Source: Candidatus Latescibacterota bacterium
Lineage (GTDB): Bacteria > Latescibacterota > UBA2968 > UBA8231
Assembly (NCBI GenBank): GCA_965248355.1
Contig: OZ252098.1
Location: 32,001-96,000 of the forward strand
Length of the DNA stretch: 64,000 nt
Direction of reading: 5' to 3'
Shown here: positions 1-64,000 of the stretch, in pieces
Position numbering within the stretch: position 1 is the stretch's first letter
Layout of the letters: each line of letters starts with the position of its first letter
Made by a program: the position numbers and the translations under genes
The notes under the pieces: model-generated
Databases searched by the model: none
What the model saw: only the letters and a program-made list of their open reading frames with translations
Told to the model about the DNA's origin: nothing

Positions 1-333
1 ATGGGCTAAATCAGGTATTTCCGCAGCCGGACTCAAATGGTACCCGGGCACTCTGCCGGATGTGGTCGAGCAGGCGCTTCGGCAAGCGGGGGTTGGCCTG
101 CAGGTTCTTGTACACCCGGCCTTGTGCGCAGTCATGACGGAGGAACCTGTTGCACTCAGGAATAGACGTTTCGGGGGCAGCGGGTCATCTTCCCAGTCAT
201 CGTGGACAAGGAATGCACTACAGGCTTGCCAGCACTTCTCGGCATGACTTGGAGACTCATACCCCATCCGTCTGGCAAAGCAATCAGGCTCCTCCTCCTG
301 TGCTCAAGCCGCCTCAGAGAACTCTCGAAGTCG

Positions 334-525
334 TCACACGTCTCGCCACCCGCATCGACTCTCGGTTGGGCTCAATTGCCTTGGCCCCGGATTCAGCAGG
401 GGCCGGTTGGATTCCCGTTCACGCTTGCGGAGCGCCTGAACAAGACGTTCAAGGTCATTCCCGTGTTCGGCAGCGTGGGCCATGCGGTGCCGGCGGACTT
501 CCTTGACAACTGGATCTTCAATCAT
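334..525 (-). CDS. Small hypothetical protein (MIEDPVVKEVRRHR...), of the type often encoded next to PIN-domain genes
   Basis: ATG at 525 preceded by GGAGGAG; D-P-x-V-x-E-V-R-R N-terminal pattern. Confidence 0.55.
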   Translation of the reverse strand: MIEDPVVKEVRRHRMAHAAEHGNDLERLVQALRKRERESNRPLLNPGPRQLSPTESRCGWRDV

Positions 526-567
526 CCGATACTCCTCCGAGCAAAACCCGCGCATTTGTTCTTGTCC

Positions 568-996
568 CTACCGCACAGAAAAAGCCAGCACCGCCCGCTC
601 CCCCTCCTCCCCACCCCGCCGCAGGAACCGCACCTGCAGCGGCGTCCCGAGGCGGATCTCCTCCGGCCGGGTGGTGTCCAGGCCCTCGATCCGGGCCACC
701 ACTCGGGGGCCTTCGTCGAGGGCGACGACACCGGTGCAGAAGGGGTTGTCGCGGCCGTAGCCCTCGGCCTGCAGGGCGGGGGTGGCCATGGCGATGCAGG
801 TGAAGGCCGTCAGGGTGCCGGTGCCCCGCATCTGCTCCCAGGCCATCTCGGCGCCGTGGCACTCCGGGCAGATCGCCCGCGGCGGCACGTACAGGGCTCC
901 GCAGCCGGCGCAGCGGCCGCCCATGAGCTTCTCTTCCAGAAGGAACCGGCCGAAGGAGTGGTCGGTCATGGCCCGGGTGTCGGACACGGGGCTCAT
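568..996 (-). CDS. DUF35-type Zn-ribbon/OB-fold protein (thiolase partner)
   Basis: CxxC...CPEC Zn ribbon then OB fold; ATGA overlap with the thiolase stop. Confidence 0.9.
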   Translation of the reverse strand: MSPVSDTRAMTDHSFGRFLLEEKLMGGRCAGCGALYVPPRAICPECHGAEMAWEQMRGTGTLTAFTCIAMATPALQAEGYGRDNPFCTGVVALDEGPRVVARIEGLDTTRPEEIRLGTPLQVRFLRRGGEEGERAVLAFSVR

Positions 997-2258
997 CTCC
1001 TCTCGAGGATGGTCACCGTGCAGGTGCCGCCGGTGCCGCCCAGGTTCTGGGCCGCCCCCACCCGAAGGTCCCCGTTCGGCACCTGCCGGTCGCCGGCCTC
1101 GTGGCGCAGCTGCTCCCACAGCTCCACGAGTTGCGCCACGCCGGTGGCGCCCACGGGGTGGCCCTTGCACTTGAGGCCGCCCGAGGTGTTGACCGGCTTG
1201 GGGCCGTCGAGGCGGGTGGCCCCGTCGGAGACCGCCTTGTAGCCCTCCCCGGGCTCGGAGAAGCCGAGGTCCTCGAGGTGGAGGATCTCGGCCATGGAGA
1301 AGCAGTCGTGGACCTCGGCCACCTGGATGTCGTCGGGGCCCATGCCGGCCATGCCGTAGGCCTCGGCGGCGGCGTGGCGGGTGGCCTCGAAGCTGGTCAG
1401 GGTCTCGGCGGCGTGCAGGCCGCGGCCGCTGGCCTGCCCCAGTCCGGCCACGTGCAGGGGCGCGTCGGTGAACTCCCGGGCCAGCTCCTCGCCCACCAGC
1501 AGGATGCAGCCGGCCCCGTCGCTGATGGGGCAGCAGTCGAAGAGGTGCATGGGCCAGGCCACCACGGGGTTGGCCCGCGGGTCGGAGAGGAAGTCCTTCT
1601 CGTCCTCCCATTCGGGCACGGGCTCGCCCCGGCTCCGGGCGCGCTCGACCTTGCCGTCCATGATCGTCTTGATCGAGGAGCCGTACTGGGCCTTCGGGTT
1701 GAGGGGCGCGTTGTCGTGGCTCTTGATGGTCACGTCCATCAGGTGCCGGCGGGTGGCGCCGTAGCGGTCGAAGTAGGCGGTGGCGATGGCGCCGAAGACG
1801 CCGGGGAAGGTGAAGCCCGACTGGCGCTCGTAGGGGATGGCGGCCAGGGCCAGGCCCTCGGCCACGTCGGCGGTGGAGCGCTTGGACATGTCCTCCACGC
1901 CGCCCACCAGGACCATGTCGTAGAACCCCGAGGCGATGGCGAAGACGCCCTCCCGGAAGGCGATGGCGCTGGAGGCGCAGGCCCCCTCGGTGCGGGTCGC
2001 CGGCTTGGGGATCAGGCCCAGGGCGTCGGTGAGGATGGGCCCCCAGTGGGACTGCCCGGCGAAGAAGTCGTTGCTGAAGTTGCCCAGGTAGAGGGCATCG
2101 ATGTCGGCCGGGTCGACGCCTTTGTCGACCGAGGCGAGCATCGACTGGAAGGCCTCGGTGAAGAGGTCCTTGGTGTCCCGGTCGGGGAACATGCCGAAGC
2201 GGGACATGCCCGCCCCCACCATGGCCACACCGCGGCCGAGCTTGCGTTTCTTTGCCAT
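993..2258 (-). CDS. SCP2-type thiolase / acetyl-CoA acyltransferase
   Basis: EGACASS catalytic Cys, EVHDCF and KGHPVGATG motifs. Confidence 0.92.
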   Translation of the reverse strand: MAKKRKLGRGVAMVGAGMSRFGMFPDRDTKDLFTEAFQSMLASVDKGVDPADIDALYLGNFSNDFFAGQSHWGPILTDALGLIPKPATRTEGACASSAIAFREGVFAIASGFYDMVLVGGVEDMSKRSTADVAEGLALAAIPYERQSGFTFPGVFGAIATAYFDRYGATRRHLMDVTIKSHDNAPLNPKAQYGSSIKTIMDGKVERARSRGEPVPEWEDEKDFLSDPRANPVVAWPMHLFDCCPISDGAGCILLVGEELAREFTDAPLHVAGLGQASGRGLHAAETLTSFEATRHAAAEAYGMAGMGPDDIQVAEVHDCFSMAEILHLEDLGFSEPGEGYKAVSDGATRLDGPKPVNTSGGLKCKGHPVGATGVAQLVELWEQLRHEAGDRQVPNGDLRVGAAQNLGGTGGTCTVTILERR

Positions 2259-2276
2259 TGCTGCTGCTCCTGTTGG

Positions 2277-3842
2277 TTAGACGACCCGCCGCTGCCGGCC
2301 CCGCCAGTAGGGCTCGCGCAGCTCGTGCTTGACGATCTTGCCGTAGTTGTTCTTCGGGATCTCGTCGACGAAGTCCACCGACCGGGGCTTCTTGTAGCTG
2401 GCCAGGTGGCCCCGGCAGAACTCGATCAGCTCCCCGGCGGTGGCCTGGCGGCCGGGGGCCAGGACGACGACGGCCTTGACCGCCTCGCCCCACTCCTCGT
2501 CGGGAACGCCGATGACGGCGACCTCGCCGACGGCGGGGTGCTGCACCAGGACCTCCTCGATCTCGCGGGGATAGATGTTCTCGCCGCCGCTGATGATCAG
2601 GTCCTTGGAGCGGTCCATGAGGAAGAGGTAGCCCTGCTCGTCGAGGTAGCCCAGATCGCCGGTGTGCAGCCAGCCCCCGCGCAGGGCGGCGGCGGTGGCC
2701 TCCTCGTCGCGCCAGTAGCCCTTCATGACCAGGTCCGAGCGCGTCACGATCTCCCCGGTCTCGCCCGGCGGCAGGGGCCGGTCCCCGGCGTCGACGATGC
2801 GCACCTCCACGTCGGTGCGGGCGATGCCGGCCGAGGACAGGCGCCGCGTCTGCTCCGGGCTGCCGTCGAGGATGTGGTCGCCGTGGGGCAGGTGGGAGAT
2901 GGTCATGGGCGACTCGGCCTGGCCGTAGAGCTGCACCAGGCAGGGTCCCAGCTTCTCCATGGCCTTCCGCAGGTCCTCGGCCAGCATGGGGGCGCCGCCG
3001 TAGATGACGGCCTTGAGCGAGCCGTGGTCGCGCTCGTCGATGGCGGGGCTGTCCACCATCCGCTTCACCATGGTCGGCGCCGCGAAGAGGTTGGTCACGC
3101 CGTGGTGCTCGATGTCCCGCAGAGCCTGCTCCGGGTCGAAGGAGGGCGACGGCGGGATGACGTGGGCCGCGGCCTTGCCCACGTTGGGCAGGGCGTACAG
3201 GCCGCTGCCGTGGGAGAGGGGGGCGGCGTGGAGGACCACCTCGGCGGTGCCGAAGCCGGGGCACATGTCGGCGTAGAACCCCATGGTCATGGCCAGCAGG
3301 TTGCGGTGGGTGAGCATGGCGCCCTTTGGCAGGCCCGTGGTGCCGGAGGTGTAGAACAGCCAGGCCGTGTCGTCGGGCTCGACCGGGGCGCTGGTGAAGC
3401 AGTCGGACCCGGCCGCCAGCAGCTCCTCGTAGTCGAGGGCGCCGGCGGGGGGATCGCCGGCGGCGACGAGGTGCCGCAGGTGGGGCAGCTCGGACCGCAT
3501 GGCGGCCACGGTCTCGCCGAAGGAGCCACCGGCGAGCACCACCCGGGCCCGGGAGTGGTCGATGATGTAAGCCAGCTCCCGGGGGTGCAGGCGGAAGTTG
3601 AGGGGGACGGCCGTGCACCCGGCCTTGAAGCAGGCGAACATGGACTCCAGCATCTCGGGGCGGTTGTGCATGAGCACGGCCGCCGTGTCCCCGGGCTCCA
3701 GTCCGAGGCGGTACAGGGCCCCGGCCAGGCGGTTGACCCGCCCGTCGAATTCCGCGTAGTCCAGGTCCTGCTCCCCGTAGATGACGGCCGGCTTGTCGGG
3801 GAAGGTTCGGGCCCCCTTGGTGAGCAGGTCGCCGATGTTCAC
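2277..3842 (-). CDS. Acyl-CoA synthetase (AMP-forming ligase)
   Basis: [31 protein letters not shown] and PKN..GK motifs. Confidence 0.95.
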
Positions 3843-3844
3843 GC

Positions 3845-4648
3845 TCAGGCTCCGATGGAGCAGGTCAGGCCGCCGTCGACCACCAGCTCGGCGCCGGTCA
3901 CGTAGCGGGCCTCGTCCGAGGCGAGGTACAAGGCGGCGTGGGCCACGTCCCAGGCGTCGCCCATCTTGCCGGTGGGGCAGAGTTGATTCCGGATCTCCAC
4001 CATCTTCTCCACGTCGCCCCCGGCATAGGTCTGGGAGAGGGAGTGGACGACCATGGGCGTCTCCATGAAGCCGGGCAGGATGGCGTTGGCGCGGATGTTC
4101 TTCTTCGCGTACTGCAGGGCGATGCTGCGGGTGAGCTGGTTGACGGCGCCCTTGGTGGCGCTGTACGAGACGTAGGGCACGCCCAGCCAGCGGATGCCGG
4201 CCACGGAGGAGATGTTGACGATGGCGCCGCCCCCCTGGCGCTCCATGTGGGGCAGCACGTGCTTGCAGGTGAGGAAGACGCTCTTGAGGTTGACCGCGTT
4301 GACGCGGTCCCAGCTCTCCTCGCTGGCCTCGACGCAGCCGCCGACCTCGATGATGCCCACGTTGTTGTGGAGGATGTCGATGCGGCCGTACTCGGCCAGG
4401 CAGCGCTCGACCATGGCCTCCACGTCGCCGCCGCGGCTGACGTCGGCCTCGTGGGACGTGCAGCGGCCGCCCTCGCCCTCGATGATGGCCCGCGTCTCCT
4501 CGGCGGCGGCCAGGTTGATGTCGGCGGCCAGGATGCGGGCCCCGTGGCGGGCGAAGAGCACGGCCGTGGCCTTGCCGTTGCCCCAGCCGGGCCCCACCGA
4601 GCCGGCGCCGGTGACGAGGGCGATCTTGTCCTTCAGGCGTTGGTCCAT
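3845..4648 (-). CDS. Short-chain dehydrogenase/reductase
   Basis: VTGAG..G..G Rossmann motif, NNVG, S..YSATK catalytic motif. Confidence 0.95.
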
Positions 4649-4666
4649 CTCAGGTTCCTCCTGCCT

Positions 4667-7636
4667 TCATGGGTGTATCACGCGGACGACGTACCCATCT
4701 TCGTCGACCACCCCTATCGGCCCTTGGATGATGTCGTCGTGGAGATCGAGGCCTGGTCCCGCAACCGCCTTGGCGGAGCCTGGCAGGCGGAACGGATCGG
4801 CCTGGCTGACATCGACGACATAGCCGAGATCGGCGAAGGACTGGACGGTGATGGCGCTGAGAGCGGAACCGGCCCAAGGACCCATGATATCGCCCGTGAA
4901 TCTCCAATGGCTTCCGCGGGAGGTGACGGGCACCTTTGCGCCTGACGTGTAGTTCGTGCCTCCGGCCGCGTCGAAGGCCATTATGGCCAGGGGGCCGTTG
5001 AAGTGCGGGTCGGTTCCGCCACTATCCTGAAGAAAGCCGGAGTCATGCCACAGAGGCCCGAATCCCAGGGCATGCCCTATCTCGTGAAGGATCACCTGCG
5101 CAAAATACTCTCCACCCCGGGCCGCCAACTCCGTGTCCAGTATGATATTCCCCATATATGGCAAGGAGGAACCATGGTACCTCCTTGCCTGAATTGGGGA
5201 ATATCTGTCGCGTGTCCGGCACAAACCTGCAAGTCCCGAAGCATGAGTGAGGGGCTCGACTTCCACGAAGACCACAAGGTCATCCACCGTCCCAAAGAAA
5301 CGATGCTCCACCGGCAGGCATCGGATGGAGTTGTCGGGTACGGGAACATCCCGCAGATCGCCCGTAATGACTTCGGTCCAGCGACTTGCCATCTGAAGGG
5401 CGGCTGAACGGGTATCTGCCGTAACGGGCCCGACGAATACGAGGTCGATGTCGAACGAATGAGGATCCGGGGCCGGCAGTACCGTGACGGGAAGCTCTTG
5501 CGATGCGCTCCATCCATTGGGATCGGTCGCGGACACGACAACCGAAGAGTAGCCTTCTGCGCGGGGGGTCAAGGTTACTACGCCCGCGTTCTCTCGAAGG
5601 CCAACCAAGTGATCGTCATTCGACGTCACCGAGTACACCAGTTCATCGCCATCGACGTCCGAAAAATACTCCGTCACGTCCAATGTAGGCTTCGGGCCGC
5701 CCACTTGCAGGACCTGAGGTGGCATCTTGCCCTCGGCAACTGGGAAGTGGCCGTCGGATTCGGCGAACAAGACCAGCGGACGGCCGGTGCGAACCTCAAC
5801 GCCCGTGAACCCGCCTGGAATCTGGGGTGCATGGTCCAGGACAACATGAGTCGCACTTGACGAGCCGCTGGACGCCGTGACTTGGGCAGGAGTGCTAGCG
5901 GTGTCGCCGGCGCGGATCGTGAGCGAAGCAACAGACGCCGAGCCGTTGTGTACCGACAACGCTACGGTAATCTCGAACGGTGCTCCCTCTACCAGATGGA
6001 CGGCAACATCGGCGGGGCCTGGTGACAGCCGGTTGGCCGTGTCCGTGCGTTCAAGTTCGAGGGTGAACGCAAAAGGAGCACCTGGGTTGGGGGCCAGACC
6101 AAGAGTCTCGAGGTTGGCGAAGCCTGCGTACAAGCCGACGGGCAACTCGGAGATGGAGTTGCCGCCAAGCTTCAGGGTGATCAGGCTGGTCAGCCCGGCG
6201 AGAGGCGAGAGGTCCCTGACTGCGTTGTTTTCAATCTCCAGTGTGGTCAGGTTGGCCATGCCGGCGAGGGGTGTCAGGTCCGAGATGCCGTTGCGGTCGA
6301 GGTCCAGTTCGGTCAGGTTGGTCAATCCCGCGAGGGGTGTCAGATCCGAGACCCGGTTGTTATAAAGGTAAAGCGTTGTCAGATTGGTCAGCCCGGAGAG
6401 GGGCGTCAGATCCGTGATGGAGTTGTGCCGGAGATATAGCCTCTCAAGGTTGGTCAGCCCGGCGAGAGGCGTCAGATCCGAGACGCGGTTGTTATATAGC
6501 TGTAGTGTTGTCAGGTTGATCGCATACTCAAGCCCGGTCAACTCGCCAATATCCGAGTCGAGTGCGTAGAGGTGACTCAAAGCCGTCATCTCACTGGCGG
6601 TGATCGGGTCTTTGCGTGCCTTGCCGAGCTCGTTTGCGATGGCCGCGTGCAGTTTGGCATCGGGAATGGCAAGGGGCGTCTCCCCTCCATCGCCATCGCT
6701 GATCACTCCTCTGGCCTGAAGGGCCGGAATGTGGGTGTTGATCGATTGGTCGCTCAGCGGGTTGCCTCGCACATCTATCCAATTCCCAAGACCAAGTCCC
6801 GTATTCTCCACCAATGGTGCGATATCCGAGATGTTGTTGTTCTCGAGCCGCAGTTCGGTCAGGTTGATCAGACCGACCAGGGGCGTCAAGTCGGAGATTG
6901 CGTTGTCGCCTAGCCGCAGCCGTGTCAGGTTGGTCAGCCCGGCGAGGGGGGTGAGGTCCGCAATCGAGTTGCCGCCCAGCCCCAGCCATGTCAGGTTGGT
7001 CAGTCCGGCGAGGGGTCTCAAATTCGCAATGGCGTTACCGTTGAGCCACAGTTCGGTCAGGCTGGTCAGGCCGGCGAGAGGCGTCAGATCCTCAATGGAA
7101 CTGTGGTCCAGAGACAGTTCTGTCAGGTTGGTCAGGCCGGCGAGAGGCGCCAAATCCGAAACACCGATGCTGCCAAGCCCTAGCCGGGTCAGGTTGGTCA
7201 GCCCGGCGAGGGGCGTCAAATCCGAGACACCGATGCCGCCAAGCCTTAGCCATGTCAGGTTGGTCAGGCCGGCGAGAGGCGTCAGATCCGCAATGGAATT
7301 GCGGTGCAGAAACAGTTCTGTCAGGTTGGTCAGGCCGGCCAGAGGCGTCAAGTCCGAGAGATCATTGTTCCCAAGCCAAAGCTCGGTCAGGCTGGTTGCA
7401 GACTCGAGTCCGGTCAGATCGCGAATCCCTGAGTTTTGTGCGTCAAGGCGCCTCAAGGACGCCATCTCATCGACGGTGATCGGCGCCTTTCCCTCCTTGC
7501 CGAGTTGGTCTGCAATGGCCGCGCGCAGCCTGGCATCGGGGATGGCGACCCCTCCAGCGCTGACCAGCGGAGAATCGCGCCCACAAGCGACAAGGGCCAG
7601 CGCACCGAACAGGGCAAGGGTTGCTGCCTTGTCCAC
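4667..7636 (-). CDS. Lipoprotein with two internalin-like LRR blocks, Ig/cadherin-like segment and C-terminal zincin (leishmanolysin M8-like) metalloprotease
   Basis: Signal peptide with LVAC lipobox; 22-aa LTNLTxLxLxxNxISDLTPLAG repeats; HEIGHALG, SHW and DIM Met-turn-like motifs; GTG start at 7636 inferred. Confidence 0.85.
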   Translation of the reverse strand: MDKAATLALFGALALVACGRDSPLVSAGGVAIPDARLRAAIADQLGKEGKAPITVDEMASLRRLDAQNSGIRDLTGLESATSLTELWLGNNDLSDLTPLAGLTNLTELFLHRNSIADLTPLAGLTNLTWLRLGGIGVSDLTPLAGLTNLTRLGLGSIGVSDLAPLAGLTNLTELSLDHSSIEDLTPLAGLTSLTELWLNGNAIANLRPLAGLTNLTWLGLGGNSIADLTPLAGLTNLTRLRLGDNAISDLTPLVGLINLTELRLENNNISDIAPLVENTGLGLGNWIDVRGNPLSDQSINTHIPALQARGVISDGDGGETPLAIPDAKLHAAIANELGKARKDPITASEMTALSHLYALDSDIGELTGLEYAINLTTLQLYNNRVSDLTPLAGLTNLERLYLRHNSITDLTPLSGLTNLTTLYLYNNRVSDLTPLAGLTNLTELDLDRNGISDLTPLAGMANLTTLEIENNAVRDLSPLAGLTSLITLKLGGNSISELPVGLYAGFANLETLGLAPNPGAPFAFTLELERTDTANRLSPGPADVAVHLVEGAPFEITVALSVHNGSASVASLTIRAGDTASTPAQVTASSGSSSATHVVLDHAPQIPGGFTGVEVRTGRPLVLFAESDGHFPVAEGKMPPQVLQVGGPKPTLDVTEYFSDVDGDELVYSVTSNDDHLVGLRENAGVVTLTPRAEGYSSVVVSATDPNGWSASQELPVTVLPAPDPHSFDIDLVFVGPVTADTRSAALQMASRWTEVITGDLRDVPVPDNSIRCLPVEHRFFGTVDDLVVFVEVEPLTHASGLAGLCRTRDRYSPIQARRYHGSSLPYMGNIILDTELAARGGEYFAQVILHEIGHALGFGPLWHDSGFLQDSGGTDPHFNGPLAIMAFDAAGGTNYTSGAKVPVTSRGSHWRFTGDIMGPWAGSALSAITVQSFADLGYVVDVSQADPFRLPGSAKAVAGPGLDLHDDIIQGPIGVVDEDGYVVRVIHP
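6150..7430 (-). repeat. 66-bp coding tandem repeats (LRR units) in two blocks
   Basis: Recurrent GTCAGGTTGGTCAG.CCGGCGAG unit at 66-bp spacing, in frame within the LRR gene. Confidence 0.85.
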
Positions 7637-7692
7637 CCATCGCTTCCGCAGGCCGCACTTGGAGAGGCACGGCGCCGGCGACGATGGCGACC

Positions 7693-8928
7693 TTACGGCG
7701 CGAGGGCGTCCCACTGGGCCTCGGGATCGGGGTGGGGCTCGTTGACCACCTGTCTCTCGCCGTCGACGACCACCCTCCGGTAGGAGGTCTCCAGGTCCGC
7801 CGTCTCGTGCAGGACGAGGCCGTCGACGCGGCACCGCCGCGACCGCTGGACGATGCCGCGCAGCTCTGCGGGCGTCGGGGTCCGCTTTGCGAGCTGGCCC
7901 TGCCCGTCGTGAAAATGGCAGATCATGTTGAGCCAGGTGTAGAGCTTCTTGCCGTAGCGCGCCGTGGTGTCGCGCCAGACCTCGGCCACCGACGGGTCGC
8001 AGGGGTTGAGGCGGCTGGTCACCACCACCACCGCGTCCACCAGGTCCTCCCGGCACCACCGGCTCAGGTCCATGCGGGCCCTGTGCAAGCCGCGCCCGGG
8101 GTTCTCCTTCTCCGAGTGGCCGGCGATGAGGATGTCGGGCTCCTCCGAGGTGCTCACCCAGACGGGCAGGGACCCGGCCGCCTCGCGGACTTCCCTCAGC
8201 AGCTCCGTGTACGATTCGCCGCGGATCCTCTGCAGGCGCCAGGCCAGCCAGGGCAGCTCCCGGATGCGCTCGGGCGGGGCGTCGACCCCCGTCTCCTCGC
8301 ACAACTGCTGCAGCCAGGGCTGGTTGTAGCCGTACTCGTCGTCCTCGGCCGGCTCTCCGGCATGGCTGCGGAAGCAGACGAAGAGGCCGTCCACCCCGTA
8401 CTCCCGCACCTCCTCGAGGTGGTCGAGGTAGTATCGCCGGGCCTCCTCGTAGGCGTAGCAGGGGATCCCGGGGTGGTGGCTGCGGCCGTCGAGGCCCGCC
8501 CAGTAGAGATGGGGGCGCTCGTCGAAGAAGGGGGAGGTGTTGCGCACGCCCCAGTCGCGGACGATGTGGAAGTCCTGCAAGGTCGCCCAGGCGAAGAGGC
8601 GAACGTCGTGGCGCCGGGCGGAGTCGACGGCGGCCTCGAGGGGGTCCATGGCCGACAGCAGCCGCTCCCACGCCTCGGACTGGTCGGCCAGGCTCGGCAC
8701 GGAGCGGCTGCGGTAGAGCCCCCGGGCGCCCGCCAGGGTCCGCCAGAGGATGGTCTCGATGCCGCGGCGGCGGGCCTTTTCGAAGATCTCGTCGATGAAG
8801 GCGGGCTCGGCGGCCCGGGGGTCGTGCATGAGCAGCACGCCGTGGTCCACGGTGAGCACCACCTCCCGGTCCGGCGCCTCGTCGGCTCTCGCGCCCTGGT
8901 CCGGGGGATGGGCTCCGGCTGACGCCAT
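7693..8928 (-). CDS. Hypothetical protein, putative TIM-barrel glycoside-hydrolase-like
   Basis: Typical GC3-rich ORF; GIETILWR, YGVDGL and LVDAVVV patterns resemble GHL-type barrels. Confidence 0.6.
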   Translation of the reverse strand: MASAGAHPPDQGARADEAPDREVVLTVDHGVLLMHDPRAAEPAFIDEIFEKARRRGIETILWRTLAGARGLYRSRSVPSLADQSEAWERLLSAMDPLEAAVDSARRHDVRLFAWATLQDFHIVRDWGVRNTSPFFDERPHLYWAGLDGRSHHPGIPCYAYEEARRYYLDHLEEVREYGVDGLFVCFRSHAGEPAEDDEYGYNQPWLQQLCEETGVDAPPERIRELPWLAWRLQRIRGESYTELLREVREAAGSLPVWVSTSEEPDILIAGHSEKENPGRGLHRARMDLSRWCREDLVDAVVVVTSRLNPCDPSVAEVWRDTTARYGKKLYTWLNMICHFHDGQGQLAKRTPTPAELRGIVQRSRRCRVDGLVLHETADLETSYRRVVVDGERQVVNEPHPDPEAQWDALAP

Positions 8929-8933
8929 CGCCG

Positions 8934-11288
8934 TCACTCCCGCGAGGCGACCCGGAAGGCGTAGAGGCGGGCCCGGTCGAGGGTGAATCGCAGGCGTACG
9001 GCCTGTCCGCGCCAGGGGCTCAGGTCGGCCACAACGGCGTCCACGTCGTCGCCCTCGAAGATCGCCGGCTCCGGGCCCAGGGGCTCGCCCGACTCGTCGG
9101 TCAGCTCGACGCGGATGGAGCCGCCCCGGTCGGTGGCCGCGTTGAGGAGCAGCTCGTCGCCGTCCACGAGGATGGGGCGGGTGGTGAGCCGGCCGCACCC
9201 GTCGACGGGCTCGGCGTGGGCTAGGCGGAAGGGCCGGCAGCGGGCGAAGGCCGGCTGGTACTTCGTCTGCTTGCCGTCGGCCCAGTAGCCCTCCCAGGTG
9301 GTGAAGTAGGGGGCGTCGGCGTGGTTGGGGCGCTTGCGGCGGAGATCGTCCAGGTCCTCATACCGGGCCATGATCCCGTAGCCGTTGTGGCGCGTGTTGA
9401 TCGCCGAGTAGTGGTACCACCACTGGCCATCGAGCTCGCTGTACTTGTACTGGTCGCGGATCATGCCGAAGTCGTAGGTGCCGGGGCCGTTGGACTCGAT
9501 GAGGCTGCGCCGGTGCCCGGTGAAGCGCTTGAAGTGCAGCAGGTCGCGGGTCCAGATCAGCTCCGGCTCCTGGGTCTGCTCGATCCCCCAGTGGAGCAGC
9601 ACCGAGCCGAGGTAGAGGTTCCGCCGCGGGAAGGCCTGGTTGATCTTGTGCTTCCCCTTGGCCAGCACGGTCCGGCCCGGCGCGTCGCCCGATGTGCCGA
9701 AGCGCTGCATGAGCCCCATGGCGTAGAACTGGGACCCCAGGCGGTCGTGGCCGTCGGGCCCCAGCACGAAGCGGCGGTCATAGGTGATGCCGTCGGCGGT
9801 GGACATGACGGCCAGGCAGCGCAGGGCCAGGTGCAGGTTGTCGTAGGTGACGCCGTGGGGCGGATAGGCGGGCGAGGCGGGGCGGAAGTAGAAGTGCAGG
9901 CGCTTGCCGTCCGACTCCTCCACGTGGCAGCGGATCGTCTCGCTCGTGTGCATGAGATCCATGCCGACCCCGAGGTAGAGGACGGGCTCCCGCGTGAGCA
10001 CGAGGTAGAGGTCGCCGCGCTGCTCGAAGGACCAGAACTCCCCCTTGCGGGGGCGGAAGACCTCGCTCTCCTCGTCCGCGTCCTGGTTCTGAAGGCTCTT
10101 GCAGTCGAAGGGGAAGTCCTCCTTGGCCGAGGCGATGAAGACGTGGTCGAGGTCGACGGGGCCGTCCCTCTCGGCGTCGTAGAAGCGGAACTCGGCGTGC
10201 TCCAGGAGGTGGGCGGTCTCCTCGTCCGCCGGGGAGGGACCGCGGTCGTCGCTGAGGATGTTGTTGGTGGTAGAGCCGTCGTATTCCACGAGCCCGAGGG
10301 CCGGCTTCTCCCACTTCTCGCCGTCCTCGCTGACCAGCAGCATGCGCAGGCGGCTGCGCTCGTCGCGCGTCTCCTGGCGCTCGACGCGCCCGCCGCTGTT
10401 GCCGTAGACGGCCTCGTAGCGCCCGGCCTCGTCCTTCCAGCCCACGGACTCCAGGCCGAGCATCTCCTCGTCGTGGGGCTCGGAGGTGGCGGCCAGGGGC
10501 GCCGGGTTCTTGTCCATGGTGTCGGGGACGAACTGGATGCCCTCCACCTCCTCGAAGCTGTAGTCGTCGACCAGCACCTCGGGATAGCCGGCCAGTTCCA
10601 GCACCTCCGGCGACGGCGGCCCGGCGTCGATCTGCCTCCAGAACTTGCGCACGCACCAGGGGCCCACGGGCCCGCCCCCCACCACGGGCCGCAGGCGGAT
10701 CCAGTACTCGCCCGTGCCCCAGCCGGGGATGGAGAAGGAGTGCTCCTGCAGCTCGTGGGTCAGGTTCAGGCGCCAGGGGCCGGCCAGGGGGACGGTGCCT
10801 TCACGGGTGGTGACATCCACCTCCACCTCGCAGCGGCTGACCCGGCGGCGGCGGATGCGGTAGAGGAAACGGACCTCGTCCTCGTCCTGGAACAGGGCCT
10901 GCCGGGGCGCGCACTCGATGATCTGCGGCCGGGCGTCCACGGCGATGACCATGCGGTCGGAGGGGAAGAAGCCCTTGGGATCGAGGGCCGTGGACTCGGC
11001 GGCGATCATGCGGCCCTCGGCCATCAGGTGCACGTCGAAGCGGTACTCCCCCATGAGCCAGCCGTCCTGCCAGAAACCGGGCTTGGGGTCGTAGCGGCCG
11101 TCGTCCACCAGCGGATAGAGGATGGGGACGCGGGCCTTGCCGTCGCTCACGTCCACCTTTTCCACCGTCAGCTCCTGGACGTAGCCCTGGGGCTGGCGCA
11201 CCTGCACCCGCGCCGTCACGTCCGCCGCCCCCTCGGGGCAGTCCAGGACCAGGCTCTTCCACCAGTAGTCGTTGTCGATGAACTCCAT
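8934..11288 (-). CDS. Large hypothetical protein, putative beta-propeller glycoside-hydrolase-like with C-terminal beta-sandwich
   Basis: SEDGEKWEKPALGLVEY..G..NN motif; C-terminal LTTRP..NA..G.IRVEL..VRLRF.L..A.LYAF signature. Confidence 0.65.
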   Translation of the reverse strand: MEFIDNDYWWKSLVLDCPEGAADVTARVQVRQPQGYVQELTVEKVDVSDGKARVPILYPLVDDGRYDPKPGFWQDGWLMGEYRFDVHLMAEGRMIAAESTALDPKGFFPSDRMVIAVDARPQIIECAPRQALFQDEDEVRFLYRIRRRRVSRCEVEVDVTTREGTVPLAGPWRLNLTHELQEHSFSIPGWGTGEYWIRLRPVVGGGPVGPWCVRKFWRQIDAGPPSPEVLELAGYPEVLVDDYSFEEVEGIQFVPDTMDKNPAPLAATSEPHDEEMLGLESVGWKDEAGRYEAVYGNSGGRVERQETRDERSRLRMLLVSEDGEKWEKPALGLVEYDGSTTNNILSDDRGPSPADEETAHLLEHAEFRFYDAERDGPVDLDHVFIASAKEDFPFDCKSLQNQDADEESEVFRPRKGEFWSFEQRGDLYLVLTREPVLYLGVGMDLMHTSETIRCHVEESDGKRLHFYFRPASPAYPPHGVTYDNLHLALRCLAVMSTADGITYDRRFVLGPDGHDRLGSQFYAMGLMQRFGTSGDAPGRTVLAKGKHKINQAFPRRNLYLGSVLLHWGIEQTQEPELIWTRDLLHFKRFTGHRRSLIESNGPGTYDFGMIRDQYKYSELDGQWWYHYSAINTRHNGYGIMARYEDLDDLRRKRPNHADAPYFTTWEGYWADGKQTKYQPAFARCRPFRLAHAEPVDGCGRLTTRPILVDGDELLLNAATDRGGSIRVELTDESGEPLGPEPAIFEGDDVDAVVADLSPWRGQAVRLRFTLDRARLYAFRVASRE

Positions 11289-11393
11289 GCCGTTCCCTCT
11301 CCCCGGCCTTCGCTCCAGCCGTCTGGAAACATAGCCGGCGGGCAACTCTGCGTCACACGGCGCGACGGCGGGCCCCCCGCGCGGGGTGGTGGA

Positions 11394-11876
11394 TCAGGAA
11401 GAGAGGGTGGGGGACCGCCTGCCCCTGGCGTCCAGGTCGAAGCGGGGGTCGCTGTTGCTGGCGATCATGACCGTGACGAAGGCGGCCAAGGGGGCGCTCA
11501 CCCCTATCACATAGGCTCCTATGAGGCCGCACATGGCTTCGTCGCCGCGAGCGATGAGCCAGGCGGTCACGGCGAGAATGGGGATCACTCCGGCGGCGGC
11601 GGGAGCCAGACGCTGCATGATCGTGAACCTCCCCCGAAGCAGGCGCCCGAAGCGGTTCCACAACCGGATGGAGACGACGGCGAAGAGCAGGAAGAGGAAG
11701 AAGGGGAGGAGGGAGAGCGAAGGGAACTGTTGGTCGACCTCCCACCGGGTGGAGACGATGCCGAGGACCTGGAAGATGGCCCCGGAGACCAGGACCAGCG
11801 CCGCGTTGACGGCCAGGCTCGCCAGGCTCGCCCGGAGGGGCGTTTCGACGAAGCGGGAAAATCTGTTCCAGTCCAT
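11394..11876 (-). CDS. Hypothetical membrane protein (about 4 TM)
   Basis: Four hydrophobic stretches; GGAGG upstream. Confidence 0.7.
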   Translation of the reverse strand: MDWNRFSRFVETPLRASLASLAVNAALVLVSGAIFQVLGIVSTRWEVDQQFPSLSLLPFFLFLLFAVVSIRLWNRFGRLLRGRFTIMQRLAPAAAGVIPILAVTAWLIARGDEAMCGLIGAYVIGVSAPLAAFVTVMIASNSDPRFDLDARGRRSPTLSS

Positions 11877-11979
11877 CTCATGCCTCCAGGAAACCGAGCC
11901 CTGCCGGAGATTGTACGGAGGGGGGGAGGGTAGTCAAAGGCTTCGGGCGGGCGCCGCCGCCTGAGCGGGACCTTCCCCG

Positions 11980-12068
11980 TCGGCGGCTCAGGCAGCCGCC
12001 GCGACCAGTCGAAGTACTCGTCCAGCCGGATCAGCTCGAACTCCTCGACGATGTCGGCCGCCGTCCGC
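11980..12068 (-). repeat. Duplicate of the 3' end of the carbon-nitrogen hydrolase gene (36142-37056)
   Basis: 11992-12058 is identical to 36174-36240 (67 bp); synonymous changes beyond; stop-codon context GCCTGAGCCG retained after an internal deletion. Confidence 0.9.
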
Positions 12069-12110
12069 CGCCGGCCTGGGAGCGCGACATGGAGGGCGCC
12101 TCGCAGCAGC

Positions 12111-12356
12111 GCCATCCCGTCTGAGCATGTGGCCAGTGAACTGTTCGGCCATGAGAAGGGCGCCTTCCCCGGGGCTGTTCCGGGACGATCTCTTCTATCG
12201 TCTCGACGTGTTCCGGATCAACATGCCCCCGCTCCGGGATCGACATGGAGATATCCCCCTGCTCGCCGGCCACTTCATCAGGTTATCGGCCTGACGCCCG
12301 AATGCAGCGGCCTTTTGGAATCCTACCCGTGGCCGGGCAACGTGAGCGAGAATCTC
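12111..12356 (+). pseudogene. Degraded sigma-54 activator (NtrC-type AAA+) fragment
   Basis: [34 protein letters not shown] and YPWPGNV motifs spread over different frames with deletions. Confidence 0.8.
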
Positions 12357-12595
12357 GGGGATATCACACATGTGTATTTCTGCGCAGTTCAATCAAGGAC
12401 ATGTGTAAATAATATACACACATATCTCCCTGAATTGAAAAGTGATTTCCGTCGGACATATTGGGAATTAGAGTGGATATACATAACTAATAATCAATTA
12501 TTTATGTGTATATACCTGAAAATGACCGGGGATTGCATCCGGATCGTATTATGTATACATTGAACACTCATCCTCTCACCACAAATCGGAACGGA

Positions 12596-13423
12596 ATGCA
12601 CACAATGAGTTCGGCAAGTGCAGCGATACTCACACCCCGGCACCAGGAATACGGCTCCGAACCGGTCGAGGTTCGCGAGACCGACCATTACAAGGCGGAG
12701 TACATCCATAGCTTCGTCGAGAAGTGGGATGAGCTGATCGATTGGGAACAACGGGCCGAAGGGGAAGGGGACTTCTTCATCAAGCGGCTGCAGGAGCGCG
12801 GCGCCAGCCGCGTCCTCGATGTCGCCACCGGCACCGGGTTTCACTCGGTGCGGCTGTTGAAGGCCGGCTTCGATGTGGTCAGCGCCGATGGCAGTCCGGC
12901 GATGTTGTGCCAGGCATTCGAGAACGCTCGTCGGCGAGGACTGGTCCTGCGCACCGTGCAGGCGGACTGGCGTTTCCTCAACCGCGATATCCACGAAACC
13001 TTCGATGCCGTCATCTGTCTGGGCAACTCTTTCACGCACCTTTTCAAGGAGCGGGACCGCCGCAAGGCCCTGGCCGAGTTCTACGCCGTTCTCAATCACG
13101 ACGGCTTCCTCATTCTCGATCAGCGCAACTACGACGCGATCCTCGACAGCGGGTCCAGGTGCAAGCAGGAGTTCTACTACTGCGGTGACGACATCGTGGT
13201 CGAGCCCGAGCATGTCGATGACGGTCTTGCTCGCTTTGCATACCGATTCAAGGATGGCTCCACCTTCCACCTGAACATGTTTCCGCTCCGCCGGGATTAC
13301 TCGCGGCGGTTGCTGAAAGAAGTCGGTTTCCAGCGGGTGGAGACCTTTGGTGACTTCCAGGCGGAGTACGACGACCTGGAACCCGATTTCTTCGTCCATG
13401 TGGCAGAAAAGAGCTTGGCCTGA
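12596..13423 (+). CDS. gsmt: Glycine/sarcosine N-methyltransferase
   Basis: FVEKWDELIDW, VLDVATGTGFHS, CLGNSFTHLF, LDQRNYD and LNMFPLR motifs. Confidence 0.92.
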   Translation: MHTMSSASAAILTPRHQEYGSEPVEVRETDHYKAEYIHSFVEKWDELIDWEQRAEGEGDFFIKRLQERGASRVLDVATGTGFHSVRLLKAGFDVVSADGSPAMLCQAFENARRRGLVLRTVQADWRFLNRDIHETFDAVICLGNSFTHLFKERDRRKALAEFYAVLNHDGFLILDQRNYDAILDSGSRCKQEFYYCGDDIVVEPEHVDDGLARFAYRFKDGSTFHLNMFPLRRDYSRRLLKEVGFQRVETFGDFQAEYDDLEPDFFVHVAEKSLA

Positions 13424-14277
13424 TGACGACCGGGATTTCAGAATATTCCGAGGTCGTCCAGACCGCCCGGGACTACTACAACAGCGATGATGCCGAAGCC
13501 TTCTACTCGACGATCTGGGGTGGCGAGGACATCCACATCGGCATGTATCATCGCGAAGGGGACAGCATCGCCGAGGCGGGTCGCCGGGCAACGGCACGCC
13601 TGGCGCGCACTCTGGAGCCGCTGGGCGACTGGGCACGCGTGCTGGACATGGGCTCCGGGTATGGCGGCCCGGCCCGGTATGTAGCCGGGATGTACGGGTG
13701 CCGGGTCACAGGGCTGAACCTGAGTGAGATGGAGAACGCCCGGGCGCGGGGACTCAACGCCGAGCAGGGGCTGTCAGACCGGGTTGAGATCGTCGACGGC
13801 AGCTTCGAGTCGGTGCCGGCGGACGACAGCAGCTTCCATGCGGTGTTCTCACAGGACGCTTTGTTGCACAGCGACCGACGCGACCGGGCCGTCGGTGAAG
13901 CGGTTCGCGTGCTCAAGCCGGGTGGAGTTTTCGCCTTCACCGACATCATGCAGGCGGACGATTGCCCGCCGGGCGTCCTCGACCCGATCCTTGCGCGGAT
14001 TCACCTGACCAGCTTGGCCTCTCCCGATTACTACCGGGGAACGGCGACGGAATACCCTCTCGAGGAAACCGGTTTCACCGACCTCACGCATCATCTCGTA
14101 CGCCACTATGGAGAGGTGTTGGACGAAACGGAAACACGCGAGTCCGAGCTGCGCGATCAGATCAGCGAGGACTACCTGAGCAACATGAAGCGCGGTCTGG
14201 CGCGATGGGTCGAGGGCGGAGAAAGGGGCTACCTCGTCTGGGGAATTTTCGCGTTTCGCAAGTTGAGCCGGTCATGA
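13423..14277 (+). CDS. sdmt: Sarcosine/dimethylglycine N-methyltransferase
   Basis: YYNSDDA..FY..IWGGEDIHIG, LDMGSGYGG and SQDALLH motifs; overlaps the gsmt stop. Confidence 0.92.
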   Translation: MTTGISEYSEVVQTARDYYNSDDAEAFYSTIWGGEDIHIGMYHREGDSIAEAGRRATARLARTLEPLGDWARVLDMGSGYGGPARYVAGMYGCRVTGLNLSEMENARARGLNAEQGLSDRVEIVDGSFESVPADDSSFHAVFSQDALLHSDRRDRAVGEAVRVLKPGGVFAFTDIMQADDCPPGVLDPILARIHLTSLASPDYYRGTATEYPLEETGFTDLTHHLVRHYGEVLDETETRESELRDQISEDYLSNMKRGLARWVEGGERGYLVWGIFAFRKLSRS

Positions 14278-15815
14278 GCGGTACCGCTGGTTCGCTGGCA
14301 GACCCCTCGAAGCCCGGGCGGCGGAACCGGCTCGGTCTCGAAATAAACCAGACCGTCTTCTGGGCCTCGGCGGCCCTGGTGGTCCTCTTCGTCGCGTTCA
14401 CTCTGCTGAACCTGAGCGGGATGACCGGGATCTTCGACGCTGTTCTCGAGTTCATCACGGGGCAGGCGGGATGGTTCTTCGTGCTCTGTGTGAACGTCTA
14501 TCTGGCCATCGTCCTGTTTTTTCTTTTCAGCCGCCACGGCCGCGTTCGTCTGGGCGGCGACGAAGCGCGCCCCGACTTCAGTTACTGGGGCTGGCTGTCG
14601 ATGCTGTTCAGCGCCGGCATGGGCATAGGGTTGATGTTCTGGAGTGTGGCCGAGCCTATCTACCATTTCGACAGCCCCCCGTGGGGGGAGCCGCATACCG
14701 CCGAGGCCGCCCGCCTGGCCATGGGCATCACCTTCTTCCACTGGGGATTTCACGCCTGGGGACTCTACGGTCTGATGGCGCTGGCCCTGGCCTACTTCGC
14801 CTACAATCGCGGCCTGCCGCTGACGGTGCGCTCCACTTTCTACCCGCTCCTGGGGGAGCGGATCCACGGTTTGGCCGGGGACGTGATCGACATACTGGCG
14901 ACGCTGGCGACGATCTTCGGCCTGGCCACGTCCCTGGGACTGGGTGCGCAACAGGTCAACGCCGGGTTCGCCTACCTCTTCGACATCCCGCAAGACGTGA
15001 CGGTGCAGGTGGGTCTGATCGCCGGAATCACGGCCATGGCGACGATCTCCGTGGTCCTCGGCGTCGACCGGGGAATTCGACGCCTGAGTCAACTCAACGT
15101 CATCCTGGCCTGTCTGTTGCTGCTGTTCGTAATGGCGGCCGGCCCCACCCGTTACCTGCTCGATGCCCTCGTGCAGAACTTCGGCATCTACATACAGGAG
15201 CTGCCGCGGCTGAGCTTCTGGACCGAGGCCTACCGCAACACAGGCTGGCAGCACGGCTGGACCCTCTTCTACTGGGCCTGGTGGATCGCCTGGTCTCCTT
15301 TTGTCGGGATTTTTGTCGCCCGTGTGTCGCGCGGCCGCACAGTGCGCGAATTCGTCGGTGCCATCCTGCTCGTACCCACCCTGGCCACCTGCGTGTGGCT
15401 GACCGTGTTCGGGAATGCCGCACTGCACGTCGAGCTCTTCGGCGCCGGCGGCATCGCCGCGGCTGTGAAAGAAGACGTCGCGGTTGCCCTCTTTCAGCTG
15501 CTCGAACACTATCCACTGACGTCGCTCACCGTGACGCTCGCGGTGTGCATCGTCATCACCTTCTTCGTCACCTCCTCGGATTCGGCCTCCCTCGTCGTAG
15601 ACATCATCACCGCAGGCGGCCATCTGGATCCGCCGCGGATCCAGAGGGTGTTCTGGGCTTCGATGGAGGGCGTCGTCGCCGCCGTGCTGCTCATGGGTGG
15701 GGGGCTGCTGGCATTGCAGACGGCGGTGGTGACCACAGGTCTGCCCTTCGCGGTCGTGCTGCTGCTGCTCGGCTTCAGTCTGGTGCGAGGCATGAGCGCG
15801 GAGCGCAATCGGTGA
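14274..15815 (+). CDS. BCCT-family betaine/choline/carnitine transporter
   Basis: MLFSAGMGIGL, FHWG.HAW, WTLFYWAWWIAWSPFVG and FFVTSSDS motifs. Confidence 0.95.
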   Translation: MSGTAGSLADPSKPGRRNRLGLEINQTVFWASAALVVLFVAFTLLNLSGMTGIFDAVLEFITGQAGWFFVLCVNVYLAIVLFFLFSRHGRVRLGGDEARPDFSYWGWLSMLFSAGMGIGLMFWSVAEPIYHFDSPPWGEPHTAEAARLAMGITFFHWGFHAWGLYGLMALALAYFAYNRGLPLTVRSTFYPLLGERIHGLAGDVIDILATLATIFGLATSLGLGAQQVNAGFAYLFDIPQDVTVQVGLIAGITAMATISVVLGVDRGIRRLSQLNVILACLLLLFVMAAGPTRYLLDALVQNFGIYIQELPRLSFWTEAYRNTGWQHGWTLFYWAWWIAWSPFVGIFVARVSRGRTVREFVGAILLVPTLATCVWLTVFGNAALHVELFGAGGIAAAVKEDVAVALFQLLEHYPLTSLTVTLAVCIVITFFVTSSDSASLVVDIITAGGHLDPPRIQRVFWASMEGVVAAVLLMGGGLLALQTAVVTTGLPFAVVLLLLGFSLVRGMSAERNR

Positions 15816-15889
15816 ACTGAACCGCAGCCCGATATCGCCTGAGTCGGCGCCTCCGATCGCCCACTTGGCGCACCTGCCGCATCTGTTCG

Positions 15890-16035
15890 CTACATCGCCC
15901 TCCCGACGCGCCCGATCCAGGCCCTCAGATCCATGGCCAGGCTGAGGAACGTAGGCACCAGAAACAGGGTGAACAGCGTGGACAGCAGCAGGCCGCCGAT
16001 GACCACGCTTCCCAACCCCCTATACAGTTCGGACC
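15890..16035 (-). repeat. Diverged duplicate of the last 146 bp of the RND permease gene (31913-32058)
   Basis: 10 differences in 146 bp, 8 of them synonymous (including stop TAG/TAA). Confidence 0.92.
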
Positions 16036-16280
16036 TAGATCGAATCACGGCATGGTCAGAACCGAGGTGCGCTCGCGTGATGCTGACTCGCATCTTGGAC
16101 ACCTGTTTCCGGATGGCCCGAGCCGACCGGGGTACGATACTGCATCAACTCTGCTGCGCTCCGATTTGTCTCGCGTGACGAACTTGAGGCGCAAGGCTAC
16201 GGGGAATACTTGGACACGTGATCGCGCTGAGCAAGCAAAACATGCGCGTATCACACAACCGACAACCAGGAGGATCGAAA

Positions 16281-17390
16281 ATGTTGAACAAAACTAGGTG
16301 GGCAGGTGCAGCGGCCGCCCTTGGAGCGTTGCTCTTGATATCGACTGCAGCAAGTGCTGCGCATCATTTCGAATCATCGCTGTCACAGGCTGAGCCGACA
16401 TTGGACCTTACGGATGTCTATGTTTTTCCATCTGAACGAACTGGATATACCGTGGTCATCGCAAATGTGAACCCGCATGCCGAACCGGGAGCCACATCGC
16501 CTTTCGACGACAACGGTCTATACAGCATGCACATTGGCCAGGATCAGGAGCTATCGGACGGTCTGACGCTGACGTTTCAGTTCACCGGTACCAAGGGACG
16601 TGTCGGGTTTGTCAGCGGGGCCAATGAAGGCATCGGCTCGCGAGGCTCGATGATAGGCGAGGTCAATCTCGATCGATCGGCCGATATCAGCAAAGGTTTG
16701 AAAGTGTGGGCCGGTGCGATCCGTGACCCGTTCATGGGCAACTGTGTCGGGTTGGCCCGGCAGCACGTGAGCGAGGCCAGTGGTCAGTTCAATCCCCAGG
16801 TCTACGACAACAAGGTGGACTTTTTCGAGCAGCGAGCCTCAGGTTCGCTTGTGGTCGAGGTCCCCAATTCAATGCTCGGTCAAAGCGTCTATTTTTACGC
16901 CACGACCGCCAGATATGCCGATGGCGATTGGATCCAAATCAACCGGATGGCAAATCCGCTTCTGACGCACATTTTCATGCATTTCGATGCCCAGAACACG
17001 GTGGAGCATGTGTCACATCGTCCGGATACTGATGGCATGCGGTCATCCGCGATAGCGGGACATACCCTTCGGATGGTCACGATGGCCGGGACCCATGAGC
17101 GCGATGCAGTTGCATACACTGATGAGGTCGTGAAGCGGCTGCTGCCGGATATGATCGGGTACACCGTCGGCGGCTCCGCAGAGTACTCGGCAGGGACCAC
17201 TGGAGGGCGCAAGCTCGCCGACGACGCAATGGATTCGCAGATTAGCCTCTTCTGGGGCAAGACCGTGACGGATGGAGCCAACTACAACGATGATCGATAT
17301 CAAGCGAGCTTTCCCTACGTCATTCCGCTCAGCACCCTTCCGGACGGCAGGCCGCCTAGATGGGACGAGCGTACAAGTTGCGCCCCTTAA
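16281..17390 (+). CDS. DUF4331-like exported protein
   Basis: Signal peptide; HHFES...[21 protein letters not shown] and GR.L.DD motifs; AGGAGG RBS. Confidence 0.75.
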
Positions 17391-17441
17391 GTGGAAGTCA
17401 GCGGCTTCCGTCGGATGGGATACTCCGGCAGGTCCGCATCG

Positions 17442-18837
17442 GAGCTACTATCGAAAGGTGTGGAAAAAGAGAAAAGGCGACCCTACCCTTCCTATTTTAG
17501 CAGCACACCACAAACCGCCCGGATGACGCCGGGCTTGGAAGGAGAGAGTCGCCGTGAAGGAATCTATGTTGGAGATCCCCCGCGCGTCCATGCCCACCTG
17601 GGAGACCTTGGAAGGATGGGTCCGGGGCTGGATCCAGGACCTGCTGCAGCGGATCCTGGAGGAGGAGGTGACCGAAGCGCTCGGGCGTACGCGGTATGCG
17701 CGCCGGTCGGCGGTGGACGCCCCGGGCTCGCGCAACGGCTACGGCAAGCCGCGGCGGCTGGCGCTGATGTCGGGCCCCATCGAGGTGAGACGGCCGCGGA
17801 TTCGAGGCCTGGAGGAGCGCTTTGAGAGCCGCATCCTGCCGCTGTTCCAGCGACGCACGCAGGAGGTGACCCGGCTGCTGCCCGAACTCTACCTGCACGG
17901 GCTGTCGCAGGGCGACTTCGAGCTGGCCTTGCGGGGCCTGCTGGGCGACGGGGCGCCCCTGTCGCCCTCGTCCATCGCCCGTCTGCGGGCCACGTGGGAA
18001 GAGCAGTTCGAGACCTGGCAGCAGCGGCGCCTGGACGACCGGGAGTTGGTCTACGCCTGGGCCGACGGCATCTACGTGAAGGCCGGCCTGGAGAAGGACA
18101 AGGCGGCGTTGCTGGTCGTCATCGGGGCCCTGAGCGACGGCCGCAAGGAGATCCTGGCGATACGGCCCGGCCATCGCGAGTCCACCGAGTCGTGGCGAGC
18201 CGTGCTGCGCGATCTTCGGGACCGCGGGCTGCCGGCGCCGCGCCTGATGCTGGCCGATGGCGGCCTGCCGATCTGGAGCGCCGTCGACCAGGTCTGGCCC
18301 GAGGCCGCGCAGCAGCGCTGCTGGAATCACAAGATCCTCAACGTGCTCAACGACCTGCCCAAGCGCGTGCAGGGCGCCGCCCGGGCGCTGCTGACGCAGA
18401 TCCCCACGGCCAAGACCCGTCAGCAAGCCCAGAGACGACGCGATCGCTTCGTGGCTCGCTACGGCGAGGCCTATCCGGCCGCGGCGGCCACCCTCGAGCG
18501 CGACTGGGATCGCATGGTCACGTTTTACGATTTCCCGGAAGCGCACTGGAAACATCTGCGAACGACGAACCCGGTGGAGAGCCCCTTTGCCTCGGTCCGT
18601 CTGCGAACCAACGCGGGCAAACGCTACAAGCGGGTCCAGGGGGCCACCGCTCTCATCTGGCGCCTGCTGAGGGTGGCCGAGACACGATTTCGCAAGCTCA
18701 ACGCGCCCGAGCTCCTGCCGGCGGTCTTCGCCGGTCGGAGATACCAGGACGGAAAACCGATCCAAGAGGACGCCTCTACCAGGGAAGGGAACAAGAGGGC
18801 CGCCTGATCTCGTTTACACACCTTTTGACACGACCTC
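17442..18837 (+). mobile_element. IS256-family insertion sequence
   Basis: Imperfect terminal IRs (GAGCTACTATCGAAAGGTGTG / CACACCTTTTGACACGACCTC) around the transposase; no target duplication seen. Confidence 0.8.
17554..18807 (+). CDS. IS256-family transposase
   Basis: RNGY, WADGIY, ES..SW, ADG, QRCWNHK and LRTTNPVES motifs. Confidence 0.93.
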   Translation: MKESMLEIPRASMPTWETLEGWVRGWIQDLLQRILEEEVTEALGRTRYARRSAVDAPGSRNGYGKPRRLALMSGPIEVRRPRIRGLEERFESRILPLFQRRTQEVTRLLPELYLHGLSQGDFELALRGLLGDGAPLSPSSIARLRATWEEQFETWQQRRLDDRELVYAWADGIYVKAGLEKDKAALLVVIGALSDGRKEILAIRPGHRESTESWRAVLRDLRDRGLPAPRLMLADGGLPIWSAVDQVWPEAAQQRCWNHKILNVLNDLPKRVQGAARALLTQIPTAKTRQQAQRRRDRFVARYGEAYPAAAATLERDWDRMVTFYDFPEAHWKHLRTTNPVESPFASVRLRTNAGKRYKRVQGATALIWRLLRVAETRFRKLNAPELLPAVFAGRRYQDGKPIQEDASTREGNKRAA

Positions 18838-18933
18838 TCTTTTGGTTCGTCATAATTCTGCTGTGCCAGAAGCGTTTGTATACATGAACGGGGCTAATAC
18901 CCCTCCGCGTTCCCTATGTCATTCCAGGCAGAG

Positions 18934-19227
18934 TCATGTGGTTGCCTTGACCAGCGGCTCAATGCCACTGGTGTCGGTGGTAGCCCTGGCCACATCCAGG
19001 TCATACATCCGCTGAAGGTTCAGCCAGAACTCCGGAGTTGTCCCCAGGGCCTTTCCTATCTTCAGCGCGGTGTCTACGGTGATGGACCTACGACAGTGGA
19101 CAATATCGTGGATGCGGAGCGGTGGCACCCCGATGGTCTTCGCCAACCGGTACTGGGTGATGCCCAACTCCTCCATGATCTCCGAGAGATGCTCTCCCGG
19201 GTGTATCGGCTCGGCCGTGTTAGTCAT
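18934..19227 (-). CDS. higA: HigA-family antitoxin (HTH-XRE)
   Basis: HPGE.L, HTH, R.IT.DTA and FWLNLQ..YDL motifs. Confidence 0.93.
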   Translation of the reverse strand: MTNTAEPIHPGEHLSEIMEELGITQYRLAKTIGVPPLRIHDIVHCRRSITVDTALKIGKALGTTPEFWLNLQRMYDLDVARATTDTSGIEPLVKATT

Positions 19228-19238
19228 TGATGTCCTCC

Positions 19239-19517
19239 TCAGTGATAGTCGGTGATTTCCATCTCCATGGCTCCCTGGTCTGTCCAGATGAAGCACAACC
19301 GCCATTGGTCGTTGATGCGGATGCTGTGCTGGCCAGCCCGGTCACCCCGCAGGGCTTCCAGTCGATGGGATGGCGGTACCCGGAGGTCACTCAACGCCAT
19401 GGCGGCGACCACCCGCTGTAACCGCATCCTTGCCCTACGTTGGATGTCATGAGGCAGGCGCCGAGCAATTTGCCCGTTGAAGAGCTGCTCGGCATCCCTG
19501 TCCTTGAATCGGTTCAC
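19239..19517 (-). CDS. higB: HigB-family (RelE-like) toxin
   Basis: DLRVPPS.RLEAL.GDR.GQHSIRINDQWR.CF motif; toxin-first gene order. Confidence 0.93.
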   Translation of the reverse strand: MNRFKDRDAEQLFNGQIARRLPHDIQRRARMRLQRVVAAMALSDLRVPPSHRLEALRGDRAGQHSIRINDQWRLCFIWTDQGAMEMEITDYH

Positions 19518-19523
19518 CTTCGT

Positions 19524-19552
19524 ATAGTAACGCTATGCATTATTACTGTCAA
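19524..19552 (-). promoter_or_regulatory. Sigma70-type higBA promoter with overlapping inverted-repeat operator
   Basis: TTGACA-N17-TACTAT on the minus strand; AGTAA..TTACT inverted repeat; GTG start only 6 nt downstream of the -10. Confidence 0.75.
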
Positions 19553-19555
19553 GTG

Positions 19556-20094
19556 TAAGTATAGGAAAAATGAGGCCCCTTTTTTCTCTTGCCAAGGCGC
19601 GAACGCACCGCAAGGGTCAGGGCAAGCCTGCTGATGATCGTTTGCAGGTCGTTTGACCGAGCTGGCAGTACGGTTTGGTCGCCTGTGGCCCCGTATCGGG
19701 TCCAACCCGGTACTCGATGAGGCCATTCAGGACATACTCCTGCCTACTCCCGGGGCCGGGAGGCCATCGCGGAGGAGGTCAGGCGGCGAACTCCAACTGC
19801 GGCTGCGGCGGGGCCCTCGGCGGGGGCCTCACCGGCAGCCCCACCCCCTCCAGATAGGTCCGGATCGAGGTCGGATCGGTCAGGGCGGCGATGATTCTCA
19901 GACGACCTCCACAGGCTGCGCATTCGCTGAGGTCGGCGCCAAACACCCGGGCCAGCAGGGCCGCCCACCCCAGGCGATGGCCGCAGGGCGGAGCGCTCGA
20001 AACGCGGTCCGCCGACGGCTCGGCAACCGGCTTGGCCGGCACGATGCGGCCGCGGTCCCGGGCCCGGGGGGCCAGGACCCCGTGGTAGCGCAGG
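19556..20094 (-). mobile_element. Partial copy of the IS91/ISCR-like element (transposase 3' end + oriIS end)
   Basis: 539 bp nearly identical to 22642-23180 (two mismatches noticed); ends in TTTTTCCTATAC. Confidence 0.9.
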
Positions 20095-20153
20095 GCGCCC
20101 GCGTATCGCACAGCCAGGCCGCGCCACACCTACAGCGCTTGACCGGACAACCT

Positions 20154-20197
20154 AAAAGACCCTTTATAATGCCTATACATTTATAATGCCTATACAT
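20154..20197 (+). repeat. oriIS-like 27-bp repeat with tandem duplication of its last 17 bp
   Basis: AAAAGACCCTTTATAATGCCTATACAT followed by TTATAATGCCTATACAT; the 27-mer recurs exactly at 22155-22181. Confidence 0.85.
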
Positions 20198-20257
20198 GCA
20201 CTGCGGTGAGAAGAAACTCTGGACGACAACGACATCTTCATCGAAAGGAGGAGCCAA

Positions 20258-22090
20258 GTGAACATCATCAAGGGCCCATATCTGCAATTCAATCGTCCTG
20301 AGGAAATGATCGTGCTGTGGGAAACAGATTCCCCCGGCCCATCCCGGGTGGATTACGGCCCGACTGAAGAATTCGGCCAATGCGTTGATCAGACCGCGCC
20401 CATGACCTTGCATTGCGTCGCGCTCCAGGCTCTGGAATCCGAGACTACCTACCACTACCGGATCCGCACCCAAGAGGCCCAAGCCGGCCCTTTCACCTTT
20501 CGCACCGCGGTCGACGACTCTACCTCCTTTGCCTTTGCCGTATTTGGCGATTCCCGCACCAGCCCCGAACAATCCGCTGGTATCTCTCGTCAAATGGCCA
20601 GCCACCAACCCCATTTTTTCCTCCACTCCGGCGACCTCGTCTCAAATGGCACCATGTACGAGCAGTGGGAAGAGCAGTTCTTTTCGCCGCTTGGAGAAGC
20701 CATTGCCCGCATCCCAATCTTCCCGGTCCTGGGCAACCACGAACAGAACTCCGCGCACTTCTATAACTTTTTCCCCAGTGGTTCCTGGTACTCCTTTGAT
20801 TGCGGCAACGCCCGATTCATTGCCCTGGATACAAATATCGCTTCCGGCGGGTTTGCACCCGGGACAGAGCAATATGCCTGGCTGGAGCGGTCCCTGGCAG
20901 AAACCTCTGCCCTGTGGCGCGTCGTCTGGTTCCACCACCCTCCTTATAGCTCGGGGAACCACGGTCCTTCCGTAGAGCAACGAGAGGCCCTAGCTCCTCT
21001 CCTCGAACAATACCAGGTGGATGTGGTATTCAATGGCCACGACCATATCTACGAACGCAGTTTTCCAATGCGGGCGAATCGGCGGGATGACGAATCCGGT
21101 GTCATCTATGTGGTCACCGGTGGGGGTGGCGCTCCGCTCTATCCCGTGGATGCCGGAGAGTGGACCGCTTTTGCCACCTCAGTGCATCATTGCTGCATCG
21201 TGTCCATCGACGGTCCCCATTTGCGCTGGCGCATCTACGACCTCGATGGCGAAGGAGTGGATTACCGATGGCTGTGCAAAGATCCCGCCTTTATTTCTGC
21301 GCAAGTCGACTCTCTACAAGACCCGGCCATGCGACTGGAGGCCATCTTTAACCTGGGGGCTCTTTGTCATCAAGATGCGGTCCCCGCCCTTTTACCTTTT
21401 GCAGAGGATCCCGATGCTCACATTCGGCGGCGACTGGCAGAAGCCCTGGCCAGAATGGGCGAACCCTGGACTCGAGAGAGCCTGGAGGGCCTGACCCGCG
21501 ACGATGAGATTGATACCGTGCGATGGGCGACCTTTGGTCTGGCATTGATCGCTCGAAAAGCACCCAGCCATCGCTTGAGTGAACTATTGCAGCATGCCGA
21601 CGAACAGGTGCGCCAACACGCCTCTCAGGGGCTCAAATTCATTCCCACGGACTGGGGACGCCAGACCTTGGCCGCCGCCATTGGCGATGCAGACGTCATG
21701 GTCCGCCGCAATGTAGCGCGGGCCCTGGCCCCGGTAGCAGGAGAAGTAGACTCTGCGGTCTGGAGCGCGGCTCTGGCAGACAAAGACGCCCTGGTTCGCA
21801 TGGCTGCTCTCCAGGGCATCGAAGGCATCGAAGGCATCGAGGAATTCTCGGATATTCTCCATCAACTCCTGGAGCACGACCACATCCCCACCCGCCGTGC
21901 CGCAATCCGGATGCTTTCCCTGCGGCCTCAAATGGATAGTCTCGAATTCTTTCTAAAGGCGCTGCACGACGAGGACCCCCAGGTGTGTCAGGGCGCAGCC
22001 GAAGCCCTGCAGGAATTGACGGGGGAACTCCTGCACCAACGCCCCGAAGCCTGGCGCTGGTGGTTTGAACAGCAGTCGAATGGCGAGTAA
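20258..22090 (+). CDS. Purple-acid-phosphatase-like metallophosphoesterase (FN3 + MPP) fused to HEAT repeats
   Basis: GDSR, GDLV, GNHE, HHPPY and GHDH.YER motifs; C-terminal HEAT-like repeats; AAGGAGGAG RBS. Confidence 0.9.
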   Translation: MNIIKGPYLQFNRPEEMIVLWETDSPGPSRVDYGPTEEFGQCVDQTAPMTLHCVALQALESETTYHYRIRTQEAQAGPFTFRTAVDDSTSFAFAVFGDSRTSPEQSAGISRQMASHQPHFFLHSGDLVSNGTMYEQWEEQFFSPLGEAIARIPIFPVLGNHEQNSAHFYNFFPSGSWYSFDCGNARFIALDTNIASGGFAPGTEQYAWLERSLAETSALWRVVWFHHPPYSSGNHGPSVEQREALAPLLEQYQVDVVFNGHDHIYERSFPMRANRRDDESGVIYVVTGGGGAPLYPVDAGEWTAFATSVHHCCIVSIDGPHLRWRIYDLDGEGVDYRWLCKDPAFISAQVDSLQDPAMRLEAIFNLGALCHQDAVPALLPFAEDPDAHIRRRLAEALARMGEPWTRESLEGLTRDDEIDTVRWATFGLALIARKAPSHRLSELLQHADEQVRQHASQGLKFIPTDWGRQTLAAAIGDADVMVRRNVARALAPVAGEVDSAVWSAALADKDALVRMAALQGIEGIEGIEEFSDILHQLLEHDHIPTRRAAIRMLSLRPQMDSLEFFLKALHDEDPQVCQGAAEALQELTGELLHQRPEAWRWWFEQQSNGE

Positions 22091-22154
22091 TCTTTTGAAG
22101 CATGCCGCGCTGAAAGGCCGCATGTTCAAAGGAGAGCACCCGCAGCGGCAACAC

Positions 22155-22181
22155 AAAAGACCCTTTATAATGCCTATACAT
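22155..22181 (+). repeat. Second copy of the oriIS-like 27-bp repeat
   Basis: Identical to 20154-20180. Confidence 0.85.
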
Positions 22182-22228
22182 CCGCTGTGTGGGGTCAAGT
22201 CAAGGCATGGTTCGGCTCGAGATAATCT

Positions 22229-22527
22229 GGTCGTTTACATCGCCGACGGCGGTAACGGCCGCATCCGCCGAGTGGATGAGGCCACCGGAATCATCACAAC
22301 CGCCGCTGGCTCCGGCGACGGAGGATCGCCTGAGCAGGTGGCACTGGCCATGCCTCGCCAGGTTTCCGTCGACGCATCGGGCCATCTGTACGTGGCCGAC
22401 ACCTGGAACAATCGGATCCTCAAGATTTCGACCAACCCAACGGCGCGAGGTGGCCGACGGGGTTTACGTCTACCGGCTGACCAGCCAGCGAGGGAGTCTG
22501 GCCAAACCGATGGTTCGTCTGAAGTAG
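22229..22527 (+). pseudogene. Fragment of an NHL-repeat protein plus a C-terminal FlgD-Ig/sorting-like tail
   Basis: YIADGGNGRIRRVD and LYVADTWNNRI repeats; out-of-frame VADGVYVYRL...MVRLK tail; no start. Confidence 0.65.
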
Positions 22528-22641
22528 CTTGGAACACCCGCCGACTGGCGAGTACGAGATCTTTGCGCCAAGTGCTATAATACTGTTATTTACCTTGAAA
22601 ATTGCGCATCTATCGCCATCTGAAAGCAGCGTGGCCCGTGA

Positions 22642-24470
22642 TAAGTATAGGAAAAATGAGGCCCCTTTTTTCTCTTGCCAAGGCGCGAACGCACCGCAAG
22701 GGTCAGGGCAAGCCTGCTGATGATCGTTTGCAGGTCGTTTGACCGAGCTGGCAGTACGGTTTGGTCGCCTGTGGCCCCGTATCGGGTCCAACCCGGTACT
22801 CGATGAGGCCATTCAGGACATACTCCTGCCTACTCCCGGGGCCGGGAGGCCATCGCGGAGGAGGTCAGGCGGCGAACTCCAACTGCGGCTGCGGCGGGGC
22901 CCTCGGCGGGGGCCTCACCGGCAGCCCCACCCCCTCCAGATAGGTCCGGATCGAGGTCGGATCGGTCAGGGCGGCGATGATTCTCAGACGACCTCCACAG
23001 GCTGCGCATTCGCTGAGGTCGGCGCCAAACACCCGGGCCAGCAGGGCCGCCCACCCCAGGCGATGGCCGCAGGGCGGAGCGCTCGAAACGCGGTCCGCCG
23101 ACGGCTCGGCAACCGGCTTGGCCGGCACGATGCGGCCGCGGGCCCGGGCCCGCGGGGCCAGGACCCCGTGGTAGCGCAGGAGATGGAACCGGGGCGGGGC
23201 ACCAGAGCCGCCAGCTTCTCCAGTAGTTCCATCGGAGACAGCAGGAGATGGCCGGTCCCATCCGACCACGGCGTTTTGAGCGCAAAGCAAAGCCGCTGCG
23301 AATCGAGGAGGCGCAGGCGCCCCGAGGCCAGGGCCGGCCGGGCCACGTAGCGGCACAAGCGTTCGAGCCCGCCCCGGTCAGGACCCGCGATCCGCGTCGC
23401 CGCATGCAGGGAAAAGCCGCGCGAGGCAAAGCACAAGGGCGCCGTACGCACCCCGGTGGCCGGATCTTGCAGGGCGCGTCGCAGGCGCTGGCCGGCCCGT
23501 TCCCCGGTGGCGACGGTCCCCCGCACCGAGGCCGCCGTCAGGGCGGCGAGCACGGGCTCCTCGTCGGCGAGCCGATCGGCGGCGGTGTCGTCGCGCAGGC
23601 CGCGTTTCGTGCACAAGCGGATGATGCGGCGCGCACTCGTCTGCACGATCTGCTGCACGTCTGAGTCGGACAACGGCGGGGCCGCTACGAAAACCGGAGC
23701 TTCTTCCCCATCGACGTAGACTCCGTCGAGCATGAGCACGTGTACGTGAGGATTGAGATTCAGGGAGGAACCGAACCGCTGGACGAAGGTCACCGAGCCC
23801 CAACGTGCATTACCATGGCCCATGGCCTGCGCCTGACGTCGATACCAGCCGCCCACCACGCGCAGAAACACCGCCAGTACCTTCGAGACCCACTCGCCGT
23901 CGTAGGCGAGGCGGTAGCGCATCTCGTACGGAAAGCTGAGCACCCACTGGCGCACCGGCACCCGGGGCAGCACGTCGTCGACCAGGCGCGCCGCCGTATC
24001 GGCCATGCGCCGGCCGCTGCACGAGGGGCAGAACCCGCGCTTCTTGCAGGAAAAGGCAACCGCCCGGCTCGCCCCGCAGTCCTCACAACGGGCGCGCACG
24101 AATCCGTAGGCCAGAATGCCGCATTCGAGGTAGGCGCGCATCTCCTTCTCGACGTGGAGCGGCAGTCGGTGATCGGACGTTCGGGTGTGCTGGAGAAAGG
24201 GTTCCAGATGCCCGGCGAGGATCTGGTAGAGGGGCTCCTTTTCCGGTTCGCGGCGGCGGTACGCGGACGGGCGGACAGGTGTGATCGGCATGGTGCCGGC
24301 CACACAGCAAGGGGGGGACCACCCGTGCTCGCGTCCGTTGTATTCCGGGGACTTGCTCTATGACTGGGTTGGTCAGCGCACGGGAGTGTGAAGATTCCCT
24401 CACATTCCGGATACATTCCGCCACGACAGGGCGCCCATCCCAACTGCCGTCAAGTCAAGGTTTCGGCACC
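22642..24470 (-). mobile_element. IS91/ISCR-like rolling-circle element
   Basis: HUH transposase gene; oriIS-like AAAAG-N13-CCTATAC end downstream; TGCCG..CGGCA hairpin near the upstream end (boundary approximate). Confidence 0.8.
22865..24303 (-). pseudogene. IS91/ISCR-family HUH transposase, frameshifted near 23196
   Basis: Zn-binding SCKKRGFCPSC, HUH motif HVH, single-Tyr LCRYVARP; C-terminus (LRYHGVLAP) continues in another frame after a C-run. Confidence 0.85.
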
Positions 24471-24472
24471 GA

Positions 24473-24562
24473 TCATTCACAATGCTGGCGGACTTTCTTT
24501 CGCGGAATCGCCTCGATCTCTCGTAGAGCAGAAGGCTTGATCTTGACGCTATATCTTGCCAC
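24473..24562 (-). pseudogene. Truncated RelE-family toxin (29 aa) abutting the IS91-like element
   Basis: MARYSVKIKPSALREIEAIPRKK N-terminus overlaps the antitoxin stop and ends at the IS boundary. Confidence 0.7.
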
Positions 24563-24782
24563 TGCGCTTCAAAGACTTGACGGCATCCTCATATGAGAGA
24601 TTGGGCTCAGCAGCGCGGTCTTCGAATGCAGCCAGATCCTCCGCGTCCTCGGCCAGTGACTGGCGCACTGCATCATTGACCAACTCGGAAACCGAACGGT
24701 CGGTCTCAGCCGCCTTGAGTCTCAAAGCCCGATGAATCGATGGGTCGAAATAGACGGTGCTGCGTTTTGTGGTATCAGTCAT
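24549..24782 (-). CDS. CopG/ribbon-helix-helix antitoxin
   Basis: KRSTVYFDPSIHRALRLKAA..SVSELVNDAVR..LAEDAEDL pattern. Confidence 0.85.
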   Translation of the reverse strand: MTDTTKRSTVYFDPSIHRALRLKAAETDRSVSELVNDAVRQSLAEDAEDLAAFEDRAAEPNLSYEDAVKSLKRSGKI

Positions 24783-24795
24783 TCGTCGAATATAA

Positions 24796-24813
24796 CGTTT
24801 TAACGTTAAAACG
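24796..24813. promoter_or_regulatory. Perfect 18-bp palindrome, probable TA autoregulatory operator
   Basis: CGTTTTAACGTTAAAACG, 13 bp upstream of the antitoxin start. Confidence 0.65.
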
Positions 24814-24914
24814 CCAAAGGCACAGCTCGTCCTCGACGTGGAATGGTAGCTGCCGGTCCGGCGAGCGGACAAGTCCTGAGCGGTGAGTGTGGAGCGTGGC
24901 GATGGCTGGAACAT

Positions 24915-25010
24915 TCATGGAGCGAACTTCTGTATCCGCTTGTTACCCACGTCGGCCACGTAGATGAAGCCTTCGTCGTCTACGGCCACGTTCCCGGCGA
25001 AGAATCTGGT
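24915..25010 (-). pseudogene. 3'-end fragment of an NHL-repeat gene
   Basis: Translates VAVDDEGFIYVADVGNKRIQKFAP-stop with no upstream gene body. Confidence 0.65.
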
Positions 25011-25015
25011 CCCCG

Positions 25016-25174
25016 TCACCTACCCTTCCGCCGTCGCCGCTGTCTTTTCACGGCCTCGCGCAATACGTATTCCACCTGGCCGTTCAGACTGCGCAATTCG
25101 TCCCGGGCCCATTCGTTGAGGTCAGACCATACCTCGGGATCAATGCGCAGGAGAATGGATTTCTTCTTGGCCAA
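25016..25174 (-). CDS. Arc/RHH-like DNA-binding protein (52 aa, absent from the ORF track)
   Basis: MAKKKSILLRIDPEVW..L.EWA.DELRSLNGQVEY.LREAV; typical partner downstream of SPFH genes. Confidence 0.8.
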   Translation of the reverse strand: MAKKKSILLRIDPEVWSDLNEWARDELRSLNGQVEYVLREAVKRQRRRRKGR

Positions 25175-25199
25175 GAAAGTCCTTACGCCGCGGAGTGAA

Positions 25200-26066
25200 C
25201 TAGTACAGGCTGCCGGCGTTAATGACCGGTTGGGTGGCCTCGTGCGAGCATAGGACCACCATCAAGTTGCTGACCATCGTCGCCTTTCTCTCTTCGCCCA
25301 GATCGACCAGTCCGGCTTTTTCGAGTCGACTGATTGCCATCTGCACCATGCCGACGGCACCGTCGACGATTTTCTGGCGTGCCGCGATCACCGCTTCCGC
25401 CTGCTGCCTCTGCAACATCGCGCTGGCGATCTCAGGGGCATAGGCGAGATGGTTGATACGAGCTTCGATCACCTGGACACCGGCCTCTCGAACACGCTCC
25501 TGTATCTCCTGCCCGAGCGCCTGCGAGACCTCATCGATTGACAGTCTGAGGCTGACCTCGCCTTCCTCCGCCTGATCGTATGGGTAGGTGGTGGCGATGT
25601 GGCGAACCGCTGACTCCGACTGCACATGCACGTACTGGCTGAAATCGTCGACATCGAACACCGCCTGTGCCGTGTCTCTGACCCGCCAGACAACGACGGC
25701 CGAAATCTCGATCGGATTGCCGGTCTTTTCGTTCACTTTGAGCTTGTCACTGTCAAAGTTGCGCGCTCGCAATGAGATCTTGCGGCGGGTGTAGAGTGGG
25801 TTGGCCCATCGGAAACCGGAAACTTTCTCCGTGCCTTTATAACGGCCGAACAGTAGCAGTACGGCCGCCTGGTTCGGCTCGACGGTAAACAATCCTCTGA
25901 ACATGACACCCAACACGATAAAGACGACGATAGCGGGGAGAATGATGTACGGCTGTGCTGCGCTGACGCCCTGGATGAAGACGAAGACATCGGCTGCCGC
26001 GAGAACCAGGAGGACGACGAGCGCCGTCCAGCCACCTCGCTGAGGTGTGTCCTTTTCAGTCGACAT
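25200..26066 (-). CDS. SPFH/band-7 domain membrane protein
   Basis: Two N-terminal TMs; LKVNE..GNPIEI, HLAYAPEIA.AMLQRQQA and VSNLMVVLC motifs. Confidence 0.92.
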   Translation of the reverse strand: MSTEKDTPQRGGWTALVVLLVLAAADVFVFIQGVSAAQPYIILPAIVVFIVLGVMFRGLFTVEPNQAAVLLLFGRYKGTEKVSGFRWANPLYTRRKISLRARNFDSDKLKVNEKTGNPIEISAVVVWRVRDTAQAVFDVDDFSQYVHVQSESAVRHIATTYPYDQAEEGEVSLRLSIDEVSQALGQEIQERVREAGVQVIEARINHLAYAPEIASAMLQRQQAEAVIAARQKIVDGAVGMVQMAISRLEKAGLVDLGEERKATMVSNLMVVLCSHEATQPVINAGSLY

Positions 26067-26100
26067 GGGGAGCTCCTTGCGGGAAGCGGTGTGGAGCGGC

Positions 26101-26127
26101 GATATCTTTAGGATATCAAATTGATAT
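26101..26127. promoter_or_regulatory. GATATC-type inverted repeat upstream of the SPFH operon
   Basis: ATATCA-AAT-TGATAT plus an extra GATATC. Confidence 0.5.
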
Positions 26128-26162
26128 TAGTAATCTACCCGCAAGGAGGGCTTCCCGCAAGT

Positions 26163-27137
26163 CTAAGGAAACGGCACGTGCTTTGAGTGACCATGCTCGC
26201 GCATCGCCTCAGACATGGCACATAAGTCCGCAGGAGTCGTGCCGCAGCATCCTCCGAGAATACGGACACCCAGATCGAGGAATCGAGGGACCGATTCGGC
26301 GATCAGCTGACCCTTCCTGGACCCGTTGGGTTGGATCATCACCGGCGCCTGCGCGGGGCGATGGGGCGAGGCGAGGATCTGCTCCGCCATTGCCAGGTAA
26401 TCCGACGCATCGAGCGAGTGGCCGCAGTGTGCCCCGACGACATCGGCTCCGGCGTCAATGGCGACCCGGGTCATCTCGTCGAGACTCACGCCTGCGACCT
26501 CATCGGCATGAACCGAGCGATGCGTCCGGAAGTCCCGATGAGTATCGGTTCCGTGATTGGCGTACACCGGCGTTGCCATGACGGGCCAGTCCGCGACTTG
26601 CTTTGAAGCTTCCACCGCCGCGGCCAACTCCAGGGGATCTGCCATGTACTCGACGATGACGGCGTCAGCCCCCGCATCGCGCATGGTCTGAGCCTGTCGT
26701 TTGTATTCCTCGCGCAACACAACCTTTTCCGGACGAACAGACCCTGGCATTTGGCTGATGCAATGGCCGATGTCTCCGAGCACCCAGGCGTCATCACGAC
26801 AGACACCGCGGGCGATCTTCGTGGCCGCTTCAATCAGCTTGACGCTGACACGAGCCGCCTCGGTAAGGGTCTGGACTCGGTCCCACATCAGGACATGGAA
26901 AGAGCTGACCTTGAACGTGTTGGTGAGGATCAGCTGACAACCGGCGTCCACATAATCTCGATGAACCGCCTCGACCACTGCCGGGTGATCGACGTTCCAA
27001 TACCCCGTGCTGAAGCTCATCTCCCTATCGGGGATCAAGCCTCGATTGAAACCCTGCTCCACGAGTTGCGTTTTCATGGCGCCATCACATAGGATCGGCC
27101 CTCGAGCAATGCGTTCCATGAGGTCATTGGCGGGCAT
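26163..27137 (-). CDS. Homocysteine S-methyltransferase family protein (stand-alone)
   Basis: DGAM, H.DY..AG, TNTF and Zn ligands GAHC and GGCCGTTP. Confidence 0.85.
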   Translation of the reverse strand: MPANDLMERIARGPILCDGAMKTQLVEQGFNRGLIPDREMSFSTGYWNVDHPAVVEAVHRDYVDAGCQLILTNTFKVSSFHVLMWDRVQTLTEAARVSVKLIEAATKIARGVCRDDAWVLGDIGHCISQMPGSVRPEKVVLREEYKRQAQTMRDAGADAVIVEYMADPLELAAAVEASKQVADWPVMATPVYANHGTDTHRDFRTHRSVHADEVAGVSLDEMTRVAIDAGADVVGAHCGHSLDASDYLAMAEQILASPHRPAQAPVMIQPNGSRKGQLIAESVPRFLDLGVRILGGCCGTTPADLCAMSEAMREHGHSKHVPFP

Positions 27138-27923
27138 CAGTGCTCCGGCTTCTCCCCGATCTGGGCGAGGCGCTCCCTGGCCTGCTCGTAGGTCGCATCC
27201 GGAAGCGGGCCGGCGCTGGCCGCCGATACGTTGGCCGCGAGGTGATCCGGATCGATCGTGCCAGCGATGGTCGTATGGCAGTCCGGATGGGTCAGCGTAA
27301 ACCGCAACACGAACTCGTGCCGATTCATGCCTTCGGACAGTTCCTCCAATCGAGCACGGTCCCATTTATCCTGGCGCTCGGCGCCTCCCCGATGACCTTT
27401 GGCGACACCGGCACGGATGATGATGCCAGCTCCAAACTCAGCAGCTTCTCTCATCACGTCCTCAAAACGACGATCCAGGGCTGAATAAGGGATCTGAAAG
27501 GTGTCGAAAACACCCATGCGGGCGAATTGCAGGAGATCGAACCCGTCAGTGGAGACACCGAGGAACCGAGTCTTGCCCGACCGTCTCAATTCCTGCAAAA
27601 CCTCGACGAGACCGCCATCCTCGACGTCTTCGACCGTCGCGTTGTGCAACTGCAGCAGGTCCACATGATCGGTTTTCATACGCTGCAGGCTTTCCTCCAT
27701 GTTCTTGCGCAACTGCTCTGCCGTCCAAATGTGCCGGGGTTCGTACCTGACGCCTTCCGGGCCCACGTTGCAACCGCATTTGGTCGCCAGCAGGAACTCA
27801 TCCCGCCGGTGGCTGATGTACCTGCCGATGCGAACCTCACTCAGGCCGTAGTCGGGGGCTGTATCGATGAAGTTGATGCCCGCATCCAACACTGAATTGA
27901 GGACGGCTTCTGCCCGTTGTTCA
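27137..27923 (-). pseudogene. Aldo/keto reductase lacking its N-terminus (cut by IS1380)
   Basis: GINFIDTAPDYG, LATKCG and DLLQLH motifs; 5' end abuts the IS IR. Confidence 0.85.
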
Positions 27924-29471
27924 CCCTCTGGTTGCATAAGAACAGGGCTTTTTCCTCCTCCGAACGGCCCATTGTCACTTGCGGCGCCCTCTGAAAAAGG
28001 GGTATTTGATACTGTCGACCAAGACATGTATCGACCCCTTTCAGAAGGACACCGCAAGTGAGGTTCAGAAAAGAAGACATTTTGGCCCGTTTTCACAAGC
28101 TCCCGCATCTTCGCTTCGAGGATCAACAGCTGACTTCCTTTGCGGGAGCCATCGTTTTTCAACTGCTCTTCCGGCGCCTGGATCTGAAGACTCGGCTGAA
28201 GTCGTGCTTCCCCGCCAAGAGCTCCGCGATCTTTGGTCCCCATCTCATGGTGTTGTTGCTCATCGTGCATCTGCTGCTGGGCTTCCGGCGGCTGCGAGAC
28301 ATGGACTATTACCGGGACGATCCGGTGGTGCTGCGTCTGTTGGGCTTGCGCCGCCTGCCGGACGTGGCCACCCTCAGTCGCGCCCTCGCAAGAATGGGCC
28401 GTTCGAGTATCGAAAAAGTGCGCCACCTGTCTTCGGTCCTGGTGGTGCAGGCGCTCCAGCGCGAGCGGTTCCCCCGTCTGACCCTCGACTTCGACGGCTC
28501 GGTGATCTCCACTTGTGGTCATGCCGAAGGGACCGCCGTGGGCTATAATCCGAAAAAGAAAGGGGCGCGCAGCTATTACAACCTGTTCTGTACGGTGGCG
28601 CAGACCGGACAGTTCTTCGATGTCCTTCACCGCCCCGGCAACGTCCATGACAGCAAGGACGCCCATGCGTTCATGATGGACGCCTTCGATCGGGTGCGCG
28701 ACGCGCTGGCGCCTACCGTGCTCGAGTCCCGACTCGACAGTGCCTTCTTCAGCCAGGACACGCTCACGCTCCTGGACCTGTATGGCGTCGAATGCACGAT
28801 CAGTGTCCCTTTCGAACGCTTCCCCGTACTCAAGGACCAGATCGAAGCGCGCCAGCGCTGGCGCTTTCTCGATGAACACTGCGCCTATTTCGAGAGTGAC
28901 TGGAAACCCAAACGCTGGCCCGCCTCGTACCGATTTCTCTTGGTCCGCCGTGCGGTCGCGCGTCAGACCAAGGAACCGCTGCAACTGGATCTGTTCGAAC
29001 CCCGGCCCATCGATCATGAGTACCGCGTTCTGGTGACCAACAAGAGGATCTCGGCCCGCCGCGTGCTCCTCTTCCACTATGGCCGCGGCGCCCAGGAAGG
29101 GATCTTCGCCGAGGCCAAGCAACAGGCCGGGCTGGATCTGATCCCCACCCGGCGGCTGCTCGGCAACCAGATGGTGACTTTGTGTGCGATGATGGCCCAC
29201 AATCTGGGACGCGAAATGCAGATGCGGGCGCAGGCGCGATCCAACTATTCGCGCGCCAAACGCCCGGCGGCGTGGACCTTCCAGACCTTGGACACTCTGC
29301 GTCATCGCTTCATTCAGCGCGCCGGGCGCCTCACTCGGCCCAAGGGCGAGTTGACCCTGACCCTGAACTCCAATCCAAAAGTGGAAAAAGATCTGTTGCA
29401 TTTCCTCGAAACACTGAAGGATGCCGCCTGATCACACCACCGCCTTCAAACAGATTTATGCAACGTTAGGG
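27924..29471 (+). mobile_element. IS1380-family insertion sequence
   Basis: IRs CCCTCTGGTTGCATAA / TTATGCAACGTTAGGG; flanks are unrelated truncated genes with no target duplication. Confidence 0.88.
28058..29431 (+). CDS. IS1380-family transposase
   Basis: LTSFAG, LDFDGS, RPGN.H, RLDSAFF, Y..RG..E and LR..FI..AGRL motifs. Confidence 0.92.
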   Translation: MRFRKEDILARFHKLPHLRFEDQQLTSFAGAIVFQLLFRRLDLKTRLKSCFPAKSSAIFGPHLMVLLLIVHLLLGFRRLRDMDYYRDDPVVLRLLGLRRLPDVATLSRALARMGRSSIEKVRHLSSVLVVQALQRERFPRLTLDFDGSVISTCGHAEGTAVGYNPKKKGARSYYNLFCTVAQTGQFFDVLHRPGNVHDSKDAHAFMMDAFDRVRDALAPTVLESRLDSAFFSQDTLTLLDLYGVECTISVPFERFPVLKDQIEARQRWRFLDEHCAYFESDWKPKRWPASYRFLLVRRAVARQTKEPLQLDLFEPRPIDHEYRVLVTNKRISARRVLLFHYGRGAQEGIFAEAKQQAGLDLIPTRRLLGNQMVTLCAMMAHNLGREMQMRAQARSNYSRAKRPAAWTFQTLDTLRHRFIQRAGRLTRPKGELTLTLNSNPKVEKDLLHFLETLKDAA

Positions 29472-29476
29472 TAAAG

Positions 29477-29920
29477 ATGAAGGGACTGATCGAACTGATC
29501 GTCGACATCGGCTTCAAGGGCGATCGCGCCAAAGCCCGCGACACGCTCGGCCGCGTCTACGAGTACTTCCTCGGCAAGTTTGCCCAGGCCGAGGGCAAGC
29601 TCGGCGGCGAGTTCTTCACGCCGCGCTGCATCGTGCGGCTGCTGGTCGAGATGCTCGAGCCGTACGAGGGCCGCGTCTACGACCCCTGCTGCGGCTCGGC
29701 CGGCATGTTCGTACAGTCCGAGCGCTTCGTGGAAGCCCACGGCGGGCAGAAGACCGACATCTCGATCTTCGGCCAGGAGTCCAATCCTACCACTTGGCGG
29801 CTGGCGCACATGAACCTGACTATCCGCGGCATCGAGGCCAACCTTGGCTCTCAGCCCGCCGACAGCTTCCTGCGCAACCTGCACCCCGACCTCAAGGCCG
29901 ACTACATCCTCGCCAATCCG
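29477..29920 (+). pseudogene. hsdM: Internal fragment of a type I R-M methyltransferase HsdM
   Basis: [17 protein letters not shown] and GQESN motifs; breaks at ANP of the NPPF motif. Confidence 0.88.
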
Positions 29921-30268
29921 CTGCGGCGGCCGCACCACGTGCGGCAAGCCGGTGCCCTCCCCGTCGCTCTTCCAGCCGGCGTGCCGCACCGTGACAAAGG
30001 AGCCCTCACAGCGGAAGCTGTGGTAGTCGTCCCCGAGGAACGGATCTTCAGCGAGGATTTCCGTGAGGATGCCGGCCACCGCCGGATGGTCAAGAAGTTC
30101 CTGCAGAGCACCTTGGTAGCCTTGTCTGGCGCCGTCGTAGACTTCGGCCTTCATCGCTTCGATTTCCGCTTCGGACAGGACGGAAGGCAACAGGATCCAA
30201 CCCTGGAGGTCGAAGAAGAACTTCTGCTCTTCGGTCATGGGCACGGGCGCGGCAGTATGGTCGCTCAT
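29921..30268 (-). pseudogene. N-terminal fragment of a phytanoyl-CoA dioxygenase-like protein
   Basis: [22 protein letters not shown] and LLDHP motifs; truncated against the hsdM fragment. Confidence 0.75.
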
Positions 30269-30332
30269 GGTTTCCCCCGTTGGTCGCTTGGAGTGCATCC
30301 GTCGTGGCTCACACTGCAGGGGGCCGGCTTCC

Positions 30333-30758
30333 CTATTCAGCCACCCAGACCCGTCTGAGCGGAACGTCGGGAGACTCGCACACACCGCCATAGATTGTCA
30401 CGGCGGTGATTTTCTCGTTTTGAATCCGGCACAGGTGCACCTCAGTCGCTTCCAGACGTTTGCCATACAACGCTTCGGGCAGTCCGGGAAGAGGCTGGTT
30501 TACAACGCCCTTGTGGCGAAACTCCAAGGCGACCATCTCACCGTCTGCGACGACGTTGAGAATCTCGAGCCGCAGGTCCCGCTCTTCCTCGTGGCAGCCC
30601 CGCCACAGCGCCACCATGTTCTCCGCGCCGCGGATGTCAAGTCCGCCGCCGACCATGGTTGCGTCGTGGGCGTACGTTTCGCGAAGGCGCTTCCAGTCAG
30701 AGGCGAAGGCCGCTTCGAGGGATTCGCGGGCGATACGCGCGTTTACACTGGCAGACAC
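30333..30758 (-). CDS. SnoaL/NTF2-like ester cyclase family protein
   Basis: [15 protein letters not shown] and GKRLE...H..RI..EKI pattern. Confidence 0.75.
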
Positions 30759-30761
30759 TGG

Positions 30762-31829
30762 TCAATCCTCTTTGAACGCGGGCGCGACGTGTTCCGAGAA
30801 CATCCGAAGAGATTTGCAGACCAGGTCGGGGCTCAGGTCTCCAATGCGGGTCCACCCCATGAAGTTCTGCAGTCCCGTGTGTCTCTGGATCCAGCCGATC
30901 TTGTCGGCGACAAAGTCCGGATCGCCTACGATGGCGTGATCGGCCAGGATCTCGTCGAAGGTGATGTTCGAGAACTTCTGTTTCAGTCCCTGATAGAATT
31001 CCATCTGACCGGGAGGCGCCATTTCCGGCGGCGGCGCGATCACCTCGGCAAGCAGGGTGCGGAAGTACCACATGAGTTGGTCGTGGCAATCCTCCCGGGC
31101 TTTCTGGCTGGTTTCGGCCACATAGAGGAACCTCGCCAGGGGGAAGTCCAGTTTGCCCGACATTCCGCACGCGTCCGCGGTCTTGTGGTACGACTCGTAG
31201 AGCTGGAAAACCTCGTCGTAGGGGTGCAGGAACGAGGTCAGGACGTTGTAGCCGTTCTTTATGACCCATTCGTACGTGGAGGGACTCACCGCCGCAACGT
31301 AGACCGGCGGGTGGGGCTGTTGTACGGGCTTCGGGATTACGTTGACTCTCCTGACCTTGTGAAACTTGCCGTCGTATTCGAGAGGGCCCTTCCAGGCTTT
31401 CAGGATGATATCCAGTTCTTCCTGAAACCGGTCGCGGCTTTCCTCGAGGTCGATTCCCCAGTTGTAGAATTCCTCGGCCTGATAACCGCGCCCCACGCCG
31501 AAGAGGAGCCGCCCTTTCGACATGATATCAACGGTGGCGAAGTCTTCCGCGACAATGACGGGATTGTGGAAGGGCAGCACGACAACCGCGGTGCCGATTT
31601 TAATGCGTTCGGTAATGGCCGACGCGTACGCGGCCATGGCATGGATGGACGAGGTGATCGAATAGTAGTTGGCCCCCGGCGCCTTGTGGTCGAAGTGGTG
31701 TTCCGCCAGCCAGATGGCGTCCCAGCCCGTTTCGTCCATGAGTTTGAACTGTTCGAACGCTTCGTGATAAACTTGCGCGTGGTCCTTGCCGGGCGGGGTT
31801 TCCAGCAGATAGAACTGGCCGAATTGCAT
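30762..31829 (-). CDS. Luciferase-like (LLM) flavin-dependent monooxygenase
   Basis: WLAEHHF, LPFHNP..VAEDFAT.D.MS.GRL.FGVGRGY and PKPVQQPHPP motifs. Confidence 0.93.
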   Translation of the reverse strand: MQFGQFYLLETPPGKDHAQVYHEAFEQFKLMDETGWDAIWLAEHHFDHKAPGANYYSITSSIHAMAAYASAITERIKIGTAVVVLPFHNPVIVAEDFATVDIMSKGRLLFGVGRGYQAEEFYNWGIDLEESRDRFQEELDIILKAWKGPLEYDGKFHKVRRVNVIPKPVQQPHPPVYVAAVSPSTYEWVIKNGYNVLTSFLHPYDEVFQLYESYHKTADACGMSGKLDFPLARFLYVAETSQKAREDCHDQLMWYFRTLLAEVIAPPPEMAPPGQMEFYQGLKQKFSNITFDEILADHAIVGDPDFVADKIGWIQRHTGLQNFMGWTRIGDLSPDLVCKSLRMFSEHVAPAFKED

Positions 31830-31867
31830 GGAAGTCTCCTTCGCTGAAACGGTTGTCAAGGGTCCGC

Positions 31868-31910
31868 CGGTCAGGGCGGCGACGATCCGCAGGCGCCCGC
31901 CACAGGCCGC
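31868..31910 (-). mobile_element. ~43-bp relic of an IS91/ISCR transposase gene directly after the RND stop codon
   Basis: Encodes AACGGRLRIVAALT; aligns to 22963-23005 with mainly third-position changes. Confidence 0.7.
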
Positions 31911-31912
31911 CC

Positions 31913-35056
<3,144 letters not shown>

Positions 35057-35063
35057 GACAGTA

Positions 35064-36074
35064 CTAGGGCTGCCTGCGGAGGATGCGCACCGCTTGGCCG
35101 TCACGCAGCCGCTCGTTGCCGCGCACCACGGCTAGATCGCCGGCTGCGAGCTCGCCCATGACGGCCACGTAGCCCTTGTGCGCCAGCCCGGTCTGGACGG
35201 GGCGGCTGAGGGCTTTGCCGTCGCGGGCGAGGTACACGACCTGTCCTTGCGGACCGGAGACCAAAGCGTCCTTGTGCACCAGAAGTGATGCCTCGGCCTG
35301 CGCGATCCGGAAGCGCACCCGTGCGGACATATTGCTGCGCATCCGGCCTTGTGGATTGGCGGCCTCGACGATGACCGGGAAGGTGCGGGAGGAGGCGTAG
35401 CCCTCGGCGGAGATGGCGGTTACGAGGCCGGCGATGGGATCGCCGCCGAGGGCATCGACGACGATGGCGACGCGGTCCCCCAAAGCGAGCCGCGGCACGT
35501 CGTGCTCGGGCACCTCGACGATCACGCGCACCGTGTCGATGGAGATTACCTGTGCGATCTCACCGCCGCGTCCGACCCACTCGCCAACCTCGGTAAAGGT
35601 GCGGATGATGTGCCCGGAGAAAGGGGCGTGGACGAGGAGGTTCTCTACTTGGGCCCGAAGGCCGCCTAATCTGGCTTCGGCACGAGCCAGCTCAAAGGTC
35701 TGGATGCGTAGATCCTGCTCGGAGACCGAGTCGGTGGCGCGCAACCGGCGGCTGCCATCGTGGATGAACTGGCGCAGCGCGAGATCGGCCTCGGCTTCTT
35801 GCAACGCGGCTTGGAGGGGATCGTTGGCCAACGCGAAGAGGGGGTCGCCGGCGCGCACGGTTTGACCGGCGTCCTTGAAGCGCTTGACCACTTGCCCTTC
35901 GGTCTCGGCGGCGACCCGGCTGGAGCGCACAGGGAGGATGCTCCCGACAAAGGAAAGATCCTCGACGAGCGGTTGTTCGAGAACCTCGGCGACGATGACC
36001 GGTGTCGGCGGGCGCTCCTGGCCGGGGAGTGCACTGGGCAGCAAGGTCAGGAGCAGCAGTAGAGCAAAGGGCAT
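35064..36074 (-). CDS. RND periplasmic adaptor (membrane fusion protein)
   Basis: Lipoyl halves G.V..GDPLF and APFSG.I...VGEWV; hairpin; SRTF. Confidence 0.92.
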   Translation of the reverse strand: MPFALLLLLTLLPSALPGQERPPTPVIVAEVLEQPLVEDLSFVGSILPVRSSRVAAETEGQVVKRFKDAGQTVRAGDPLFALANDPLQAALQEAEADLALRQFIHDGSRRLRATDSVSEQDLRIQTFELARAEARLGGLRAQVENLLVHAPFSGHIIRTFTEVGEWVGRGGEIAQVISIDTVRVIVEVPEHDVPRLALGDRVAIVVDALGGDPIAGLVTAISAEGYASSRTFPVIVEAANPQGRMRSNMSARVRFRIAQAEASLLVHKDALVSGPQGQVVYLARDGKALSRPVQTGLAHKGYVAVMGELAAGDLAVVRGNERLRDGQAVRILRRQP

Positions 36075-36141
36075 TTGGGTTCCTCGGCGGGGTGAGAAAG
36101 AGGGCTCGGAGGTGCTGATCGCTCCCAAGCTCATCGCCGGC

Positions 36142-37056
36142 TCAGGCCGGGGCCTTCTCCAGGTGCTCCGTCCGCAGCCGCCGCGACCAGTCGAAGTACT
36201 CGTCCAGCCGGATCAGCTCGAACTCCTCGACGATGTCGGCGGCGGTGCGCTCCTCGGTCTCGCTGTAGAGCACGGAGGTTCCCACCTGCCCGGCGGTGAC
36301 GATGCGCACGGCGTCGCCGTACTTGCCGTGGATGTCGTCGTAGCGGTTCTGGTTGCGGTCGAGGTGCACGACCTCGTAGTCGAGGTTGATGCGGGCCGAG
36401 GCCCAGGGCTGGTAGTTGTTGCTCCGGGCGAGGGTGGTGCCCTGGGGGTCGATGATGGTGCAGGGGGTGCTTCTGTACACGGAGCCGGCGAAGAAGGCCT
36501 GCACGTCCAGGGCCCAGAAGTTCTGCACAAGGCCGCCGTGATACATGGAGCTGAAGAGCAGCAGCCGCGGCTTGAGCTTCTTGTACTGGGCCCGCAGCTC
36601 GCCGAAGTTCAGGTCGAAGCAGATGACCCCGCCCACGGGTCCGAAGTCGGTCTCGATCAGGTGCGCGCCCGGACCCGGGCGGGTCCCGTGGTCGAACTCC
36701 GGGTACACGGGGATGTACTTGCGGTAGACGCCGGCCAGCTCCCCCTGGCGGTCCAGGAGCCCGAGGACGTTGTACACGGCGCCGGTGCCGGGCTCCTTCT
36801 GGTGCACGGGCACGGTGACGTAGCAGCCGTGTTCCCGCGCCAGCCCCGCCAGCAGCTGTGACGTCGGACCCTCGGGCACCTCTTCGTCGAAGGTCCGGCA
36901 GATCGTCTCGGGCAGCACGATCAGGTCGGCCCGGGTGGCCCCGGCGACCCTGGCCACCAGTCCCTTCAGGTCCTCGTGGGTCCGCGCCATCACCTCCTCG
37001 TCGGAGCCGCTGACGGGGGCGTAGGAGACGCAGGCTACGACGGCGTGGCTGCTCAT
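36142..37056 (-). CDS. Carbon-nitrogen hydrolase (nitrilase superfamily)
   Basis: E-K-C triad motifs LPE, YRK and ICFD. Confidence 0.9.
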   Translation of the reverse strand: MSSHAVVACVSYAPVSGSDEEVMARTHEDLKGLVARVAGATRADLIVLPETICRTFDEEVPEGPTSQLLAGLAREHGCYVTVPVHQKEPGTGAVYNVLGLLDRQGELAGVYRKYIPVYPEFDHGTRPGPGAHLIETDFGPVGGVICFDLNFGELRAQYKKLKPRLLLFSSMYHGGLVQNFWALDVQAFFAGSVYRSTPCTIIDPQGTTLARSNNYQPWASARINLDYEVVHLDRNQNRYDDIHGKYGDAVRIVTAGQVGTSVLYSETEERTAADIVEEFELIRLDEYFDWSRRLRTEHLEKAPA

Positions 37057-37982
37057 GGGGCCTCCCCGCGGATCGCCTCGACGTGGCTCTTCCTCACCTT
37101 GCAGACCATGGTGTACGCGGGGTCGTAGATGTTGCCCACGTCGTAGGCCACCGCCTGTCCGAGGAGCAGGTGGGCGGTGCGGGCGTCGAGGCCGTGGTCG
37201 ATCTCCAGCCAGCGCAGCATCTCGGTGGTGGCGTGCTGCACGCACTGGTCCAGGGGCCGGGCGTTGCCCACCGTCATCAACCAGGTGTCGTCCTCGGCCC
37301 GCGGCCAGCGGATGGAGGAGCCCTTGACGAGGTCCACGGTGAAGCGCACGTCGAAGGAGATCTCCACGCCCGTGCCGACGATCTCGCCGTCCCCTTGCAC
37401 GGCGTGGCCGTCGCCGAGGTGGAACAGGGCTCCCGGGGCGAAGACGGGGAACCAGACGGTCACCCCCTGCCGGAAGCCCCGGTAGTCCATGTTGCCGCCG
37501 TGGCGCTCGGAGGTGGACGTGGAGATGGCCTGGCCCCGCTCGGGGGCCACGCCGAAGCACCCCACCATGGGGTCCAGGGGCAGGACGAGCCGCGACAGGG
37601 GGCCCTCGGGCTCGGTGAGGCGCACGCTGCCGGCCTCCACGTCCACGGCCCAGCGCGCGCCCTCGACCTCGTCGCCGAAGCGCGGCCGGAAGCCGGGGTC
37701 CAGCACGTTGGGGGCCACCGCGGCGGCGGTGAAGCCCCAGGGCCGGTTGGGCCTCACCAGGTCGAGGGTGACCGCCAGCGCGTCCCCGGACTCGGCGCCG
37801 GTGACGTGGAAGGGGCCGGTCTGGGGGTTGCCCCGGACGGCGGCCTGCCGGCCGTCGCGGTCCCGGCCGCGGGCGTCGACGGTGGTCGTCGAGACCGAAT
37901 CCCCCGGGGCGATCTCGAGGACCGGCTCGTGCCATCCGAGGGTGTTGTGGTAGTGGTCGGGGGTGAACTCGTGATGGGCCAT
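37053..37982 (-). CDS. Acetamidase/formamidase family protein
   Basis: NPQTGPF.V.GA..GD, GGNMD and GDGHAVQGDGEI.G motifs. Confidence 0.92.
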   Translation of the reverse strand: MAHHEFTPDHYHNTLGWHEPVLEIAPGDSVSTTTVDARGRDRDGRQAAVRGNPQTGPFHVTGAESGDALAVTLDLVRPNRPWGFTAAAVAPNVLDPGFRPRFGDEVEGARWAVDVEAGSVRLTEPEGPLSRLVLPLDPMVGCFGVAPERGQAISTSTSERHGGNMDYRGFRQGVTVWFPVFAPGALFHLGDGHAVQGDGEIVGTGVEISFDVRFTVDLVKGSSIRWPRAEDDTWLMTVGNARPLDQCVQHATTEMLRWLEIDHGLDARTAHLLLGQAVAYDVGNIYDPAYTMVCKVRKSHVEAIRGEAP

Positions 37983-38113
37983 GGAGTCTCCTGTGGCAGT
38001 CCAGGGTATGCAGCCGCCGGGCGTCGCCGTCTCCGCGGTGGGCCGGCGTGGCCTTCGGCTGGTGCCCCGGACCTGTGGGGTCGATCGCCCGGAACCTCCC
38101 CGGGCGGTCGGAA

Positions 38114-39544
38114 TCAGTTGATGTCGTACCGCAGGAAGGAAAGGTAGGCGAGCATGAAGAAGGCGACGTTCCACAGGGCCAGCAGCGCCAGGTCGACGTA
38201 GATCGAGGTCAGGCGGTCGGAGACGCTCATGTGGGCGAAGTGGAAGCGGGGCGCGTCGCTCAGGTCGACGTTGTTGAACGCCTCCATGTCCGCCGAGGTC
38301 ATGATCACGGAGCCGTCTGAAGAGGCGGCCCTCTGGCTCTGGATGAACTCGTTGAAGGCGCGCTGCTTCTCCTGCGAGTACTCCTGCCAGGTGTCGCCGA
38401 AGGCCTCCAGGCCCTCCACCCAGCGCTCCTCCTGGACGATGCCGGCGGCGGCCAGGTCGAAGGCGGCGAGGTTGAAGGAAGTCAGGGGCGACAGGCGGGC
38501 GAGGATGCCGGAGAGCCGCGTCTGGCCCGCCACCTGGCTGCGGAAGCTGTCCTCGATCTTCTGCATCTCGGCCTGGGTCTCCTCGCCCATCGCCCTCATC
38601 CGCTCCCGTACGGCCTCGTCGGCCCACACGTTTTGCCCTTGGAGCCGCTCCTGCTCCTCCTCGATGAAGGCGCGGAACCTCCGCTGCTGCTCCTGCTGCA
38701 GGGCCTGCTTCTCGCGGCCCACCTCCTCGGCGGAGGGGATCGGCACGAGCTGGCTCACCACGTACGGCGCCATGTTCGGCACCGCCAGAATCAGGGTGAC
38801 CCACAGCAGCAGGAGCACGGTGATCGACGTCGACGCCAGCCGGGTCCGGCAGGAGACGAACAGACCCAGGCTGTAGACGGCGCCCAGGTAGAGCAGGGCG
38901 AGGCCGTAGAGGGCGACCAGGGCCAGGGAGCTCTCGGCGTCGGGCTCGACGTCGGGGAAGAGCAGGATCACGAGCAGGGCGAGGACGAAGGAGACGGTGA
39001 AGGGCGCGATGAGGGCCAGGTACCCGCCGAGCCACTTGCCGAGCAGGACCAGGTCGCGGGGCGCGCTGTACGACATGAGCAGCTTGAGGACCCCGGTCTC
39101 GGCCTCGCCGGAGACGGTGTCGTAGGCGAAGGCCAGGGCCAGCAGGCTCATGATGACGCCCACGATGAAGACGTAGTCCACCGGCGGGAACAGGGACAGC
39201 ACCGGGTTCTGCTCCCAGCTCTCGGGGAAGTCGAGGCGGTTCCCGGGCTGCACGCGGACGCTCTCGGTCAGCTCCTTCGACAGACCGCGCACCAGGGTGT
39301 TCATGAGGTTCAGGGGCCGGTCGACGGTGACGCCCTCGTTCAGGCTCCAGATCCCGGTGCGCTGCTGCAGCTCGTTGCGGTGCATGACCCGGTTCATGTT
39401 GTACGTGGACATGGCCTCGCGGTAGTCCCGCGTCAGCACCACGGCGCTGAGCAGGAAGACGAGGAGGCAGACGCCGCAGGTGATGGCGAACCGCAGCGAC
39501 AGCAGCTGGTCGAGGAGTTCCTTGCGGACGATGTGCAGCAGCAC
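38114..39544 (-). CDS. ABC-2-type permease subunit with large periplasmic domain
   Basis: KELLD..S.RF, D.VSGE.E.G.LKLL.S....R..V.LGK and RLSP motifs. Confidence 0.88.
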   Translation of the reverse strand: MLLHIVRKELLDQLLSLRFAITCGVCLLVFLLSAVVLTRDYREAMSTYNMNRVMHRNELQQRTGIWSLNEGVTVDRPLNLMNTLVRGLSKELTESVRVQPGNRLDFPESWEQNPVLSLFPPVDYVFIVGVIMSLLALAFAYDTVSGEAETGVLKLLMSYSAPRDLVLLGKWLGGYLALIAPFTVSFVLALLVILLFPDVEPDAESSLALVALYGLALLYLGAVYSLGLFVSCRTRLASTSITVLLLLWVTLILAVPNMAPYVVSQLVPIPSAEEVGREKQALQQEQQRRFRAFIEEEQERLQGQNVWADEAVRERMRAMGEETQAEMQKIEDSFRSQVAGQTRLSGILARLSPLTSFNLAAFDLAAAGIVQEERWVEGLEAFGDTWQEYSQEKQRAFNEFIQSQRAASSDGSVIMTSADMEAFNNVDLSDAPRFHFAHMSVSDRLTSIYVDLALLALWNVAFFMLAYLSFLRYDIN

Positions 39545-39564
39545 GGGCGATCCCCCGGATCGGT

Positions 39565-40953
39565 TCAGGTGACGTCGTAGCGCAAGAAGAAGAGGTACGA
39601 AAGCAGGAAGAACAGCACGTTGAAGACGGCCAGCAGCAGGATGTCGAAGAGGGCCGCGTCGAAGGCCTCGGAGAGGCTCTCGGAGAACATGGAGAGCCTG
39701 GGCACGTCGCCGGCGTCGAACCAGTCCTGGTTCCTCAGGACCGGCCCCGAGGCTCCGCGCCACTCGGAGATGTTGCGGTACATGCCCTGGCGGAAGTCGT
39801 CGTGGGCGCCCTGGAAGCGTTCGACGGCGTCGGAGAAGTGCTCGAACAGGTCCGGGCCCGTGCCGGCGAGGCGGGTGACGGCGAGGAGGTAGCTGGCCGA
39901 CGGCGACAGGCGGGCCAGGTTCTGGCTCAGGGAGATCTGCCGCGACATGCGGTCCTGGTAGAAGTCTTCCAGCTTCCGTTTCCGCTGGTCCGCCTCCTGC
40001 TGAATGCGCTGTCCCTCCTCCTGGTCGCCGTAGACCTTGCGCTTGCTGATCGCCTCCCTCAGCAGCTCCGACTCGCGGTCGATGGCCCGCTGCTCGGTGT
40101 CGATCACCTGGCGCGACGGCACCGGCGCCGCCAGCCGGGCGGCGATGGGCGCCACGTTGGGCACCACCAGGATCCAGCCGATCCACACCAGCAGCGCCAT
40201 GAGCAGGGCCGTGGCGCCGCGGTGGGCCAGCGTGGAGATCAGCAGTCCGAGACTGAAGAAGGCGGAGATGTAGAGGAAGGAGACGGCGAGGATCGCGGCG
40301 AAGCGGGAGACCACCTCCGACTCCAGCGGCAGGGAGCCCGAGAGGGACAGGTACAGGAAGCCGGCCGCCGCGGCCACGGCGAAGGGCCCGGCGATGGACA
40401 GGTACCCGCCCACCCACTTGCCCAGGAGCACCGTGTCGCGGGGGACGGAGTTGGCAAGCAGGAGCTTGAGGGTTCCCCTCTCCTTCTCGCCGCAGACCGA
40501 ATCGAAGACGAAGAGCAGGGCCAGCAGGCTCAGGACCATGTTGACCACGTAGGCGAAGTCGGGGGCCTGGAAGATCCTGAGGAGGATGTTGCGGCCCAGG
40601 CGGTCCTCGGAGGTGCGCACGATCCACCGCTCCCGCGAGGAGACCTGCGACGGCAGGCTGCCCTCGAGGCCGCGGGCCAGCACGGCCAGCGCCGCCGGCG
40701 GGCGCACGCCGGCGAAGTCCTCGTTCTGGACCTGCTGGAACTGCTCGCCGGCGTCCTCCACCCGGGACAGCTCGTCCAGGCGCTCCCGGAACTGGGACTC
40801 CTGCCGCGTGTAGGTCTCCATGCGGTGGCGCTGCTCGTTGCCCATCAGGAAGACGGCGAGCAGCACGAGCACGAAGAGCAGGCCGTAGGTGACGGCGAAG
40901 CGGAAGCTGAGGATGTTGTGCAGGACTTCCTTGCCGATCAGCCGCAGCAGCAT
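39565..40953 (-). CDS. ABC-2-type permease subunit (paralog)
   Basis: GEKERGTLKLLLANSVPRD.VLLGK and RLSP motifs. Confidence 0.88.
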   Translation of the reverse strand: MLLRLIGKEVLHNILSFRFAVTYGLLFVLVLLAVFLMGNEQRHRMETYTRQESQFRERLDELSRVEDAGEQFQQVQNEDFAGVRPPAALAVLARGLEGSLPSQVSSRERWIVRTSEDRLGRNILLRIFQAPDFAYVVNMVLSLLALLFVFDSVCGEKERGTLKLLLANSVPRDTVLLGKWVGGYLSIAGPFAVAAAAGFLYLSLSGSLPLESEVVSRFAAILAVSFLYISAFFSLGLLISTLAHRGATALLMALLVWIGWILVVPNVAPIAARLAAPVPSRQVIDTEQRAIDRESELLREAISKRKVYGDQEEGQRIQQEADQRKRKLEDFYQDRMSRQISLSQNLARLSPSASYLLAVTRLAGTGPDLFEHFSDAVERFQGAHDDFRQGMYRNISEWRGASGPVLRNQDWFDAGDVPRLSMFSESLSEAFDAALFDILLLAVFNVLFFLLSYLFFLRYDVT

Positions 40954-41023
40954 GGGATCCTCGGTCGCAGGGCGGTGCACAGGGCCGGGGGCCGGCGGCG
41001 GCCCCCGGCTCGTCAAGGGGTCG

Positions 41024-41746
41024 TCAGGCCGCCTGCTCGGCGGGCCGGCTGACGAACTCCACGTAGATCGACTCCAGGTCCTCCTGTCCGAGCTCCTCGC
41101 GGGTGAAGATCTTGACCAGGTTCCCCTCGACCATGATGCCCACGCGGTCGGCGATCTGCTTGGCCCGGAAGATGTCGTGGGTCGTCATCCAGATCGCCTT
41201 GTTCTCCTCGCGCAGCTCGGCCAGCAGCTGCAGGAACTCGGCGCCCGACTTGGGGTCCAACCCCGAGGTGGGCTCGTCGAGGAGGATCACCTCGGCGTTC
41301 TTCATGATGGCGATGGCGATGCCCAGCTTCTGGCGCATGCCCTTGGAGAATCCCTTGACGCGGCGGTCGAAGGCGTCTCGCTGCAGGCCGACGCGGTCCA
41401 TGACCTGGTCGTACTCCGATGGCTCCACCTGCTTGCGGCCGCCGAGCTTGGTGAAGAACTCCAGGTTCTGGCGGGCCGTGAAGTTGCCGTAGAGCATGAC
41501 GTTCTCCGACACGTAGGCCACGTGGCGCTTGGCCTCCAGCGGATCCCGGGTCACGTCGACGCCGCAGATCTTCACGGTCCCGGCCGTCGGCTCGGTGAAC
41601 CCGAGGGACACCATGAGGGTGGTCGTCTTGCCGGCGCCGTTGGCCCCCAGCATGGTGAAGATCTCGCCCGGCTCGATGGTCAGGGTGAGGTCGTTCACCG
41701 CGTGGACGTCGCCGTAGTGCTTGGTCATCCCGATGATTTCGAGCAT
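41024..41746 (-). CDS. ABC transporter ATP-binding protein
   Basis: GANGAGKTT, FSKGMRQK, LLDEPTSGLD and H-loop. Confidence 0.95.
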   Translation of the reverse strand: MLEIIGMTKHYGDVHAVNDLTLTIEPGEIFTMLGANGAGKTTTLMVSLGFTEPTAGTVKICGVDVTRDPLEAKRHVAYVSENVMLYGNFTARQNLEFFTKLGGRKQVEPSEYDQVMDRVGLQRDAFDRRVKGFSKGMRQKLGIAIAIMKNAEVILLDEPTSGLDPKSGAEFLQLLAELREENKAIWMTTHDIFRAKQIADRVGIMVEGNLVKIFTREELGQEDLESIYVEFVSRPAEQAA

Positions 41747-41927
41747 TCAGCCTGTCTCCGGACAAGGTCGGGTGCGGATCCAATGCTAACGTGCGGGGCC
41801 CGCGTGACCCATGTCAAGGAGTAGCTTGCAAGCCCTTCTCACCTTGACATGGTCCACCTTCACCAGTAGCATTAGCGAGATCTGCAATAACTCACGGAAC
41901 CCATTGATTTTGCTAACCTTTTCGCCG

Positions 41928-43307
41928 TTGCGGGCCGTCCTGCCGCGGACGGTGGTTCTCATCGTGGGGGTGGCTGCGGCCCTGGGCCCCGCCGGTGCCG
42001 CCGGCCCGCCAGCGGCACCGGATCCCACCTCCCGGGCGGCCCCCCTCGGTCTGGCCGACTGCCTGGGCGCCGCCTTCTCCCGCAACCGCGAGCTGATCCG
42101 CGCCCGCCAGCGCATTGAGGAAGTCCGGAGCGACGCCGTCGTCGTGCGCTCCCGGCTGATGCCGCAGGTGAGCCTCACCGCCGGCTACGACGCCCTGCGG
42201 GCCGAAGGCGAGGGCCGCACCCTCGACCAGCTGGCCAGCGAGCTGCTGCTCCGGCAGCGCCTCTTCGAGTTCGGCCCCGACGCCGCCTCCGAGATCCAGC
42301 TGCGCGCCGACCTGCGCAAGGCCCTCTTCGACTACCAGGACAAGGTCTACGAGGTCAGCGCCCGCGTCTGGGAGCTCTACCACCTGATCCTGCTCAAGGA
42401 CCAGCAGATCGCCTTGCGCGTCGCCTCCCGCGAGAACTTCGAGGTCACCTTCGCGCGCCAGCAGGCCCGCTTCGAGAAGCGCCTCGCCTCCGAGGAGCAG
42501 AAGCTGCAGGCCGAGCTGAACGTGCTGGAGGAGGAGCTGAGCATCAACCGCATCCGCCGCGAGCAACTGCGCGACAAGATGGAGCTCCTGCGGCTCATCG
42601 GCCGGCCCATCGGCCTCGACCTGCGGCTCGGCGGGGACCTGGCGTCCTTCGCCGCCGACCAGGACGAGGCCGTGCGGCGGGCCCTGGCCCACGACGTGCA
42701 GATCGGCCTCACCGAGCAGCTCCTCGACGAGCAGCGGCGCGTGGTGCGCGAGATCGGCTGGGAGTACGCCCCCGACCTGAGCGCCGACGCCGGGGTCGCC
42801 GACGGCCGCCGCCGGGCGGGTCTCTCCGTCGGCCGCGAGGGCGGCACCTGGGGGGTCGGCGTGGAGACCGGCCTCACCCTCGACGAGGGGGACCGGCCGG
42901 AGGAGGTGGCCGAGGCCACCTGGTCGGCTCGCGTGCAGGCCCGCATCCCCATCTTCGAAGGCGGCGCCCGCCTGGGCCGGGAAGGCCTGGAGCGGGCCCG
43001 GCTGCGGGGCCTGCAGGTGCAGCTGCGCGACCTGCGCGCCGCCGCCGAGCTGGGCGTGCGCCAGGCCTACCAGTCGATGCTCGAGGCCGAGGAGACCCAG
43101 CGGCTGCAGGAGAAGAGCGTGGTCATCGCCCGGCGCCGCCTGGAGATCAAGCAGCAGGTGCAGGAGAAGGGCGGCCAGGTGGACGAGGCGGTGCTGGAGA
43201 ACTTCCGGCAGCAGTTCTTCACCGCCCAGGAGGTCCTGTTCCAGAACCAGGAGACCTACATCTCGCGCCAGGCCGAGCTGCGGCGGCTGATGGGATACGT
43301 CGAATGA
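41928..43307 (+). CDS. TolC-family outer-membrane efflux protein
   Basis: Signal peptide; two OEP repeats (MPQVSL..G, QRLFEFG; PDLS, IPIFEGG, VRQAY); start uncertain. Confidence 0.82.
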   Translation: MRAVLPRTVVLIVGVAAALGPAGAAGPPAAPDPTSRAAPLGLADCLGAAFSRNRELIRARQRIEEVRSDAVVVRSRLMPQVSLTAGYDALRAEGEGRTLDQLASELLLRQRLFEFGPDAASEIQLRADLRKALFDYQDKVYEVSARVWELYHLILLKDQQIALRVASRENFEVTFARQQARFEKRLASEEQKLQAELNVLEEELSINRIRREQLRDKMELLRLIGRPIGLDLRLGGDLASFAADQDEAVRRALAHDVQIGLTEQLLDEQRRVVREIGWEYAPDLSADAGVADGRRRAGLSVGREGGTWGVGVETGLTLDEGDRPEEVAEATWSARVQARIPIFEGGARLGREGLERARLRGLQVQLRDLRAAAELGVRQAYQSMLEAEETQRLQEKSVVIARRRLEIKQQVQEKGGQVDEAVLENFRQQFFTAQEVLFQNQETYISRQAELRRLMGYVE

Positions 43308-44830
43308 GAGTCGCCGGTCCGCTCCTGGCCGCGTGCCTGCTGCTGGGCGCCGGCGGTGCCGCCGCGGCGCCGGAGGCCGCCGGGCTCACGCGCCAGCAGC
43401 AGCTGGACAAGCTGCGGCTCGACGAGCGCCAGCTGCAGCTCGAGCAGCGCCGCGTCAGCCTCGCCCAGGCCCTCGAGGAGCTGAGCCTCACGCACACTCT
43501 CTACGACTCCGGATTCGTGCCCCTGCTCACCTTCAAGCAGGCCCAGAACAGCTACGCCGAGGCGCGGCTGCAGCTGGAGGAGGCCGAGATCCTGCTGGAG
43601 GAGACCAAGCTCGACCTGCTGAGGAACGCCACCCACATCGTCGTGCGCGACGCCCGCAAGTACAAGAGCCCCGACGGCAAGAGCATGGTCGACATCGTGG
43701 TGGAGAACGCCTCCGACACGCGCGACGCCCTCGTCGTCGATCCGTCGCTCACCGAGGACGACCTGCGCACCCTGCTGCGCGTTGAGAACATCTTTGTCGC
43801 CCTGAAGAACGGCCCCATCGTGGGCGAGCCCTACGAGACGCGGGTCCCCGCCCTCGACGTGGGCCAGCGGCGCACCCTGACCTTCCGGCTCCTGCGCGAC
43901 GAGGAGTTCGTGGCCGTGGTGCTCAGCTATCTCGACACCTTGGAGGAGCCCATCCCCGTCACCCTGCGCAAGGGCGGGCGGGAGAACCTGCCGAGCATCA
44001 ACTCCGCCCAGTTCTCGCAGACCGGGGAGCTGCAGCAGGACGTGCGCTTCGACCTCATCGTGGAACGCCTCTCCGACGAGGAGCGCAGCTTCGCCCTCGC
44101 CGTCCTCGGCCTGCCGCGCAAGATCGACTTCTCCTTCCGCGACGCCGGCGCCAAGGTCAACCAGGTGAAGTTCGACGAGAACAAGTCCAAGGGCACCCTC
44201 GGCCTGGTGCTCGAGATCCCCGAGAAGCTCGACCGCCGCTTCGTGGGCGTGGCGCGCCCCTTCTTCGCCCTGGTCACCGAGCCGCGCGAGTACGCCCGCA
44301 TCCACGCCATCCAGGCGCGCTACGGCGACGACCCGGTGCCGGAGGAGGAGCTGCGGGGCCTGCGGTCCAACTACGTCAAGCTCGAGCTCATCCCCAAGGG
44401 CATCGGCAAGCTCGAGGTCCTCGTCTCCAACACCTACCGGGAGATCCAGACCGGGGAGGAGCTGCGCATCCGCGTCGAGTTCCTCAATCGCGGCAGCGTG
44501 GCGGTGCAGAACATCAAGGCCGCCCTCGACCTGCCCTACCAGTGGCAGGAGGAGGTGACGCCCCTGCTCATCAAGCGCCTGGAGCCCGACGAGCGGACGC
44601 CCCTCGACATCGTCGCCCGGCCGCCCGCCGACATCGCCGTGGGCAACTACGAGCTCGGCGTGGAGGCCCAGGGCCAGGTGGGCAACGAGAACGTGGAGTC
44701 CCTGGAGAAGAACCTGACCATCCACGTGGGGGCGCGCTCGAACATCGCCGGCAACGTCATCCTCATCGGCATTCTCGTGCTCCTCGTCGTGGGTATCGGC
44801 GTGGCCAGCGTCCGGATCAGCCGGCGATGA
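43304..44830 (+). CDS. Exported protein: coiled-coil hairpin + Ig-like/NEW3-like domains + C-terminal TM anchor
   Basis: Signal peptide; heptad region; N.G...L.LP..W..L.P.E...G.Y NEW3-like motif; C-terminal TM followed by RR. Confidence 0.75.
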   Translation: MRVAGPLLAACLLLGAGGAAAAPEAAGLTRQQQLDKLRLDERQLQLEQRRVSLAQALEELSLTHTLYDSGFVPLLTFKQAQNSYAEARLQLEEAEILLEETKLDLLRNATHIVVRDARKYKSPDGKSMVDIVVENASDTRDALVVDPSLTEDDLRTLLRVENIFVALKNGPIVGEPYETRVPALDVGQRRTLTFRLLRDEEFVAVVLSYLDTLEEPIPVTLRKGGRENLPSINSAQFSQTGELQQDVRFDLIVERLSDEERSFALAVLGLPRKIDFSFRDAGAKVNQVKFDENKSKGTLGLVLEIPEKLDRRFVGVARPFFALVTEPREYARIHAIQARYGDDPVPEEELRGLRSNYVKLELIPKGIGKLEVLVSNTYREIQTGEELRIRVEFLNRGSVAVQNIKAALDLPYQWQEEVTPLLIKRLEPDERTPLDIVARPPADIAVGNYELGVEAQGQVGNENVESLEKNLTIHVGARSNIAGNVILIGILVLLVVGIGVASVRISRR

Positions 44831-46362
44831 CTCTGGCCCGCGCCTGCCTGGGGGCCCTCATCGGCCTCCTCCTCCTGGGCTCGCCCCTGGCGGCCGTCAA
44901 GGACCTGCGCACCAAGGAGCAGCGCCTCTACGACATCAAGCTGCGCAAGGCCCGGTGGGAGGTGGACAGCCGCCAGCTCGAGATGGACAACAACAAGAGC
45001 GACTACGACATCATCCAGGAGCTCTTCGACGAGAAGATCGAGACCCTCGAGAGCCTGAACAAAGCCCGGCGGGCCTTCCTGCAGTCGGAGCTGAAGTACA
45101 GCGAGGCCGTCTTCCAGCTCGACCGCACGCGGCTGGAGTTTCTCAAGGACGCCACCCACGTCGCCATCCGCGAGGCCCGCAAGTACCGCACCCTCGACGG
45201 GCGCCGCCAGGTCGACATCGTCCTGGAGAACGCCTCGCAGCTGGACCAGGCCCTCTCCCTCAACCCCGACAGGGAGGAGAGCGAGATCCGGCCCCTGCTG
45301 GAGATCCAGAGCCTCAAGGTCTCCCTCACCGAGTTCATGGGCACCATCGTCGCCGAGCCCTACGAGATCCTCGTGCCCTCCCTGCCCCTCGGCGAGCGCA
45401 TCCAGCTCACCTTCCGGCTGCTCCACGACTACGAGGACGTCGTCGTCGCCCTCACCTACCTCGACCGCAGCGAGGAGTCCCTGCACATCGTCATGCGCCG
45501 GGAGTCGAGCCAGGACCTGCCGACGATCAACTCGGTCCAGTTCTCCCAGGAGGGCGACCTCAACACGCGGGTCAACTACGACCTCATCCTCGAGCGCCTG
45601 GCCGAGGACGAGAAGACCTTCCGCCTGGCCCTGGTCAACCTGCCCCGGGAGATCACCCCCGCCTTCCTCGACCCGGGCACCAACGCCAGCCTCACCCAGG
45701 TCAAGTTCAGCGAGGAGGTGACGCGCCAGCAGCTGGAGCTCGAGCTGCAGATCCCCGAGAAGCTCAGCCGCGGCTACGTGGACCAGACGATCGAGTTCTA
45801 CGTCTTCGTCACCGAGGCCGACGGCTTCGGGCGCATCGGCGAGCTGCACCGCGAGCACCGCGGCCCCATTCCCCTGGAGGCGATCAACACGATCCCGGGG
45901 AACAAGGAGCGCTTCGAGCTCATCCCCCGGGGCCGCGGCGCCCTGGAGACCCTCATCGCCAACCGCTACCAGGAGGTGCGCACCGGCGAGGAGGTGCAGG
46001 TGCGCGTCGACCTGCTCAACACCGGGACCCTCGAGGTGGAGAGGGTGCACCTGGTGCTGACCGCGCCTCTGGACTGGACCTGGTCCTCCGACCCCGACAC
46101 CATCGACCGCATCCTGCCGGGGGAGAAGGAGCCGGTCAACATCACCCTCGTGCAGCCCTCCGGCCTCGGTGTCAGCGAGTACGACGTGCGCGTCGAAGCC
46201 GCCGGGTACGAGGGCCCCGAGCGCATCGAGGCCCAGGAGAAGGACATCACCATCCGTGTCGAGAAGCGGGCCCGGGTCATCCGCAACGCCCTGATCATCG
46301 CCGCCGTCATCGCCCTCGTCGTCGGGGTCGCCGTGGGCAGCATCAAGGTCTCCCGGCGCTAG
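44827..46362 (+). CDS. Paralog of 43304-44830 (hairpin + Ig/NEW3-like + C-terminal TM)
   Basis: Shared motifs ATH....ARKY, IV.EPYE, LP.INS.QFSQ.G.L, IPEKL and ELIP.G.G.LE; ATGA overlap. Confidence 0.75.
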   Translation: MTLARACLGALIGLLLLGSPLAAVKDLRTKEQRLYDIKLRKARWEVDSRQLEMDNNKSDYDIIQELFDEKIETLESLNKARRAFLQSELKYSEAVFQLDRTRLEFLKDATHVAIREARKYRTLDGRRQVDIVLENASQLDQALSLNPDREESEIRPLLEIQSLKVSLTEFMGTIVAEPYEILVPSLPLGERIQLTFRLLHDYEDVVVALTYLDRSEESLHIVMRRESSQDLPTINSVQFSQEGDLNTRVNYDLILERLAEDEKTFRLALVNLPREITPAFLDPGTNASLTQVKFSEEVTRQQLELELQIPEKLSRGYVDQTIEFYVFVTEADGFGRIGELHREHRGPIPLEAINTIPGNKERFELIPRGRGALETLIANRYQEVRTGEEVQVRVDLLNTGTLEVERVHLVLTAPLDWTWSSDPDTIDRILPGEKEPVNITLVQPSGLGVSEYDVRVEAAGYEGPERIEAQEKDITIRVEKRARVIRNALIIAAVIALVVGVAVGSIKVSRR

Positions 46363-46441
46363 CCCCCGGGCGGCCCTTCTCCTGGTAGCGGCCCGCCGTG
46401 CGCCGGGCTATATTCTGACGGTCACAAGCCGAAGGGGGGCC

Positions 46442-47233
46442 ATGAAATACGACATCGGTGATCTGCTCAATTCCTGGCCCTTCGATCCGGACGAGTTCAT
46501 CGCCCGCCGGATCACCGCCCGGGACGGGGCGGAGAAGATCCAGATCCGCATCGACATGGGGATTCTCCAGCTCGAGGTTCGCGGCCGTCCCGACGGACAC
46601 CGCCCCCACGGGGCCGAGTCCTTCCTGCACCACTTCCGCCAATCCCTGGCCCACCGCTCCGCTCCGGCCCCCAAGGGCGGCACCCAGCTCGACGAGCAGA
46701 GCTGCGAGGACCTCTTCCAGGAGGCCTGGCAGTACTACCAGCGCTACCTGGCCCTGTTCTACCTGGAGGACTACGAAGGGGTCGAGCGCGACACCGGCCA
46801 CAACCTGGCCATCTTCGACCTCGTCCATCAGCACGCCGACAGCGACGAGGTCAAGTGGTACTTCGAGCAGTACCTGCCCCACGCGGTGATGATGCAGGCG
46901 AGGGCCCGGGCCATGGCCGCCCTCGAGGCCAAGGACTACGGCGCCGCCCTCCGCCACGTGCAGCGCGGCATCGACCGCATCGAGGAGTTCCTCGGCGAGT
47001 GGGAGGGGGAGGGGGACGTGATGGACGAGGAGTGCCCCGAGCTGTCCTTCCTCACCGACTGGTACGAGGAGCTGGAGAAGGAGCGGCCCCTGTCGCAGAA
47101 GGAGCAGCTGGAGCGCGACCTCCACGTCGCCGTGGAAGCCGAGAACTTCGAGGAGGCGGCGCGCCTGCGCGACAAGCTGCGCACCCTTAGGCCCGCCTTC
47201 TTCAACCCCGAGCGCAGCTCCTCCACCTCCTGA
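46442..47233 (+). CDS. UvrB/UvrC-motif-containing conserved protein
   Basis: QIRIDMGILQLE..GRPDG.RP.G and C-terminal AVEAENFEEAARLRD motifs. Confidence 0.85.
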   Translation: MKYDIGDLLNSWPFDPDEFIARRITARDGAEKIQIRIDMGILQLEVRGRPDGHRPHGAESFLHHFRQSLAHRSAPAPKGGTQLDEQSCEDLFQEAWQYYQRYLALFYLEDYEGVERDTGHNLAIFDLVHQHADSDEVKWYFEQYLPHAVMMQARARAMAALEAKDYGAALRHVQRGIDRIEEFLGEWEGEGDVMDEECPELSFLTDWYEELEKERPLSQKEQLERDLHVAVEAENFEEAARLRDKLRTLRPAFFNPERSSSTS

Positions 47234-47264
47234 AGGACCCGCCGCGCGCCGTCGGGCGGCCCCC

Positions 47265-48062
47265 CTACAGCCCCAGCACGTCCCCCATGTCGTAGAGCCC
47301 CGGCCCGGCGGCGGCGGCGAAGCGCGCCGCCCGCAGGGCCCCGAGGGCGAAGGCGTCGCGGCTGGTGGCGTGGTGGCGCAGTTCCAGGTACTCCCCCGAA
47401 GCGCCGTAGAACACGGAGTGATCGCCGGCGACGTCGCCGAGGCGCAGGGCGTGCAGGCCGATCTCGGTGCGCGTTCGCTCGCCGGTGACCCCTTCGCGGC
47501 CGTGGACGGCCACCTCCTCGAGGCGGCGCCCGACGCCGGCCGCGGCCCGTTCGGCCAGCCGCAGGGCCGAGCCGCTCGGGGCGTCGGCCTTGTGCCGGTG
47601 ATGGGCCTCCACGACCTCGATGTCGTAGTCGTCGCCGAGGATGCGCGCGGCCTCCTCCACGAGCTTGAAGAGGAGGTTCATGGCGGTGGAGAAGTTGGGG
47701 GCGATGACGCAGGGGATGGGGGCCACGGCGGCCCGGAACTCGGCCAACTGGCCGGGCGACAGTCCGGTGGTGCCCACGACCATGGCCGTGCCCGCCGCGG
47801 CGCTGGCCGCGGCGTCGGCGAGGGTGGCTTCCGGGGTGGTGAAGGCGACCACCACGTCGGCGTCGGCCGCGGCGATGGCCGGTTGAAGGCTCACGCCGAG
47901 GTGACCGCGGCCCAGGACCTCGCCGGCGTCGCGCCCCAGCCACTGGTGGCCGGGGCGCTCGCTGGCGGCGCTCAGCTCCAGGTCGTCGGCATTGAGGATG
48001 AGGTGGCCCAGGCGCTGGCCCATGCGGCCGGCGAGGCCGCAGACGGCGATGCGGACCGCCAT
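47265..48062 (-). CDS. dapB: 4-hydroxy-tetrahydrodipicolinate reductase
   Basis: G..GRMG, GTTG and EAHHRHKADAPSG motifs. Confidence 0.95.
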   Translation of the reverse strand: MAVRIAVCGLAGRMGQRLGHLILNADDLELSAASERPGHQWLGRDAGEVLGRGHLGVSLQPAIAAADADVVVAFTTPEATLADAAASAAAGTAMVVGTTGLSPGQLAEFRAAVAPIPCVIAPNFSTAMNLLFKLVEEAARILGDDYDIEVVEAHHRHKADAPSGSALRLAERAAAGVGRRLEEVAVHGREGVTGERTRTEIGLHALRLGDVAGDHSVFYGASGEYLELRHHATSRDAFALGALRAARFAAAAGPGLYDMGDVLGL

Positions 48063-49099
48063 CAGTACCCGGCGTAGACGAGGGCTTCCACCGCCGCCGC
48101 GTCGTGCAGCCGGGCCTCCACGTCGACGCCGAAGGCCTCGCCCACCGGCGCCAGCAGGGCCGGGTCGTTGCGCCACACCTGCAGGGCCGCGTCGACGACG
48201 ACCGCGGCGCCCTGGCGGGTGAGCCGGCCCAGGGGCTGGCGGCAGGGGCCGGAGGGCATGCCGAGCACGTTCATCAGCGTCTTGACCGGCACCGGGTTGC
48301 GGGCCTTGCACTCCACCGGACCCCGGGCGCTCTGCTCGGTGGTCGTGACGCCGACGATGCCGAACAGTGGCTTGAGGTCCTCGGCCAGCTTGCCGGCCAG
48401 GGCGGTCTCGCCGCCGGAGATGGCGCGGGTCAGGCGCGTGATCGGGCCGGGAACGACGTTGGCGATCACCGAGATCACGCCGCCGGCGGCGATGGCCTCC
48501 CGCTGCATCATCTCCACGGTTCGGTCGTCGTCCCCGGACATGATGCTGAAGCCGGGTCCGCACAGGCGGCGGGTCTTCGCCATGTTGTCGTAGTCGCCGG
48601 TGGCCTCCTTCACCGTGGCCACGTTGGGATGCTCCTCATAGAGGATGGCAAGGTCCTCGGCGTGCAGCATCGTGCCCGTGCGGCCGGGGATGACGTAGGG
48701 GACGATGGGCAGTTCGGGGAACTCCGCCGCCACCGGGGCCACGTACTCGCGGCGGATCTCCACCGAGCTCGGCCCGTTGTAGTAGGGATCGACGAGGAGC
48801 ACGCTGTCGGCGCCGGCGTGGGCGGCATGGGCGGTGCCGGCCAGGGTCTCCCGCGTCGAGTTGCTGCCGGTGCCGGCCATGGAGCGGCATCGTCCCTTCG
48901 TCGTCCGGCAGGTGCGCTCGATGACCTCGTTGTGCTCCTCCCACAACAGGGTCGGGCTCTCGCCCGTGGTGCCCACGGCGACGATGCCGTCAATGCCGTT
49001 GGAAATCTGGAACTCGAGGAGCCGCTGGAGCCCCTCGTAGTCGACGCTGCCGTCCTTGCGGAGGGGGGTGACGGAGGCCGTGTAGCAACCCTTGATCAT
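48062..49099 (-). CDS. dapA: 4-hydroxy-tetrahydrodipicolinate synthase
   Basis: GTTGESPTL, PYYN, Y.IPGRTG, KEATG and SGDD motifs; adjacent to dapB. Confidence 0.93.
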   Translation of the reverse strand: MIKGCYTASVTPLRKDGSVDYEGLQRLLEFQISNGIDGIVAVGTTGESPTLLWEEHNEVIERTCRTTKGRCRSMAGTGSNSTRETLAGTAHAAHAGADSVLLVDPYYNGPSSVEIRREYVAPVAAEFPELPIVPYVIPGRTGTMLHAEDLAILYEEHPNVATVKEATGDYDNMAKTRRLCGPGFSIMSGDDDRTVEMMQREAIAAGGVISVIANVVPGPITRLTRAISGGETALAGKLAEDLKPLFGIVGVTTTEQSARGPVECKARNPVPVKTLMNVLGMPSGPCRQPLGRLTRQGAAVVVDAALQVWRNDPALLAPVGEAFGVDVEARLHDAAAVEALVYAGY

Positions 49100-49203
49100 C
49101 GATTGGCGAGCCTGTCTTGCGGGGATGGCGGATTGTGGCGAGTGTGTAGCGGCATGATAGAAGCCGCTCCAAACAGTGTCAACAAAGGAGCAGGACGACG
49201 GCG

Positions 49204-50379
49204 ATGACCGGCGAGCTCGGGATGCGGTACGGGTGCAACCCGCACCAGGCCGGGGCCCGCTGCTTCCTCGAGGACGGGGACCTGCCGCTGCAGGCGCTGC
49301 ACAACGCGCCGAGCTACATCAACCTCCTCGACGCCCTCAACGCCTGGCAGCTGGTGCGCGAGCTGAAGGCGGCCACGGGCCTGCCCGCCGCCGCCTCCTT
49401 CAAGCATCTGAGCCCCGCCGGCGCCGCCGTGGGCCGGCCCCTGTCCGCCGGGCTGCGGCAGGCCCTGTTCGTCCCGGAAGACGCGGAACTGAGCCCCCTG
49501 GCCTGCGCCTATGCCCGCGCCCGCGGCGCCGATCGCCTCGCCTCCTTCGGCGACTGGATCGCCGTCAGCGATCCCCTCGACCTGGCCACGGCCGAGGTCA
49601 TCCGTCCGGAGATCTCCGACGGCCTCGTCGCCCCCGGCTTCGAGGAGGGCACGGTGGACCTGCTGAAGGGCAAGAAGGGCGGCGACTACAAGATCCTGCA
49701 GATCGACGCCGGGTACGAGCCGGGGGCGGTGGAATCCCGCCAGGTCTTCGGCCTCACCCTGCAGCAGCGCCGCAACGACTTCGCGCCCGACGACGGGTTC
49801 TTCGCCGACGTCGTGACCGCGCGCAAGGAGCTGTCGGCGGCGGCCCTCCGCGACCTCACGGTGGCCACCATCGCGGTGAAGTACACCCAGTCCAACTCCG
49901 TGGTCTGCGCCGTCGACGGCCAGGTCGTGGGCGCCGGCGCCGGCCAGCAGTCGCGCATCCACTGCGTGCGCCTGGCCTGCGGCAAGGCCGACCGCTGGCA
50001 CCTGCGCCAGCATCCCGCGGTGGGGTCCCTGCGCTTCCGCAAGGGGCTGCGCCGCGCCGACAAGGACAACGCCATCGACCTGTTCTTCGAGGACGAGCTC
50101 TCCGGCGCCGAGGAGGCGGCCTGGCGGGAGTGCTTCCGCAGGGTGCCCGAACGCCTGTCGGCGCGGGACCGGCGGGAGTGGCTCGACGGCATGGAAGGTC
50201 TGGCCCTCAGCTCCGACGCCTACTTCCCCTTCCGGGACAACATCGACCGCGCCAGCCGCTCCGGCGTCGATCACGTGGTCCAGCCCGGCGGCTCCGTGAA
50301 GGACGCCGAGGTCATCGCCGCCGCCGACGGCTACGGCATGACCATGGTGTTCTCGGGCGTCCGCCTGTTCCACCACTGA
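49204..50379 (+). CDS. purH: AICAR transformylase (PurH C-terminal domain only)
   Basis: RYG.NPHQ, SFKH.SPAG, KYTQSNSV, GQQSRIHC and SSDAYFPF.D motifs; no IMP cyclohydrolase domain. Confidence 0.9.
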   Translation: MTGELGMRYGCNPHQAGARCFLEDGDLPLQALHNAPSYINLLDALNAWQLVRELKAATGLPAAASFKHLSPAGAAVGRPLSAGLRQALFVPEDAELSPLACAYARARGADRLASFGDWIAVSDPLDLATAEVIRPEISDGLVAPGFEEGTVDLLKGKKGGDYKILQIDAGYEPGAVESRQVFGLTLQQRRNDFAPDDGFFADVVTARKELSAAALRDLTVATIAVKYTQSNSVVCAVDGQVVGAGAGQQSRIHCVRLACGKADRWHLRQHPAVGSLRFRKGLRRADKDNAIDLFFEDELSGAEEAAWRECFRRVPERLSARDRREWLDGMEGLALSSDAYFPFRDNIDRASRSGVDHVVQPGGSVKDAEVIAAADGYGMTMVFSGVRLFHH

Positions 50380-50390
50380 AGGAGGGAAGC

Positions 50391-51359
50391 ATGAGCGTGA
50401 CCCCCGCCGAGCGGCGCCAATTCCAGGAGGAGGGATGGGTGATGAAGCCCGGCATCCTCGACGACGGCGGCGTGGAGCCCATCCGGCGCGGCCTCCACGC
50501 CGCCGTCGACCGCGAGGCCGAGCGCGCCCGGCAGGAGGGCCTCGTGGACGAGACCTTTCCCGCCGCTCCCTTCGACCGGCGCCTCGCCCTGCTGGCGGAG
50601 CGCTATCCCGACCAGGTCCCGCGGATCATGGCGCCCGTCAACAGCGGGCGCTTCGCGGGCCCGGAGCTGTTCCACACCCTCACCCATCCCAGGCTGCTCG
50701 ACGTCGTCCAGGGCTTCGTGGGCGAGCGGATCATCGGCTCCTCCGTCTACCGCGTGCGTCCCAAGCTCCCCCGCTGGGAGCGGGGCGAGGTCCCCTGGCA
50801 CCAGGACTCCGGCTACTTCCTGCCCCACTGCGACGACCTGCTGGTCCTCACCTGCTGGATCCCGCTGATCGACGTCTCCGTGGACAACGGCTGCCTGTGG
50901 GTCGTGCCCCGCAGCCACCGCAACGGGGTGTACCGGCACTACACGGGGGGGCACGGCGGCTATCTCGAGATCCCCGGAACGGTGCCAGGCGCCGAGCCCA
51001 TCCCCGTGGAGATGAAGCGCGGCGATGTCCTCTTCCTCACCAACCTCACCGCCCACGCTTCCTTCGAGAACCACAGCGACCAAGTGCGCTGGAGCCTCGA
51101 CCTGCGCTACCAGAGCGCCGAGGCGCCGAACAACGTGGGGGAGGACCCCGCCGCCTGCACGCCGGAGAGGGACCCCGTGACCATGGCCTGCTATCCGCCC
51201 GAGGCCGACTTCGTCATCCGCGACCCGGAGGCGCCGGAGCGCGAGTGCCGCACGGCCGAGGAGTTCTGCGCCCTCCGCGAGCGGTTCTACGAGAACCGCG
51301 CCTACATGCCCGGCCGAGGATGGACGCCCCTGGCGTCGCGGGGAACGGCCGGAGACTGA
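50391..51359 (+). CDS. Phytanoyl-CoA dioxygenase (PhyH) family protein
   Basis: PWHQD, WIPL.D..NGCL and H.S..N..R motifs. Confidence 0.92.
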   Translation: MSVTPAERRQFQEEGWVMKPGILDDGGVEPIRRGLHAAVDREAERARQEGLVDETFPAAPFDRRLALLAERYPDQVPRIMAPVNSGRFAGPELFHTLTHPRLLDVVQGFVGERIIGSSVYRVRPKLPRWERGEVPWHQDSGYFLPHCDDLLVLTCWIPLIDVSVDNGCLWVVPRSHRNGVYRHYTGGHGGYLEIPGTVPGAEPIPVEMKRGDVLFLTNLTAHASFENHSDQVRWSLDLRYQSAEAPNNVGEDPAACTPERDPVTMACYPPEADFVIRDPEAPERECRTAEEFCALRERFYENRAYMPGRGWTPLASRGTAGD

Positions 51360-51364
51360 CCGCC

Positions 51365-51985
51365 GTGACCCGGCCGCCCCTGCGCCTCGGGTTTCTGGCC
51401 TCCGGCGGCGGCACCAACCTGCAGTCCCTTCTCGACGCCTGCCGCGACGGGCGGCTTCACGCCGAGCCCCGCGTCGTCATCGGCAACAACTCCGGCTCCG
51501 GGGCCTTGGCGCGGGCGCGGGACCAGGGGCTCCCCGTCCGCCACCTGAGCGGCCGCACCCACCCGGACCCGGCCGCCCTCGACGCGGGGATCCGCGAGGC
51601 CCTGCTCGAGGAGGGGGCCGAGGTGATCTGTCTGGCCGGCTACATGAAGCGGGTGGGGCCGCGGACCCTGACCGCCTTCGACGGCCGCATCCTCAACATC
51701 CACCCGGGCCTGCTGCCGCGCCACGGCGGCCGGGGGTTCTACGGCCTGCGCGTGCACGAGGCGGTCCTGGCCGCCGGCGAGCGGGTCAGCGGCGCCACCG
51801 TGCACGTGGTGGACGAGATCTACGACCACGGGCCGGTCCTGGCGCAGGAGGAGGTGCCGGTAGAGCCCGGCGACACACCCGAGACCCTGGCCGCCCGTGT
51901 GCTGGAGGCGGAGCACCGCCTCTACCCGGAGACCCTGCAGAGGATCGCCTCGGGGCAGATCGACCTCGACCGCTACGCCGCCTGA
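51365..51985 (+). CDS. purN: Phosphoribosylglycinamide formyltransferase
   Basis: SGGGTNLQ, LAGYMK, NIHPGLLP and GATVH.VD..YDHGP motifs. Confidence 0.95.
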   Translation: MTRPPLRLGFLASGGGTNLQSLLDACRDGRLHAEPRVVIGNNSGSGALARARDQGLPVRHLSGRTHPDPAALDAGIREALLEEGAEVICLAGYMKRVGPRTLTAFDGRILNIHPGLLPRHGGRGFYGLRVHEAVLAAGERVSGATVHVVDEIYDHGPVLAQEEVPVEPGDTPETLAARVLEAEHRLYPETLQRIASGQIDLDRYAA

Positions 51986-51992
51986 GGGGTCT

Positions 51993-52850
51993 TCAGTCCC
52001 AGGGATCGAGGCCGAGGAGCCTGCGGCCCAGTGCCGTGAGCCGGGCCGGCTCCTGGAGCCGGTGCTCCCGGTCGCGCGGGTCCCCCGGCCATCCCGGCGT
52101 CGGGCGGCGCTCCCGCCAGGCCTGGATCCGGGGCCGCGCCCCCTCGGCGTCGCCGGCCGGCGACATGGTGATGTACTGGGCCAGGCGCGGCCGGTCCGAG
52201 CGGTTGTGGCCGTTGCCGTGGGCCAGCAGCCGGTGCCAGATCAGCAGGTCCCCCGCCTGGCCCGGGATGGCCTTCACCGTCAGGCCCCCCAGGTCCGGAC
52301 GCGAGGGGTTGCGGTCCTCCGGCTGCGTCTTCACCCACTCCTCGAACATGCGGTGGAAGCCGGGCACGCACTGGAAGCCGCCCTGGTCCTCGGCCGTGTC
52401 GGTCAGGTAGAGAACCCCCTGCACCCCGAAGGCGATGGGCCGCTTCGAGGTGTCCAGGTCCCAGTGGATCATCCCCTTGTTGTTCCAGCCCGGTCTGTCC
52501 TCCCGCGCCGGCGGCTTCATGTTGGCCCGGTCGAGGGAGACCCACAGCTTCTCGTCGCCCCAGATCTCGGCGAAGGCCTGGTGCACCCTCGGATGCTGCC
52601 GGTTGTCCCAGATCGCCTGGTGCTGGTAGATCTCCACCATGCCGCCGCCCGAGATCGGCGAGCACCGGTCCTCGCGGGTGTACGGATCGTGGCGGTACCA
52701 GTCCTCGGGGTCGTCGCGGTCGATCTCGAGGAACTCCCAAATGGCGTCCACGAGGCGGTCGAGGTTCTCCCGGGGGACGGCGTTGGGCACGACGACGTAG
52801 CCGGTTTGCTCCCAGAAGCGACGATCCTGTTCCGACAAGATTCGCTGCAT
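51993..52850 (-). CDS. Phytanoyl-CoA dioxygenase (PhyH) family protein
   Basis: HWD, QGVLYLTD...GGF..VPG.H and HG...N.S..PR motifs. Confidence 0.92.
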   Translation of the reverse strand: MQRILSEQDRRFWEQTGYVVVPNAVPRENLDRLVDAIWEFLEIDRDDPEDWYRHDPYTREDRCSPISGGGMVEIYQHQAIWDNRQHPRVHQAFAEIWGDEKLWVSLDRANMKPPAREDRPGWNNKGMIHWDLDTSKRPIAFGVQGVLYLTDTAEDQGGFQCVPGFHRMFEEWVKTQPEDRNPSRPDLGGLTVKAIPGQAGDLLIWHRLLAHGNGHNRSDRPRLAQYITMSPAGDAEGARPRIQAWRERRPTPGWPGDPRDREHRLQEPARLTALGRRLLGLDPWD

Positions 52851-53754
52851 CTCATTCTCCGGTCTTGATCTTTTGTTATTTTTCAAGTTCCTCCGGCGGT
52901 GAATTTTCAGAAGCGGAGTTGATCATCAGCCTTGTCCTATCCGGCCGGAGGGATCTTGGTCTCTGTCCACCTCCCTGAGCCGCCGTGTGTTCTCAGAGTC
53001 ATTGACTCTTCCGTCTTCTTCATCTCCACTACCATCTCGCTCATCAAATTCACGAATTCATCCTGTCTGTTCGGAACGCGCTTTCCCAGATCTCGAAGAA
53101 ACTCCTCGCCGTTGAACCTGTAGGCTGTGCAAGCAGAAAGGCACACTAGAACGAGGTGGTTTTCGTTCATCCCATAAGCAATGACATTGCACCATGCCTC
53201 CAAGTCTCCCGGGCAAGCAAGCGCCGCAATCAGGAACGACATGGCCGCCTCTTGCTGTCTGCCGCTCTGCTGGAATGAAGCGCCAAGGTTGAACCATGCG
53301 AGGCCATCCAAGGCATCTGTCTTCAGAGCCGCTCTGCAAGACTCCACGATCTCTGAGGCCTGAAGTCCATTTGGAAACTCCTCAGGGTACCTCGCTCGCC
53401 CCCGGCGTTGAGAGTCGATACCGACCTCCTGACGAATCCAGGTGAGTGCCATCCTTTTCAGTTCCCACTCAAAGTCATCAGTATCTATCGGTGCCTCGAG
53501 GAGTTGCGCAAACTCCTCCTCAGCCCTCTTGTACTCTCCCGAGAACATCAAAGCGTCGGCGTGCAGCAGCTTCGTGAGCCTGTGCTCTTCTAGTGTAAGG
53601 GCTCGGGAGTACGCAGTGACAGCAGCCCGATATCTCTGACCCAGGAAGAGAATACCTCCCACCTCTCGCCAGTAGTAGGTAGTGTACCCCAAATCCTGGA
53701 CAGGTGGCTAAGCGAGACTTTGCGTCCACCGACCCACTGTCCGGAGGGGCTTGG

Positions 53755-54048
53755 ATGACGAGGAAACGCAAGACGCATTCGGCGCAGTTCAAGGCCAAGG
53801 TGGCCTTGGAGGCTCTGCGCGAACGGCAGACAGTCAACGAGCTGGCCCACAAGTTCTCCGTCCACCCCAGCCAGATCCACGGCTGGAAGAAGCAGTTGCT
53901 GGAGCGGCTGCCCGAGGTCTTCCGGGGCCCCGGGACCCGCCGGGCCGACGACGAGGCCGCCTTGGTGCCCGAGCTCTACCAGCAGATCGGGCGGCTGCAG
54001 ATGGAACTGGAGTGGCTTCAAAAAAAACACGAGGCTCTCGGTGGCTGA
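53755..54048 (+). CDS. IS3 transposase OrfA (HTH)
   Basis: [23 protein letters not shown] motif; A8 slippery site near 54020. Confidence 0.9.
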
Positions 54049-54868
54049 GCGCCGCGCCCTCATCGAGCCGCACCCCGGCCCGCTGAGCGTGCATCGGCAG
54101 TGCCAACTGCTCGGGCTGGCCCGCTCCAGTTTCTACTACCGCCCGGAGGCGCCGGATCGGCTCACCCTCGACCTGATGAACGCCATCGACCGGATCTACA
54201 CCGAGCACCCGGTCTACGGCGTGCGCCGGATCTGCGCGGCCCTGAGGCGGGACGGCTACCCGGTCAATCCCAAGCGCGTGCACCGCCTGATGAAGGCCCT
54301 GGGCCTGCAGGCGATCTATCCCCGGCCGCGACCGACTACCCCCAACCCTCAGCACCGGGTCTATCCGTATCTGCTGCGAGGGGTGACCGTGAACCGGCCG
54401 GACCAGGTGTGGTGCAGCGACATCACCTATCTGCCGATGCCCTCCGGCTTCGTCTACCTGGTGGCGGTCATGGACTGGTTCAGCCGCTACGTGCTGGCCT
54501 GGCGGGTCTCCAACACCCTCGACGCGGCCTTCTGCCTGGAGGCCCTGGAGGAAGCCCTGAGCCAGGGGCGGCCGGAGATCTTCAACACCGACCAGGGGGC
54601 CCAGTTCACCAGCACCGCCTTCACCGGGCGGGTCGAGGCGGCCGGGGCCCGGGTGAGCATGGACGGCCGCGGCCGGGTGCTGGACAACATCTTCATCGAG
54701 CGGCTGTGGCGCTCCCTGAAGTACGAGGACATCTACCTGAAGGCCTACGACAGCGTCCCCGAGTTGATCGAGGGCGTGGCGGCCTACTTCCGCTTCTACA
54801 ACCTCGAGCGGCCGCACCAGGCCTTCGACTACGAGACCCCCAGCGATGTCTACCACCGGGCGGCCTGA
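54041..54868 (+). CDS. IS3 transposase OrfB (DDE), expressed by -1 frameshift
   Basis: [15 protein letters not shown] and [15 protein letters not shown] motifs. Confidence 0.92.
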
Positions 54869-55722
54869 GCGCGGGGGCTCCTCACGGCCTCGGTGGCCCG
54901 GCCTGGGTGCAAGTCCGGGAGGCGGGGCTTCGGTCCCAGCGCCGGGGCGCAGTACGGCTCCATTACATCTCGAGACTCTCGCTTGTACAAGCCCAATTCC
55001 TGTCCAGTTGACGGGGTACACTTCCGTATTCACGCTTTTCGTATTCTGGATCGAGTTGCGCTGCCCTACGATAGGCCCTCAGGGCCTCCCTGAATCGACT
55101 CATACTTCGAAGCAAGTTCCCACGGTTGTACTCCAGGGCTGCGGCCCCTGACTTGTCTCCCTTCGATTCTGCCTTTTCAGAGCACTCTCCGAGCACCCTT
55201 ACACCGAGGTCTTGCACTACAGCAGGCATCTGGGAGCGACGTGCCAGGAGAGGCAACAGAAAAACCTGCGCCGAACCGGTGGATCTGTCATCCTCGAACA
55301 GGAGAGCCGCTACCTCCAATGCCGCGTGCATCTGATTTGCGTTTGCGAGACACTGCGCAGCCATCACTGCTACCTCGGGCTGAGTAGTGAGCCGAGACTG
55401 TAGAAGGAAGGGACCCATGATCTGCGCGGCCTCTACTGCGTGGCCCGTCTGGTTGATTGCCAGAGCGATGGACACAATGATGTCATGGTGAGTCGTTGGA
55501 CCAAGTTCTGCATCAGGCTGCGGCTTAGAGTGCAGGCTGAACCCGTGAGATCCGGCCACTATCACTTCAATCAGTTCAGCTGACAGGTGAATTCGATGCG
55601 GTGAGGTGGAGTCGCCATCAAAGTTGATGATATGCCTCAGATCATGGCAGGACTCCTTAAGCCTCAGCTTGACCTCGAATGGAGGGGACCCATGGAAGTC
55701 GCCATCACACTCAAGGGAAAAT

Positions 55723-57225
55723 GGGTGTAGCCTCGGTTTTACGCAGCCGTCTTGTCGGTCTGTTGTGTAGTCTGATGGAGGTACCAGTTCCAGAAGGCCT
55801 CCCATCGTTGGGATTGCACGTGGACTCGTAGATTGAGGATCTGCTGGCCTCCTTGGCGGGTCCAGCGCATGCCGCTGCGTTTGAGTCGATGGCCGACCAG
55901 GGTCTTGGCGGCGGCCTCCACGGGACCACTGGAGAGGATCAACCCCGAAGCGCGATAGCGCGCGTAGTCCATCTTGTCCCGGTTGTTCCGGAAGTAGCCC
56001 AGCTCGGTGGTCACCTGACGATGGCGTTGGGAGCCGGGACGAAGGTTGCGGCGGTGGTAGGCCAGGGAGCGGATCAGGCCCTGAACGGCCGGGCTCATGA
56101 CGCAGTTTGTGCCGCCAGGATCGGTACCAGCGAGCCGCTTTCGACGACCGCTTGCCGAAGAGGGGCTCGGCGGCCTTTGACAGGTGGTGGGCCGCGTGAT
56201 AGAAGTCGAGAATCCGGGTGAAGCCGTCGAACACCGGCTGCCGATCCACGCTGCGCCAGATCTGGCGCTGGCCGTCGGCCAACACCACCCGGTGGTCATA
56301 CTCCCCCCGCTGCAGGGCCCGGGCCGTCTCCTCCACCAAGCCGTGGACCAGGGTCTTCATCTTGGGCTCCGGCATGCGCGCGGCGTAGCGCACATCGACC
56401 ATCCCTACCCCGGCCTCCTTCCAGGCGGTGGGCGCGCGGTCGGGGTCGGGATCCGTCGGTCGTTCGGCGGGCCGTCCGCGTTTCGGCGCCGGCTCCCGCA
56501 GCGGCACGGTGACGCCGTCCCAACTGACCACCAGGGTGTCGCCCTCGGTCTTTAGGGGCGCCGCCTCCTGCAAGGCCAGCTCGAGTTGCTCGGCGTGGTC
56601 CTCGGCGTACTGACCGACGGTGGTCAACAGATGCTGAATGGCGGTGCGCGACGGGGACGCCGGCAACAGCTCGGCCAAGCTGGCCTCGACTTCGGCCGGG
56701 ACCAGGCGGGCGCCCAGAAAGGCCGTGAAACGCTCCAGCGCCGGCACCATGAATCGGTGGACCATGCCGCAGCGCTCATCCAAGGGCACCCGGCTGGGGC
56801 CGCCCCGATCGGGCTGATACAGCCGACGCGGCACCTGGACCTTGCCCCACAGGGTCATCCATTCCTTGTGGACCACTTGCTTGAACCGGTAGACCCGACC
56901 GTGGTGGATCACGGTGTCGTCGGCGATCTCGCACGCCTGCGCCAGCCGTTGGAAACCGATTCGACCGAGGTCGTCCAAAGCATCTCGCAACTCGCTCACC
57001 CTCTCGCGAAAGTCCTCCGGGCCGGCCTCCGGGGATTGCAGGCGATGCTCCCACTGGAGGACATTTTCCTCGAACTTTGTCAGGCGAGCGTGAAAATCCT
57101 TCGTATCTTCCATCAGGGACCCCTTTCCGGGTTTGGGCGTAAGTCCTTACACCCAAAGATACATTCGTGCCCGGACTTGGGGTCCCCCTTTTATCGACAA
57201 TCTGCGTAAAGTGAAGGCTACACCC
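55723..57225 (-). mobile_element. ISKra4-like (IS256/Mutator superfamily) element with frameshifted transposase (55739-57113)
   Basis: IRs GGGTGTAGCC..TTTACGCAG; perfect 8-bp TSD GGGAAAAT; DG, LDFYHA..HL and SG.VEAA.K..RLKRSGMRW motifs; frameshift near 56090. Confidence 0.88.
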
Positions 57226-57317
57226 GGGAAAATGAGATCGGACCCGGTATCCTTGGTGATCGAATGTCCCGAAAAGCTCTGACATCGCGTTCCATAGACG
57301 TCGGTGTCGCCTCATCC

Positions 57318-59599
57318 GGGCAAGTCCCATTTTCAGTTGAAACGTAGCCCAGGCTCGAGTGGATGAGTCAGCCCGTCATCGCGAGCTGTTTGAGGCCGAG
57401 TTCGGCTTGGAGCGCTTGTCGGAGCATCGGCAGGTGGTGGTAACCGTTGATCCGGCGCAGGCGAGGTTCGATGTCGAGCAACGCCGTGGCGACCCAGCGG
57501 TGACGCTGCGACGAGTTCGTCCAGCGCCGCACGTTGTGCGTCAACTGCTCCAGGAGACTGGAACCTATCTCAAAATTGAAATTGCTTAAGTAAAATCAGG
57601 ATGGAGGCAAGTTGGACGAAGCCAAGAAAATTCTCCGGATACAATTCCCAGCGAGTGATCACTCGACGCTGCCATTGAAGCCAAGCGAAGAATCTCTCCA
57701 CCATCCAACGCCGCACATAGCGACGCAATCGGCGTCCGTCCTGAGTCTTTTTCTTGGTTCGGTTCTGGCGATGGGGAGCGATCATCTCGACCCCTTCTTT
57801 CTTCAGCTCCTCATCTAACGGGTCGCTGTCGTAGGCTTTGTCTCCAATCAAGTTCTTGGGTTTGTCTTCGATCAGGTAGAAGTCAAACGTCAACTGAACC
57901 AGCGTCACTTCATGATGGTTCGCTGCATGCGTGCTCACCGACAAGGGAAGCCCATGGCGGTCCACGATCCCCATGACTCGTACGCCCTTGCCTCGCTTGG
58001 TGTGGCCGATATCGGCACCTCCACCCTTGGCCGCCGAGAACATGCCATCAATGAAAGCTTCCGATTCGTCCAAGTCCCCTTGCTCGTGAAGAGTCTGGGC
58101 CAGGTCCACGAGAACTTCGCGTAACACCCCTTGACGACACCAATTTTGAAAACGGCGATGCACGGTTTTGTAGTTCGGATAGCACTGCGGCAACATATGC
58201 CATTGAGCCCCGGTATTGAGAATCCAAAGCACAGCTTCAAGAACGTCACGGGTGGCAATCGGTTTACGACCCGGATGGCTCCCGGGGCGATGCTCCTCAG
58301 GAAAGTGATGACGGATCCGTTCCCATTGCTGGTCGGTCAGAGTAACCATACAGTAATGGTACATCATCAGCAATCAGAACTCAAGGTTATGTGTAGTGAT
58401 TTTGAGATAGGTTCTGTTGACGTTCTCGATACAGTTGGTGGTACGGAAGGAGGCCTTCAGCATCGGCATCAGGCCCAGGCGGTGGAGCGTGAGGGTTTCT
58501 TGCTGGCCTTCCTCCAAGCTGCGCAGGGCCGACTGGTTCATCAACTGCAACCCCGGTTTCAGCGCCTCCAGGGCGGCTTGGGCCTCCTCGTACGTCGAGT
58601 GCCCATACGCCGCTTCCAGCTTTCGACGAACGCCGCCCTGCTCGCTCTTGGGCAGGTACGAGACCACGTTCTGGCGCTTGTGATACTGGCATCGCTGCAC
58701 GCAGGCATGGCCCTGGAGCACCGACCGCACTGCCTTGTACAGGCCCTTGCCTCCATCGATCACCACGAGCAGCCCGGCCTCGTATTGCAGGCCCCGCTCG
58801 ACCAGCTCCGCCAGGAAGCGACGACAGACGCGCTCGTTCTCGGTCGCCGCCTGCACGAAACCCAGAGGGATCTTGTGTCCTTCCACAGTGACGCCCAGGG
58901 CGATGAGGATTTCCTCGTCGGCAAAGCTCTTGCCGTCCAGAAACAGCGCCACCAGGTCGTAGCCTTCCAGGGATCGCTGCTGGAATTCGGCCAGCTTGCG
59001 CGCCGTGCCTTTCACATACCGGCGAGAGACCGAGGAACGGGACAGACCGAAGGCTTGCGGGACGGTCTCGGCGCAGGCCTCGTAGTTGCGCGTGGCCAGG
59101 CCCTTCAGCACCCGCAACAACAGCCCCTGATCCATCTGCCTCGGCGTCTGCAGGGCCTGGTAGGCCTCCAGCGGGACCTCGGTGCCGCGGACCACATCGC
59201 GCACGCGCGGCACCTCGACCGGCAGTTTCTGATCGCCCAGGTACACCGACCCGGCCTGCGCCCCCCAGCGGCGCAACGGCTGATCCGGCCCCTTGCGCTG
59301 ATACCGAGGTCCGGCCAGGGCCTCCACGCCCCGTCGCAGCTCCTCCCCAACCGCCTGCAGCCCCAGGGGGATCAGCAGCTGGATGATCTCGATGCGAGTC
59401 TCCAGATCGTCCATCGACGCGGTGGCTTGGCGGTTCACGGGGCCGATGGTCACGGTCCGTTTGACGCCCCTTTTCCGTGCTTGTAGCTTGCTCATGGCAG
59501 GCTCCTTGGGTTACCGAATACGAGGCTTCTTGGCGATTTCTCGTATCAAACGTAACGATGGGAGCCTGTGTTATTTCAACTAAGATCGGGACAATGCCC
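57318..59599 (-). mobile_element. IS256-family element (transposase 57368-59495) interrupted by IS5
   Basis: IRs GGGCA..GTCCC..AGTTGAAA..CAGGCTC at both ends; DG, QRCQYHK and RTTNCIE motifs; reading frame resumes after IS5 (ENVN|SLLEQ). Confidence 0.9.
57561..58414 (-). mobile_element. IS5-family element (transposase ~57570-58349) nested in IS256
   Basis: Perfect 16-bp IR GAACCTATCTCAAAAT; 2-bp TG duplication; TG.QW..LP, GDKAYD and Y.RRW.VER motifs. Confidence 0.92.
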
Positions 59600-60076
59600 C
59601 TCATTCCCAGAGGTCTTCTTCGCGAAAGTGCAGAGATGCGCCGGACCTCCCCCTCTTCTCATAGTACGGGTCCCACGAGTGGAACCACCGAGCGTACAGT
59701 TTTTCGGTAAGCGCGTGGAATCGGACAAGTAGTACGGGCTGCCCAAGAGACTCATAGTACCTCAGCTTCGCGAGGGGAAGCCACAGCTTGAGTGCCTTGC
59801 CAAGATCTGGCTCGTCCGTTGCCTTCAACTGGACAAGAAATTTCTCGCCAGTTGCGAGACCTTTCTCATCGAAGATCTCGACCTCAGCGTCGATCCCATA
59901 GTCCTCCGTTAGATCCCGGTAAGCCCATCTAGATGGAACGGCAGCTCGAATGGCTGCGCGAGACTCTGCTTCTAGCTGATGCTGACGAGGGCGCTTTGGC
60001 ATCAGACTCCGTTACACTGCCTCCGCAGGTCGCTGTCGCTCAGAACAGGCACGGAAACATCCTCCCGAAAAGGTGC

Positions 60077-60874
60077 TCAACAAACCCGCAGCCCCGGCGC
60101 ATCCCCCTTGGCGCGCCCGATGCTGGCCAGCGTCGACGTGAGGGTCATGACGCCGCTGACGCCCTTCATGGGATTCTCGCGGCGGATGGAGATCTCCACG
60201 CCGCCGCCCCGGGCCTCCACCTCGATGATGGAGACATCGAGGGCGGGATCGGCGATCAGCACCGAGCGCGTGCGGTCGAAGCCGATGCCGGCCAGGGCCA
60301 GGGCGGCGTGGGAGTTCACGTTGCGGGGGTAGAGGGGGCAGATCTCCCGGGCGGTGCCGTCGAAGAGAATGGTCTCGCCGGTGATCGCGGTCGGGTCGAT
60401 GCCGGGGGCGTCGGAGAAGTCGAGGCTGCGCACCGGCTTCTTCATGACCATGCCCACCTCCTCCCAGGTCTCGCGGCCCTCCTCGATGGCGTCGAGGCCG
60501 ACCACGGCGCCGTGGGGGACGAAGAGGCGGGTGCCCGCCGCGTGCGCCGTCTCGAGGAGGCCGGTCTCCAGCTCGGCGTCGGCGAAGGCGGCCAGAGAGA
60601 GGGGCATGTAGTCGGTGGTCTCGAGGAAGGCCCGCCCGTGGTCGCGGGTGATGTCGGGGTGGGCGACCTCGACGACGAGGTCGGCGCCACGTCCGGCGAA
60701 GGCGCCCAAGTCCTCGAGGATGTGCTCGGCCGGCAGTCCGGCGACCCGGCCGGGGCTGCGGTTGTGGACGAAGGCGATGTCGAGGCCCAGCTCCGGGCGC
60801 GTGGTGATCTGCTCGTACACGTAGGCGCCGATGTAGCCGAAGCCGATGAGGCCGATGCGGGGGCGGTCGCTCAC
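60077..60874 (-). CDS. L-aspartate dehydrogenase-like (NadX/DUF108) protein
   Basis: GFGYIG, VVEVAHP, GAVVGLD, K, G.ARE....P.NVN and ENP motifs. Confidence 0.8.
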   Translation of the reverse strand: MSDRPRIGLIGFGYIGAYVYEQITTRPELGLDIAFVHNRSPGRVAGLPAEHILEDLGAFAGRGADLVVEVAHPDITRDHGRAFLETTDYMPLSLAAFADAELETGLLETAHAAGTRLFVPHGAVVGLDAIEEGRETWEEVGMVMKKPVRSLDFSDAPGIDPTAITGETILFDGTAREICPLYPRNVNSHAALALAGIGFDRTRSVLIADPALDVSIIEVEARGGGVEISIRRENPMKGVSGVMTLTSTLASIGRAKGDAPGLRVC

Positions 60875-62226
60875 GGGGGATCTCCTTTGCGAAGGCGGTG
60901 CTGCAGGGGGTCGCCGAGGCGCCCGGCCAGCGCCTCGGGGGACAGGCGGGTGGTCCGGGCGACCCAGTCGACCTCGTCGGAGAGGGGGGAGTCGAAGATG
61001 CCGGGGTCGTCGGCGCCGATGACGAGGTCCACGCCGGAGTCGAGGAAGCGGTGCACGGGGTGCAGCTCCGGGCGGGGGATGCTGCCGAGGCGCAGGTTGG
61101 AGCTGGGGCAGGACTCGACGACCACGTCCAGGCGGGTCAGCTCGCCGAGGACGAACTCCTGGCGCCGGCGCACCTGCTCGAGGCGGTGGTCGTCGTAGGG
61201 CCGCCGGCGGAGGGCCGAGGGGTCGCGCCCGCGCAGGCTCTCGCGCTCCGCCTCCAGGGCCGCCGGAGCCACCTCCACGCCGGCGTCCTCCAGGCCCCGG
61301 CGGTGGCGCAGGTCGTAGGCGATCTGGTCGAGCCGCTCGGCCACCGACTCCCGCAGGTGGGAGCCGCCCCGCCGCTGCATGGAGGCCTCCGGGTCCAGGC
61401 CCAGGGCGATGCAGTGGCCCAGGCGCTGCGACCCGAGCTCGGCGGCCTCGTGACACCAGCGCACGGCGCTCTCCAGGGACTTGTCGAAGTAGATCTCGCC
61501 CACGTGGTAGAGGACCTCGAGAGCGTCCTGCGGCTCGGCGTCGTTGTCGGCCCGGAGTCGCCGGAAGAGGCCGCGCACGCCCTTGGGGGGGAAGCCCTCT
61601 TCCACGTGGCAGAAGTCGACGCCGGCCACGACCTCGGCCAGTTCCGGCTGGTCGGCCAGGAGCCGCCGCAGCAGACCGTACGCCGGCAGCGGCGAGGAGC
61701 GCGGCAGGGAGGGCACATACCGCGGCTCGAAGCCGCCGCCGCGCATCTGGCGCGTGACCTCGGCGTTGGTCCGGTGGAACTCGACGAAGCCCGGCAGGTC
61801 GCCCGTGCGGCCGAAGTGGGCCCGCATCTCCACGTAGCGCACGCCGCGGCCCCGGTGGTGGTCCAGGGCGCGGCGCATGACCTCCCGGCCGCCGCAGGGA
61901 ACATTCCTCATGTAGTGGCGGCCGATGCAGATCAGCAGGTTGAACTTGGCGCTGAACCGGGCGAAGTCGGGCCCGTCCTCCTCGGTGAAGACGAAGTGCC
62001 GGCGCAGCTCCTCCACGGCGGCGGTGTCACCACCGGCGGCGCGGCGGAACATGGCCTCAGGGTCGGGGCGCCGGCCGTAGGCGGCCTCGAAAGCCTCCAC
62101 GTAGGAGCTCCAGTCGATGAGGCCGGCGCGGCCTCCGACCATCTCGATCAGGTCCTCCACCGAGAGGCAGCCGCCGGCGTGGACGTGCAGCTCGCAGCGC
62201 TTCAGAGGGGCCAGGGGGTCGGCCAT
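60871..62226 (-). CDS. Adenosine-deaminase-like amidohydrolase
   Basis: ELHVH, YVEMR, HVGE, RLGH, ESCPSSN and DDPGIF motifs. Confidence 0.85.
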   Translation of the reverse strand: MADPLAPLKRCELHVHAGGCLSVEDLIEMVGGRAGLIDWSSYVEAFEAAYGRRPDPEAMFRRAAGGDTAAVEELRRHFVFTEEDGPDFARFSAKFNLLICIGRHYMRNVPCGGREVMRRALDHHRGRGVRYVEMRAHFGRTGDLPGFVEFHRTNAEVTRQMRGGGFEPRYVPSLPRSSPLPAYGLLRRLLADQPELAEVVAGVDFCHVEEGFPPKGVRGLFRRLRADNDAEPQDALEVLYHVGEIYFDKSLESAVRWCHEAAELGSQRLGHCIALGLDPEASMQRRGGSHLRESVAERLDQIAYDLRHRRGLEDAGVEVAPAALEAERESLRGRDPSALRRRPYDDHRLEQVRRRQEFVLGELTRLDVVVESCPSSNLRLGSIPRPELHPVHRFLDSGVDLVIGADDPGIFDSPLSDEVDWVARTTRLSPEALAGRLGDPLQHRLRKGDPP

Positions 62227-62301
62227 GGGCGGGAAGATAGGCCGCCGCCGGAACCGGGTCAGGCTGGAGCCGCGGCGCCGCGGGGGATACCTTCAGGCTC
62301 C

Positions 62302-63312
62302 ATGGAATACCGCCGCATGGGCCGCGCCGGCCTCAAGGTCTCCGAGATCTGCCTGGGCACCATGACCTTCGGCCACGGCGCCGACGAGGAGGAGTCGCGC
62401 CGCATCGTGGACCTGGCCGTCGACCGGGGCGTGAACTTCTTCGACACGGCCAACACCTACGCCGGCAGCCTCTCGGAGGAGTACCTCGGCCGCGCCCTGG
62501 AGGGACGGCGCCGCGACCACGTGATCGCCACCAAGTTCTTCAACCCCATGGGACCCGGCCCCAACGACTCGGGCATGTCCCGGGTGCACGTCATGAACGC
62601 CGTGGAGGACAGCCTCCGGCGGCTGCGCACCGACTACGTCGACCTCTGTTACATCCACCACGTGGACGTGCAGACGCCGATGGAGGAGATGCTGCGGGCC
62701 CTGGACGACCTCGTCCGCCAGGGCAAGGTGCGCTACCCCGCGTGCAGCAACTACCCGGCCTGGCGGCTCATGGAGTGTCTGTGGATCAGCGACCACAACG
62801 GCTGGTCCCGCTTCGAGTGCTACCAGCCCCAGTACAGTTTGGTGGTCCGCGACATCGAGCAGGAGCTGATCCCCCTGTGCCTGCACAAGGGGCTCGGCGT
62901 CGTCGTGTGGTCGCCCCTGGGGGGTGGCTTCCTCACCGGCAAGTACCGCCCCGGGGAGCGGGTTGCCTCCGGTACGCGATCGGAGGAGGACTGGGCCTAC
63001 CCGGCCAGCTACTTCGCCGCCAGCGCCGACCGCACGCTGGAGACGCTGCTGGCCGTGGCCGCGGAGCTGGAGCGCACGCCGGCGCAGGTGGCCGTGCGCT
63101 GGGTGCTGGAGCAGCCCGCGATCACCTCGGCGATCTGCGGCGCCCGCAGCGCCGCGCAGCTGGGTGACACCCTGGTCGCTGGCGGATGGCGCCTGCCGGA
63201 GGAGTCCAGGGCCCGGCTGGAAGAGGTGTCGAGGCTGCCGCACCGCTACCCGGAGGCGATGCAGTCGGGGATGCGCGAGCGCCGCGACCAGGCCGTGCGC
63301 ATGCCGGGGTGA
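62302..63312 (+). CDS. Aldo/keto reductase
   Basis: LGTMTFG, FFDTANTY, IATK and WSPLGGGFLTGKY motifs. Confidence 0.95.
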   Translation: MEYRRMGRAGLKVSEICLGTMTFGHGADEEESRRIVDLAVDRGVNFFDTANTYAGSLSEEYLGRALEGRRRDHVIATKFFNPMGPGPNDSGMSRVHVMNAVEDSLRRLRTDYVDLCYIHHVDVQTPMEEMLRALDDLVRQGKVRYPACSNYPAWRLMECLWISDHNGWSRFECYQPQYSLVVRDIEQELIPLCLHKGLGVVVWSPLGGGFLTGKYRPGERVASGTRSEEDWAYPASYFAASADRTLETLLAVAAELERTPAQVAVRWVLEQPAITSAICGARSAAQLGDTLVAGGWRLPEESRARLEEVSRLPHRYPEAMQSGMRERRDQAVRMPG

Positions 63313-63381
63313 GGCTCAGGAGCCGGGCGCTCCGAGCAGGAGCACGACCCCCGAGCCGTTGTCGTCGGCGACCGCCGCTGG

Positions 63382-64000
63382 TCAGGCGGATTCCCGGACG
63401 ACTCGGCAGATGCGGGCCGTGCCGTCCTCGCAATACCACAGGTCGCCGTCGACGATGGTCATGCCGTGGCTCAGGGGCGCGTCGGCGGGCAGCACGAGGA
63501 TCTCCACGCATTCCCCGGTGACGGTGTCGTAGCGGTAGACGCAGTTCAGCGTCGTGTCGTTGCACCAAACCGTGCGCCGGGAGGGATCGGCCCAGGCCAG
63601 CCCGTGGGGCCGGTTGCCGAATACCAGGGGGAACCAGGAACAGCCGGCGATCATGGGCCGGCCGTCGGCGTCGGGCTGCAGGTCGAGGCGGAAGATGGCC
63701 CGGGCCGGGGGCGAGGCCGCCCACAGGTGGCTGCCGTCCCACTCGAGGCCGTGGAAGCCGGTGTGCTGGCCGGCGACCGGCTCCTTGGAGAAGCCGACGA
63801 TGCCGGTGCCCACGCCGCGGTGGTCGACGGAGTAGACCTGGCCTCCGGCCTCGATCACGGTGAGGTCCGGGGCGTGGGTGCCCGACAGGATGGTGACGAG
63901 CTCACCCTGCCAGGGCATGACGGTGACGCCGCTGGGGCCGGTGGAGCCGGCGGCGAACTCGCTCTGCCGGCGTTGGCCGCGCGGATCCTCCACCATGATC
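63382..64000 (-). CDS. Hypothetical beta-propeller-like protein, 5' end may lie outside the window
   Basis: Repeated HGL.W / HGM blades. Confidence 0.6.
   Translation of the reverse strand, partial: IMVEDPRGQRRQSEFAAGSTGPSGVTVMPWQGELVTILSGTHAPDLTVIEAGGQVYSVDHRGVGTGIVGFSKEPVAGQHTGFHGLEWDGSHLWAASPPARAIFRLDLQPDADGRPMIAGCSWFPLVFGNRPHGLAWADPSRRTVWCNDTTLNCVYRYDTVTGECVEILVLPADAPLSHGMTIVDGDLWYCEDGTARICRVVRESA

Follow-up and report, generated by a model that had tools for sequence, protein, structure and literature searches.

Nested orphan ends of a nitrilase and an RND permease gene in a mobile-element-rich segment of a Latescibacterota genome

Genes and mobile elements of the locus

The window analysed here is a stretch of 64,000 nucleotides (C1:32001-96000) from a genome of Candidatus Latescibacterota (G000); unless prefixed with C1, positions are those of the window. 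At the left of the locus lies a minus-strand gene (8934..11345) specifying a protein of 803 amino acids with no Pfam match, followed on the same strand by a gene for 160 amino acids (11394..11876), a divergent allele of a gene found in 4 of the 132 class genomes. Next comes N' (11992..12068, minus strand), an orphan fragment of a CN-hydrolase gene. The gap between N' and the second orphan fragment, R', is filled wholly by a betaine cassette and a decayed activator gene. The latter, once a sigma-54 activator gene (Sigma54_activat, E 1.3e-4), is reduced to a frameshifted and degraded 3' part, which together with the AT-rich promoter region of the betaine operon occupies 12069..12540 (plus strand). 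A weak protein match to this decayed activator also occurs upstream of the betaine operon in genome G017. The betaine cassette (12506..15815, plus strand) consists of three genes, coding for glycine/sarcosine N-methyltransferase (12506-13423), sarcosine/dimethylglycine N-methyltransferase (13423-14277) and a BCCT transporter (about 14300-15815). R' itself (15890..16035, minus strand) is the end of an RND allele, comprising its last 145 nt and a TAG stop.

To the right of R' we found a DUF4331 gene of low GC content (16218..17390, plus strand) with no DNA match among the 40 relatives searched, and an IS256-type element (17432..18837, plus strand) with a Mutator-family transposase (17554-18807), of which 99% identical copies exist at other places in the genome. 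These are followed on the minus strand (18934..19517) by a HigB-like toxin (19239-19517) with its HTH antitoxin (18934-19305), and by a partial ISCR/IS91-type copy (19556..20094) which is 99.6% identical to the 3' end, at 22642-23180, of the larger element of this type (22642..24303, minus strand). The larger element carries a Y2 HUH transposase (22984-24303) with Y2_Tnp and Zn_Tnp_IS91 domains; against the NCBIfam ISCR clade Ia model it scores 289 bits (E 6e-86), under the model's cut-off of 925 bits. Between the two copies is a metallophosphoesterase-HEAT gene (20258..22090, plus strand) flanked by 33-nt direct repeats (20148-20197 and 22149-22181), a motif that may resemble oriIS. A motif related to but diverged from it adjoins another partial ISCR copy at C1:2572320.

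The remaining island genes are an RHH antitoxin-like gene, an SPFH gene, a homocysteine S-methyltransferase and an aldo/keto reductase (24549..27940, minus strand), the last of which abuts an insertion sequence (27922..29473, plus strand) with a DDE_Tnp_1_4 transposase (28058-29431) and six more near-identical copies in the genome (identity rounded to 100%). The homocysteine S-methyltransferase and aldo/keto reductase have counterparts of 91-92% identity in G023, a member of another genus, where they lie on two different replicons. A 5' fragment of an N6 DNA methylase gene (29477..29921, plus strand; profile positions 2-133 of 311) forms the right end of the G000-specific DNA, which spans 11290-29921. 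With HigBA and the RHH gene the island holds two toxin-antitoxin remnants, besides further truncated genes.

Beyond this edge a minus-strand block (29922..31859) contains the first 158 codons of a gene termed P here (30391 down to 29918), a SnoaL-like gene (30333-30758) and a luciferase-like monooxygenase (LLM; 30762-31859). A 43-nt internal ISCR/IS91-type fragment (31868..31910) separates the LLM start from the RND stop. The intact RND permease (31913-35104), a membrane-fusion protein (MFP; 35064-36134) and the CN-hydrolase or "nitrilase" gene (36142..37120) follow on the minus strand, the first two with host-like GC. The open frame of the nitrilase has 597 codons and the nitrilases of relatives match its last ~320 codons only; the frame evidently exceeds the length of the real gene.

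The GC content is 55-61% in most 500-nt windows of about 12000-32000, as against ~69% in the host, but rises to host-like values at the transposase genes of the IS256 and ISCR elements; MFP and RND lie outside the low-GC stretch. In profile searches, the whole genome gave only three tyrosine-recombinase matches (PF00589) and one resolvase match (PF00239), all far from the locus, so that 0/3 and 0/1, respectively, fall within the window; Pfam scans of the island ORFs revealed neither a tyrosine nor a serine recombinase. The earlier note had described the islands as integrase-free. This holds for recombinases, but three intact transposase genes (IS256-type, ISCR/IS91-type and DDE) and one partial copy are located between R' and R.

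The repeats and their context in related genomes

N' equals N, at 36174-36250 in the nitrilase gene, at 74 of 77 bases. The first 67 bases show no difference and the three mismatches, confined to the last 10 bases, are all at third codon positions, as derived from the coordinates. R' (15891-16035) equals R (31914-32058), the corresponding end of the intact RND gene, at 136 of 145 bases, the likeness beginning precisely at the stop codon, which is TAG in R' and TAA in RND. Each repeat is present in exactly two copies in the 5.5-Mb genome (BLAST E 1e-29 for N and 3e-58 for R); all four copies are direct and their order is N' < R' < R < N, which bears out the nested arrangement first noticed from the sequence.

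The recount of the RND copies likewise agrees with the earlier figure of ten differing sites, eight of them synonymous: eight are third-position differences and two change an amino acid. When nine random substitutions were simulated, two or fewer amino acid changes without a stop arose in 0.4% of 20,000 trials (p 0.004). Since this divergence is of the kind expected under coding constraint, R' is probably derived from another functional allele rather than from a fresh local copy, as had been proposed, and it appears to be the allele of a near relative. The proposal for the nitrilase fared less well. Its copy had been credited with the context of the stop codon, but the final 10 codons of the CN-hydrolase gene, and its stop, are missing from N', which is not a complete, displaced old end; the "stop context" is a 13/14 match across a 28-nt gap which falls short of significance when unanchored (p 0.06), and only an anchored test devised post hoc brings it to p ~0.001.

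Short-read assemblers can be led astray by repeats of this size (67-145 nt), and contig C380 of the related genome G004 ends within N. An assembly artefact is nevertheless extremely unlikely. The G000 assembly is a single 5.5-Mb contig, and Logan contigs of three runs from three studies (X15, X19 and X1) independently cross all four fragment junctions (11991/2, 12068/9, 15889/90 and 16035/6) with 0-8 differences. N' and R' are not products of misassembly.

Three congeners have the region assembled (G002, G006 and G007), and in all three the colinearity with the window extends to about 11289-11301, within the left-flank gene, and resumes over 29922-37997, at ~89-92% identity. N' and R' are absent from all three, in which the synteny of RND, LLM, SnoaL and gene P is unbroken. 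The junction 29921|29922 cuts two genes at once: the N6 methylase, whose profile match ends at residue 148, and gene P, which is intact (273-283 aa) in the congeners. Because gene P is truncated here, G000 represents the derived state. The same junction bears on the earlier picture of an inner cargo that arrived as one unit: the right 2 kb (29922-31913) is syntenic with RND and the island edge cuts gene P, so the interval is not a single unit. The site directly after the RND stop is variable, being occupied by a GNAT-like gene in G007 and G002 and by the 43-nt ISCR fragment in G000 and G006. The MFP/RND pair is found at the same place in all four nitrilase-bearing congeners.

The 160-aa gene shares 61-69% protein identity with its copies in G006 and G007, as compared with 85-96% for the neighbouring genes, and in the relatives it is parted from the left flank by 3.9-5.5 kb that are missing from G000. 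This divergence, taken with the absent DNA, fits an imported haplotype. The betaine cassette is 94% identical to copies in G004 and G007, which are sited at another locus; the flanks of their operon lie ~63 bp apart in G000 (C1:4642175|4642238). The cassette is a relocated operon of the clade whose usual site is empty in G000, a finding that does not support the earlier interpretation. R' begins ~75 nt from the BCCT stop (15815), and homology to the flank downstream of BCCT in G007 resumes no more than ~5 nt from the R' stop.

The repeats could in principle have arisen through local segmental duplication of RND-MFP-nitrilase within G000, after which deletion and insertion would have spared only two remnants. 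Tandem duplications are common, the IS copies present here could promote them, 67 nt of N' match N without a difference, and G000-specific bases occur in both fragments, in R' as judged against G006 and G007. We consider this origin very unlikely, however: the mostly synonymous R/R' differences (p 0.004) are unlike the neutral decay of a dead copy, N' followed by R' is the reverse of the order in a colinear second copy, and the likeness ends at the RND stop though the true downstream DNA is conserved in relatives.

Origin of the two fragments

The earlier note had inferred that cargo arrived twice on DNA carrying a replacement 3' end. In a strict form of this scheme two successive, precise insertions, into the 3' ends of the nitrilase and then the RND gene, each supplied a surrogate end that made the gene whole and displaced the old one, as with e14 in icd, through a recombinase that acted in trans or was later lost. 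The geometry and substitution pattern of R/R' match those of icd/icdC, R' starts at the stop codon, and the nesting is perfect. The two empty sites expected on this scheme were not seen: among the 132 class genomes the 160-aa gene never directly follows the nitrilase, and in the relatives RND is never followed by BCCT, the next gene being LLM, or a GNAT-like gene and then LLM, in 3/3. Nor was a donor haplotype with the 160-aa gene beside the nitrilase and RND followed by BCCT found in the 132 class genomes or in two metagenome scans. One 842-nt contig from run X2, of ~5-fold depth, runs from the 160-aa gene through N' and then for 174 nt into DNA unlike the island; it could be the outer empty site, or a chimera that arose by joining at the 67 nt shared by N and N'.

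Further orphan 3'-end duplicates do occur in this genome. A genome-wide scan recovered 22 pairs of a gene and an orphan repeat; in ten of them the repeat lies at the 3' end of the gene and the orphan is situated downstream. Two inserts without an integrase show the same geometry as here, each being bordered by a second copy of a gene 3' end, and clean empty sites for them exist in 3/3 and 4/4 relatives. Precise insertion remains doubtful in our opinion, including the provision for a recombinase acting in trans or lost. The inner unit would include 2 kb whose synteny is ancestral as well as a gene severed at 29921|29922, and the outer cargo would take in the host-GC MFP/RND pair at its conserved place; N' lacks the last 10 codons; and the repeats all differ in sequence, so that one sequence-specific recombinase cannot serve them all, while the few recombinase genes of the genome are far away.

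An equally tentative suggestion is that in this lineage cargo is added time and again, by an integrase-independent route, behind ordinary protein genes and chiefly where two genes meet tail to tail, each event duplicating 44-150 nt of the gene 3' end. No gene would be broken, because each addition duplicates the 3' end of its target, and moved cargo would keep the 3'-end fragment of its previous neighbour, so that the sequence of moves could be read from the nested fragments. The process might be driven by circles bearing short stretches of chromosomal homology or by a trans-acting factor that has escaped recognition. If this is true, the main locus represents two such events overwritten by IS activity. 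An osmolyte operon, a Type ISP restriction enzyme and a RidA-type gene are among the cargo seen so far on this reading.

The insert at C1:4290336-4290968 (633 nt) is a patchwork inside a 55-nt target duplication, consisting of 60 nt copied from a gene end that lies 2.7 kb away, a relocated gene and a 16-nt repeat of the same end. Such a structure recalls repair-based capture, in which foreign DNA enters staggered breaks by end joining (Ku/LigD) or template switching; its expected traces are extended duplications of the target and, at the joints, short copies templated by nearby genes. Ku is encoded in the genome. For the main locus we hold this to be improbable, as the coding-type substitutions of R' indicate that it was not templated from the resident R, and duplications of 44-145 nt are long for staggered breaks.

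We are inclined, with moderate confidence, to regard the two fragments as recombination scars in a hypervariable, mobile-element-rich segment, where host recombination joined two haplotypes, rather than as att sites belonging to a dedicated insertion system. G000 would then carry, side by side, two alternative versions of the DNA downstream of RND. The first, as in the congeners, would run through gene P, SnoaL, LLM, RND, MFP and nitrilase; the second, from a closely related strain, through the left-flank gene, the 160-aa gene, the nitrilase end, the betaine cassette and the RND end. The two would be linked by ~14 kb of IS/ISCR-borne cargo, with R' as the final 145 nt of the other strain's functional RND allele and N' as a remnant of the second haplotype's nitrilase end. 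The fragments would have survived because the incoming homologous DNA was added and not swapped. We infer the second haplotype, the order of events and the recombination route; candidates for the last, all of them carried out by host recombination, are a single crossover with a circular intermediate, homology-anchored illegitimate joining, or unequal pairing. The ISCR/IS91-type rolling-circle element in the island is a plausible source of circles with chromosomal homology. Neither R' nor N' touches an end of an ISCR/IS91 element; the RND stop is touched by the 43-nt internal fragment. That R' coincides exactly with a stop codon, and that 3'-end duplicates recur elsewhere in the genome, could hint at a more directed process than random scarring.

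If the scars have been read rightly, they show how accessory regions are assembled in an uncultured, host-associated bacterium with no site-specific integrase taking part. Host recombination would pile up haplotypes of sister strains, which insertion sequences would then trim, and the leftover gene ends would form a readable record of which versions met. The genome-wide pattern also raises the question of defence and stress gene insertion at recombinase-free hotspots. If the fragments are ordinary recombination debris, R' and N' are pseudogene fragments and the value of the observations is limited to annotation, that is, to these fragments, the relocated operon and the overlong nitrilase frame.

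Comparison with known systems

The use of protein-gene 3' ends as targets had been put forward as a new mode, but it is already known from element e14, and from phage 21, in the icd gene of E. coli. There, as with R/R', an intact gene is accompanied by an orphan direct repeat of its 3' end at the far side of the insert: the last 165 nt of icd are element-borne and the displaced original end is icdC. In the E. coli K-12 record the 165-nt repeat is 92.7% identical, with 12 mismatches, 11 of them third-position, and 2 amino acid changes. These numbers are nearly alike those of R/R', while N', without its last 10 codons, fits only partly. Unlike this locus, e14 has genes for an integrase and an excisionase of its own next to the att site, against none in 64 kb here, and the DNA between the present repeats is not one foreign unit and has no empty site among the genomes compared.

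Partial tRNA 3' ends delimit the island arrays found at tRNA genes, some of whose elements, of the tycheposon type, are cargo-only and integrase-free. These arrays resemble the present locus in that cargo accretion is marked by repeated 3'-end fragments of the target, and differ in having tRNA or tmRNA targets and recognisable integrases in the array, whereas the targets here are protein genes, each of different sequence.

The passages on ISCR1 in PMC7707992 and PMC3575428 describe circles re-inserted via homologous recombination that leave partial 3'-CS duplications. As far as these passages portray them, the ISCR1-linked complex class 1 integrons share with this locus an IS91/ISCR-type Y2 transposase between the repeats, cargo from several sources, a partial duplicate of a conserved flank that bounds the captured DNA, and no need of an integrase. 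They differ from it in that the transposase here falls below the NCBIfam cut-offs and no element end abuts R' or N'.

Transformation can generate merodiploids, according to the portion of PMC3784515 dealing with them, and both alleles are kept after the exchange, as proposed here; the pneumococcal duplications described there are 100-900 kb long and form between IS repeats, unlike the short fragments of G000. Homology-facilitated illegitimate recombination, as outlined in PMC3240628, combines a colinear anchor on one side with a gene-truncating illegitimate joint on the other, and this locus has both a homologous anchor on one side and a gene-truncating joint on the other.

Two nested pairs of 3'-end repeats

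A repeat search of the window (C1:32001–96000, C1 being the genome contig) recovered both pairs of repeats reported in the earlier note, and confirmed that they are real, direct and nested. The end of the CN-hydrolase ("nitrilase") gene, here called N (36174–36250), recurs as an orphan fragment, N', at 11992–12068 with 74 of 77 bases equal. The end of the RND permease gene, R (31914–32058), recurs as R' at 15891–16035 with 136 of 145 bases equal. All four copies are in direct orientation and follow one another as N' < R' < R < N; each repeat is present in exactly two copies in the 5.5-Mb one-contig genome (E-values of 1e-29 for N and 3e-58 for R).

R' begins at the stop codon (TAG vs TAA), and beyond the stop the flanks are unrelated. 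The nine coding differences between R and R' give two amino-acid changes, a result equalled by random substitution in 0.4% of 20,000 trials. Since random substitution so rarely produces this few amino-acid changes, most of the divergence of R' would have accrued inside a working gene, and the claim that the RND copies evolved as functional coding alleles is upheld. In the N/N' pair the first 67 nt are identical and are followed by three mismatches, all at third positions. The last ten codons are missing from N'; the other nine nitrilase 3' ends in the alignment retain them. The "stop context" that had also been attributed to N' is a 13/14 match over a 28-nt gap (unanchored p of 0.06). A 7-mer common to several of the repeats is, by our estimate, not significant once the post hoc search is allowed for.

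Mapping across the junctions, which had been proposed as a check, was carried out with Logan contigs of sequencing runs, a form of evidence that cannot reveal circles or rare forms; all four fragment junctions were crossed in three runs from three studies. The contigs of one run (X15) break inside N', as expected of a repeat. In another (X2), one low-depth contig extends from the 160-amino acid gene beside N' across N', after which its sequence no longer follows that of the island. This contig is the sole hint of an outer empty site, and may be a chimera formed through the 67-nt repeat; no weight is given to the stretches that X2 leaves uncovered. Contig joints with sides of 20–43 nt were considered as alternative forms, and were taken instead as jumps through conserved or repeated words. 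A conserved word (10 protein letters) of a decayed sigma-54 activator, at 12135–12172, draws many unrelated contigs in the runs, which explains the local depth peak and loose ends.

Gene content and composition of the island

Between approximately 12000 and 32000 the GC content drops from about 69% to 55–61% in most 500-nt windows, although the IS256 and ISCR transposase genes stand out as peaks of host-like GC; the genes for the membrane-fusion protein (MFP) and RND permease are also host-like in GC. From left to right, the Pfam and NCBIfam scans located a decayed sigma-54 activator fragment (12069–12540); genes for a glycine/sarcosine N-methyltransferase, a sarcosine/dimethylglycine N-methyltransferase and a BCCT transporter, all between this fragment and R'; and, right of R', a DUF4331 gene, an IS256-type element, HigB with an HTH antitoxin, and a 539-nt partial copy of an ISCR/IS91-type element. 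These are followed by a metallophosphoesterase-HEAT gene bracketed by copies of a 33-nt motif (20148–20197 and 22149–22181), a full ISCR/IS91-type element (Y2 transposase, 22984–24303), RHH, SPFH, homocysteine methyltransferase and aldo/keto reductase genes, a DDE IS with six more near-identical copies in the genome (rounded to 100%), and a DNA methylase fragment comprising the first 133 profile positions only. Next come the first 158 codons of a truncated gene (gene P), a SnoaL-like gene and a luciferase-like monooxygenase gene (LLM). The gap from the LLM start to the RND stop holds 43 nt from the interior of an ISCR/IS91-type element (the last part of the transposase frame and a further 21 nt; 31868–31910), and the RND, MFP and CN-hydrolase genes complete the series.

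The 33-nt motif is AT-rich, and a related, diverged motif adjoins another partial ISCR-type copy at C1:2572320. It may be an element end, perhaps akin to the oriIS of ISCR elements. No match to PF00589 or PF00239 was obtained within the window, and to that extent the description of the island as integrase-free holds, but the region is packed with other mobile genes.

The homocysteine methyltransferase and aldo/keto reductase genes (26194–27922) share 91–92% identity with genes that lie on two separate replicons in a genome from another genus (G023), and on the strength of this identity a recent transfer between genera is suggested. Comparison of the island with a plasmid collection gave a single weak BCCT match and nothing else. 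At 36142–37935 there is a 597-codon open frame which exceeds the real gene; distant relatives match only its last ~320 codons (CN-hydrolase). Its upstream portion corresponds to a distinct gene that several genomes carry elsewhere.

Relatives and the betaine cassette

The flanks of the island are common to four congeners (G002, G004, G006 and G007) at about 86–92%. In G002, G006 and G007 the window aligns up to 11289–11301 and resumes at 29922 through 37997, and no second nitrilase or RND fragment was found in these three genomes. The assembly of G004, the closest relative, is without the LLM-to-RND part and hence uninformative there; its contig C380 ends inside N, which merely hints at a repeat. 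In all three assembled relatives the RND gene is followed by LLM, SnoaL and gene P, the last as a complete frame of 273–283 amino acids. Gene P of G000, the genome under study, ends at codon 158, and the methylase fragment ends at the very same point. Because gene P is cut where the methylase fragment also stops, these alignments indicate that G000 is the derived state, and that the DNA specific to it spans 11290–29921 rather than the stretch between R' and the RND stop. The "inner cargo", which the earlier note had regarded as one arriving unit, is thus partly ancestral. The position immediately beyond the RND stop is itself variable: G002 and G007 have a GNAT-like gene there, G000 and G006 the 43-nt ISCR-type piece.

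The 160-amino acid gene beside N' has only 61–69% protein identity to the copy in the relatives, which have an extra 3.9–5.5 kb between this gene and the left-flank gene. Four carriers were counted among the 76 genomes of the family, and likewise four among the 132 of the class. An empty site had been predicted in which the nitrilase gene is directly followed by the 160-amino acid gene; among the 132 class genomes searched, none of the four carriers has this configuration. Two metagenome scans returned nothing for the protein or for the 26-nt junction between its gene and N'.

All three betaine genes are present in G004, and the BCCT gene alone in G007, both 94% identical to the copy in G000. 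They sit at their usual site, between sequences which in G000 are ~63 bp apart (C1:4642175 and 4642238), that is, the site is empty there. In other genera the operon lies in unrelated contexts. The island copy reaches further left, into the decayed activator gene, the fragment of which has a weak protein match upstream of the operon in another genome (G017). On the right, ~75 nt separate the BCCT stop (15815) from the R' stop, and the match to the BCCT-downstream flank of G007 picks up within ~5 nt of the R' stop. Since the left side runs into the activator gene and the right side resumes the G007 flank at the R' stop, the whole interval from N' to R' is one cassette. At some time this betaine cassette would have lain directly downstream of a functional RND allele.

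In G007 the BCCT gene is bracketed at the usual site by a ~23-nt imperfect direct repeat. This att-like repeat was judged not to be a repeated element, its 11-mer occurring 24 times against 40 expected. A palindromic AT-rich motif upstream of the operon, considered as an IS end, was read instead as regulatory because G004 and G007 both retain it at the usual locus.

Other 3'-end duplicates and a possible history

The search for further orphan 3'-end duplicates that had been suggested was undertaken in G000 alone, using two-copy local direct repeats of 40–400 nt, at least 85% identical and 0.2–60 kb apart, together with a gene set from a GC3 heuristic which misses some genes, the nitrilase included. 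Fifty repeats were recovered, 22 of which pair a gene with an orphan, and further 3'-end cases were indeed found. In 10 of the 22 pairs, R/R' among them, the repeat lies at most 31 nt from the gene stop with the orphan downstream (G000 only). An upstream orphan accompanies a 3'-end repeat in one pair and a 5'-end repeat in three or four.

Two of the inserts are clean. A 633-nt insert (C1:4290336–4290968; locus L021, 4837–5469) lies downstream of a small gene, putatively encoding a CBS-domain protein (read by eye), and is bounded by a 55-nt duplicate of the 3' end of that gene with one synonymous mismatch. The orphan copy agrees with the relatives, and the site is empty in all three (G002, G006 and G007). 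The insert is a patchwork, beginning with a 60-nt copy, stop included, of the end of a dehydrogenase gene 2.7 kb away, followed by a RidA-type gene with an orthologue elsewhere in the relatives, and then by 16 nt of the same dehydrogenase end. The second, a 4.1-kb low-GC insert (C1:5432991–5437124; locus L033, 2492–6625), carries a single Type ISP restriction-modification gene, with no recombinase inside it, and sits between convergent formate-tetrahydrofolate ligase (fhs) and DUF6807 genes. A 43–44-nt duplicate of the spacer plus the DUF6807 3' end forms its borders. Adjacent, overlapping flank matches imply an empty site in four of four relatives, and for G002 and G007 the sequence across the junction was inspected. 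Six further pairs compared with relatives were complex and had no clean empty sites; the orphan is also in G007 for one, and inside a G000-specific segment for two. A Ku gene is encoded at C1:5146477–5147019, so end joining would be available to the organism. Because of these genome-wide findings we keep open the idea, which we nevertheless consider improbable, that cargo is gained time and again in this lineage, each time with a long duplicate of the end of the adjacent gene and no recombinase in cis.

All of this is most simply explained if G000 carries, one beside the other, two haplotypes of a single variable region. One, of congener type, would comprise gene P, SnoaL, LLM, RND, MFP and nitrilase; the other, from a sister strain, would comprise the left flank, the 160-amino acid gene, the nitrilase end, the betaine cassette and RND. 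Cargo borne by IS and ISCR elements would join the two, with illegitimate joints at 29921/29922 and 16035/16036. R' would then be the end of the sister strain's RND gene, and N' the remnant of an earlier event of like sort within the sister-strain haplotype. The donor haplotype was not found in the reference genomes (132 class genomes) or in the two metagenome scans. The earlier note had proposed that cargo carrying an allelic 3' end restored the target gene and displaced the old end, twice in succession. Its outcome is similar to that of tandem haplotypes, in that an allelic 3' end comes in and the other end is orphaned, but there is no precise unit, no targeting machinery, and part of the presumed cargo is ancestral; the interpretation is supported in part, and the observation itself stands.

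Tandem haplotypes might arise by a single crossover of a circle bearing chromosomal homology, and such a circle and crossover have been proposed for ISCR1 and the duplicated 3'-CS (PMC7707992; PMC3575428). Such products are also known from homology-facilitated illegitimate recombination (PMC3240628) and from transformation-induced merodiploidy (PMC3784515). The circle and crossover route is attractive because an ISCR-type element sits in the island; none of the ends of this element touches R' or N'.

In the E. coli K-12 record prophage e14 begins within icd, 165 nt from the end of the gene, and the displaced end, icdC, lies after the prophage. The icd and icdC copies have 12 differing sites, 11 of them at third positions, with two amino-acid changes, and the pattern of divergence between R and R' looks the same. 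Prophage e14 carries intE and xisE, whereas the G000 island is without a recombinase. The known kinds of event involved here would be 3'-end duplication of the e14 type and partial duplications that are ISCR-type or driven by recombination.
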